NCBI GenBank assembly: GCA_001275005.1
Contig: JWZX01003402.1
Span: 1-38,894 of the forward strand
Direction: 5' to 3'
DNA: 38,894 nt
DNA from: Chrysochromulina tobinii
Lineage: Eukaryota
Each line of letters opens with the position of its first letter. The stretch's first letter is position 1. Shown here in pieces: positions 1-38,894 of the stretch. The notes under the pieces were generated by a model. It searched no databases and was not told the origin of the DNA. It saw only the letters and a program-made list of their open reading frames with translations. The position numbers and the translations under genes are program-made.

Positions 1-1
1 C

Positions 2-319
2 CACGGGATCAAAGAGCCGATCGTCGCGGTGCCTCACAATAGCACTGAGATCGTGCGTGGCGTGTACTGGCGCAAGAGTTCGCGGCAACCTCAGGTCGTG
101 TCTAACGGTGATGGCGCACTATCCAAACTATCCCCATGTGCAGGCTGCCCGCAAGGGTCGCTGCGGCCAGCAGGGGCGCTGCTGCGGCACGGCGAAGGCA
201 GCCGCAAGCCAGTTTCCCAAGGTCTTCCTATGCGCGGAGCACTGAGAGGAGAGCTGTTGTACGACCTCTCATCCTGCGCGCCTGTGAACACAGGTGGACG
301 TCAGCAGTGGCCAGGATAG
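2..319 (+). CDS. Possible 3' end of a gene entering from the left edge (hypothetical)
   Basis: Frame is open from base 2 (HGIKEPIVAVPHNSTEIVRGVYW...) to TAG at 317-319; no recognisable motif. Confidence 0.3.
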   Translation, partial: HGIKEPIVAVPHNSTEIVRGVYWRKSSRQPQVVSNGDGALSKLSPCAGCPQGSLRPAGALLRHGEGSRKPVSQGLPMRGALRGELLYDLSSCAPVNTGGRQQWPG

Positions 320-621
320 AGCAGAGAGTGGTGTGCTGGCGCAAACACGTGACGGTGAGGTAGAGTCCGAAGCCGAAGGCGTACGCGATCGCAAACGCGA
401 AACGGCACGACGTCGAGGTGCAGCGTGGGTACCGCAGCGTGCGTGGGAGCGTGGCCATGGTTGTTTGTCATGCATTCGTGGTTGTAGGGCTTATTATGCG
501 GCTCTGTGCTAGTTTGATTGTATTGACAATACACTCGCACCCAGTTTAGTTGCACCACAACCTCCGCCGCCATGTTCACAGGCACTCCCCCCAGAAGTCT
601 CACGTCGCAGCGTCGTCGCTG

Positions 622-1932
622 TCACTCGCCCAGCTTGAACACGCGCCGCACGTACGCAACAAAGGCGGTGCGGTTCAAATGCACCGCGCCGCCGCCTGCG
701 GCCTCTCCACTCCTTCCCGTCGTCTTCCTCTCCATGTCGGCCGGGAACACGGATGCCACAAAGGAGTGGTAGTGCACGCCGCGCCCTGTCGCCACCGCAG
801 CATAGCACAAGCGAGGGCGACGTGATGGAATGATCTCAATCATCCGACTGGCAGGGGGCATCCGATAGGCGTTGCCCATCGCGGCGCCATGCACACCGAT
901 GAGCCCCGCGAGCTCGCCGAATGCCGACGCCGGCCATGTTCTATTCAACCTCTCAAAGGACAATCCGCGAGAGGCCCAAGGCAATTCTCTCAGCTCCGCC
1001 AGCACTCGCCTTTCGTCCGCGAGCGCGCGTGGCATCGGCGGCTCGCGGCTGATGAAGACTACGCGAGCTCCCGCTACAGCGCCGCGGCCGCCGGTCCCGC
1101 TTTCGCCCATGCCATTGGCCGCGCCGCCTTGGATCGCCTCAAAGTACGGCCAGTATGCGTGTCGCGGGTAGGCATCAATCCAACCAGCGCCCCAGCCGCG
1201 CTCTTCTTCAGATGATGAACTCATGTTGGACGCATGAGCACGCGAGGAGAGGGCGAAGGGATAGGCGAAGCGGGGCACGCTGCCCGCGCGGCAGCCGTGC
1301 TCCACCCCCGCGCTCATCGCCTCTTGGAAGGAGACCGTGCGCACGCCAGGCAACGCGACGGTGAGGTTGAGGCTGGGCACTGCGAGCAGGCCATTAGATC
1401 CTGATGGCGTCGAGCGTGTGTTGACGACGATGGAAACGCCCGGGAATGCGTGCAGCACAGGAGCTGCCATGCCAAGCATGGGCAGTGTGTTGATGATGCC
1501 GTGTTGCCAGTGCGAGAAGTACGGGTCAAAAGCGCCCACGTGCAGAACCGAAGTCGGTGGCGACCGGGAGTCGCTATTCGCATCACGGCACAACACCTCG
1601 TAGCGACGGCCTCCCATGTTTCCATGAAGGTGGATTCGGGCGCAATTGCAGAACCCGATTGCCACGATGTCATTGGCTGGCTCAAAAGGCAGCGTACACT
1701 CCTGTGCGATGTCGTCGGCTCTTGGATAACTGATGGGTTTGGGATCACGGGCTGCACGGCAGCCACCCGCAGGAAGCCGGGTGAACAGTGCAGTGTCATG
1801 CAGGCGCCAAACAAACTCGGGCGTAAACTCGGTCATATGTCCATGAACCAAAAACGTCTTCGCGGTGCGCTCCCAGAATGGTGCCCCGACGACTGAGCTG
1901 GAGGTGTCGCGCATCGAGGGATCTCCACGCAT
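622..1932 (-). CDS. Glycosyltransferase family 61 (DUF563)-like protein
   Basis: Motifs YFSHWQHGIINTLP, RVVFISR...RALADE and LAGLIGVHGAAMGNAYRMPPASRMIEIIP match the GT61 C-terminal signature (xGxHGAxxxN..F/M.P...VIEI). First ATG at 1932; the true start may be 2038 (see findings). Confidence 0.75.
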   Translation of the reverse strand: MRGDPSMRDTSSSVVGAPFWERTAKTFLVHGHMTEFTPEFVWRLHDTALFTRLPAGGCRAARDPKPISYPRADDIAQECTLPFEPANDIVAIGFCNCARIHLHGNMGGRRYEVLCRDANSDSRSPPTSVLHVGAFDPYFSHWQHGIINTLPMLGMAAPVLHAFPGVSIVVNTRSTPSGSNGLLAVPSLNLTVALPGVRTVSFQEAMSAGVEHGCRAGSVPRFAYPFALSSRAHASNMSSSSEEERGWGAGWIDAYPRHAYWPYFEAIQGGAANGMGESGTGGRGAVAGARVVFISREPPMPRALADERRVLAELRELPWASRGLSFERLNRTWPASAFGELAGLIGVHGAAMGNAYRMPPASRMIEIIPSRRPRLCYAAVATGRGVHYHSFVASVFPADMERKTTGRSGEAAGGGAVHLNRTAFVAYVRRVFKLGE

Positions 1933-2100
1933 CACTCCGCGCGCGCGCGCCGCAGTTGACGGAGAAAGTGCTGCTCAACACGCAACCGGCACACGCCCGC
2001 AGACAAAATATTACGATCAAAAAGTCTGGAAAACGCATGCAACTCAAGTCCAGCATGTATACTTGTACATGTAACAGTTCTACCCCAAAGTTCTACCCGT

Positions 2101-2479
2101 TAGATTAAACTCATACTCAGACACCACGCGTCGATCAACCTCCATGCACACCAACAGAACACAAAATAACGTAACGTCACCACCCTCCCCCACAGGGGGA
2201 GAGTGGGACCACCCCCCTCTAAGGGAGTGGCCATGACGTCCAACACCTGTCACAACAACAACAAAAACGAAACCTCCCAACCCACCCCCCGTCGGGAAAG
2301 CGGGGTTCGAGGTGTGGGTTTTTACTAAGGGGGGTCTAGTTAGTGTACACCACTGCAGACTGTACTGCACCGTAGTACACGCCCATCGCGTTCGGGTTAT
2401 GTTCGTCAGGCCCTAGGGTGCGCGCGTGTATAGGTATGGTCCGGTCACCAAAAGCAAACTTTCCTAGATTAAACTCATA
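2101..2479. repeat. 15-bp direct repeat TAGATTAAACTCATA bracketing a hairpin-rich 349-bp segment
   Basis: Identical copies at 2101-2115 and 2465-2479; internal inverted repeats such as AACCCAC...GTGGGTT. Confidence 0.55.
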
Positions 2480-2667
2480 GCAGGGTTTTTCCGACAGAAT
2501 AACAGGAAGGTGACCCATGCGCGCGCGCGCGAGCGGAGTGTGCCATCTCTCGCCCCTATGGACGAAGCCGAGAAGCCGGAAAAAAGAAAACACAAAAGCC
2601 CTCCTCAGTCTTCGTTGCTCCGCCAGCTCGCTTGGAGGAGGAAAGATCCACCACCTGCGCGCATCTG

Positions 2668-3741
2668 TTAGGTGGTATTCCTCTGTACTTTCTCGCACGA
2701 GGCCTGCATGGCGCGAAAGAGCCCAACCACCTGCTCTCTGGCTTGCCCAGGGTCCGGGTGGATCCTCGTGTGGTCCGACAGGTAGCTCGCGCATTGGCAC
2801 AGGCTCGACTGCGAGCTGCCGGTTGCGGTGCTACTAGTGCACGCAGGCGCCGACACGTGGTCGATCTCGTCGATCGGGATTACGGGGACTCGCTGTCTCT
2901 TCATGGCCACCGCGACCGCTTCGTCTGACTCAGCAAGCAACCCGTTCACACTCACGTTGCCTCCCGGAGCAGGACCGGCCACCAAGCCCCATCCGGTGAT
3001 GAATGAGTCGGGGTGGCAGATGGGCGTGCTGGAGCGCCAGAAGACTGCGCGGCCACGCTGCCGCGCTGCTGCCACGGCCGCGGCGAGTCGAGGCGCTCCG
3101 ATCCCGAGACTGCCCTTACGCCACAGGGCACTATAGTAGCTCAAATTGCCCTTGACTGTCGTCCTCTTCTTCCCGAAGCTTTTTTTACTAAGTTGTACGA
3201 TGTCGTCGAGACCCACGTTGATCAAGACGGCGTCGCCAGCGCGGATCTGGAGCGTCCGCAGGGAGGTGTCGTTGCGCGAGGACGGTGCGCTGCCTTCGTG
3301 GTCGTCACGCGTGAGAGCGCGAACGAGCTCGTCCTCCGGGTGGTGCATGCGCTGATGCCACACAAACGTGAGGAACCCTCCATGCGAAAGCTGGACTGAG
3401 CAGCTGCAAGGGCCAAGGCACGAGACGCCTTGCCCGGGTCGACGGCCATGCGACTCCCCACCTCGGCCGCAGAGCATCTTCTGCTCCTCAATGCCTTTTG
3501 AGCGGCCACCATTGAGCAACGCGAGCGCCGCAAAGAAGTGCACACGGGACACACTGTTCCCAAATAACCACAGGGTGCCGTTTGTACGGACACAGCTGTG
3601 CGGCCAGACATGAGGAACATCGCTTCTGGGCAGCTGGTTCTGCTCTGCTTCCCACCGCTTGAACGCATCCTGCGTCGCTTTGAACGCGTGATGGCTCATG
3701 CCCGTGTCGCCTTGAACCTGCATTACGAGTGCACCCAGCAT
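2668..3741 (-). CDS. SGNH/GDSL-fold protein, PC-esterase/TBL-like (putative polysaccharide O-acetyltransferase/esterase)
   Basis: LWLFGNSVSR (GDS-like block I), DAVLINVGLDD (block III-like), VFWRSSTP and C-terminal DHTRIHP (DxxH-like). Confidence 0.65.
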   Translation of the reverse strand: MLGALVMQVQGDTGMSHHAFKATQDAFKRWEAEQNQLPRSDVPHVWPHSCVRTNGTLWLFGNSVSRVHFFAALALLNGGRSKGIEEQKMLCGRGGESHGRRPGQGVSCLGPCSCSVQLSHGGFLTFVWHQRMHHPEDELVRALTRDDHEGSAPSSRNDTSLRTLQIRAGDAVLINVGLDDIVQLSKKSFGKKRTTVKGNLSYYSALWRKGSLGIGAPRLAAAVAAARQRGRAVFWRSSTPICHPDSFITGWGLVAGPAPGGNVSVNGLLAESDEAVAVAMKRQRVPVIPIDEIDHVSAPACTSSTATGSSQSSLCQCASYLSDHTRIHPDPGQAREQVVGLFRAMQASCEKVQRNTT

Positions 3742-3776
3742 CACACCGAACGAAGGTTTCTGATTTCTGTTCTGTC

Positions 3777-3839
3777 AACTGTGCATGAGGTGGCGTTGGT
3801 GAAACAAAACTGTGCATTGAGGTGGCGTTGGTGAAACAA
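3777..3839. repeat. Tandem duplication of a 31-32 bp unit
   Basis: AACTGTGCAT(T)GAGGTGGCGTTGGTGAAACAA x2, just upstream of the SGNH gene. Confidence 0.85.
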
Positions 3840-3910
3840 AGTAACCGTTTTGCATCTTGCATGCGAGCGACACAACTTACCGTGACATTTAGACGGAAAC
3901 CTCACACCCT

Positions 3911-6028
3911 TCAGAAGACGATTCGGATCTTCTCGATGTTGCCCAGCCTGGGCCCATCAATGAGCTCGGGGCACAGCTCCATCTTGAGCAGCGTCTCGTA
4001 TCCCGATTGCAGCAGGCCCGATCCCGATCGAGCTACGAGCTCGTAGCCCGATTGCCTCTTGGGTCGAGCCCTCCCATCGCCCCGCGCGCGCCGTGCCGCC
4101 TCCTGCTCAGCCGTGAGTGCCTTGCCGCGCTCATACGCGCGGAAGCAGCTCACGTCCCAACGCTCGTCTGCGGGTAGCCCATCCCGACGCATCGCATACA
4201 CTATCCGGAGGGCCTCTTCGGCCTTGCCTGCAAGTCCGCACACACGCAGCAGCGCATGGTATGCGGACTGCTCGGCGGTGGGCGGCTCGTTCGGCAGCGT
4301 GTATGCGGGTGCGCCGCCCGAACGCTGACGAGCGGCGAGCACCTTTGGGCGCAGGTGGCGCTTCCAGAGTGCCAGTGCCAATTGAACGTCCGCACCGCAG
4401 GCGCAGACGAGGGCATGGGCGACGGCCGCGGGCGGCGGCGCATCGGCAGGGATGAGGCCCCTAGCCTCCGCATCATCCGCCATCGCGGCCGCCCGGCGCG
4501 CACGCTCAGCGCTCAAGGCGTCCTCAGTGCCTTGACTGCACGCCCGGCCCGTTCCCATCTCAACGTCATCCAAGGCGGTGGCACTCGTCTGGCGTAGGGC
4601 AGTGAGTGCGAGGGAGAAGGAATGCGCGTCCGGTGCCGGCGGGTGGAGGCGCTGCCACGCCCATCGCTTGCTATCCGCTTCCGAAGCCCGATTGGCGGCC
4701 ACGTCATCTTCCTTCGGGGCATCCGATATCCCCGTCGCTCCCGCCGCCGCTCTCGCCGCCGCTCTCGCCGCCGCCGCCTCCGCAGCGCACATGCGCTCAA
4801 AGTGGCTCAGTGCGGCGTGAGGCCGTCCCTGCGCCAGCAGTGCGCGCAAGTATAAGTTGTGCGAGCGCGGCTGGTCGGCGCGCAGGCCGTCGCGCGCCTC
4901 CATGAGCGCGAGAAGTGATGCGACACGATCCGGGCGTCCCAGCCGGATGTGACTCTCGCAAAAGTGCTCCCAGCACGTGAAGCTACTCGTCGGTGTTGTG
5001 CGCTTGCGCCCCCAGCGCCACACGCCCCGCGCGGCGCGCAGCGTCGGCTGTAGCTTGAGCAGGATGCACAGAGTCCACTCATCAGGCTGCATCCCGTCCG
5101 CCGCCATCGCGTGCAGCACCCATGCAAACGGCTCGCCGCGCTCGCCTAAGACCGTGAGCATCGAGTTGTACGTGTCGGTGCCGGGCGGCGGAGCGCCGTC
5201 CATACCATCGCGCATGTCCTGAAGTAGCCGCAGCGCGCCCGTCTTGTCGCGCAGCCGCAGCCGCGCCTCGATCGCCAGGTTCCACAACACCGCTGGCGCA
5301 GGCGCACCCTGCCCCTGTCCCTGCGCACGTGCCGCGCGCCGTTGGCTCTCGAAGAGGTCGATCACGGTCGGAAAGCGGCGTGCGTGCTTGGCGGCCGTCA
5401 TGGCTGCCGAGTAGGACCACGAGTCTGGCCGTGCGCCCGGCCAGCGCGGGGCACCGTGCTCGGCGCGCTCGAGCAACCTGAGAGCCACGAGCGGCCGGCC
5501 GCACCGTGTCTCGGCCTTGAGCAGCGCATTGAGCGTGTACGCGGTCGGAGTCAGCTGGCAGCGGCGCAGCAGGCGGTACGCAGAGTAGGCGGCGGCGCGG
5601 TCGCGCTGCTTCGCCGCCTCCTGGATGAGCAGATCAAAACTACCGGCAGTAAGAGGGAGCTGGCGCTCGTGAAAGCTCCTCAGCAAGCCGAGCGCATCGG
5701 CAGAGCAGCAGTGGTGCACGAGGGCATTGACTGCGAGGTGCGCGGTCGCAGCGTCGGGCACGACGCGATCGCAGCCGTACAGGTGTGCTATGAGCTCGGA
5801 TGGCAGTGACGCATGTGGGCTCTGCCGAGAGAGACGCAAGAGCCGTTTGTACATGTCGAGCACGGCAGGAACTTTCCCCTCTGTGAGGCTCACAGCGGTG
5901 TCAACGTGCTTAAGCACGGAGGCTGCAGGTGCACCACTCAGCAGCTGCTCTTCGGCGACGCGCGCGTGTGGAAGTGCGGCGCGCGGCAGGAACAATGCAG
6001 GCACGAGCAGCTGCAGCGGCGACCACAT
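3911..6028 (-). CDS. Pentatricopeptide repeat (PPR) protein, probably organelle (plastid) targeted
   Basis: Multiple PPR motifs (TAYTLNALLKAETRCGRPLVALRLL, DSWSYSAAMTA, TDTYNSMLTVL, AYHALLRVCGLAGKAEEALRIVYAMRRDGL). First ATG at 6028 gives hydrophobic N-terminus MWSPLQLLVPALFLP. Confidence 0.85.
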   Translation of the reverse strand: MWSPLQLLVPALFLPRAALPHARVAEEQLLSGAPAASVLKHVDTAVSLTEGKVPAVLDMYKRLLRLSRQSPHASLPSELIAHLYGCDRVVPDAATAHLAVNALVHHCCSADALGLLRSFHERQLPLTAGSFDLLIQEAAKQRDRAAAYSAYRLLRRCQLTPTAYTLNALLKAETRCGRPLVALRLLERAEHGAPRWPGARPDSWSYSAAMTAAKHARRFPTVIDLFESQRRAARAQGQGQGAPAPAVLWNLAIEARLRLRDKTGALRLLQDMRDGMDGAPPPGTDTYNSMLTVLGERGEPFAWVLHAMAADGMQPDEWTLCILLKLQPTLRAARGVWRWGRKRTTPTSSFTCWEHFCESHIRLGRPDRVASLLALMEARDGLRADQPRSHNLYLRALLAQGRPHAALSHFERMCAAEAAAARAAARAAAGATGISDAPKEDDVAANRASEADSKRWAWQRLHPPAPDAHSFSLALTALRQTSATALDDVEMGTGRACSQGTEDALSAERARRAAAMADDAEARGLIPADAPPPAAVAHALVCACGADVQLALALWKRHLRPKVLAARQRSGGAPAYTLPNEPPTAEQSAYHALLRVCGLAGKAEEALRIVYAMRRDGLPADERWDVSCFRAYERGKALTAEQEAARRARGDGRARPKRQSGYELVARSGSGLLQSGYETLLKMELCPELIDGPRLGNIEKIRIVF

Positions 6029-6300
6029 CGTGCGAGCGAAGCCGCCGTCGTGGGCACTGAAATGCAATGGGAATTTGAAGGGGACGACTCGTCATATAAA
6101 TCGCAGCGCGTGAACGCACGCAGCGTCGCGGCGCAAAGCGAAGTTTCCGTCTAACGATCCCTCGAGTGCTTGCGCGGCGCGCGCGCGCACACGCGCTTCG
6201 TGCGTTCGTGCGCTGCGCCTGCGTGCGCGCGCCTCGAGGCCATAAACGTGCTCCAGTGCGCGAGAGGAGCGTCCTTAGCGCGGGCGCGGGTGTCTTTGGG

Positions 6301-7623
6301 ATGGGTGTTCCGCCGCCGCTTGTCGATGCAGGTCTCGTCGCGCCGCCTTCATCAACGTCAGCCACCTGCAACACGAGCGTGACTGATATATATATCAACT
6401 CGATATATGATAGGCGCATTCATCCTTGGCCGCTCTGGGTGTACCCAGTTGCCGTGAAGGCCGGGTGCTATAGCCTCGTGGCCCTGCTGCGATGTCATGA
6501 TTGCGGCGCAAATGTGACGCAGCGACTTTTTGAGGCGGTGAAAAGCACTTCAGCACATCAATTGCCATGGTTGCCAAATCGCACCGTTGGCCATGGGGAG
6601 AACAAGAATGAGCTGTGCATTGCCATATCGATGACTATTCCAGACGAGTGGCTTGCTTTTTACACTCGGTTGTGGCCTGAATTGCAGCGCCAAAATCGCA
6701 CTTTCTCGCTGGTTACGGTTCATTCAGATGCATCAACGCCATACGAGCTCTTCGCATGTCGCATGCGGAACAGCAGTAAACTCCGCTCGTTCCTGGCTCA
6801 TCCGCTACTGCAGCACTGGTACACCATGAACTATGACCTGCTGCCAAGTGCTGGGCGTCGCATTCGATTCACGACGCACGACTCCTACGAACGGAGCTGC
6901 ATAGAGAAGATCGCATGGTACCCTCAGCACGACTCTGATATTCATCCCATTCACGACGCAGATCTGGTGTCCAAAGTCTCGCCATTACCCATCGGGCTGC
7001 CTCCGTGGGAATGCAGCGATCCGATGTTGTCGGAGTGGCGTGCTGAGGTGCAGAAGGTCAAACCACAACAGTCCCGCGTCCTGAAAATTCTGGTTACTTT
7101 TGCACAGTCCATCGGATGCTACGGGCCCTGTGATCGGCGGAAAGAGGCCCTCCAAGAGTTGCGCAGCTCGAGCACTTTCGTCCTACGTCGCGTACCTAGG
7201 GCGCGGATGTATGAGACCATGGGCAACTTCTCGTTCGTCGCGGCACCCGCCTCACGTGGCCAGGACACCTTTCGGTTCTGGGAGGCGATCGGCCTCGGCG
7301 CGTTTGCCATCGTTCAGGCTGGACCTCTGCAAGGCCTCTATGAACACTTGCCTTGTGTGATAGTCTCGGCATGGAGCAACATTACCAGCGATAAACTACG
7401 CGAATGGCGCGACATGCTTGTTCACCGCTTCGGATCGCTTCCACACCTCGACGGACGCGTGCGCGAACTCCTCAGCGACGCCTATTACGCTGAGAAGATT
7501 CGCCGTGCTCAACCCCTGTTTGGGGTGCGGGGGGGCAGCCCACGGGCCCTTGTAAACCACACTTGCCGAATGTCGGACGGCGGTGTGCTAACTGAGAGCA
7601 ACCGAGCGAAGCTAGGATGCTGA
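6301..7623 (+). CDS. Exostosin-like (GT47-related) glycosyltransferase
   Basis: C-terminal FSFVAAPASRGQDTFRFWEAIGLGAFAIV...LYEHLPCVIVSAWSNIT resembles the exostosin motif (F.L.P.G.G.D..R.WEAL..G..PI); first ATG at 6301. Confidence 0.7.
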   Translation: MGVPPPLVDAGLVAPPSSTSATCNTSVTDIYINSIYDRRIHPWPLWVYPVAVKAGCYSLVALLRCHDCGANVTQRLFEAVKSTSAHQLPWLPNRTVGHGENKNELCIAISMTIPDEWLAFYTRLWPELQRQNRTFSLVTVHSDASTPYELFACRMRNSSKLRSFLAHPLLQHWYTMNYDLLPSAGRRIRFTTHDSYERSCIEKIAWYPQHDSDIHPIHDADLVSKVSPLPIGLPPWECSDPMLSEWRAEVQKVKPQQSRVLKILVTFAQSIGCYGPCDRRKEALQELRSSSTFVLRRVPRARMYETMGNFSFVAAPASRGQDTFRFWEAIGLGAFAIVQAGPLQGLYEHLPCVIVSAWSNITSDKLREWRDMLVHRFGSLPHLDGRVRELLSDAYYAEKIRRAQPLFGVRGGSPRALVNHTCRMSDGGVLTESNRAKLGC

Positions 7624-8238
7624 TGGGACACATTGCAGTGATGAGATCCGAAGCCCAAGGGAGAAGCGGGCCTTGACCGACATCACGAACGCGAAGATTG
7701 ATGCGACGGTGCGGACGCTCAAGACCCCGTTCAGAGACATCACACAAACATCATCTGATCGACCCAAGCGAGTGCAGGTCCACATCGTCGAGATTTGGGA
7801 TGCTCGAAGATGATTTGGATTGAGCTCAAGTGGAGCAAAGTTTTCTGGACCTATCTGTGAAACCTATACCGAAGAGGCACTCGAAAGTTGTCATAGACGT
7901 GTACGGTACAGTCGTGTGTTCGTTAAGGTTGTGCTCGGCTAGGATGTTGGGACTTGGGTTGTTGCCTCATGACTTTTCGTTATGATATTTGATTACAGCT
8001 GAACTTCTGAAAATCGGTCAGAGTCGTTCGACGCGAAGCCGCTGATCGCGCACCGCGCGCCGCGCCTGGGGCCTACGCAACGGCCGTACACGCGACACGC
8101 TTCGCTTCAGGTTCCCGGTTCCACGGGTTCAGCTATACCGCCACCGCATCCCATCGCGGTACCCGAGCAGGGTCGCATCAGCCACATAAGTATCTTATAT
8201 CTGTTAGGTTTGTGCGCTGCTATCTTGAAACGGCCTTT

Positions 8239-9975
8239 TTACTCCTTTTCCGCGTTCATGCTGCCCCCTGGGACCAACCGGTCGACACACTCTCGATTGA
8301 TCTTGTAGCCATGTCGCTTGTGGATGGCGTTTATGCTCTCGTTGGTCCAAGCGTATGCGCCGTCGATTTGGTAACGGCTGCGTGTGCGAAGCCTTGTGAG
8401 CACAAAACCGCGCTTTTGAAAATGGTGGGTGATGAGCACGTCGTCCGCCAAGAAGCACTCAGGCGGCACTGGGACAGATGGCAAGTCTCGGAGCATCGAG
8501 GCGCGCAGGCCGATGCCCCTGAAGCCCATCACGCAAGCGCCGAGGGCAGCACCGCAGCTCGTGTCGCGACCAGAGGAGAAGACGGCACCGCCCAGGCTCG
8601 ATCCCACTGCACATGCAAAGTCCTCGATGAACGTTGACTCGTACCACACATCGTCGTCACCTACGACAACGATGGCGTCGTTCGTTGTTGCGCCATTCCC
8701 ATTGGCGGCACCCGCGGTCAACATCGTGCTTCCAAAGTACTTGGTCAGCGGCCCGGCGTCTCGATCGACGTGCATCACTCTGAGCAGCGGGTCTCGCGCG
8801 ACGGCTGGCGCGAGCACAAAGTCCATCGAGCTCAACGGCGGCCGCGTGTACCTTCGAGGCACTGTGAGCAGCACGAGATCGGGCCGGCGAGTCTGCGCCC
8901 GCATATTCTCGAGCACGCGTCCCATGCGCGCGGCGCGCAGCGGTGTCGAGGTCAGCAAGAAGATAACACGTTCTCCTGGGCGTGCGGTACAGGCGCTTGC
9001 GCGCACCATGGGCCACGCGGCCAGCCCTCCGACGTGCCTGGGCCGCAATCTTTCGCGAGCTGCGGAGCGTCCGCTGGCGCCGTCGCCTTCGGCAAACTGG
9101 GATGAGAGTAAACCGCGAGGCCGCAGCACCATGTCGCGGTACGTTTGCCACGAAGCTGGAAACTGCTGGCCAGGAAAGTGGAGGAATGCCGGCTGGACAC
9201 CAGTGTGCACATTCGTCACATAGCCGCGCTCCACGCGATAGTGTGCGCTAAACTCCGCGCCATCGCGCAGGTTTATAATGGCTGCGAGCCGCTGCTTGAC
9301 ATCAAATGCCACCAGCTCCGGATAGCGCAGGGCGAACATGCCCATCCCCAGCTGCGGATCCATCCTGCCGTTTTTGCAGCACGACAGGTTGGTGGTTGCA
9401 ACCGCGTGCCACATCGCGTGCATGAGCCGAGCTGGCCCCATGACGAAGCCGCCGTTAATGTGCCTGTTGCCGGGCAACGATGGGGTCGGGATCGATGGCA
9501 CGGGCACGCAAGAGCTGGGCACGCAGCCCGTCTCTAGAGCCATGACGAGTTGCTGCCGTGGAAGCGCCTCTGCTACGACCTGACGGTACGCCTCGACAAC
9601 CTGAGCCTCGCTGGCGGCTTGCACGACGCCATCACTGCTGTCCATGGCGACGACCAAGTGCTCTGGGTCGCTCAACGAGAGCTTGGATGCGTGGTCATCG
9701 TACTGCAATGACATCCACAACCATCCTCGCCATGACGATGAGTTACCAAGCATCTCAAGACGCATGCCTGCTCCCACGCTCCGCGTGAAAGCGCGCGTGC
9801 GTTCGAGCTTGAGCTGGCACGCCGCACTCCGGCACGCACCCTTGTTAGACGAGACAGAGGTGATCGTGAGAGCCGGCATGTGTGTTGCGTTTTCGGCCGC
9901 CAACGGCTTCGCACGCCGCAAAACGCGGACGCAACAGTGACGCAACGCGCGCGAAATGCGCGCGATGTTGTGCAT
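8239..9975 (-). CDS. Two-domain glycosyltransferase: PLOD-type GT domain plus GT-A (GT2-like) domain
   Basis: N-half: VVAMDSSD, ETGC, HINGGFVMG, DPQ, PAFLHFPG (PLOD GT pattern). C-half: LTSTPLR...QTRRPD, DAGPLTKY, IVVVGDDDVWY, CFLADDVLIT. Start at 9975 or 9879. Confidence 0.7.
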   Translation of the reverse strand: MHNIARISRALRHCCVRVLRRAKPLAAENATHMPALTITSVSSNKGACRSAACQLKLERTRAFTRSVGAGMRLEMLGNSSSWRGWLWMSLQYDDHASKLSLSDPEHLVVAMDSSDGVVQAASEAQVVEAYRQVVAEALPRQQLVMALETGCVPSSCVPVPSIPTPSLPGNRHINGGFVMGPARLMHAMWHAVATTNLSCCKNGRMDPQLGMGMFALRYPELVAFDVKQRLAAIINLRDGAEFSAHYRVERGYVTNVHTGVQPAFLHFPGQQFPASWQTYRDMVLRPRGLLSSQFAEGDGASGRSAARERLRPRHVGGLAAWPMVRASACTARPGERVIFLLTSTPLRAARMGRVLENMRAQTRRPDLVLLTVPRRYTRPPLSSMDFVLAPAVARDPLLRVMHVDRDAGPLTKYFGSTMLTAGAANGNGATTNDAIVVVGDDDVWYESTFIEDFACAVGSSLGGAVFSSGRDTSCGAALGACVMGFRGIGLRASMLRDLPSVPVPPECFLADDVLITHHFQKRGFVLTRLRTRSRYQIDGAYAWTNESINAIHKRHGYKINRECVDRLVPGGSMNAEKE

Positions 9976-10315
9976 GACAAACTCGCAAGTGGAAATCAAA
10001 CGTAAACCTGGTCGCGTAGGTTGGTGAATGCGGCATCAAACTACACAAAGGCAGCCTGGTGAGCTCACACAGACACACATTCACATTCATACACATTAAC
10101 AGTTTAACACCATATGGCGGGTTGCGTCTTGCGTGACAGTGGTGACGTTCGGTATAGTACCGGGATCGCATCTCTGCACCAGTTGGTCTTTCAACCGGTG
10201 GTCTTTCAACCGGACTCGGTCGGTCGCGTCGTCGCGCGATTCCCCGCGTTTCAAATTCACGAGAGAACCCGCTTTCCTTTTCGATTTTGGGCTGCGATCG
10301 GCCACAATCATCCAC

Positions 10316-12533
10316 ATGGCCAAGGCCAAGGCCAAGAAGGCCGACGGTGCAGCCAAGGCGGCCAAGCCAGAAGGCGGCAGCAAGAAAAAGGGCGGCGGCA
10401 AGGGCGGAGGTGGCAAAAAGAAGGGCGATGGTGCCAAAAAGAAGGGCGATAGTAGCAAAAAGAAAGCAAAGGCCGAGGGAGCCAAGAAGAATGTCAAGGC
10501 CGCCGCCAGTGCTCCCGCTGACGCCGGTCCGAGTGCGAGCGTTCCAGCTGTTCCCAAGCCAGCTGCCCCCCCGCCAGCTACTCCCAAGGCGGTCCCTTTT
10601 AGTTCCACCGCTGCAGCAGCTGCAGCTGCTAAGCTGCAAACAGCCCCGCCTGCGCTGCCAGATCCGTTTGAGGTGAATGAGCTGAGGGCAAGGATTGCAC
10701 AGCTCGAGGCGCTTTTGAGAAGCGCGCCTGCGCTGCCAGCTGCTGCGACGGTTGGTATTGGAACGCAAGCCAGCGCCGACGCTGCCTTCCTACGCGCGGC
10801 GCTGTCTGAGCCCGCTGCTACACCAACAGGACCCGTCGCTGTGGCCGCACCACCGCTCCCGCCTTCGCCGCCGCCGGCAGTGCCAGAGCTCACACGTGGG
10901 TTGTTGAAGCGGGAAGCCGAGCTCAACGAAGCTGCAAATGCTGACCTTCCGCCACAACCTCCGCCAAAGCCGCCAAGACAGCCCTCGCCGCCCACTGCTG
11001 CCGCTGCTGCTCCTACTACCACCGCCGCCGCCGCCACCACCGCAGCGGCTGCGGTCCCAGCATCGAAAGGAAGTGGAGAAGGCAAGAGTGCACCGAAGAC
11101 TGCCGAGGTTGGCAAGGACGCCAAGAAGAAGGCTGCTGCCGCTGCTACCCCAGAGGTGGCCAAGCCTGCATCGAAGCCAGCGCCGATACCACCTGCACTG
11201 GCGCCTGCGCTTCCGGAGCCGGCGCCAGACTTCTCACGTGGGTTGTTAAAGCGAGAACCCTCACGTGGGTTGTTGAAGCGGGAAGCCGAGCTCAACGAAG
11301 CTGCGAGCACCATGGCAGATATTTGGGCTGCAAATGCTGGAGTATCGCGAAAGCCTCCGCCAAAGCCGCCACGACAGCCCTCGCCGCCCGCTGCGCAGCC
11401 GCCCTCGCCGCCCACTGCTACCACCGCTGCTCCTACTACCACCGCCGCCGCCGCCGCCGCCGCCACCGCTGCCGTGACTGCTGCGGCTGCGGTCCCAGCA
11501 TCGAGAGGAAGTGGAGAAGGCAAGAGTGCACCGAAGACTGCCGAGGTTGGCAAGGACGCCAAGAAGAAGGCTGCTGCCGCTGCTACCCCAGAGGTGGCCA
11601 AGCCTGCATCGAAGCCAGCGCCGATACCACCTGCACTGGCGTATGTATCAAAGTCACCACCGTCGGCTGCGGCTGCGTCAGCGTCCGGAGGCTCACCTCC
11701 AGGCCCCGTGGCGCTGCCGCCGCCGACCCACCTGCACAAGGAAGGGAGCTTGGGCGGCTTGGCCGCGACTGCGCAGCAGCGGGCTCGGGACAGGGAGGCG
11801 GCTGAGCGAGCCGCCGCTGGCGGAGCCTCGCCACCATCCCAGCTCCCTGAGCCATTGCCTGTTGCAGGCAAGGGCTCACCGGGTAAGGGCAAGGGCAAAG
11901 CTGAAGGGGCGTCTGCGGCGGACTCGTCGAGCGCGGGGCTAATCCTCTTTGATCGGACGCACGACATTGGAACCTCCAGGTGATTGCCTCTGATGGCCTC
12001 TGATGGCCTCTGATTGCCTACCTCATCAGCTGACCCTCTTTGATCGGACGCGCAGCGCGGGCGCCAGCCACAGTCCGAAGGCGGATGAGTCCATGCATCT
12101 CTTCGTGCAAGAGCTCGTGCTCGAATGTGCAGAAGTTGCAGCGGACGATGCGATCTATGCCGAGGAGATGAGAGTGGCGGACGAAAGCGCCACGAGGCGC
12201 ACGTCGCGCTACACGGCGCGCGGCTCGGCGCGCGGCTCGGCGCGTGGCACGTACCGCATGCTACGCAATGGCTGGGTCAAGCTCGACGAGTCTGAGCTCG
12301 ACGCGTCAGGCGAGCTGGGCGACTTTGCTTCCCTCGGCGAGGTGGGCTTTGCTGAGGAGTTTCGGCATGCACGTGAGCGCGGCAATAGTAGCACTCCTTC
12401 TGGCTTCACGAGCGGGCAGGAGGCGGAGCTCGTCGCCGAGCTCCGGGGCGTCCGCGCCTCCGCGGTGCTTGAGCGCGCCAAGAGGAAAGCCATCGCAGGC
12501 TCTGTCAAGGAATGGTTCTGGTTTGACCCGTGA
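10316..12533 (+). CDS. Lys/Ala/Pro-rich low-complexity protein with internal duplication; 2 predicted exons
   Basis: Exon 1 10316-11979, exon 2 12056-12533 (2142 nt, in frame). Basic N-terminus MAKAKAKKADG..., coiled-coil-like VNELRARIAQLEALL, C-terminal KRKAIAGSVKEWFWFDP. Confidence 0.55.
10890..11641 (+). repeat. Intragenic duplication of a ~100-125 codon module
   Basis: RGLLKREAELNEAA...PPPKPPRQPSPP...GSGEGKSAPKTAEVGKDAKKKAAAAATPEVAKPASKPAPIPPALA occurs at ~10890-11201 and ~11260-11641 with near-identical DNA. Confidence 0.9.
11980..12055 (+). other. Predicted intron with TGAT(T/G)GCCTC 10-mer array
   Basis: CCAG|GTGATT donor, four 10-mers at 11981-12020, CTGAC at 12030, GCGCAG acceptor; phase-2 splice joins the two ORFs. 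Confidence 0.6.
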
Positions 12534-13015
12534 GGAGAGAGATCTCCAGGATGAGACTCGGAGTCTGCTCTAGCGTTAATGTCGCAGATGCGTGACCGTC
12601 AGACAGCGCCGCTAGCAGACTCCATGCTACTCGACGACTCACACTTACTGGAAGCGACCCGCGCTTGTTCGTTCTCGCATCTAGTGGCGCTTTTGGCCTT
12701 TGGACACCCTGAGCTCCCAGGTTATAGTACAGTAGGAAACACAAACAGTGATCAGTGTACACTTACGTTAGATAAGTCGGGTACGAGGGGGAACCGGACC
12801 TCATCGTTATACTGTATCTGAAATATGAATTCACAACCAAAATTGTAATTCGACACCCAAGACACCGGACCGGCGTACGTACGGTTGCTCGGGGACCCCT
12901 GGACCCTTATCACAGCCAATTCACAGCGTCCATAGCAGGCGACCTTCCCAAGTGGCAGTGAATCACTGCATTGTTTTCACGTAATTCATAATGAATTGCA
13001 GCAGATATCACATCA

Positions 13016-14167
13016 ATGTCGCGACCTTACCGCACGGGACGTCGACTCGCATCTCACGCCGGCAAGTTGCGAGCCTCACTCAAGAAGCTCGATGCAAAAA
13101 CGAGAAAAGCCTTTGAGGACTACCTCCGTGATGTAGAGCAGCGACCCACGGGCGTGATCGGCTCTCAGTCGCCCGAGTGCACTATGTATGATTTCGTGCA
13201 GCAGCGCATCCGTCCATTTGTTGTCCATGGCGAGCTTGGCTGTTGCGAACGGCCATCATCCGCAAGGGCGACTGTGCCTCCACGCGGACGCTGCCTCATG
13301 GGCTCACGACTGCTGATTTCGATAGCGTTGTATGGCAACGACCCACACAGTTGGGAGTACCTGTCCACGGTTCTGCACAGCCTTGCCGTGGCGCGCTTCT
13401 CTGCAGGAATGTCGCGAATGGATGTGGTGCTAGACGTAACACACGTACCGCCAATAGGACGAGGGCTATCTGTGCCGCATGGCCTCAACGTCACCCATCA
13501 ATTGCACAGCCTCGACATTCGTAAGGCCCTCGCTGGGCAGCACCGACGCCGTGCGGTTCGCGCGCTTGCCTCTGACAGCTACGATTACTACGCCTATCTC
13601 AATAACGATCTGAATTTCACTGCCGAGGCATTCGATGCATTGTGTGCTGGCCAGGCTCCTTTAGCGGGCACGAACCTGATGGTTGGTCCGATGCGTTACG
13701 AGACCAAGCGGCACAAGGGAGGGTCTTTGCCATCACGGCGGCTTCTCAACGACCTGGCCTTTCCACCACACCTAGGTGGCGTGGTGACCGTTCGGGGGCA
13801 GCGCTTCCTCGTCCCAACCAATCCGCATCATGGGGCGTGGTTCCTGCCAGCGGGACGGCTGCGTTGCCTGCTGGATCGGCTCGCCATGTCCAACGAGACG
13901 CATCGCGATTGGTCTGCGGTACCGCTGCCTGATGCATCGCTTGAATATTATGATTCACTTTGGCTCATGCCATGGCTCATCAAGGTGGTGCCACTCGACA
14001 CGTATGACGATCTGCTCGTGCACCACCTCTCTAATAAATACGCCCAGATGCCGAGCATCGCAAAAGGCATGCCGGAGGCGAGCGCGCTGCGCGAAGCATC
14101 CCTCAGCTTCACCGGGTTTGAGCCAGTCTCACTCTCGCGATCTACACCGCGTGGGTCACATGGATGA
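13016..14167 (+). CDS. Hypothetical protein, putative GT-A-like glycosyltransferase
   Basis: 383-aa ATG ORF with YDYYAYLNNDLNFT (DxD-like position), RYE, NPHHGAWFL and LLVHHLSNKY. Confidence 0.5.
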   Translation: MSRPYRTGRRLASHAGKLRASLKKLDAKTRKAFEDYLRDVEQRPTGVIGSQSPECTMYDFVQQRIRPFVVHGELGCCERPSSARATVPPRGRCLMGSRLLISIALYGNDPHSWEYLSTVLHSLAVARFSAGMSRMDVVLDVTHVPPIGRGLSVPHGLNVTHQLHSLDIRKALAGQHRRRAVRALASDSYDYYAYLNNDLNFTAEAFDALCAGQAPLAGTNLMVGPMRYETKRHKGGSLPSRRLLNDLAFPPHLGGVVTVRGQRFLVPTNPHHGAWFLPAGRLRCLLDRLAMSNETHRDWSAVPLPDASLEYYDSLWLMPWLIKVVPLDTYDDLLVHHLSNKYAQMPSIAKGMPEASALREASLSFTGFEPVSLSRSTPRGSHG

Positions 14168-14596
14168 TCGCGTGCAGGCGAGAACAGGCGCCGTGGCCCA
14201 CGTGTGGGCGCACAAGTGGGCGCGCCGGCACTCACCGCTCTAAGATTAGACGGCCGTATCGGACCAGCTTGCATGCGCTTTTTCATCGGATTCGGAAGCG
14301 TCGCGGGTCGCTGAACCTGAGTGTATCTCCACATTCCGAGGGTTGCAATCTCGGCGATCATTTACTTTATCCGGAGAGCACAGGCAAATTCTCTCTCAAT
14401 GTGAAACGGTTCTTTCATACGTACGTAGCTAGTACGATAGATCGAACATGCGAAATCTTTGACGGTCGACACACGGGTGCGGGCCCCATCGACGTTGCCC
14501 GGTCGCGGCCTCGGGCTCTCTCCCCCTCACCCGAGCCGAGCCCCGAGCCCCGAGCATTCAACGGGCACGGCCAATCATCGCGATGATAGCCCGTTA

Positions 14597-15376
14597 TCAC
14601 CCATATCCGGCGAGGGCTACGTCCATCATCATCTCCGCTGCAACCCTCGTTATGAGGGGTTTCGGTCCCGCTTGGGTAATCCCTGGCGATATCCTCACAC
14701 CCGGGACAGGCAGCTCCTCGACACCAGGTCGCAGCCAGACATCACTGAACGGTACGGTGACGTTACTCGCTTGCTGCATTGATGCTGCTCTCATGAGTTT
14801 TGCAATTTTCAATGTGCTCCGTGAATTGGTTTCCACCATGATGAGCTGAAACGCATCAGGCGACACGGTGGAGAGGACCTTGTCTTCAGCGCCTTCAACA
14901 TCAAGGGATAGGAAATCGGCGCCCGTCAATCCATAATCAGAGAGAATGACTGACATGGGCTTGCACGGCACATCCACTGAGTTGTGGCGTCTCCTAGCTT
15001 GCCGTCTCTTCGTCAGACGATCCAGCTCACCTGCAGTTTCATTTCCATCTAGAGAGAAGCGCACTGTGTTGCGCGCACCATCGCCACAGACTGCTGAGTT
15101 GACCAGGTGAGCCCGCCTCCCCGAAGCGTTGAGCATGGCGAAATTCCGCGGATTTGCCTCAATCAGAACACCTCGCCAGCCGAAGCATTCTTCAAGCATC
15201 AGCGTGTTGGAGTATGTCTTGCCATCGAATGCACCAATTTCTACAAACACTCCTGGGCTCGATTTTGTCCATGCAGCCTTGAGCAGAGTAGGCAGCAGCA
15301 GCAAATCTTCGTGCAGCTGGGCACGCGACTCGCGAAACGCGCACGACACCAGCTCGCCCATGCGCGGATTCGACAT
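14597..15376 (-). CDS. FkbM-family (Methyltransf_21) SAM-dependent methyltransferase
   Basis: VFVEIGAFDGKTYSNTLMLEECFGWRGVLIEANP and DFLSLDVEGAE are typical FkbM motifs. Confidence 0.9.
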   Translation of the reverse strand: MSNPRMGELVSCAFRESRAQLHEDLLLLPTLLKAAWTKSSPGVFVEIGAFDGKTYSNTLMLEECFGWRGVLIEANPRNFAMLNASGRRAHLVNSAVCGDGARNTVRFSLDGNETAGELDRLTKRRQARRRHNSVDVPCKPMSVILSDYGLTGADFLSLDVEGAEDKVLSTVSPDAFQLIMVETNSRSTLKIAKLMRAASMQQASNVTVPFSDVWLRPGVEELPVPGVRISPGITQAGPKPLITRVAAEMMMDVALAGYG

Positions 15377-15590
15377 CGACGCGCCCCGTCGCGCAACTTT
15401 TCATGCAAAGATTCAAGACAGTAGTAAAAAGATCTGACCGGTAAAAACTTGGCGCCCGCTCCATGCTCGACGCGCGGTGCTTCATGATCTCGACGCTGCG
15501 CTCCCAGGTCGGCTTTGCCGCGGCCGTAGCGCACGCCCGCCTCCGTCTCTCGCGTCTCGAGCTCATCGGGGGCTCTGGCCGCACAGCCGG

Positions 15591-15726
15591 CACAGTGTTC
15601 AAAGCCTATGAGGTAATTACCTGAGTAGTGAGAAGGTCCCCCTAGGTCAAAAATGCGTTCCACAGTGTTCAAAGCCTATGAGGTAATTACCTGAGTACAA
15701 GTGGGAAGGTCCCCCTAGGTCAAAAA
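15591..15726. repeat. Tandem ~70-bp duplication with internal palindrome AGGTAATTACCT
   Basis: Units start at 15591 and 15661; first 37 bp are identical and both continue GAAGGTCCCCCTAGGTCAAAAA. Confidence 0.9.
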
Positions 15727-15846
15727 AGTGCGCCGGCCGGCCGCTACGCGTTTAACTACGCGTCTGCCGCGCGCGCCTTCATTTCGCCGACCGCCTTCGA
15801 GCAGGCGCGGGGAGGCGCTCTGGGAGCAGGTGGCGGCAGGGTCGGG

Positions 15847-16086
15847 TTCGCTGGGGGCGGCCTCTTCTGAGTCGGCCGCGGGGTGCGGTCGGCTCCGGGG
15901 CTGTGGCTGTTGAGTCGGCCGCGGTTTCGGTGAATTCGGTGCTCGTCGCGTGTCGTGCGGGTTGTGTCAGTGTGTGGTGGGTTTGGATGGATGGTTGTGA
16001 GGTTCGTCTGTGTGATCCGTGTGCCCGTGTGCGCCCGTGTGTCCCGTGTGTGTCCCGTGTGTGCCCCGGCTCCCCCACGTGTCTTT
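15847..16086 (+). mobile_element. Dispersed repeat family A, copy 1 (~240 bp, non-coding)
   Basis: Reverse-complement matches at 23457-23645 and 23679-23906 (e.g. GGTTGTGAGGTTCGTCTG and GGCTGTTGAGTCGGCCGCGG). Confidence 0.75.
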
Positions 16087-16177
16087 GAACCGGTAAAAAG
16101 ATGATCTCGGAGAGTTCCGGTGAAGCGCCCGAAGCGCGAGATGCAACCTAGGATCGGTTTGGCACCCAGTAACGAGT

Positions 16178-16894
16178 ATGTCTCTAAAGATTAAGATGCT
16201 AAACGTTTACAGGATGCCGTACACAGGATGCCGTTCACAGGATGCCGTTCACAGTGCATGGGCGCCAACAGACCGTGCGTGGAAGCACAGTCCAAATTCG
16301 CCGTCCACGCACGGTCTGTTGGCCCGTCTTCTCGACCCGTGGATGCCCCTCATCGGCAAATCCCACGCGCCTCCCCCACCGTACCCACATCCTCCCTCGT
16401 CGCCACCTCATGATCCTGCCGCGGCCTGGAGTGCCCTCGCGACCGAAGCCGTCGGCCGCTCGCCTGCCAACGAATTGTACACCTTCTTCTTCGGCCCCAC
16501 GCCCTTCTCCACCTTTTTACTCGAGTATTTGCCGCTCCTGATCACCGTCTTCTTGCCTATGTTATGTGTGATCTTCGCCCTCCTCTGCAAGAGGGCGCGC
16601 AAGTCGGTTGGCTTCCGCAAATTGCACACCGTCTTCAACGCCGCCCGCGCGGATGTGCGTTTGATCAAGTTGATGTCGGCGACGAAGATAAAAGAGGCAA
16701 GGGCAGCCTTTGCTACGGGTAAGAAAGCCTCGCCCACTAAGGGGAGGGCGGAAGAGGAGACGATTAGGGCGAGGGCCGCCGCGAGCGTCCAGAAGCCGGG
16801 CGGCAGTCCAACTCCGGCCTATGGGTATGCGTATGGCAGCAGTACATGCAATTCCAGCATGGCACCGTGCCGCAGCAGCCCTTATTACGCCTGA
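16178..16894 (+). CDS. Hypothetical single-pass membrane protein
   Basis: Hydrophobic YLPLLITVFLPMLCVIFALLC followed by basic KRARK; start uncertain because the 5' part contains a tandem repeat. Confidence 0.4.
   Translation: MSLKIKMLNVYRMPYTGCRSQDAVHSAWAPTDRAWKHSPNSPSTHGLLARLLDPWMPLIGKSHAPPPPYPHPPSSPPHDPAAAWSALATEAVGRSPANELYTFFFGPTPFSTFLLEYLPLLITVFLPMLCVIFALLCKRARKSVGFRKLHTVFNAARADVRLIKLMSATKIKEARAAFATGKKASPTKGRAEEETIRARAAASVQKPGGSPTPAYGYAYGSSTCNSSMAPCRSSPYYA
16209..16254. repeat. 14-bp tandem repeat x3
   Basis: ACAGGATGCCGT(A/T)C x3 plus ACAG. Confidence 0.85.
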
Positions 16895-17604
16895 GCAAGC
16901 GGCCGCGCGCCGGCATCGTTCGGTGTCACGTTCGGTGTCACGTTCGGTGTCGGCAGCATCGGACGTGCGCTCTGATCTCGTGCAGCTTGTGCTGCTGTCG
17001 AAGAGGAATTCCAACTCCGAACTCGCCTCAACCACAGGCCTCAACAATCTCTAGAGACAAGATCAGGATACGTACGGGTAGCAGTATATACGCGCAATAC
17101 TTTCAATACACAAAATTATCGCGGAGGCCTCGGAGGAGTGCGCGAGCGAGTTTCAAGTTGACGGCGAAAAATGACGGGGTCGACGCACACGAAAGGAAAG
17201 GGGCGACCGCGTCCCTTTTTGTATATTTTGAGACGCCCGGGTGGGTGGCGGCCGCGGAACGCGGTGACGCTGTCATGGACGCCGTGCTGTGCTGCTGCTG
17301 GACGGCTGACGCGCGCTAAGACGCGCGCACGCTTGCTCGCGTTCACGCGTTGTAGTTGTCGGACCGGGTAATACTTGTGCTACTTTCTGACAGACTGCGT
17401 TTTCCTGTCACAAACTCTTCAAATTGAAATTCCCCCACCGCAATTCAGGGCGGTCCTGCCTCCTGCCAATGTGCAGGTAGCTTGGTCATTTACAAATCTC
17501 AGACTCTCTGTCACAAACTCGTGGCAAAGTCTTTCGAGGGCCTGGTCGGTGCGCGCGCTTGCGTGTGTCGTGTGTGGGTGTGTCGAGCCCAGGTTGTCTG
17601 CACT

Positions 17605-18212
17605 TGCTCTTGCAACTCGAGCACCAGCACCAGGTGTGGCGTGTGGGGAGTTGAGAAAAGGTCAGCTTAGAACGACACAAACGCAGCGGTCGCGTCGCAA
17701 GGTGGATAGTTAGGCTTCTAGGGGAGTTTGAGAAAAGGTCAGTTGAAGCCTCGGAAGAGATCGTATCCCATCTCCTCCCATCTTCTAACCAGAGTCGGCC
17801 AGCGTGGGACCTGGGTTGGCACCCGGAGGTCGTCGCGAGGTCGTGCCTCGTGCGTGCGTACGTGCGAGCGCGCGTGCGAGCGTGCGTGCGTGCGCGTGAG
17901 CGACGGTGAGTCGGTTATTGTCAGGTTCGTCCCCCCGGTGATTTTGAACTTGTCGGGTATCTTCCCAAAGTTCTTGAATGATCGATTCAATCTCGAACGG
18001 CGACGCGCCTTTGTCGTGTGTGGGTGTGACGAGGCTTCAACTGACCTTTTCTCAAACTCCCCTAACTTTCCACCGTGCAAGCAAGCAAGCAAGTTCTTTA
18101 ATCGAAACACTTGCTTGCTTGCTTGCTTCGACCGTGCGACGCGACCGCTGCGTGTCGTTCTAAGCTGACCTTTTCTCAACTCCCCACACCTGGTGCTCGA
18201 GTTGCGAGGGCA
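17605..18212. mobile_element. Nested foldback/MITE-like non-autonomous element
   Basis: Outer inverted arms ~17605-17703 and ~18131-18212; inner perfect 35-bp inverted repeat 17719-17753 / 18030-18064 ending in TA. Confidence 0.8.
17752..17977 (+). mobile_element. Dispersed repeat family B, copy 1
   Basis: Collinear with 20089-20294 (CGGAAGAGATCGTATCCC...TGTCAGGTTCGTCCCC...AAGTTCTTGA). Confidence 0.8.
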
Positions 18213-18245
18213 GAACTCTGCGTGGTCCAGCCCAACGCCGCTGTG

Positions 18246-19868
18246 ATGAGCGGCAAGCAGCCGGCGGCTAAGCGGCGCAAGCCTTCGTCTTCGGGCGACC
18301 TGCTCGATAGCATCCTCGGCGGCATAGACAGAACCATGTCCACAACTCCGGGAGCCTTCCGCGCCGAGGAGGAGCCCGAGGTGGCGTCACACTACCAGAT
18401 AGTGCGCGCGCCGCCGGCCAGCGACCTGAATCGCAAGAGCATGTGCCGCAACTGGGAGTGCGGAGGGACCGAATTCGAGAACGACTACCGCTCTGGTGAC
18501 CGCGTGTGCCGCTCGTGCGGCGCGGTGCAGAATGCGCGCAACTGCGAGTCGCAGGAGGAGGAGCACCGCACGTTCGCCGACGACGACAAGAAGGATTCGA
18601 AGCAGCGCACGTCGCGCAGCGCCTCCACCGGTGTGGGCATGGCCAAGCTCGAGCAGGCCAATCAGCTCGCGCACGGGCAGGCGGACGGCGACGAGCTCAC
18701 GCATAAGCAACGGAAGAAGATCGCGGATTACAAGGACAAGGTGACGGTGCTCTCGGACGCGCTCGAGCTGACTGATACCATCAAGTTCGACGGGCACATG
18801 TTATGCGAGGACCTCGTACGCAAGCAGCATGAGCATGACGTGCAGTGCGGCAAGGGTGGCACGTGCCGGCTGACGCTGCGCCTGCGCCCGGCGGCAGTGA
18901 TCGCGGCAGCCTTGCTCAAGGAGGCCATGCGCAAGAACGGCATCGATCGGCTCTTCGAGGAGCTCAAGAAGGTGCTCAAGGGCGACGATGTTGACGCCGC
19001 AGACACGGGCAAGGTGGGCAAGACCCACGCCATCGTGCGTGACCTGCTCAAGGGCGCGCCCTATCCATGCGCAGATGAGGACTCAGGCCGGGCGGCCGCC
19101 GCGGCCGCACAAGCAGAATCCCTGCGGCTCGGCGCGAGTGGCAGCAGCGAGGGGAGTGCGGCCGGTGCGGCCGGTAGGGGAGCCGACGGCAGCATCACTG
19201 CGGCGCCTCATCCGGCAATAGCGTTAGTGCCTCGGCTGACGACACGGTTGCATCTCCCCTACTATCTGGAGCGTCGCGCCGTTGAGTGTATCGAAGACTG
19301 GTCCCTCTTCGGGCTGCCCGCGCTAATGCCGCAGACGATCTCGGCCCTTGCACTGCTGCGCGCCTTTGAGGAGCTCGTGCAGCCCAAGCTGCGAAACGGT
19401 AAGCAGAATCGACCGCTGCCGCAGCTGCCGAAGCTCTCCGTAGCCGACATCGCCCAGGAAGCAGGTCTGACGGAGAAGACGCTCACGCAGCACATGAGGC
19501 ACGAGGACCTGCCTTGGCCAACACTGCTCCTGCAGGACCTCGCGCACCGGCTCGCGCCGCCGCCGCCTTTCGCCTTCCGCACCGAGGCGCAGAAGATCCT
19601 CGACCGTATCTTGCAAGTGCCTGGCAACCCAGCCGCTGAAGCCACAAGGGAGTGGAGCCGGAAGTTGACACCACGTCTCGTGGCCGCATGCGCGCTGCTC
19701 CTCGGCGCTCGCAAAGCTGCCGCCGACGAGGCCGCCGCCGCCACTGTGACCGCCATCACCCCCACGGAGCCGCCCGACACGGCGGCTGTCGCCGCCGCAG
19801 CAGGCGTCAGTCCGCAGGCCCTCGATGCCGCGCTGGCAGCCTACCCGCCAGCACAAGTGACTATGTGA
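18246..19868 (+). CDS. Transcription factor IIB (TFIIB/Brf)-like protein
   Basis: Zn ribbon CRNWECG...GDRVCRSCG, B-reader-like EEEHRTFADD...QRTS, cyclin-fold repeats (PAAVIAAALL; PQTISALAL...VADIAQEAGLTEKT); NLS-like AAKRRK. Confidence 0.85.
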   Translation: MSGKQPAAKRRKPSSSGDLLDSILGGIDRTMSTTPGAFRAEEEPEVASHYQIVRAPPASDLNRKSMCRNWECGGTEFENDYRSGDRVCRSCGAVQNARNCESQEEEHRTFADDDKKDSKQRTSRSASTGVGMAKLEQANQLAHGQADGDELTHKQRKKIADYKDKVTVLSDALELTDTIKFDGHMLCEDLVRKQHEHDVQCGKGGTCRLTLRLRPAAVIAAALLKEAMRKNGIDRLFEELKKVLKGDDVDAADTGKVGKTHAIVRDLLKGAPYPCADEDSGRAAAAAAQAESLRLGASGSSEGSAAGAAGRGADGSITAAPHPAIALVPRLTTRLHLPYYLERRAVECIEDWSLFGLPALMPQTISALALLRAFEELVQPKLRNGKQNRPLPQLPKLSVADIAQEAGLTEKTLTQHMRHEDLPWPTLLLQDLAHRLAPPPPFAFRTEAQKILDRILQVPGNPAAEATREWSRKLTPRLVAACALLLGARKAAADEAAAATVTAITPTEPPDTAAVAAAAGVSPQALDAALAAYPPAQVTM

Positions 19869-20088
19869 CACGCGGCGGCTACAGCGGCCGGATCAACGGT
19901 AGGAGAGGACAAGAACAGGTTGCAGAGGAGGGTATCGCAGCGCTTTGAGAGCTGGTGAGCAGATTCGCCTGCGCGCGAGGCGCGGAGAGGAGCGCGTTCT
20001 GGCGGCGACGTGAGGGCAAGAAGAGCGGCATGGCTATGCGCGATCCAGCACAATCGTGAGTTCGGAGCGAGGGGCAGCGAGCGCGGAG

Positions 20089-20294
20089 CGGAAGAGATCG
20101 TATCCCGTCTCCTCCCGGTGTCTTCTAACCCGAGTCGGCCGCTGGGTTGGCACCGGGGTCGCGGCGAGGTCGTGCGTGCGTGCGAGCGTGTGAGCGTGCG
20201 TCCGTGCGCGCTTGCGCGACGGTGAGTCGGTTTTTGTCAGGTTCGTCCCCGGTGTTTTGAACCGCGCCGGTCGTGTCTTTCCCCAAGTTCTTGA
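20089..20294 (+). mobile_element. Dispersed repeat family B, copy 2
   Basis: Direct-orientation homologue of 17752-17977. Confidence 0.8.
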
Positions 20295-20623
20295 GACGAA
20301 TCTAGAGCGCGGAGATGAGAATTATGGTGCGCACTGTCCTCGCGTCTGAAAGTCTGAAAGTCGGCACCAGCGTGGGTCCACAGTAGCACACATGAGACAT
20401 GTCGCTTCAGGCACGGCCGACCGAACAAGCGCGAAGGCCACATACCGGCCCAAGGCAACGCACGAGTTAGCGCGTGCACTTACTCCCCCTCCCTTTATCA
20501 TGTTTGGTTCTTGTGTTGAGCGCGGAGGATCGCGACGAAACTGACTGACGATCAGTACGTTTTGAAGTTCGATTGACGATTCGATCTCCAGCGGCCACGC
20601 GCCAATACACGCGCTGAAGACGA

Positions 20624-21493
20624 ATGCGAATGGATGCGCGATGTGCGATGTCCAGCCTCGGAGATCGATGGGGCTCACCGCGCCACGCTGTTTCTACCAT
20701 GATGCAACCGCCTGACCTCGTGCATGTTGACCTCTTGCAACTCTACGAGTCCGCGGAGGCGTCCAACAGCCTGTTGACTGACATGGTCACAGCTTCCTTC
20801 CTCAACACGATGAGTGACTCCATTGCGCAGGCCACGGTGAAATCTTCCGGGTGGCCAGATGGGATGCGAACTGCTCGATTTAGTATCTTCGGCTTCATGG
20901 ACGGAGCGATGAGCCACGCCTGGTTTGGCCTACTCTACGCCGTCCTTGGAGATGGTGTAGGTCTCGAGGGGCAGGCCAAGGTCATCGACATCCTGTTGAA
21001 GCAGTTCGCTGAGGCGCTCGTGTACACGCCGTACTGGGCACTATGGTTCCTTTGTGCATTCTCGCTCCTAGAGGGACGTACGTTCCAAGAGATCCCACAG
21101 ATTGTACGAGAAAAATGGAAAGAGCTCTTCGTGGGAACTGCGGGCTTCTTCTTCCCAGTCACTTTGTACATGTACGCGTGCGTGCCTCAAGAGAAGCTCG
21201 TGCTCGCTTACTGCACGGGCACGCTGATCTTCACGATCGGCCTCTCCATCTGGAATGGCTCTCAAAGTCCTCAAGGCGATCTGCGCGCTTTGGACGAGGC
21301 GAACGCGAGTGTGTTGTCCGGAGAAGCTCAATCTGATCTCGAAGTGCGAGGCATCGCTCTGGTTGGAGGACCCGATACATTTGCTCCGGCGGCGGCGGCG
21401 GCGACGGCGGCGGCGGCGGCGGCGGCGGCGGTCCCCATCGAAGAGCTTGCCGACATATATGGTGTCGCAGCTTCAATGATTGATGGGCTTTGA
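20624..21493 (+). CDS. Mpv17/PMP22 family membrane protein
   Basis: TASFLNTMSDSIAQ, RTARFSIFG, HAWFGLL, KQFAEALVYTP, YACVPQEK and four hydrophobic segments. Confidence 0.8.
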   Translation: MRMDARCAMSSLGDRWGSPRHAVSTMMQPPDLVHVDLLQLYESAEASNSLLTDMVTASFLNTMSDSIAQATVKSSGWPDGMRTARFSIFGFMDGAMSHAWFGLLYAVLGDGVGLEGQAKVIDILLKQFAEALVYTPYWALWFLCAFSLLEGRTFQEIPQIVREKWKELFVGTAGFFFPVTLYMYACVPQEKLVLAYCTGTLIFTIGLSIWNGSQSPQGDLRALDEANASVLSGEAQSDLEVRGIALVGGPDTFAPAAAAATAAAAAAAAVPIEELADIYGVAASMIDGL

Positions 21494-22204
21494 CACTTAA
21501 TCCGCGCGACTCTGGTATTTTATGAAGGCCCCTTCATAGGCAATCGCTCGAACACATGTACAGTACTGATGTCGTTGAAAGGCATAGCAAACCATGTCTC
21601 GGTCTGCGCGTTTTTGGCGTTAATTGAGATCTCGGATACAGTCTGAGGAGTACACTTAATGACTTGAGTCTTGACCCCCAACAGGCCGGAAGACGGCCGG
21701 AAGGCGCGCGCGGCTTGCGGGCCTTGCGCGCGCGGCCGGGGGGGCGGGGGCGCGGTCTTCAGGCCCTCCCGTCTCGTGCAGTGTAGCAGTCACTGTTGCC
21801 CCACGGCAGGGAGGTGGGATAGCCGTCCTCGCGTCCGTTGAGCGCGCGGCGGAGGCCTCGCACGAAGATGCCACAAAGACACGATTAAGAGTTTAAGACT
21901 ATCGACAGACATGTTGTTCGATTGTCCGACGAGGGCGTGTGAGCGGCTCCTGTGGTGAGCGCGACTGTGGCCTGCGAGCTGCGACATTTACCGAGATCCC
22001 CGACACCGGAATAAGCAATAACGTCGCGTAATTGAATAGTTTATTGATGACATAATTTTTATTTCGGACCGCGCGCCGGGACGGCGCGCGGGAACGCTCG
22101 GCGCTCAGACTGCTTTGTCAGACTGGTTACAGTATCCGCGCTGCGCGCGCTCCCGCGTTCGTATGCGCCTAGTGCCTTCGGGGATACACAGTTACGCACT
22201 CGAC

Positions 22205-23354
22205 TTACGGTGCTGCGCGACTGCCGCACGTACTCGCAACCTCGTTGCGCGGTGTACACAGTTGACAGTACACATTTCCTTGACGATCGCGCACGAGATC
22301 GCGCTTCGAAGACTGACTGCCAGACTCGTTCGCAGCACATCTTGCGTACGATAAACACCGCTGGAGAGGTGACTTTGGGTCAGAAACGAATCGTTTGCTC
22401 ACACCGTTGAAATGGATGAGGGTAGGCCCACTGTCCTGGGCAATCGCGCATTCTTTACTGTAGGGGCCCAACCGCCTCCATCTGCCATCCTTGCTCCAGG
22501 ACCAGGACGAGGTGAATCTGGTTCCTAACAAGCACTTGTCTGGCCCGCAAATGATGCCACCAGCCCTCGTTGCATACGTTTGCCCGGAGTCATTGCGGCC
22601 AACTACGATCGATCCAGAGGCAAACAAGTGCTCATGTGAATCCAACACAATGGTCCCATTGCTTCGGAGCATCAAATTGGTTGCGACGCACTGGTCCTCA
22701 AGGCTTCCTAGACCAATTTTGTTGTTGACCAACTCCTTTCTGCAGACCGGCCGGCGGCCCAGGCCAGGCCGAGCCCACCTTGCGCCTGCCCACCATCCCT
22801 GCCAACCACCGCTGTAGATGCGGTGTCATGTCACGTGCTAGTCCAGCAAAGCCACCACTGTTCAGGTAGCGAGGGCAGCGCCATGGTAGCCGGTGGTGAC
22901 CTAGTTCCTCATACTGAGCCAAAACCTGCATCGAGCACGTCATCTCCTTCGGAACGAACTTCTTTCTATCTCCCCAAGGGGCCCAACAGATGGGCTCACC
23001 TTGGTAAACAATTCGGCCACGGGGTTGGTGAAGAAGAGCTGCCTCGAAACGCTTCATGAGTGCATCAGCAGACTCAATCACGTTGAAGATGGCATCGCTA
23101 TCGGAACAGATTAGAAGCTCCGCGGGCGGGGCACTTTGCGCGTACTCGTAGTAAGCCTCGACCTTCGTGATGAGCCCGTTCCAAGGCCTGCCGATGCACA
23201 CGTTTGTCAAGGTTACGTTTAGTTCTTGTTTGTTTGAAGCCGACGATGGTCGTGCCATGGGCCCATGGCGCCGCAGCAGTGCGTCAAATGTCTGCTCAAG
23301 CAAGCCACCTTTGCGTGTCTCACACGTCAGGAAGTGCACACGTACACCAGACAT
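22205..23354 (-). CDS. PLOD-type glycosyltransferase domain protein, split across two frames (short intron or frameshift)
   Basis: W.GLITKV, LLICSDSDAIF, GEPICWAP and RYLNSGGFAG in 22698-23354; EDQCVAT, IVLDSHEHLF and LIHFNG in 22205-22732. A GC-AG intron at 22785-22740 would join them in frame. Confidence 0.7.
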
Positions 23355-23456
23355 CGCCGCAGGGGATAATGTGCGCCCGGCGGCGACGCGACCCTAAGGC
23401 CTTGCTTGATTCAACCAAAAACTAAACATAGGTCCCGGTACCCGGTATACCGGTAA

Positions 23457-23645
23457 AAAGACGCCGGGGGAGCCGGGACACTCACGGGACACACACGGGA
23501 CACGCGGGCGCACTCAAAGGCACACGGACCACGCAGACGAACCTCACAACCATCCAAACCCACCAACAACACACATCCCGCACGTCAGCGCGAGCACGAC
23601 CGAAGCCGCGGCCGACTCAACAGCCACAGGCCCGGAGCCGACCGC
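23457..23645 (-). mobile_element. Dispersed repeat family A, copy 2 (truncated)
   Basis: Reverse complement of ~15884-16086. Confidence 0.75.
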
Positions 23646-23678
23646 TCAATACCCGGTATACCGGTACCGGATCCGGTG

Positions 23679-23906
23679 AAAAGACACCGGGGGGAGACGG
23701 GACACACATGGGACACACGTGCGCACAAGGGCACACGGATCACACAGACGAACCTCACAACCATCGAACCATCCCTGCAACCCACCAACGCACCTACACG
23801 GCACAAGCACGACCGCACGACGACCGAAACCGCGGCCGACTCAACAGCCGCAGCCCGGAGCCGACCGCACCCCGCGGCCGACTCAGAAAAGGCCGCCCCC
23901 AGCGAA
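23679..23906 (-). mobile_element. Dispersed repeat family A, copy 3
   Basis: Reverse complement of 15847-16086; in tandem with copy 2. Confidence 0.8.
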
Positions 23907-24190
23907 TTTACGTTTTCATGAGTGAGTGAGAGTGAGTTTCTCACTCACTCACTTAACACTAATTCGCAGACTCACTTACTTACCATGTTACATGTACTTA
24001 CACACTCACTCTACACTCACGTTTACATAATGAATAGATTCCTATTCACTCCCAGCCCCTCCTTTCTCATTGTGAATGGGGGCTCCCTCGCCGAGCGTGA
24101 GAGGCGCCGGACCGACTCCCCTGTGCGGGGTTATTCCAGTTCACAGCCAATGGTGTTAATGGTTTGGTCCGTGCCTCCTTGTGGACGCTC

Positions 24191-26570
24191 ATGGCCGGGA
24201 TCCACAGCAGTAACTTGGTTCATCCGGTTCCAATCATTTCCGGCACTCTGCTGAAAAGAAGCGCGACGAGCGTGTGCAACGCCACTCACACTCATTGGTG
24301 CTCGAGCTGCTCATGCGAGCGCCATGCTCGGCTGCTCAAGGGCCAGCTGCCCGATACTGGGATGGGCAATCGAATCAGCAAGTTACTCAGCTTTGCAGGC
24401 ATAAGTGAGTCCTTGGGTCGACACGTATTGGTGTTCTGGCCGACATTGGGTAATTGGGGGAGATTATCTCATAGAGGACGGCGCTTCTACGGTGGGCTCG
24501 AGGAGGTTCGCAGCCTCGTGCATCTACCACGGGCGCTACGCTGGATCGAGGATTGGCCGGCAGAGGAGTTGAATGGAAGCCATCCCAGCGAGGTGTTCGC
24601 ACAGCTCCCTATTGGTGCAGCTGATGAGATTCCAGTGATTCCGATTCGACACCTCGACTTTGGATGGGGACACCCCGAAGGAACCTGGTTTCACTGGCAG
24701 GTTTGGGCGAAGCGCAATCTGTGGCCACAGCCGTGCATTGGCCATGATGCCTTCGTGGCAAGCATGCGCAACGTGTTCCGGCAAATGCGGCCAAAGGTTG
24801 ACTTGGCCAACCCTCAACCGCGCTCGTATCTGGTGCTTCATTGGCGTCGTGGCGACCGCGGAGACACGTCGCTTCAGGACCCAGTTGCCTTCAACTTGAC
24901 GTGGACGTGTGCGCTCACGTTGATCGCACGACGTGGAGACTTGCCATGGCTGGTCCTCGCTGAAAACATTACCGAGGTTCCGGACATAGAGGAGCGGCTG
25001 CGGCAGCACGGTGCACACATCGTCCGACGTGAGTCCAAGGAAAAGCTGCGACGAGCACAAAATCACAGCGACGACGGCGACGGCGACGAGGATGGCTCCT
25101 CCGTGCGCCCTGTACTTCGCGACTTCTTTGCAGCGTCGGCTTCCGTGGGTATCCTCTTCTCGGGTACGCGCTGGGGCGATTGGATCGACAGCTCGTTCAG
25201 TTCGATGGCCGCACTCATTGGAGATGTGCCGCTACTCTTTCCGTACGCCGCATCCAATGGTGGCAACATCGCGTCAATGCAGGCTCTCGGAAACGTGAGC
25301 GGCGAAGCGCTCCACTCATACTTCTTCGCCGATCAGATCGACAGCTTCCTGGACGAGGTGGCCAAGACTGCGAGGCGGCCGTTTGCGGAAGACAACAGCC
25401 GGCTGCAGCCTGTGGCGCCTGCGGATGCAGAGCGCGAGAATCGATGCCCACTGCAACCGCAGAATCGCCAATTCAGAGCTCCTGGCGATTCAGCGCTGGC
25501 CATTCAGAAAGCTCCCCAAACTCTGATGGACAAAGGTGCAGTCGTCGTGGAGTATGCGGCAGCGATCGAGCTGCACGTCAACCAGCTGGCGAACGAACTG
25601 CAACGGTTGCCTTGCCATGGCTGCGCAGAATGGTTTCTCCGCAGGCACGTTGATAAATGGCGCTTCAATGCGGTTGCAGCTGAGCGAGCGAGACTACTTA
25701 AGCATGCGGAACTATTTGGCGAGTTTCTTCCCAATTCAACACGGCCCACCCTTCGCTCGAGTCCGTCACCAGGCTCGTACGTCGGGACGTTCTCTCCGTT
25801 TGACTATTGGGAAGCCGAGCACCCTTGCGCCTCCGACTCTCGTGTGCCTGCCTCATGTGATTGGTGATGGTGCCAAGTGGCTCTGTGCTGCAGCCTTGCA
25901 CCCAGCTCCATGTCAGATCGTGTCGCTTGGCTCGAATTTTGACGACTCATTCGAGCGTGCGATGCACACTCTCGCAAATTGTAGCAGCTACATTGTGGAC
26001 CCGACGCTGCAGCGAGGAGAAGCGATGCGCAAGTTTGAGCGGCAACTCGAGTCCTACGGTGCGACGCTGAATCACAGTGTTGGAATCGGCCGAGAGGGAA
26101 CTTTGCTGCGCGTCCGTACTCTCGATACCTCCCCGCCGGATGCCCTCGGGCCCAAGCAAGTTCAAGGCTGGGTGCCAATGGTATCTGTCGCGTCGCTCCT
26201 GCAGCATCGGTTTCCGGATGCCCCTTCCGCACACATCTCCGTGCTGAAGGTGGACATCGAGGGAACTGAGTACGACAGCCTGGATGGCTTGTGGAATCTA
26301 TGCGCCACCGGCCGGCTCACAGTCAGCCAGCTTAACATGGAGATTCATCTCCACGATAGACAGCCAATCAAAGCCTTGTACGCTTTGTTTGCAGGCGCGC
26401 GCAAATGTGGGCTCATTCTGCATCACAAGGAGGTCAATACTTGGGGCTCCCCAAAGTGGCCGTGTGCAGAATTTGCGTGGGTGGATCTGGAGCATGCGCA
26501 GCGTGCAGTGCACGCAGAGCGCGCTGCCTCTGCACTCCCACCTTGTTCCTTTGCGAGCTGCGCCTCATAG
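24191..26570 (+). pseudogene. Fucosyltransferase-like (GT-B) plus Methyltransf_22/FkbM-like fusion gene, frameshifted at ~25845-25852
   Basis: Frame 1: GMGNRI, YLVLHWRRGD, SSFSSMAALIG, then FDYWEAEHPC. Frame 2: IGDGAKWLC, IVSLGSNFDDSFE, VLKVDIEGTEY, QLNMEIH. Removing a duplicated TGCC fuses them. Confidence 0.65.
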
Positions 26571-26801
26571 ATGGCACGCAGGGAGGGCAGGCGCAGGGGC
26601 CGTCGCACGTGTCTCGATCTGAACGGGAGCAGTCCTCGTGCTCTTGAGAGTCCGATGATTTTGGTCACCTGTCTCGTTTCGTTTCGTGAACGAGTTATTT
26701 CCTGAAACCGCGTCGTGAGCCTAAACCTGTGGCTAGTGGCTTACCGGTATCCTTTTTACCGGTACCGATACCGGCAACCGTATACGGTACCGAGTCGCTC
26801 A

Positions 26802-27721
26802 ATGCTCGCACTCATCGCCATCACCAACGTTGGCGTCGGCGACAAGCTCATGCCGCACAACCCCGGTGGCGGCATGCAGGAGATGCGCGGGTTGACGACG
26901 CTGTGCTCACTCGGCTTCCGCCCGCAGCGGGTGCTCGACATCGGAGCAAATCGAGGCGATTGGACAAGAAGCGTGCTGACTATGTTTCCACACGCTCAAT
27001 TCGTGATGATCGAAGCGAATATCGAGCATGCGCAGAACGGTCGCTACCGCGACTTGCTGAGGCGCGGCAACGTGACCGCGCTGAGCGCCATCTTGCACGA
27101 CTCGTCGCATAACGTCACGTGGAACATGATGAAGAAGGGCAAGCCGGGGACCGGTGACAGCATCTTCCAGGAAAGGACGCGCCACTACTTCGCGAACGGT
27201 GTGCAGCTCGTCCGTCAGACGGTGAAGCTCGACGAGCTGCTGCGCCAACATCGCCTCTCCAATGCCTTCGATCTCGTCAAGCTCGACATCCAGGGTGCCG
27301 CTCACACAGTGCCCGCACACTCTCCACTGCGTCTGCCAAGGCTCACACAGCGCCTGCACTCTCCACCGCTTGCGTGTGACCTCTTCTCGCGCTATGTTGT
27401 GTGCACTATGGGTGTGATACAGGTGCCGAGGTCGCCGCGCTTCGAGGCGGGCTCGGGGTGCTCTCCCGCGCAGAGGTGGTGCAGCTCGAGCTGCCATTCG
27501 TGGGAGAGTACAATGTGGGTGCGCCGCGCTTTAGTGAAGGGATCAGCTTCATGGACGTGGTGGGCTTCTCGCCCTACGACATCGTCGAGCAGCATCGGCT
27601 ACCCACTACGGGTAAGCAGCTCTTTCAAATCGACGTGCTGTTTCTGCGCAAGACGTCGCCGATCATGCGGCGCGTGCAGGCGGACATTGACATGATCGGG
27701 GGGAAGCGACAACATGGCTGA
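26802..27721 (+). CDS. FkbM-family methyltransferase, 2 exons
   Basis: Exons 26802-27294 and 27423-27721 (792 nt). VLDIGANRGDW, FVMIEAN; the splice restores LVKLDIQG|AEVAALRG; ends QIDVLF. Confidence 0.88.
27295..27422 (+). other. GT-AG intron, 128 nt
   Basis: CAGG|GTGCCG...ATACAG|GTGCCG; removal restores the DIQGAE motif. Confidence 0.85.
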
Positions 27722-27858
27722 CGGCGACGCGTGCGGCAGCAGCGGGCCCCTAGCATCTCGTGCATGTATTAACAAAAAAATTCCGGCGCAGTCACGACCT
27801 TTTCAACTGTGAAATAACGGCGGACCACGTTTCTCGGGCGCCCGCCCCTAGACGCCAC

Positions 27859-29145
27859 ATGGCATCGCTCCAAGCACGCATAGCCGAACTGGCGCGGCAC
27901 CCAGCGACGGCCATTTCACTTCGAGACCTATACAAGGCCGGAAACAAACCGAGCCGGAGCATGCGCCTGCAGAATGCAATCTTTTTGCAGCGCGAGCTGC
28001 CGATACGGATGGCTCAGCGCATTGTGGAACTCCAGACGCTGCCGTTTGGCCTGAACCATTCGCCCCACATCCTGAAAGTCATCGGCTGGTACTCATCCTT
28101 CGTTGACACGATCACTTCGATGCCGCGCGTGTCTTCCGTCGACGACGAGGACCGCTTCACCAGTACGATCGATGCGCAGTTGCAGACGCCCAGCCTCGTC
28201 ACGGCGATGCTATCGGCGGCGGTGAGCCAGTCAGCCGCGTCGATCAACGACCCATCAACCGACAGCCGCCGGCAGCCGGCAACGCGCACGCAGCGGGTGG
28301 ACTTCATGCAGAAGGCGCTCGACCGCTTCTTCACCGCGCGGATCGGCCTGCGATTCCTGATGGAGCACCACGTGAGGATCAGCCGAGTCCAAGAGGAGAA
28401 CTGGTCGGGCATCATCCAGGCCAACTTCAACCCGGCCGACGTCGTGCGGCACGCCGCGGAAGATGCGCGCCACTTATGCGAGGACGAGTACGGGATCGCG
28501 CCCGAGGTCGAGGTGCGTATGGCGGACGTCGAGGATGAGCCGAGTGCGACACGCAACAATCGGCTCACGTACGTCCCAAGCCACATGCACTACATTTGCA
28601 CCGAGCTCCTCAAGAATGCCATGCGTGCCACGACGACGCGCCATCGGCGCGCGCCAGGGCATAATCTCCCGCCCATCGTGGTCACGATCGCCTTTGGCAA
28701 GGATACCCTCGGCGTGCGCATCTCGGACGAGGGCGGCGGCATTGCGTTGGCCGAGACCAACCGCGTGTGGCGGTACGCATACACCACCGCTCCCGTGCCG
28801 CTCATCGAGCTCGACGGCTCCGCAGACGCGCCACCTCAGACCCTCCGCCGCTCCGCGCTCGCTGGGTACGGCATGGGATTGCCGCTCAGCCGCTTGTACA
28901 GCCAATACCTCGGCGGGCGTCTCGACTTGCGATCGCTCGAAGGACACGGCACCGACTGCTTTCTGCATCTGCCGCGGCTGGGCGCGGCGTGCGAGACGCT
29001 GCCGGCGGTGGTGCGTGCGTCGCCCGCGGAGCGCGACTCGACGCCTGGCCCAGGTGGCCTCTCTTCCTATTCGATGAAGGCCGAGCTGAGCGAGTACGAG
29101 TACGCGGTGCTCAGCGAGAAGCTGGCCGAGATTCGGCACGATTGA
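27859..29145 (+). CDS. PDK: Mitochondrial pyruvate dehydrogenase kinase / BCKD kinase family
   Basis: FLQRELPIRMAQR, LDRFFTARIGLRFL, ELLKNAMRAT (N box), ISDEGGGI (G1), LAGYGMGLPLSRLY (G2), EGHGTD. Confidence 0.92.
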   Translation: MASLQARIAELARHPATAISLRDLYKAGNKPSRSMRLQNAIFLQRELPIRMAQRIVELQTLPFGLNHSPHILKVIGWYSSFVDTITSMPRVSSVDDEDRFTSTIDAQLQTPSLVTAMLSAAVSQSAASINDPSTDSRRQPATRTQRVDFMQKALDRFFTARIGLRFLMEHHVRISRVQEENWSGIIQANFNPADVVRHAAEDARHLCEDEYGIAPEVEVRMADVEDEPSATRNNRLTYVPSHMHYICTELLKNAMRATTTRHRRAPGHNLPPIVVTIAFGKDTLGVRISDEGGGIALAETNRVWRYAYTTAPVPLIELDGSADAPPQTLRRSALAGYGMGLPLSRLYSQYLGGRLDLRSLEGHGTDCFLHLPRLGAACETLPAVVRASPAERDSTPGPGGLSSYSMKAELSEYEYAVLSEKLAEIRHD

Positions 29146-29345
29146 AGAACTGACTGTAGCAATGCAGGTGCTTGGGTCAGCACGATTGCATGCGTGAGTT
29201 CTGATTTGCGACGGCTTTGCGAACTTTTTCTCTTCACACTCCTCCTGCCGTGTGGAGCAAGCCTCTCTGTGCCGCCCGTGTGGCGGTGACGCGACGGTCG
29301 ACAGGGGCGAGGCAGTCGCGAGCGAGCTCGGCTCTCGTCCGCAGC

Positions 29346-30701
29346 ATGTCGGACTTAATCGCATGGGCGCTTGACGTCACGCCCACACCAACGACTCAGC
29401 TGCTTCATGATGGACGTAGGGTCTCTTCTGCACAGCACGCACAGCCGCAGCCGCAGCCGCAACCGTCGCCGCAGCCGCAGCCGCAACCGTCGCCGCAGCC
29501 ACAGCCGTCGCCGCAGCCGCAGCCGCAGCCGCAACCGCAGCTGCAGCATCAGAGCCCACAGCAACCATCTGAGATCGGCGATGAGCGACAATCTTCTCCG
29601 CCGTTACCGCTCGTGAGCTGTGCGCTCTTTTGGGACTACGAGAACGTGAGCATCCCAAATCACGTGGTAGCTGCCGACGTATCCAACTCCCTGCGCCAGC
29701 TGGCGCTGCAATTCGGGCAGCTCACCCAGCGGCGCCTGTACCACGACCCTGCGAAACATCAAGGACTAACTGCGGAGAAGCGCACCGCGCTGGATCAGGC
29801 CGGGTTCACCCTCGTCGACTGCCCCTCACGCGGGTCGAAGGAGACTGTGGACAAGAAGATCATTGTGGACGTGATGCACTTTGCGATGAGCCGAGTGCAC
29901 TTGGGCGGGCGGACGTGCGTGGTGCTCGTGAGTAGCGATGGCGACTACGCGTACATGCTCTCGCTCCTGCGTGACCTGCGCGTGCACGTGGTGGTGGTGT
30001 ACCACGCGGGATGCGTCGCGCCTTCACTGATCGACGCGTGCGATACGGCTGTCGACTGGGAAGGGCAGATTCTCGTCTCGTGCCGTCATGCTGGCGACGA
30101 GGACGACAAGCAGGAGGCGGAGGCGCGCGAGGACCATCTGGCGCACCAGATTGAAGGGCGGCTGGCCGCCCTCGCACCCAAGCTGCAGCGCGCGCTCTCT
30201 TTGGGCAAGATGCGGAAGGCCGCCCTCCTCGGCCGGAAGATGGAGGTGCTCAGGACGAAGCTGCGAGTGCGCCCGAGGCAAATATCAAGGGGAGCAAGGT
30301 CTAGGGGAGCAGCAGCGGCGAGGGGGGCGGGCGTCTTGATCGACGCCGGCGACCTCCATCTGATTGAGCCTAGCTCTGCATTCGCAAGGTCGTGCGCACT
30401 GGAAGGTCGATTCGATGTGGAAGCGCTCCGCTTCGTCGATGGCGATGACTGTGACCATGACCACGCGTCGGGCGGCGGCGATGGCGGCGGCCATGGCGAC
30501 GACGTGGCAGAGGGCGAATTGTACATGGCTCTCGAGCCGTCCTGTGCGAGACGGATACGCGGGGTCGCCATTGCAAAACCTTTGAGGCTGGCCCGAGGCA
30601 GAGCTGCGAGGCTGACCAAAGCTGCGAGGAAAGCCAAGGGCGGTCGGATGAATCACATGAAAGCCAAGCTCAAACGGAAAGAAGGCAAGAAAGGACGCTA
30701 A
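29346..30701 (+). CDS. NYN-domain (PIN-like, MARF1/limkain-type) putative ribonuclease
   Basis: ALFWDYENV, KETVDKKIIVD, VVLVSSDGDY, LIDACD; N-terminal PQ repeat and basic C-terminal tail. Confidence 0.85.
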   Translation: MSDLIAWALDVTPTPTTQLLHDGRRVSSAQHAQPQPQPQPSPQPQPQPSPQPQPSPQPQPQPQPQLQHQSPQQPSEIGDERQSSPPLPLVSCALFWDYENVSIPNHVVAADVSNSLRQLALQFGQLTQRRLYHDPAKHQGLTAEKRTALDQAGFTLVDCPSRGSKETVDKKIIVDVMHFAMSRVHLGGRTCVVLVSSDGDYAYMLSLLRDLRVHVVVVYHAGCVAPSLIDACDTAVDWEGQILVSCRHAGDEDDKQEAEAREDHLAHQIEGRLAALAPKLQRALSLGKMRKAALLGRKMEVLRTKLRVRPRQISRGARSRGAAAARGAGVLIDAGDLHLIEPSSAFARSCALEGRFDVEALRFVDGDDCDHDHASGGGDGGGHGDDVAEGELYMALEPSCARRIRGVAIAKPLRLARGRAARLTKAARKAKGGRMNHMKAKLKRKEGKKGR

Positions 30702-31060
30702 ACCATTGCGAATTGGTTACATTTTCATGTGGAAGGGGAAACGTGAGTGAGTTTTATCAAACTTTTCCGGTGGGGTGTGCGTGGTCGTCCGAACCGGACC
30801 GGATCGTGCGGCAGTCTGCTTGTTCGCCGCCCCAAAATACTCGCTGCAGACGATACAGTCACTCTCGGCTGTACGAGTGTAGTCACCAGTGCCGCCACAA
30901 GCGATATCAACACATCTCAGCTCTCTCACAACACGCCCAACCCCTCAGTTCTCACAACACGCCCACCCTCTTCATTTCGCAGTGCTCCCACCCACTTAGT
31001 CCCGATGGGTTCAGACTGGCAAGTGACATAATCTATCTGCAACATCAGTTTTTGGCAGCC

Positions 31061-33823
31061 TCAGCGACTGCAATCAACAAAAAACCAAAAACCAGTTGCC
31101 AGTGAGGATGTCTGCCCTCCCCCCACCAGGCTGTTGATAGTCCTTGATGTCAATTTTCGGAAGCAGCTCATGCAAAGTTCGTCTTCACGAACCAGCAGCG
31201 TACCTTCCAAGGCCTTGCCATTGTAATCAGTACACTTTTGCCATCGACTCCCCTGTAGCTGCACGCGCCACATGCCGCTCGGAGCGTCGTACGTCTGAAC
31301 GACGGCACGGACAGGCCCAGGCGCAACTTTGGCGACGTACACAACGGTGCCCTCGTGTATCGCAGCGCACTCAGACCCAGCCTTGCCGTGCACTGCGTTA
31401 CGAATCGAGGCCTCCCCTTCCTCCTCGATATCTAACCAGCTGAGGTTGCACTCGATTAATGAGCGATTGACCAATAGCAGATTGGCCACGTGCTTGGCGC
31501 CTGCTGTCCCACCAATGTTGTCGTCGGCTTCATCATAATCTCCGCTCAAGTCAAGCTCCTTGAGAGTGGTGTTGCCTTTCAGTGCATCACAGATGAGTTT
31601 GGTGCCTTCCTCTCCCAACCCATTCCTGGCGAGCGAAAGTTTGGTGAGCGAGCGGTTGATGCCAAGCATGTCAGCTACATGCTTGGCACCTGCAGCATAG
31701 CCGATGTTGTTGTAGGCAGGGAAACTGCCACTCAGATCGAGCTCCTTGAGCGTCTTGCTGTCTTGCAGAGCCTCGCAGAGAGACTTCGTGCCATCCTCGC
31801 CCAGCATGTTACTGGCGAGCGACAGCTTCGTTAGCGAGCCGTTGATGCGCAACGCGTCGGCGATCGCAGCTATGCCCTTGACGATGTAGGTGCCGCTCGG
31901 ATGCAATCCGGTCTGCGCATTATCGTTCATTCCACAGAGCTGGTTGGCGTCGAGATCGAGGCTCATTAGCGAGCTATTTGCAGCGAGCGCTGGCGCAAGG
32001 GCGTTAGCACCTTCTGGACCGAGGTGATTGTACCGCAGGCAGAGCGTTGCTAGTGAGGCCATTGCAGGTAGGAGTCCTGCCACAACCATGATGCCCTCGT
32101 CGCCAATCCCCTTTCCATTTATGTTGAGCTCTGTGAAGGAGTCGGCGCGCATCTCCTTGATCGGGATGTCGTTGAACATCTCGATCTTGAGGTTACCGAG
32201 GACAGCCGCTGAGAGCTGTGCAGCGCCGTCGCCCGCGATGATGTTCCCGCGGACGTCGACACGTAAAAGCGAGCGGTTGACCTTGAGAGCCTCGCCAAGT
32301 GCCGAAGCACCTTCTGAGCCAATCCGATTGCAGGTGAGGTCGAGCGACGTGAGCGAGCTGTTGACGCGGATTGCTTCGACAATGGAGCGAGCACCCTCTG
32401 GACCAAAGAAGTTGCGCGAGAGGTCGACGCAGGTTAATGAGCGATTCACGCAGAGAGCATTCGCAATTGCTGTGATACCCTCTGCGCTGTAGGTGCCGAG
32501 CAGGCTGTTCACGTATCGACCCCCCCACCATCCGTTGCCGAGGCCGTTGGCGAGGCCACCAAACGGGCTCTTCGCGAGACCGCAAAGAAAGTTTTCAGAG
32601 AGATCGAGGCTCGTGAGTGAGGCTGTGGAAGCAACGAGATAGCTGAGGAGCATGGCCCCCTCCAATCCGAGTCCTTTGCGTGACAAGCCGAGCTTCGTGA
32701 CGCTCTCCTCGAGGACTCTCAAGCCCGCACAGGCGACGGCTGCGGTCGTCAGCTTCAACGGTGGCTCACCCTCGCCTGATATGCAGCTGTAAACAAGAGC
32801 ACGATTGAATGCTAGATGAGCTCGATGAGGAAGATGCTCACGATGGTAAGCTGGGTGGCAGCCATACTCGGGATAACCCTCTGCAGCTCGGAGCCTTAAA
32901 GGAGCCTCCGTGATGCGCTGATGGTCTCTGACGGCCGCAAACATTTGGTCCGCCACTTCCGCGGCTCGGATTTTCGCCACGTCCACTTCGAAGCCGTAGC
33001 CATGGATGCGTGCCAGTCCGGGCAGCATCCGCCCCGCTATATAGACTTCCCACGGCCGGCCGGCCTCGATCAGCTTCTCAACGTCGAGGTCGGTGATCTC
33101 ATCCAGTTGTGTGGGTACCGGCTGCCCGTCACGGCGGCACAGGCGCGAGCACAGGACACGTCGCGCCAGCGCACGCCAACGTCGATTCATGCCCTTAAGC
33201 TCGACCAATGTGGCCACGTCCACAAGGCCCAGAGCAGCCTCCTGGGCATCTGTCGTGGCTAGCACCCCCGAGAACGAGGGCTGTTTGAGCAGTGCGGGCG
33301 GTTCTATGGAGCTGGCCGGCTGCCGCGGCTCCTCGAAACTTTCTGGGACAAAGGCTGACTCGGCAAGTGTCGCCGCATGTTCCTCCGCGCTGCCAAAGTC
33401 GCTACCCTCGCCAAGCAGCGCACGGATTTCTAGAGCGCGCTTGCCGTTGAGCCGGGAGGCAATGGCTCGCTGGATTTGCTTGAGCGCCATGGGGGCGTCG
33501 AGGCAGAGGGCGTCCTCGATGAGATTGAAAAGCTGTACTAGTGAATGCTCGTAGAGCTGGTCCATGCTCGGCCACGTGTATTCTGGGTCATTCAGTTTGC
33601 ACACCAATAGAAGCGCCGAAGCCCTGATCGCAGGCATTGCATATATGCCATTCTCGGAGGTGGCGAAGTCCATGAGATCCTTAATGGTGCCGACGAGCCG
33701 GGCTGCATTGCACGACAGCGTGACCTCCTCCCCATCTCGCGCTCGCACACGGATCCGCTCGTTGGCCGTGCCCATCGGGCCCATGGAGGCGGACAGAGTG
33801 CCAAGTGCGTTGCGTGAGGCCAT
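31061..33823 (-). CDS. Skp1-like + F-box-like + RNI-type leucine-rich-repeat protein
   Basis: Skp1 pattern (IRVRARDGEEV...GTIKDLMD; LFNLIEDALCLD...IASRLNGKRALEIRALLG), F-box-like LVDVATLVELKGMNRRWRALA, many SLTxLDLSxNxLGxEGA repeats. Confidence 0.8.
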   Translation of the reverse strand: MASRNALGTLSASMGPMGTANERIRVRARDGEEVTLSCNAARLVGTIKDLMDFATSENGIYAMPAIRASALLLVCKLNDPEYTWPSMDQLYEHSLVQLFNLIEDALCLDAPMALKQIQRAIASRLNGKRALEIRALLGEGSDFGSAEEHAATLAESAFVPESFEEPRQPASSIEPPALLKQPSFSGVLATTDAQEAALGLVDVATLVELKGMNRRWRALARRVLCSRLCRRDGQPVPTQLDEITDLDVEKLIEAGRPWEVYIAGRMLPGLARIHGYGFEVDVAKIRAAEVADQMFAAVRDHQRITEAPLRLRAAEGYPEYGCHPAYHREHLPHRAHLAFNRALVYSCISGEGEPPLKLTTAAVACAGLRVLEESVTKLGLSRKGLGLEGAMLLSYLVASTASLTSLDLSENFLCGLAKSPFGGLANGLGNGWWGGRYVNSLLGTYSAEGITAIANALCVNRSLTCVDLSRNFFGPEGARSIVEAIRVNSSLTSLDLTCNRIGSEGASALGEALKVNRSLLRVDVRGNIIAGDGAAQLSAAVLGNLKIEMFNDIPIKEMRADSFTELNINGKGIGDEGIMVVAGLLPAMASLATLCLRYNHLGPEGANALAPALAANSSLMSLDLDANQLCGMNDNAQTGLHPSGTYIVKGIAAIADALRINGSLTKLSLASNMLGEDGTKSLCEALQDSKTLKELDLSGSFPAYNNIGYAAGAKHVADMLGINRSLTKLSLARNGLGEEGTKLICDALKGNTTLKELDLSGDYDEADDNIGGTAGAKHVANLLLVNRSLIECNLSWLDIEEEGEASIRNAVHGKAGSECAAIHEGTVVYVAKVAPGPVRAVVQTYDAPSGMWRVQLQGSRWQKCTDYNGKALEGTLLVREDELCMSCFRKLTSRTINSLVGGGQTSSLATGFWFFVDCSR

Positions 33824-34353
33824 CGCGTCAGAGCGTCGTCGTCGTCCAGCTTCACCTCTCTCAGAATCGCTCGCTCGCAAGGTGTTGAAAGCAAGCGCTC
33901 GCGGGGCAAGCGCTCAGCATGGCGCGTGTTCGGCAGCCATTGGAACTAGCCTCCACCCGCTACAGTTTCGCTACGCCGCATCAAAACAGCGTTTTTGAAC
34001 AGGCATAATTTGTCGTCACCGGAAGGGTTGAACGCACCTGCGGCCGCGGCGGGCCGCTGTCCCTAGAGAATTCGGGAAACATGACTCTGCCTCGGCACAG
34101 TCGGTGCGTGTGCGCTGGACGGCCCTCCACACACACACAGCCTTGGCTCGAACTCGACCGATTCTGTAGAGCGCTTGCGTCTCCTCTCGCTCGGGCTGAC
34201 CGTGCCGGCGATGGGCGCTGTCACCGTACCGAGCCTCTCTAGTTCACGTGTTACGTGCATGCGTCCACATCCACACGACGGCCGGAGCCACGGCCTCGCC
34301 CACGGGACCGACCAACCAACGGCCGCCTGCCCCGCGACGCGACGGCGCGCGGC

Positions 34354-37300
34354 TCAAGGCCGGAGAGCCTCGCGCGCCGGGTCGAGCACCTCCGCCTTGA
34401 TGCGAGGGTAGTCGGGATACTGCCCGAGGACCTTGTGGCACACATCGATGGCTTCGACGTACTTCTTGGCCTTGAGATAGTTGAACGAGAGCTTGTACCC
34501 GACCGCGGCGGACGCCTCGTTCTCAAAGCCCCACGCCTTTTCGTAATGCGAGGCAGCGTCCTTGTACGCGGCCTCCTTCTCCTTGACGACACCGAGGAAC
34601 TCCCAAGCCTTGGCGCACGACTTATTGGAGGCGAGGCAGCGCCAGCAGAGCTCCTCGGCGAGGTCGTACTTGCCGCCCACGATGTACACGTCCGCGAGCA
34701 TCAGCCAGCCGCGCTCGAAGTCGTCAATGAGCTCGGCCTGGAAGGCAATCTTGGCGACGCGCTTCAGGTGATTACGCGCCTTGGGCGCCTGCTTGAGCAT
34801 CAGATAGGCCTGCGAGAGGCAGACGAGCGCGGGCAGGTAGTCCTTCTCGACGCCGAGCAGCTCGAGGAGCATCGCGACAGCGCGGTCGATCTGGTTGCGC
34901 TCCTTGGTGGCCAGGAGCATGTAGCACTCGAGCACCTGTCATCAGGGGTCATCAGGGGTCATCAGAGGTCATCAGGGGTCATCAGAGGTCATTAGGAGCA
35001 TGTAGCACTCGAGCACCTCGCGCCGTGCCGAGCTCGGCATCTCGCGCAGCAGCCGCTCGGCGGCCTTGACGGCCTCGTTCGGCTCGGCGGGCGCGTCCAC
35101 GTTCAAGTTGTCCCAATTCGTCTCATTCTCCGGGTTCAGGAAGATTTCGATCATCTGTCGCAGCGCAGGCTCCCCATACTCGCCGTCGCGCCTTGCCATA
35201 TTTAGGTGGCGCAGCGCGGCGCGCGGCTGGTTCTGGTAGCGCGCGAGCAGCCCCTGGCAGTAACGGAAGCCCGGCTCGAGCGCGGCGCGTGGCGACGAGC
35301 GCTCTGCATTCTTGAGCACCTGGATAGCCTCCGCCATGCGACCCGCGCGCCGCAGCAGCGAGAGCATCTTGGCGATCGCGCCGAACAGGGCAGGCTGCTT
35401 CAGCAGCAGCTGCTCGAAGTGGTAGATGGCCGCATCCCACTCGGACTTTTGGATCATGATGTCCGCAATCAAGATGCGCGCCGCGTCCAGGTCGGCCGGG
35501 GGCGCCGCGTTCAGCGTCATGAGCGACGAGCACTGCTGCTGCGCCGCGTCGACCTCGCCGCGCGCGAGGTGCAGCCGCGCGAGGGCGAGCATCACCTTCT
35601 CGTCGTCCTCGTTGTGCTTCAGTGCTGTCTTATAGGCGTCGAGGGCCGCGTCGGTGTCGTGCAGCTGCTCATGGAGAGCGCCGAGCTCCATCGCCACGCT
35701 GGCCGCGACAGCCTGCCACGTGGCGAGCGTCATCAGCGGTCATCAGCGGTCATCAGCGGTCATCAGTGGCAATCAGTGGCAATCAGAGGCACTCAGCGCA
35801 CCTGCTGAGTCGCGAGCTGATCGGCGCCGCCCGTCTCGGCGCGCAGCTGCGCGAGCGCGTTCTGCTGGTTGCTCTGCGCTTGGTGGAGCGCCTCGAGCGC
35901 CTCGGGCAGCGCGTTGAGCGCCTTGTGTACCTTGGCCTGCAGCTGCAGAGCCTTGGTGACGAGCAGTGCGTCCTCGATGACCATCCTCGCACGCCCCCCG
36001 CCGTCCGGCACCGCGCCCGCGCTGTAGCCACAGGCGGCGATCAGCTGCTTGAGCTCGGTCATCGCCGCGTCGTACCGCTTCAGGTTGAGGTAGAGCGCCG
36101 CCAGCTCGTACCGAAGCGGCGTCTTGCTCGGATCCGCTGCTGCCGCGTCTGAATAGTACTCGATGGCCTTGGCGTACGCATGTGTGCTCACGAGCACGTG
36201 GCCGATGCGCGACGCGAGCACCGGGTCGTTGGGCGACTTGCGCAGTGCCGTCTCGAAGGCGGCGATCGCCTTCTCGGGCTCCAGCACCGCCATGTACGCC
36301 TCGCCGAGCATCATGTACGAAGCGACCGTCGGGTTCGCCGCAGCCACCTCCTCGTGGCACGCCGCGTACGCGCGCTTGTCGTTGCGGTGCTCGAGGTAGA
36401 GGTCGGCGAGCGCCTTGCGCGCGGCGTGGTAGTGGGCTGATTCGCTCGGGATGGCGCGCAGCAGCTGGAGCGCCGACTCGATATCTCCTTTGACCACCTG
36501 CACCTTGGCGTTTGCGATCTGAAGGCGCCCCTCCACCGGCGTGCCATCAAACTCGACCACGGCCGCTGCCATTGCACTCTGCGCCTCCGACACCTTTTGC
36601 TGCGCGAGCAGCGCATCGACCAGCTGCATATGGAGCGAGCACTTGTCGCTCAGATTGAGCTTGAGCTCTTCGGGCAACGTCGTCGGCGGCGGCGGCATGG
36701 CCGCGCCGCGCTGCCGTCCACCTGCGCTCTTTTGGTTCTGCGCGCCGGCGCGCGCGCCCGCGCCGCCCTGTGCGGCGATGGCGCGGCTGAGCATGGTCTC
36801 AGCCTCGGCGAACTCGCCTTGCAGATGTAAGATCTGAGCCTTGATCAGTTGGAAGAGGGGCTGCTCGCGCACCGCAAAGTTGTGCGATAGCGCCGAGTCG
36901 AGCACTGCGCCCGCCTGGCGCGTCTTGTCGAGCTTGAGCAGAATCTGCGCATGGAGCAGCGCCGCGTCCGCAAACGTCGGATCTGCCTTCGCAATGGACG
37001 AGCAGCAGCGCAGCGCGGCCTCGTAGTCAGCGCGCAGGTAGTGGGCGCGCGCGAGCTGCATCTGCGAGTCGAGCAACCCGGGCGAGTGCTTGGCCACCTC
37101 GTGCAGCACGCGCGTCGCCTTGCCAAGCAACTGCGCAGCACGGGAGCCCTCGTCGAGGGCCGAGCCGTCCGCCTCGCCACAGTGCTTGAGGTACTCGCGC
37201 GCGATCTCGAGCAAAAAGTCAGGGTTGAGGCTCGCGTAGAAGGCCGAGCCGAGTGGAAGCTTGCGAGCCTTGGCCAGCTGCTGCGTGCTCGCGCGGTCGA

Positions 37301-38729
37301 GATGGCCGACGGCCGTGTCGACGTCCTTGTACCGCCGGCTCGCGACCAGCGCCATGTTGAAGCTCATCTCGGGCGCAGGCGCTGCCTGCAGCTCCTTGAC
37401 GAACTCAAGCTGCATCTCGGCGTCGAGGATCTCGCCCGCGAGGATCTGGCTCTTGATCAGAAAGGGCATCACCTCATCGGCGCCCTCCTCGAGTGACGAA
37501 GCGCGCTTGAGCACCTGCATGGCGCCTTGATGGTCCTCGAGAAGCATCAGCTGGTACGCATTCTCGGCCGCGTACTCGGCCTTGTCCGGAGCGATGCGGC
37601 ACGCGGTGTTGGTCAGCGCGAGTGTCAGGGACAGCAGCGCAGGGTTACGCCCGGCGAGGCGCGCAAACGGGCGCGCGACGTCGATGTACAGGCGGGCGTT
37701 GAGCGGCTCGTGCCGGTCGAGCGCCTGAGAGAGCTCTGTGAGCCGGCTCGCCGCCGCACGCGCGTCCGTCTCCTGCGAAATCGCGTGCAGCGCGCACACG
37801 CGGAGAGCGTCGAGCGTACCTGTGGGGAGAGGGTGGCGCCGTGGTGAGCACATGCATGCAGCGCAGGGCATGGACTGCGCACTCGCGGAGAAAAGCGTAG
37901 AGCGCGTACCCGCCCCTGCGCCGCGACCGCCCTGGTTATCCGACTGCGCGAGCACGCGCTGCGCGGTCTCGACGGCCTGCTCCCAGTCGCCCAGATTGAG
38001 CAGCACGAGCGCCTTCTCGGCCAGCGCGGGCAGGAACCACGCGTACAGCCCGATGACCTCTGAGAGCTTATCGAGTGCCCCACGGTGGTTTCCCTGCATC
38101 GAGGCGAGCTTCGCGATGCCCATCATCGCGTCGAGATCCTTTGCCCCGCCACCCGCCTGGATGGCCTGCTCGAAGAAGCTCTCCGCGGCCTCAAACTCCT
38201 CCGACGGGTCGCCGTTGCACGCCTCGCTCGAGAACTTGACGCCCGAGAGCTCCTTCTCGGCGTCCGCGAGCTCGAGCCATCCCGAGAGCACGAGCGCGGG
38301 CACGTTGGATTTCTGCATGCGCAGGATGTGCTGCACGTGCTGCTTCGCGTCGAAGGTCTCGCCAAAGTGCCACAGCAGCTGCGCCGCCGTCATGCGCGCG
38401 CGGTCGGGCACCGACGTGTCCTCCGTCGAGCCCATCAGCTCCGTCTCGAGCCGTGTGAGTGTCTCGGTGTCGACGACCTTGCACGCGCGGTGCGCGTGCA
38501 TCAGCGCGATCTTGAGCGGAAGCTGCATCTGCGGGTCCGCGCGGCGCAGCATGGCCTCGAGCTCGCGCACCGCCTCGCCCGCCGCGCCCTCCTTGATCAT
38601 GCCAAAGGCCTTCCACAAGGACACGAGCGGGTCATTGGCGCGCTTCTTGAGCACCTCAGCGCACACAGTCTGCACATGCCGGTAGTAGCCGAGGCGCGCG
38701 TAGTAGTTGACGAGCGAGAGCACTTCCAT
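34354..38729 (-). CDS. TTC21B: Tetratricopeptide repeat protein 21B / intraflagellar transport IFT139, 4 exons
   Basis: N-terminus LVNYYARLGYYRHVQ; C-terminus GYKLSFNYLKAKKYVEAIDVCHKVL..YPDYPRIK.EVLD.AR..LRP. Exons 38729-37910, 37819-35802, 35712-35017, 34935-34354 total 4116 nt (1371 aa). Confidence 0.95.
34936..35016 (-). other. TTC21B intron 3 (81 nt): duplicated exon sequence plus 10-mer array
   Basis: GAG|GTGCTC...GACAG|GTGCTC; phase 0; perfect 25-bp direct repeat at 34913-34937 and 34994-35018. Confidence 0.9.
35713..35801 (-). other. TTC21B intron 2 (89 nt) with 10-mer array
   Basis: CAG|GTGCGC...GGCAG|GCT; phase 0; TGAGTGCCTC, (TGATTGCCAC)2, (TGATGACCGC)3. Confidence 0.9.
37820..37909 (-). 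other. TTC21B intron 1 (90 nt, in-frame, stop-free)
   Basis: G|GTACGC...CCCCACAG|GTACGC; the translated insert interrupts the TPR helix QRVLAQ...TLDALR; donor position is less certain than the acceptor. Confidence 0.7.
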
Positions 38730-38894
38730 CGCGCAAGGCTGGCCTCGTTGAGCAGCCTCGGCAGCGAAGACACCGTTAGGATGCCAGGCGTGCAGAGGCG
38801 TGCGCCTTTTTGGGCTTACTTGTTAACAGTGAAACGAGACACAGAGAAGAACTGCAACCAAATCTCTTGGAAACTCAGGAGCTTAAGCGGTGAG

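Follow-up and report, generated by a model that had tools for sequence, protein, structure and literature searches.

Background

Introners, in which many similar copies of one insert make introns in unrelated genes, are known in Micromonas pusilla, Aureococcus, Symbiodinium and Polarella glacialis, and as family 5 of a Chrysochromulina sp. MAG (bioRxiv 10.1101/2020.10.14.339549; PMC9860276). In the available text of these reports, the element carries one splice site and the target-site duplication supplies the other, introns arise from one orientation only, and some introners obtain both splice sites from an AGGH duplication (bioRxiv 10.1101/2020.10.14.339549; PMC9860276). Duplications in the known classes are short, with a fixed 4, 5 or 8 nt, and most of these classes have terminal inverted repeats (TIRs). 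The supplementary tables of an introner census give no family for Chrysochromulina tobinii and only three small ones for E. huxleyi, and its available text assigns approximately 5% of classified introners to non-LTR elements (PMC12130899, supplementary files 7 and 8 for the family counts). Direct repeats flanking new introns of the Daphnia type have been attributed to break repair (PMC3488318; PMC11782384).

The arrays described below can also be set beside three further systems. LINE and SINE insertions leave long and variable target duplications, have a precise 3′ end and a variable 5′ end with extra bases, and display microhomology between the element 3′ end and the start of the duplication as well as at the 5′ junction. 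Intron gain has also been modelled as the duplication of an exon segment containing AGGT. Introns of Emiliania huxleyi reportedly contain tandem repeats of 10–11 nt, which resemble the arrays here in being short units of about one helical turn in a GC-rich alga; our literature search found no text on the units, flanking duplications or mobility of these repeats.

In this study, a 38,894-nt stretch of DNA (the window) from the freshwater alga C. tobinii was analysed together with related metagenome loci. Our main and new finding is that, in at least 148 related loci, 156 of 295 arrays of the 10-mer CTGATnnCCn stand between direct repeats of 10–50 nt that are specific to the locus. These arrays are probably the bodies of short inserted elements, likely an introner-like mobile family through which spliceable introns arise.

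Materials and methods

The related loci (at least 148) were chosen by the array pattern itself and are not a random genome sample; they stem from many samples and perhaps several species. Together with the window they contained at least 338 non-redundant arrays. Summed DNA contig depth, which is not copy number, was approximately 30,000 and 11,700 in two array-holding bins versus 80–110 in most others. Composition was tested in 237 strict arrays from the window and the related loci, among the matches listed. Flanking duplicates were scored with the array units masked, and shuffled pairs of upstream and downstream flanks were used as the control.

Results and discussion

Three CTGATnnCCn arrays were located in the window, and their orientation is identical on the coding strand, with TGAT on the strand of the flanking ORF (Table 1). 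At period 10, TRF returned 3.9 copies of TGATGGCCTC with 93% matches at 11981–12019, 5.9 copies at 34938–34996 and two overlapping rows of 3.8 and 3.5 copies at 35729–35798. The window holds 17 copies of TGATNNCCNC, 12 of them inside the three arrays, versus 4.82 ± 2.05 in 100 dinucleotide shuffles, none of which reached 17. Three array-filled introns on two strands had been proposed in a preliminary description of this DNA, and their coordinates, GT..AG borders and shared sense direction were all borne out by direct reading.

Table 1 Features of the window that bear on the array-containing introns
Feature	Position	Strand	Remarks
Predicted intron 1	11980..12055	+	76 nt, GT..AG; host gene low-complexity, without Pfam match
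Intron 1 array	11981..12019	+	4 units: TGATTGCCTC, TGATGGCCTC ×2, TGATTGCCT; TRF
Element tail TGCCTACCTCATCAG	12015..12029	+	Pyrimidine tract + CAG; not the acceptor in the predicted splice
22-nt target duplication, upstream copy	11939..11960	+	CTAATCCTCTTTGATCGGACGC; exonic
22-nt target duplication, downstream copy	12030..12051	+	Immediately 3′ of element CAG; intronic in the predicted splice
TTC21/IFT139 gene (intraflagellar transport)	34354..38822	-	Host of introns 2 and 3 and candidate intron 4; Pfam
Intron 2	34936..35016	-	81 nt, GT..AG; homologue-supported junction
Perfect 25-nt duplication, upstream copy	34994..35018	-	AG|GTGCTCGAGTGCTACATGCTCCT, its GT the donor; score 25, period 81
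25-nt duplication, downstream copy	34913..34937	-	Acceptor AG + start of next exon
Intron 2 array	34938..34993	-	~5.9 units TGATGACC(T/C)C; ends ...TGATGACAG; without canonical tail
Intron 3	35713..35801	-	89 nt, GT..AG; spliced in RNA (RNA contigs + homologues)
Intron 3 array	35729..35798	-	TGAGTGCCTC, TGATTGCCAC ×2, TGATGACCGC ×3, TGATGACGC
Candidate intron 4	37820..37909	-	90 nt, in frame, GT..AG; without 10-mer array

The minus-strand gene was identified by the Pfam domains ARM_TT21_N, _2nd, ARM_TT21, _4th, _5th and _C (E 1e-20 to 1e-80), and introns 2 and 3 give gapless junctions against seven TTC21/IFT139 homologues. Intron 3 is also confirmed by RNA, as contigs from two runs (X14 record 21 and X15 record 28) skip it and join 34994–35711 to 35801 onwards, with a 1-nt ambiguity on G; no clear flanking duplication was detected around it. 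The RNA contigs at intron 2 are ambiguous because the duplicated 25 nt is common to both forms, and its borders are the sole GT..AG pair in register with its duplication. Intron 1 is a prediction resting on frame preservation: its excision keeps the frame and leaves a single terminal stop, and the codon score prefers the plus strand; no RNA contig crosses it, the gene being barely covered by RNA.

The direct repeats around the arrays were far in excess of the control. A duplicate score of at least 12 was reached by 156 of 295 arrays versus 9 of 870 shuffled pairs, and a score of at least 16 by 123 of 295 versus 0 of 870; the remaining 139 arrays had no duplicate at a score of 12 or more. Duplicate lengths have a broad mode at 20–29 nt, and mismatches amount to 3.07% over 4105 nt; the perfect identity of 84 of the 156 duplicates suggests recency. 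In 30 of the 52 arrays that end in CATCAG, the duplicate follows without an intervening base (0 of 247 when shuffled), and 20 of these 30 tail-anchored duplicates start with GT and 6 with GC. Directly before the upstream copy, G stands in 26 of the 30, AG in 15 and CAG in 11. Among 56 duplicates that abut the array, 37 have C at position -2 and 26 have T at position -1, which matches the unit end CCT. The block between these copies therefore looks like an inserted element; to that extent the self-propagating repeat of the preliminary description gains real support, from target-site duplications that its reader had not seen.

Could the arrays instead be ordinary minisatellites, grown by replication slippage inside old introns, with flanking repeats that are unrelated local duplications? 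Whole-unit change was indeed observed between loci L008 and L065, whose flanks are mostly identical in alignment (95–98% in BLAST) and whose arrays contain indels of exactly 60 and 10 nt relative to each other; units are also more alike within one array than between arrays, and the body is a 10-nt tandem array of the low-complexity type that was filtered out of an introner census on this same ground, according to its available text (PMC9860276). However, slippage does not account for locus-specific exon duplicates anchored to the base past a shared terminal motif, and it leaves unexplained both the GT or GC onset of 26 of the 30 tail-anchored duplicates and the sharing of one unit and tail across at least 18 unrelated gene families. 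Whole-unit slippage accounts for the length of the arrays, not for their origin, and the minisatellite reading is already disfavoured and, in our judgement, extremely improbable. Entire modules of duplicate plus element were also found to re-duplicate in tandem. Of the few usable cross-assembly pairs listed, none revealed an empty site or a presence/absence polymorphism: L029/L107 and L094/L116 have identical spacing, L008/L065 differ in unit number, and the window and L076 share the same intron.

The block does more than fill space: a conserved 3′ splice module, TGCCTCCCTCATCAG, forms its end, and its donor is taken from the duplicated target. In canonical form, it reads target copy (usually starting GT), (CTGATGACCT)n, CTGATTGCCT, CCCTCATCAG, target copy, where the last unit is CTGAT(T/G)GCCT followed by CCCTCATCAG. 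The CATCAG tail is present in only 54 of 237 arrays, and CTGAT-TGCCTCCCT-CATCAG occurs at a constant offset in 33, whereas the 5′ ends are heterogeneous and carry 0–29 nt of unrelated 'head' sequence. Three splice layouts were recognised. In the first, the duplicate begins with GT or GC directly past the final CAG of the element, so that excision of the first copy plus the element restores the original exon. The second has ..CAG|G at the end of the duplicate; this G and the leading TGA(T/G) of the element make up the donor, and the second copy provides its CAG as acceptor. In the third, AG|GT lies inside the duplicate. The donor falls at the start of the duplicate in 32 cases, in the middle in 45 and at the end in 25 (n = 102). 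A GT..AG pair lies exactly in register with the duplication in 86 of 156 duplicate-bearing arrays versus 25 of 156 for the mirror control CT..AC (six other dinucleotide pairs, 6–23 of 156), and the other 70 have none. Intron 1 departs from the simple rule, as its duplicate begins with CT and the tail CAG paired with the GT at 11980 would give an in-frame TGA; its predicted splice uses a donor GT in the first unit and an acceptor AG past the second copy, and the two copies have 2 mismatches and identical codon phase. The A of the last CTGAT in CTGATTGCCTCCCTCATCAG lies 16 nt upstream of the final G of the acceptor, a positional fit by which the CTGAT ladder is predicted to serve as branch point.

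Over 7 nt, the first unit is the inverted complement of the tail (CTGATGA ... TCATCAG), which raises the reading of a miniature DNA transposon with inverted ends, moved by a transposase, whose array would be a multiplied terminal binding site. TIR DNA transposons make up approximately 82% of classified introner families in the available census text (PMC12130899). Against this, the duplicates span 10–50 nt, not the fixed 4, 5 or 8 nt given in the available text on introners (bioRxiv 10.1101/2020.10.14.339549), the tail and with it the inverted match are missing from 183 of 237 copies, and no hairpin excess was detected in the three window introns (z = -0.21, +1.60 and +0.45). An assignment to TIR/MITE-like introners, with fixed-length duplication and terminal inverted repeats, was rejected on the variable duplications and the mere 7 nt of inverted match, and we consider such a transposon very unlikely.

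The 237 strict arrays contain 31 AG versus 414 expected from base composition and 37 GT versus 687 expected, in keeping with the near-absence of both noted earlier from the units, and 201 of them contain neither. All three sense frames are closed in 229 arrays, which extends to the sample the earlier remark that TGA falls in every frame, and all three antisense frames are open in 227. The scarcity of AG and GT would leave few cryptic splice sites, and TGA in every frame would make retained copies read as premature stops, from which NMD may be expected.

Strand specificity, likewise claimed in the preliminary description, was evident by two approaches. Within 300 nt of 19 Pfam-confirmed ORFs in the loci listed, 24 of 24 arrays are in sense orientation. 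With arrays masked, the codon score of the flanks called 144 arrays sense-only, 10 antisense-only and 8 mixed and left 75 uncalled (n = 237). The absence of arrays between genes, as noted in the preliminary description, holds true within the window. For isolated precise introns, the codon score was higher in sense than in antisense in 35 of 38, and the sense frame was open in 33 of 38 once excised versus 2 of 38 unspliced. Under the mechanism favoured below, selection would account for the strand specificity, since arrays are spliceable in the sense orientation alone. The 19 ORFs represent at least 18 different best-hit Pfam families (TTC21 twice), and thus the proposal of a single family building introns in unrelated genes also stands, with one window intron confirmed by RNA and two by homology.

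The array family is classed with the introners, with which it shares a multi-copy insert that makes introns in unrelated genes, a splice site in the element with the other co-opted from the target-site duplication, and introns from one orientation only; it differs from the known classes, as available, in its long variable duplications and in microhomology at both junctions. The middle layout resembles duplication of an AGGT exon segment, where the first copy gives the donor GT and the second the acceptor AG, and splicing between them restores the message. Unlike in such gains and those of the Daphnia type, the copies here are separated by a common foreign block that brings an acceptor module of its own, at hundreds of sites. 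With LINE/SINE insertions, the arrays share long variable duplications, precise 3′ and variable 5′ ends and junction microhomology, whereas the element is only 40–150 nt long and has no poly(A) tail, recognised internal promoter, or RT/endonuclease partner in the ORFs scanned.

In the mechanism that we favour, array-bearing RNA or DNA would be copied into a staggered break and microhomology would join both ends, the element CAG matching target (C)AG and the unit end ..C(C)T the last bases of the target. The element supplies CTGAT every 10 nt as predicted branch points, besides a pyrimidine tract and its acceptor CAG, and borrows its donor from the duplicated target; after insertion, arrays gain or lose whole units (seen once) and modules of duplicate plus element re-duplicate. 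Long variable duplications and microhomology at both junctions are a poor fit to a fixed-cut DNA transposase, and we infer that insertion is RNA- or repair-templated. It appears to resemble target-primed reverse transcription most, given a variable duplication, a ragged 5′ end, junction microhomology and a defined 3′ end that applies to the tail-bearing subset only (54/237). Selection for a favourable donor context, instead of priming, could also explain the (C)AG that precedes the duplicate. No reverse transcriptase, endonuclease or transposase family was found among 128 array-adjacent ORFs (E ≤ 1e-8) and 17 window ORFs, and none of the longer conserved elements examined was found to end in the tail motif.

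These same scans accord with a repair origin, in which staggered breaks in transcribed genes are filled in, yielding the duplicate, and bridged by microhomology copying from existing arrays, so that the family would spread without its own enzyme or master copy. Microhomology at both junctions, the variable duplicate length and the heterogeneous 5′ ends also agree with it, and direct repeats at recent Daphnia intron gains have been interpreted likewise in the available text (PMC3488318). However, the precise conserved 3′ end, with its fixed offset in 33 arrays and next-base onset of the duplicate, looks like an element terminus and not like random patches, and this model names no source of 10–50-nt 5′ overhangs; we regard this origin as rather unlikely. 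We likewise think it rather unlikely that the array-bearing introns are retroposons in their own right, spreading via their own RNA without a known introner-type transposase. In that case, an intron transcript ending exactly at the ...CAUCAG 3′ splice site would be reverse-transcribed in a different gene, where a nicked (C)AG|G offers a 3-base match for priming, and each new copy would bring a branch-point ladder and an acceptor, with the donor from its own long duplication.

Candidate intron 4 encodes an insertion of 26–39 columns that is missing from 7 of 7 homologues. X13 and X14 RNA contigs read through it unspliced, and X15 contigs end at 37820 and 37904. Its first ~34 nt align as a diverged copy of the following exon, and 37835–37859 is repeated in the DNA sample, where it is elsewhere joined to arrays.

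Related loci and sequence analysis

A metagenome collection was scanned for three consecutive copies of the tandem CTGATnnCCn 10-mer unit, and at least 159 stretches among the matches listed were placed in 148 loci (648 kb among the matches listed), which came from lake samples and from cultures like the source; a dozen cultures contain the DNA of the window. An array was defined as at least three CTGAT motifs at 10-nt spacing, giving at least 338 non-redundant arrays among the matches listed; 'listed' below refers to these matches. Period 10 dominated the tandem repeats of the listed loci (508 of 2042 TRF rows), with TGAT-type units in 413 of the 508. For the detection of duplicates, i.e. direct repeats of host-gene sequence on both sides of an array, the array units were masked, and 80 nt upstream were compared with 120 nt downstream by an ungapped repeat score. 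A codon model trained on Pfam-matched ORFs assigned the correct strand to 111 of 119 held-out 200-nt chunks. The antisense control for splice register was too permissive when GC donors were included (43/156), and single dinucleotide pairs were used instead; reverse-strand CATCAG counts were confounded by the 10-mer unit itself.

Array introns in the window

The preliminary description had placed arrays in three introns (introns 1, 2 and 3); the period-10 calls of TRF matched the arrays, and direct reading of the sequence gave GT..AG borders at the positions described. The motif TGATNNCCNC occurred 17 times in the window versus 4.8 ± 2.1 times in shuffles (0 of 100 shuffles reached 17), and 12 of the 17 matches fell within the three arrays.

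Features of the window by position
Feature	Position	Strand	Remark
GT61-like ORF	622-1974		uninterrupted
PPR ORF	3911-6091		uninterrupted
Intron 1	11980-12055	+	array at 11981-12019
Direct repeats	15591-15727		perfect 37-nt repeat, 70-nt period, then 27-nt repeat, 73-nt period
High-copy repeat	15950-16100 and 23430-23870		opposite orientations
Large inverted repeat	17640-18190		arms near 17650-17700 and 18140-18190
Expressed ORF	18102-19868
PDK/BCKDK-like kinase ORF	27754-29145		uninterrupted
NYN-domain ORF	29205-30701		uninterrupted
CAGCCG hexamer array	29442-29547		17.7 copies
LRR ORF	31061-33913		uninterrupted
FkbM-type methyltransferase ORFs			uninterrupted
Intron 2	34936-35016	-	array at 34938-34996
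Intron 3	35713-35801	-	array at 35729-35798
Candidate fourth intron of TTC21	37909..37820	-	90 nt, in-frame GT..AG

Introns 2 and 3 lie in a minus-strand gene with six TT21 Pfam domains in order, TTC21/IFT139, whose protein shared 40% identity with that of the haptophyte Diacronema lutheri (best named match), 32% with that of Volvox, and 62% and 56% with those of closer relatives. Both introns gave gapless junctions against seven homologues. Intron 3 was spliced out in RNA contigs from two runs, and RNA contigs at intron 2 ended within its shared 25-nt duplicate, being compatible with spliced and unspliced forms. Intron 1 is predicted: its removal keeps the reading frame, and the codon score modestly favours the plus strand; its gene was nearly without cover in four RNA runs.

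The first 23 nt of intron 2 are identical to the 23 nt downstream of the intron, and the direct repeat reaches 25 nt with the preceding AG. In intron 1, TGCCTACCTCATCAG comes after the array, and immediately behind it lies a 22-nt duplicate, with 2 mismatches, of exon sequence found 91 nt upstream in identical codon phase. The candidate fourth intron of TTC21 lies inside a long ORF and has no 10-mer array. This segment encodes an insertion missing from 7/7 homologues. The exon that follows is present in diverged form in its first ~34 nt, and its core (37835-37859) recurs within the DNA sample and adjoins arrays at other loci. This candidate, for which splicing is predicted, follows the duplication logic of the array introns with a different body. 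Arrays occupy two of the three or four introns of TTC21, and the duplication footprint is seen in two (intron 2 and the candidate).

Most ORFs of the window have no interruption; the prevalence of single uninterrupted ORFs points to an intron-poor genome, in which array- and duplication-type introns may represent a large share of all introns. In the parts available, the C. tobin genome paper gives about one intron per gene on average. Named matches to the PDK-like kinase had ~41% identity and came from other algal groups; taken with the IFT139 matches, this makes a haptophyte source weakly supported.

Target duplication and splice geometry

Repeats scoring at least 12 flanked 156 of the 295 listed arrays with enough flank, compared with 9 of 870 shuffled pairings, and repeats scoring at least 16 flanked 123 of 295, compared with 0 of 870; the remaining 139 of the 295 listed arrays had no duplicate at a score of at least 12. 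The 156 listed duplicates were 10-50 nt long with a broad mode at 20-29 nt; 84 were perfect, and mismatches amounted to 3.07% overall. The perfect copies suggest that the array family has been active recently, in which case intron gain would be directly studyable in culture.

Among the 52 listed arrays with CATCAG after them, the duplicate began at the immediately following base in 30 (0 of 247 shuffled), and the first bases of these 30 tail-anchored duplicates were GT in 20 and GC in 6. Their common architecture is [target copy](CTGATGACCT)n CTGAT(T/G)GCCT CCCTCATCAG[target copy], where the CATCAG-type tail, written ...CCTCCCTCATCAG, is the 3' end of the element; the tail was kept by only 54 of 237 listed arrays. 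GT..AG stood in exact register with the duplication, such that splicing restores the original exon, in 86 of the 156 listed cases, against 25/156 for the mirror-image pair and 6-23/156 for other dinucleotide pairs. The donor was located at the start (32), at the end (25) or inside (45) of the duplicate in 102 listed cases, and therefore the element can supply the acceptor (tail), part of the donor (G + TGAT/TGAG), or neither. The array element inserts with target duplication, co-opts a donor and carries an acceptor. These duplications give substance to the earlier proposal of a self-propagating repeat, for which we infer the mode of spread.

Strand specificity and composition of the arrays

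Pfam matches at E ≤ 1e-8 were obtained for 19 of 128 listed array-adjacent ORFs, and the arrays within 300 nt of these 19 had CTGAT on the coding strand in 24 of 24 listed cases. With array-masked flanks, the codon model called 144 of 237 listed arrays sense only, 10 antisense only and 8 mixed, with 75 uncalled. Calls on raw flanks (242 sense versus 94 antisense among the matches listed) were much noisier, since nearby arrays look like open antisense frames; masked flanks and isolated introns were used instead. In 38 listed isolated precise introns, the codon score was higher for sense than for antisense in 35, and a sense frame ran uninterrupted through the joint in 33 after excision versus 2 before; since antisense frames were open in 30 of the 38 at this GC content, the open-frame test alone is non-discriminating.

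In 9,916 listed array bases, AG occurred 31 times versus 414 expected and GT 37 times versus 687 expected, and 201 of 237 listed arrays contained neither. All three sense frames were closed by 229 of the 237 listed arrays, and all antisense frames were left open by 227. Strand specificity, the near absence of AG and GT from the units and the stop in every sense frame, as noticed in the preliminary description, were thereby upheld in the related loci. The position weights of the unit were CTGAT [G.71 / T.26] [A.50 / G.48] C C [T.55 / A.25 / G.13 / C.07]. In the final CTGAT, the A is 16 nt from the acceptor G downstream, a distance that makes a predicted branch point at this motif plausible. Pairing of the first unit with the tail in a hairpin was rejected, as the three array introns were no more strongly folded than shuffled sequences (z = -0.21, +1.60 and +0.45); excess RNA structure was also absent from the candidate fourth intron (z = -0.33).

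Array length changes in situ in steps of one or more complete units: two related loci (L008 and L065) with near-identical flanks differed by indels whose lengths were exactly 60 and 10 nt. Modules of duplicate, array and tail were often tandemly repeated, with 2-6 copies at loci such as L012:6790-6970, L032, L058 and L126. In principle, introns could be gained or precisely deleted if duplicates recombined. Sister arrays with variant units (CTGAGTGCCT, CTAATTGCCT) at L046:1060-1135, L068:19120-19190 and L146 share the tail CCTCATCAG followed by GT; their TGAGT unit variant with a preceding G forms a GTGAGT donor.

Mode of insertion

The listed elements have a precise 3' end and a ragged 5' one, where 0-29 nt of an unrelated 'head' are present; when a source was sought for five of these heads, including the 19-nt head of intron 1, each matched only its own locus or orthologues. 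The duplicate abutting the array mimics the end of a unit: of 56 listed cases, 37 have C at -2 and 26 have T at -1. At the other junction, the bases before the upstream copy match the last bases of the element (final G in 26, AG in 15 and CAG in 11 of 30 listed cases), although (C)AG at this position may instead reflect selection for donor context. By analogy, the junction pattern most resembles target-primed reverse transcription (TPRT) or templated repair at a staggered break, by which the element would be inserted. Several results weigh against these modes, among them the small share of arrays that keep the tail and the 139 that lack a duplicate. No partner gene (reverse transcriptase, endonuclease or transposase) was found in the 128 listed array-adjacent ORFs or the 17 window ORFs, no longer element with the same tail at its end was found among the matches listed, and the few orthologous pairs among these matches included no empty sites or presence/absence variants. 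An 85-nt difference between two loci (L002 and L053) was rejected as presence/absence variation because it was a contig end.

Comparison with known introners

The origin of new spliceosomal introns is a long-standing question, and introners, mobile elements that create introns, are its best-documented answer. Almost every introner family described is a cut-and-paste DNA transposon whose duplications are short and of fixed length. The array family works like an introner and, in its duplications and splice geometry, has the general defining features of one, but lacks the fixed duplication of transposase-driven families. The observation behind the earlier view of an intron-building repeat stands, and its interpretation, now with a concrete footprint, is supported in part. 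Described introner classes, as far as the available text of the source goes, make duplications of a set length, 4, 5 or 8 nt (bioRxiv 10.1101/2020.10.14.339549), whereas duplications in the array family span a five-fold range of length. The family also differs from described introners in its body, a ladder of branch-point-like 10-mers with a ready-made acceptor, in long variable duplications that supply the donor, and in microhomology at both junctions; together these features argue for a different insertion chemistry, RNA- or repair-templated. Amoebophrya introners, in the portion of their description available, are likewise dissimilar, with direct repeats of 3-5 nt and inverted repeats of 8-20 nt.

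In the accessible portions of large censuses, Chrysochromulina tobinii has 0 introner families and E. huxleyi three small ones (PMC12130899), and low-complexity intron families were deliberately removed (PMC9860276), so that tandem-array introners would be missed wherever present. In the literature searched, tandem-array introners that have long duplications were not described, and the available sections of the Phaeocystis genome paper and the E. huxleyi transcriptome paper do not mention intron repeats.

Other repeats in the window

The high-copy repeat is apparently intergenic and contains ACCGGTA-type palindromes and degenerate 10-11-nt GTGTCCC/GGGACAC runs, with a summed DNA depth of ~10,000 versus ~80-110 elsewhere. 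The large inverted repeat, with TTGAGAAAAGGTCAG in each arm, lies just upstream of the expressed ORF, and RNA contigs with a variant arrangement were found. The direct repeats contain GGTAATTACC palindromes in an apparently non-coding context, and the hexamer array lies early in the NYN-domain ORF.

Follow-up and report, generated by a model that had tools for sequence, protein, structure and literature searches.

The question of how new spliceosomal introns originate has stood for a long time, and it is rare to find a clean example in which the birth scar is still intact. The IFT139/TTC21B gene in the DNA analysed here (a stretch of 38,894 nucleotides, hereafter the window) raises this question in a concrete form. 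Its third intron is bounded by a target duplication that is perfect at 25 of 25 positions, both of its splice sites demonstrably come from that duplicated target, and it thereby suggests how a single step can make an intron out of an insertion. What produced the duplication, where did the sequence between its copies come from, and is the resulting intron young?

Structure of the duplication and the insert

The repeat AGGAGCATGTAGCACTCGAGCACCT is found as two identical 25-bp copies at 34913-34937 and 34994-35018, with a start-to-start distance of 81, and no further base is gained by extension on either flank. The flank-to-flank alignment of the 25-mer has a score of 25 that was equalled in none of 200 shuffles, and 39 short-range imperfect repeats were observed in the window against 0-2 in block-shuffled windows; on these grounds, the repeat is not attributed to chance. 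The majority of the 39 imperfect repeats are coding or tandem repeats.

The 56 bp that separate the copies (34938..34993) consist of 5.6 units of GTCATCAGRG in the plus-strand reading, and TRF reports period 10, 5.9 copies, and 89% matches for the array. On the coding (minus) strand, the insert starts with AATGACCT and continues in (CTGATGACCY) units, the tenth base of which runs T, C, T, C, C across the five complete units. On one side, the array is in register with the duplicate via a common coding-strand CCT, which corresponds to plus-strand AGG, and microhomology amounts to 3 nt at this insert junction and 0 at the other. No inverted repeats were found inside the insert or at its ends.

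Read on the minus strand, the 25-mer begins AG|GTGCTCGAG... In gene order, the upstream copy (34994..35018) holds the last two exon bases AG (35018-35017), followed by the first 23 intron bases GTGCTCGAGTGCTACATGCTCCT (35016-34994), the source of the GT donor. The downstream copy (34913..34937) holds the acceptor AG (34937-34936) and the 23 bases with which the last coding exon begins (34935-34913, VLECYMLL). The resulting GT..AG intron 3 occupies 34936..35016 of the minus strand and measures 81 nt; as AGGT occurs only once within the 25-mer, its canonical borders are unique. An exact duplication around a 10-mer array, donor and acceptor both drawn from the duplicated AG|GT, and the lack of terminal inverted repeats had all been described in the initial annotation of this DNA, and each of these points was reproduced.

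Gene model and intron body

IFT139/TTC21B lies on the minus strand at 34354..38729 (ATG at 38729, TGA at 34354) and comprises four exons, namely, 38729-37910, 37819-35802, 35712-35017, and 34935-34354, which encode 1371 aa and contain no stop before the terminal one. Excision of intron 3 yields ...SSARRE|VLECYMLLATKERN, with the frame continuing as ...RRE|VLECYMLLAT, while its retention gives VLECYMLLMTSDDP and then a TGA stop. Given the GT/AG borders and the restored frame, intron 3 is of the U2-type GT-AG kind. The predicted junction agrees with all ten orthologue proteins aligned there (55-77% identity to the query exon), which are colinear across it without insertion or length change at the site and follow the pattern ...S.R[RQH].VL..Y.L.... 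The ORF is intact, and GC3 is 0.86-0.90 on both sides of the intron. Protein searches with IFT139 and with a PDK-like kinase returned no close relatives that carry a name and hence no confirmation of a haptophyte host; the best named matches of the kinase, at about 41% identity, are not from haptophytes.

Within the array, a branch-point-like CTRAY motif recurs every 10 nt (intron offsets 21, 31, ... 71), placing candidate branch A's, by motif match, 16 and 26 nt upstream of the acceptor AG. All three sense frames of the array contain TGA, its antisense frames do not, and the minimum free energy (-3.4 kcal/mol) is weaker than that of 196 of 200 shuffles. The array unit also contains CUGA and UGAUGA motifs. 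A reading of the insert as a box C/D snoRNA was rejected, as the only Rfam match, to sR3, scores 19.7 bits where the gathering score is 41.

Intron 3 in metagenome contigs

Four contigs of 13-66 kb, each from a different metagenome record (L001-L004), match the window at 99.1-100% identity across 3.1 kb, and the filled structure of intron 3 is identical in all four. The agreement of these separate contigs establishes that the 25-bp duplication is real and no assembly artefact, a doubt that the initial annotation had itself raised. In a further contig, L005, all 1616 exon bases agree with the window, and two segments are missing precisely, namely, 35016..34936 (81 nt) and 35801..35713, the neighbouring 89-nt intron 2. 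Since intron 2 has no exact terminal repeat, its loss from L005 is not explained by assembler repeat collapse. The contig is chimeric, with AT-rich, plastid ccsA-like DNA to the left of L005:1410. Most likely, L005 derives from spliced RNA rather than from an empty allele, but it may alternatively represent an intron-less allele or a retrocopy. Intron 3 is thus removed by splicing or, at a minimum, there is a form that has the same genotype and lacks the intron exactly.

These contigs leave very little room for the notion that the locus was misassembled or carries a disabling insertion that is not spliced. IFT genes have been lost in some non-flagellate algal strains (PMC4438323), which would make a disabling insertion conceivable; this notion is, however, largely refuted by the four independent assemblies, the intact ORF with its even GC3, and the intron-less contig of the same genotype.

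Together with the window, five of five genomic sequences are filled, and they represent essentially one IFT139 haplotype; no empty genomic allele with a single 25-mer was found among the metagenome contigs matching IFT139. The description of intron 3 as an intron caught at birth therefore goes further than these sequences allow. A young age is nevertheless supported, the evidence for it being the perfection of the repeat, which would set an upper bound on the age. Conversely, intron 3 might be old, an array intron to which local duplication or conversion subsequently added a copy of the downstream exon at the 5' end, so that the repeat would not mark a birth. Intron 2, which has the same type of array and no clear repeat, may be old, and a 30-nt duplication (28/30, with a spacing of 42 nt) next to an array intron in the environmental contig L009 suggests that array borders may be prone to duplication. 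Still, an old origin is considered very improbable, as the duplicate starts exactly at AG|GT and is itself the donor, the exchange of an older donor for this one would have had to leave the frame intact, and the orthologue proteins show no change in length at the site.

Related arrays and repeat-flanked introns

The other two introns of the gene differ in what they share with intron 3. Intron 2 (35713..35801, minus strand; 89 nt, GT..AG) has a body made of a CTGAT-type array, with two copies of CTGATTGCCA and three to four of CTGATGACCG, which matches the intron 3 array at 92% over 38 nt. Its exon end and intron end show no significant similarity, as high a score being reached by 66 of 578 exon windows. 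Intron 1 (37820..37909, minus strand; 90 nt, GT..AG) contains no array. Its first 33 nt (37909-37877) imperfectly repeat the 28 nt with which the following exon opens (37819-37792), a better match than any of the 578 exon windows, and are followed by a 57-nt unrelated stretch; the intron 1 insert is unrelated to the CTGAT-type array.

A second repeat-flanked insert with such an array, here called array C, lies on the plus strand at 11944..12051, where CCTCTTTGATCGGACGC is present at 11944-11960 and 12035-12051 (17 bp exact, 21/23 if extended). The 74-bp insert between these copies (11961-12034) reads GTGATTGCCT(CTGATGGCCT)2CTGATTGCCT...CCTCATCAG, i.e., an array at 11981-12019 flanked by 19 and 15 nt of non-array sequence. 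Excision of 91 nt, from repeat to repeat, joins two ORFs; alternatively, the frame is also preserved if a canonical 76-nt GT..AG intron is taken out at 11980-12055. A protein search with the gene holding array C found no longer relatives. Among the 20 tandem arrays of the window, significant flanking repeats occur only at the CTGAT-type arrays starting at 11981 and 34938. An ORF-fusion scan for further introns, which proved too permissive in the GC-rich DNA of the window, yielded no convincing case beyond the known repeats among the best 40 of 27,188 candidates.

Outside the window, a search of prokaryote MAGs with the array pattern gave four matches (L006-L009). CTGATxxCCx arrays are located in introns of two of these environmental contigs, L007 and L009, which look like eukaryotic contaminants among the prokaryote MAGs; the matches in L006 and L008 look unrelated (GC 48-50%, three units only). 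Viral contigs contained no stretch with the array pattern, and a looser pattern matched three times there, in each case an unrelated phage repeat. A literature search for array-type introns in Emiliania or Chrysochromulina returned nothing relevant; the Emiliania genome paper reportedly mentions 10-11-nt repeats in many introns.

In total, the 10-mer unit is thus present in three introns or inserts of the window and in two foreign contigs, a small sample drawn from one 38.9-kb window and two short sequences. The similarity among these copies is repeat-driven and confined to the unit, and each array carries its own variant at the tenth base. The length of the duplication differs by site, i.e., 25 bp at intron 3, 17-23 at 11944/12035, and approximately 28-33 nt at intron 1. 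A target-site duplication of fixed length, one mark of an introner, was not found at these sites, and terminal inverted repeats, another such mark, are absent from the intron 3 insert.

These observations bear on whether array introns could form a mobile introner family that transposes with its own ends (GTGAT... to ...CC[T/C]CATCAG) and of which intron 3 would be a truncated member. Array C, L009, and L007 indeed have the end ...CCNCATCAG in common, array C and L009 also share the GTGAT start, the two ends form a short inverted repeat (TGATGA, TCATCA), and published Chrysochromulina introners have 4-bp TSDs and lack TIRs (PMC9860276). Intron 3, however, has neither of the family ends, the duplications are long and variable in length, the copies resemble each other in the repeat unit only and differ in the tenth base from array to array, and the borders of the complete array intron in L009 share at most CAGGT. 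Transposition of such a family is accordingly regarded as improbable.

Origin of intron 3

The reading preferred here, to which about even confidence is given, is that the 81-nt intron 3 is probably recent and was formed when a staggered break with 25-nt ends was filled in and captured an array copy from another intron. All three elements of this reading, namely, break, fill-in, and array source, are inferred. Filling in the staggered ends of an exon break would duplicate 25 bp, and the array copy would be captured between the broken ends. The duplicated AG|GT would then act as acceptor and donor, while the CTGAT (CTRAY) in each 10-nt unit would let the insert serve as an intron body, with the array RNA expected to be unstructured. 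Retained copies would meet TGA in every frame, and unspliced RNA would be marked for decay. As for Daphnia-type introns attributed to staggered breaks, the direct repeat of the exon terminus is located at the intron's opposite end and overlaps the splice sites.

Because CTGAT-type arrays are present in intron 2, in the insert at 11961-12034, and in two environmental contigs, copying of an existing array is likelier than de novo synthesis. The initial annotation had favoured reiterative templated synthesis at the break, be it telomerase-like or by slippage. An insert of almost pure 10-mer that begins in register with the target CCT would suit such synthesis, but the unit already exists in other introns of the window (intron 2; 11981-12019) and in L007 and L009. 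Furthermore, the T/C alternation at the tenth base is not what one 10-nt template would yield; T, C, T, C, C suggests a template of at least 20 nt or a pre-mixed array. De novo synthesis is consequently held to be quite unlikely, though less so than an old origin.

Other observations weigh against the staggered break. Repeats in Daphnia measure 4-12 bp (PMC4202315), far below 25; intron 2 has the same type of array without a significant flanking repeat; and site-variable repeats of approximately 15-30 bp would suit target-primed reverse transcription at least equally well. In the latter process, the nickase and reverse transcriptase of a retroelement would have copied an array-bearing RNA, either an array intron after excision or the tail of a LINE/SINE-like element, into a nick, with a staggered second nick producing the 25-bp duplication. 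Duplication lengths that vary from site to site are typical of this process and untypical of transposases, microhomology is present at one junction only, and introners derived from non-LTR retrotransposons are reported (PMC12130899). On the other hand, neither a gene for reverse transcriptase nor a longer parent element turned up in the window, of which 15 ORFs were compared with Pfam, the intron 1 insert is unrelated to the array, which speaks against a single element, and the 19 and 15 nt of non-array flanks in the 11961-12034 insert resemble a captured piece of another locus. Target-primed reverse transcription is therefore ranked as a rather unlikely route, somewhat ahead of a mobile family. 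Both a staggered break and a target-primed event had been named at the outset, and the perfect duplication is consistent with either.

More broadly, but tentatively, this lineage may build introns from a ready-made (CTGATGACCN)n minisatellite body, whose insertion duplicates 15-30 bp of target; if so, any exon AG|GT could become an intron in one step. Should this hold genome-wide, as the two further cases in the window hint, it would represent a way of gaining introns in which target duplications are long and variable and the intron body is a satellite. Introns with these features are filtered out by published pipelines, and the organism would offer a direct test of repair-based versus element-based intron gain.

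Comparison with known systems

New introns from the repair of staggered double-strand breaks have been described as neointrons in Daphnia pulex and also in Drosophila and Aspergillus (PMC4202315, PMC3020277). Intron 3 resembles these neointrons in that transposon features are absent and the filler is foreign or unclear in origin, yet its filler is a recognisable minisatellite common to other introns. The repeats differ in length as well, being 4-12 bp in Daphnia versus 25 bp and perfect in intron 3 and approximately 17-33 bp at the two other sites. The Daphnia evidence centres on presence/absence polymorphism, which was not found for intron 3, where all five sequences are filled and represent one haplotype.

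Tandem duplication of an AGGT-containing exon segment (PMC3265369, PMC4974935) likewise makes both splice sites from a duplicated AG|GT and restores the message exactly. There, however, the whole intron copies the adjacent exon, whereas only 23 of the 81 nt of intron 3 are exon-derived and match the next exon, and this origin is rejected.

Among introners, the Chrysochromulina sp. family (PMC9860276) belongs to a possibly related host lineage and is similar in having no TIRs and short introns of approximately 70 nt. It is set apart from intron 3 by 4-bp TSDs and by a donor of its own, only the acceptor being co-opted. The closest parallels in splice-site origin are the class 14 introners of Polarella glacialis, with the TSD AGGH (bioRxiv 10.1101/2020.10.14.339549), and a family in Florenciella sp. 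(PMC9860276), both of which take their two splice sites from the target duplication. As in intron 3, the insert carries neither splice site, and a duplicated AG|GT becomes acceptor and donor; these families are multi-copy with a fixed 4-nt duplication, whereas intron 3 combines a 25-bp duplication of site-variable type with a tandem array that has no defined ends.

A perfect target duplication supplies both splice sites of an IFT139 intron

On the plus strand of the window, AGGAGCATGTAGCACTCGAGCACCT is present twice, at 34913-34937 and 34994-35018, and the two copies are identical and not extendable on either side. The 56 bp separating these 25-mers are filled by GTCATCAGRG units (TRF: period 10, 5.9 copies), and a flank-to-flank alignment scores 25, which was reached by 0 of 200 shuffles; the initial annotation's 25-bp perfect target duplication around a 10-mer array is thereby confirmed. 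Short-range imperfect repeats number 39 in the window versus 0-2 in block-shuffled windows, most of the 39 being coding or tandem repeats. Junction microhomology amounts to 3 nt (CCT, coding strand) at one end and none at the other, and the absence of TIRs noted earlier is upheld, as no inverted repeat was found within or around the insert.

The minus strand of the window encodes IFT139/TTC21B. A protein search with the query exon matched 16 longer proteins; the best matches are environmental sequences (55-76% identity) with TTC21B-type Pfam domains, and the named ones are TTC21B of a chytrid and of an insect. Using three orthologues, tblastn covered 38744-34369 in two blocks, and a four-exon model (38729-37910, 37819-35802, 35712-35017, and 34935-34354, minus strand) yields 1371 aa with one terminal stop. 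The 25-mer reads AG|GTGCTCGAG... on the coding strand, so that with the donor from the copy upstream in gene order (34994-35018) and the acceptor from the other, intron 3 spans 35016..34936 (81 nt), both splice sites falling within the duplicated target. The spliced product is ...SSARRE|VLECYMLLATKERN, and retention of the intron yields ...VLECYMLLMTSDDP followed by a stop. In an alignment of 10 orthologues, the flanking exons abut gaplessly at ...S.RR.VL.CY.L..., which bears out the proposal that the AG|GT of the duplicate provides both splice sites and that removal of 81 nt restores the IFT139 frame. One environmental orthologue (P0004, 708 aa) is continuous where introns 2 and 3 interrupt the window gene and non-homologous after DDFERG, as though it read on into an intron that the window lacks there; judged from sequence, this hints that intron positions may be lineage-specific.

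Metagenome contigs, splicing, and age

Exact matching of the 25-mer against metagenome contigs gave five loci. Four of these, from different records and on contigs of 13-66 kb, are 99.1-100% identical to the window across 3.1 kb; because each has the two 25-mers and the array unchanged, an assembly artefact is very unlikely, and this explanation of the duplication is largely refuted. The fifth locus (L005) contains a single 25-mer. Across 116 + 693 + 807 = 1616 exon bases it does not differ from the window (0 mismatches), and exactly absent from it are the 81 nt of intron 3 and the whole of intron 2 (35801..35713, GT..AG), with the ORF continuous through both exon junctions. Because the termini of intron 2 bear no exact repeat, its loss cannot be put down to graph collapse. 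L005 could represent an allele without the introns or a retrocopy, but the perfect exon match and the exact loss of both introns are most simply read as derivation from spliced RNA of the same genotype. The contig is chimeric, passing into AT-rich DNA left of L005:1410; this part (1-1409) holds a 317-aa ORF that presumably resembles the plastid cytochrome c biogenesis protein CcsA, a WWD-type motif having been recognised by eye. Intron 3 is a real intron, almost certainly spliced and young.

Between one of the filled contigs (L004) and positions 33413-36518 of the window, 26 of the 27 differing aligned positions fall in 33431-34064, between an LRR gene and the IFT139 3' end, and one lies inside IFT139 (2.4 kb), a mosaic haplotype pattern that suggests recombination. 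One IFT139 haplotype is common to all filled sequences, which therefore give no minimum age. The earlier description of an intron "caught at birth" goes beyond this single haplotype and a perfect repeat that bounds the age only from above; that 23 free intronic sites are unchanged would be expected only if neutral divergence were below ~0.13 (95% bound).

Related arrays and duplications at other sites

Intron 2, 700 bp upstream of intron 3, is built with CTGATTGCCA and CTGATGACCG units and matches the intron 3 array at 92% over 38 nt. A third array (array C, 11981-12019, plus strand) lies within a plus-strand ORF, and CTGAT... is on the coding strand in 3 of 3 window arrays. An array pattern search in MAG contigs returned four contigs, and the arrays of two, L009 (GC 66%) and L007 (GC 55%), look from their sequence like eukaryotic introns of CTGAT type. 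L009, foreign to the Gemmatimonas MAG in which it was binned, has the intron CAG|GTGATGACTT...(CTGATGACCT)n...CCCTCATCAG|GT and, at the contig end, a second array 97% identical to intron 2 over 30 nt. Directly before an array intron start in L009 (GAG|GTGCCACTGATTGCC...), at 1324-1397, is a 30-nt direct repeat (28/30) with a spacing of 42 nt. Among complete array introns, the start GTGAT... is common to array C and L009, and the end ...CC[T/C]CATCAG to array C, L009, and L007; intron 3 has neither family end and is thus an internal array fragment. The tenth-base variant differs from array to array.

Among 20 window tandem arrays, only the CTGAT-type arrays at 11981 (z = 11) and 34938 (z = 16.7) have significant flanking repeats. 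At the former, a 17-bp exact repeat (21/23 extended) at 11944/12035 surrounds a 74-bp insert, and deleting the repeat-to-repeat 91 nt fuses ORFs 10100-11980 and 11994-12530 into one; the frame is likewise kept by a predicted canonical 76-nt GT..AG intron (11980-12055), R being replaced by HDIGTS. A protein search found no relatives of this gene. Intron 1 of IFT139 (37909..37820, minus strand) holds no array; an alignment of its initial 33 nt with the initial 28 nt of the exon after it scores 14, equalled by 0/1000 shuffles and 0/578 exon windows. For intron 2, the similarity of exon end to intron end was non-significant (101/1000 shuffles; 66/578 windows).

Possible function and origin of intron 3

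CTRAY occurs at intron 3 offsets 21, 31, ... 71 (coding strand), which places candidate branch A's 16 and 26 nt upstream of the AG. Within the array, each of the three sense frames holds a TGA and the antisense frames hold none. The intron RNA is unstructured, its MFE of -3.4 kcal/mol being weaker than that of 196/200 shuffles. A sense-oriented array would serve as a good intron body, nonsense-mediated decay would catch retained copies, and only sense insertions at good AG|GTGC sites would survive. The C/D snoRNA motifs CUGA (D box) and UGAUGA (C box) also recur in every array unit at 34940-34989 (minus strand); a snoRNA reading was rejected, as Rfam gives only a sub-threshold archaeal sR3 (19.7 bits vs. 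41).

The favoured reading is that the insertion began with a break whose 25-nt staggered ends were filled in, a copy of an existing array being captured. Target-primed reverse transcription fits at least as well, given that duplication length varies between sites (25 bp at intron 3, 17-23 bp at 11944/12035, about 28-33 bp at intron 1), but no parent element is seen in the window, where Pfam covered 15 ORFs. Intron 3 could also belong, in truncated form, to a family of array introners. The reiterative templated synthesis first put forward is not shown and, as a de novo process, is disfavoured because arrays pre-exist and the tenth base of the five complete intron 3 units is mixed (T, C, T, C, C). 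A less parsimonious possibility is that the intron is old and the duplication secondary.

Other features of the window

Tandem duplications are located at 15588-15726 (~70-73 bp, with perfect repeats of 37 bp and 22 bp and a palindrome, AGGTAATTACCT, in the unit), at 23434-23885 (~211-224 bp, several near-identical 16-46-nt blocks, apparently non-coding), and at 3777-3840 (32-bp unit x2, 96% matches, GAGGTGG inside). Two copies of TTGAGAAAAGGTCAG (77 bp apart) and two of its reverse complement (124 bp apart), at 17645-17742 and 18036-18179, bracket runs of (CGTG)n, (GCAA)4, and (CTTG)4 that lie directly before ORF 18102-19865 and reach into it, an arrangement that looks MITE-like or palindromic. 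A PDK/BCKDK-type kinase ORF (27754-29142) is 98% identical to an environmental protein; its nearest named relatives (~41% identity) include no haptophyte.

Comparison with known introners

A literature search of main texts, whose supplements may hold relevant families, found no described introns that combine a satellite body with target duplications of 15-30 bp; array introns would be dropped by the filtering of published pipelines. In the portions of the sources consulted, the 4-nt TSD supplies both splice sites in Polarella class 14 introners (bioRxiv 10.1101/2020.10.14.339549) and in Florenciella introners (PMC9860276), and Chrysochromulina introners have 4-bp TSDs and a donor carried by the element (PMC9860276). 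The repeats at Daphnia neointrons, in the consulted part of PMC4202315, measure 4-12 bp, whereas the repeat at intron 3 measures 25 bp.
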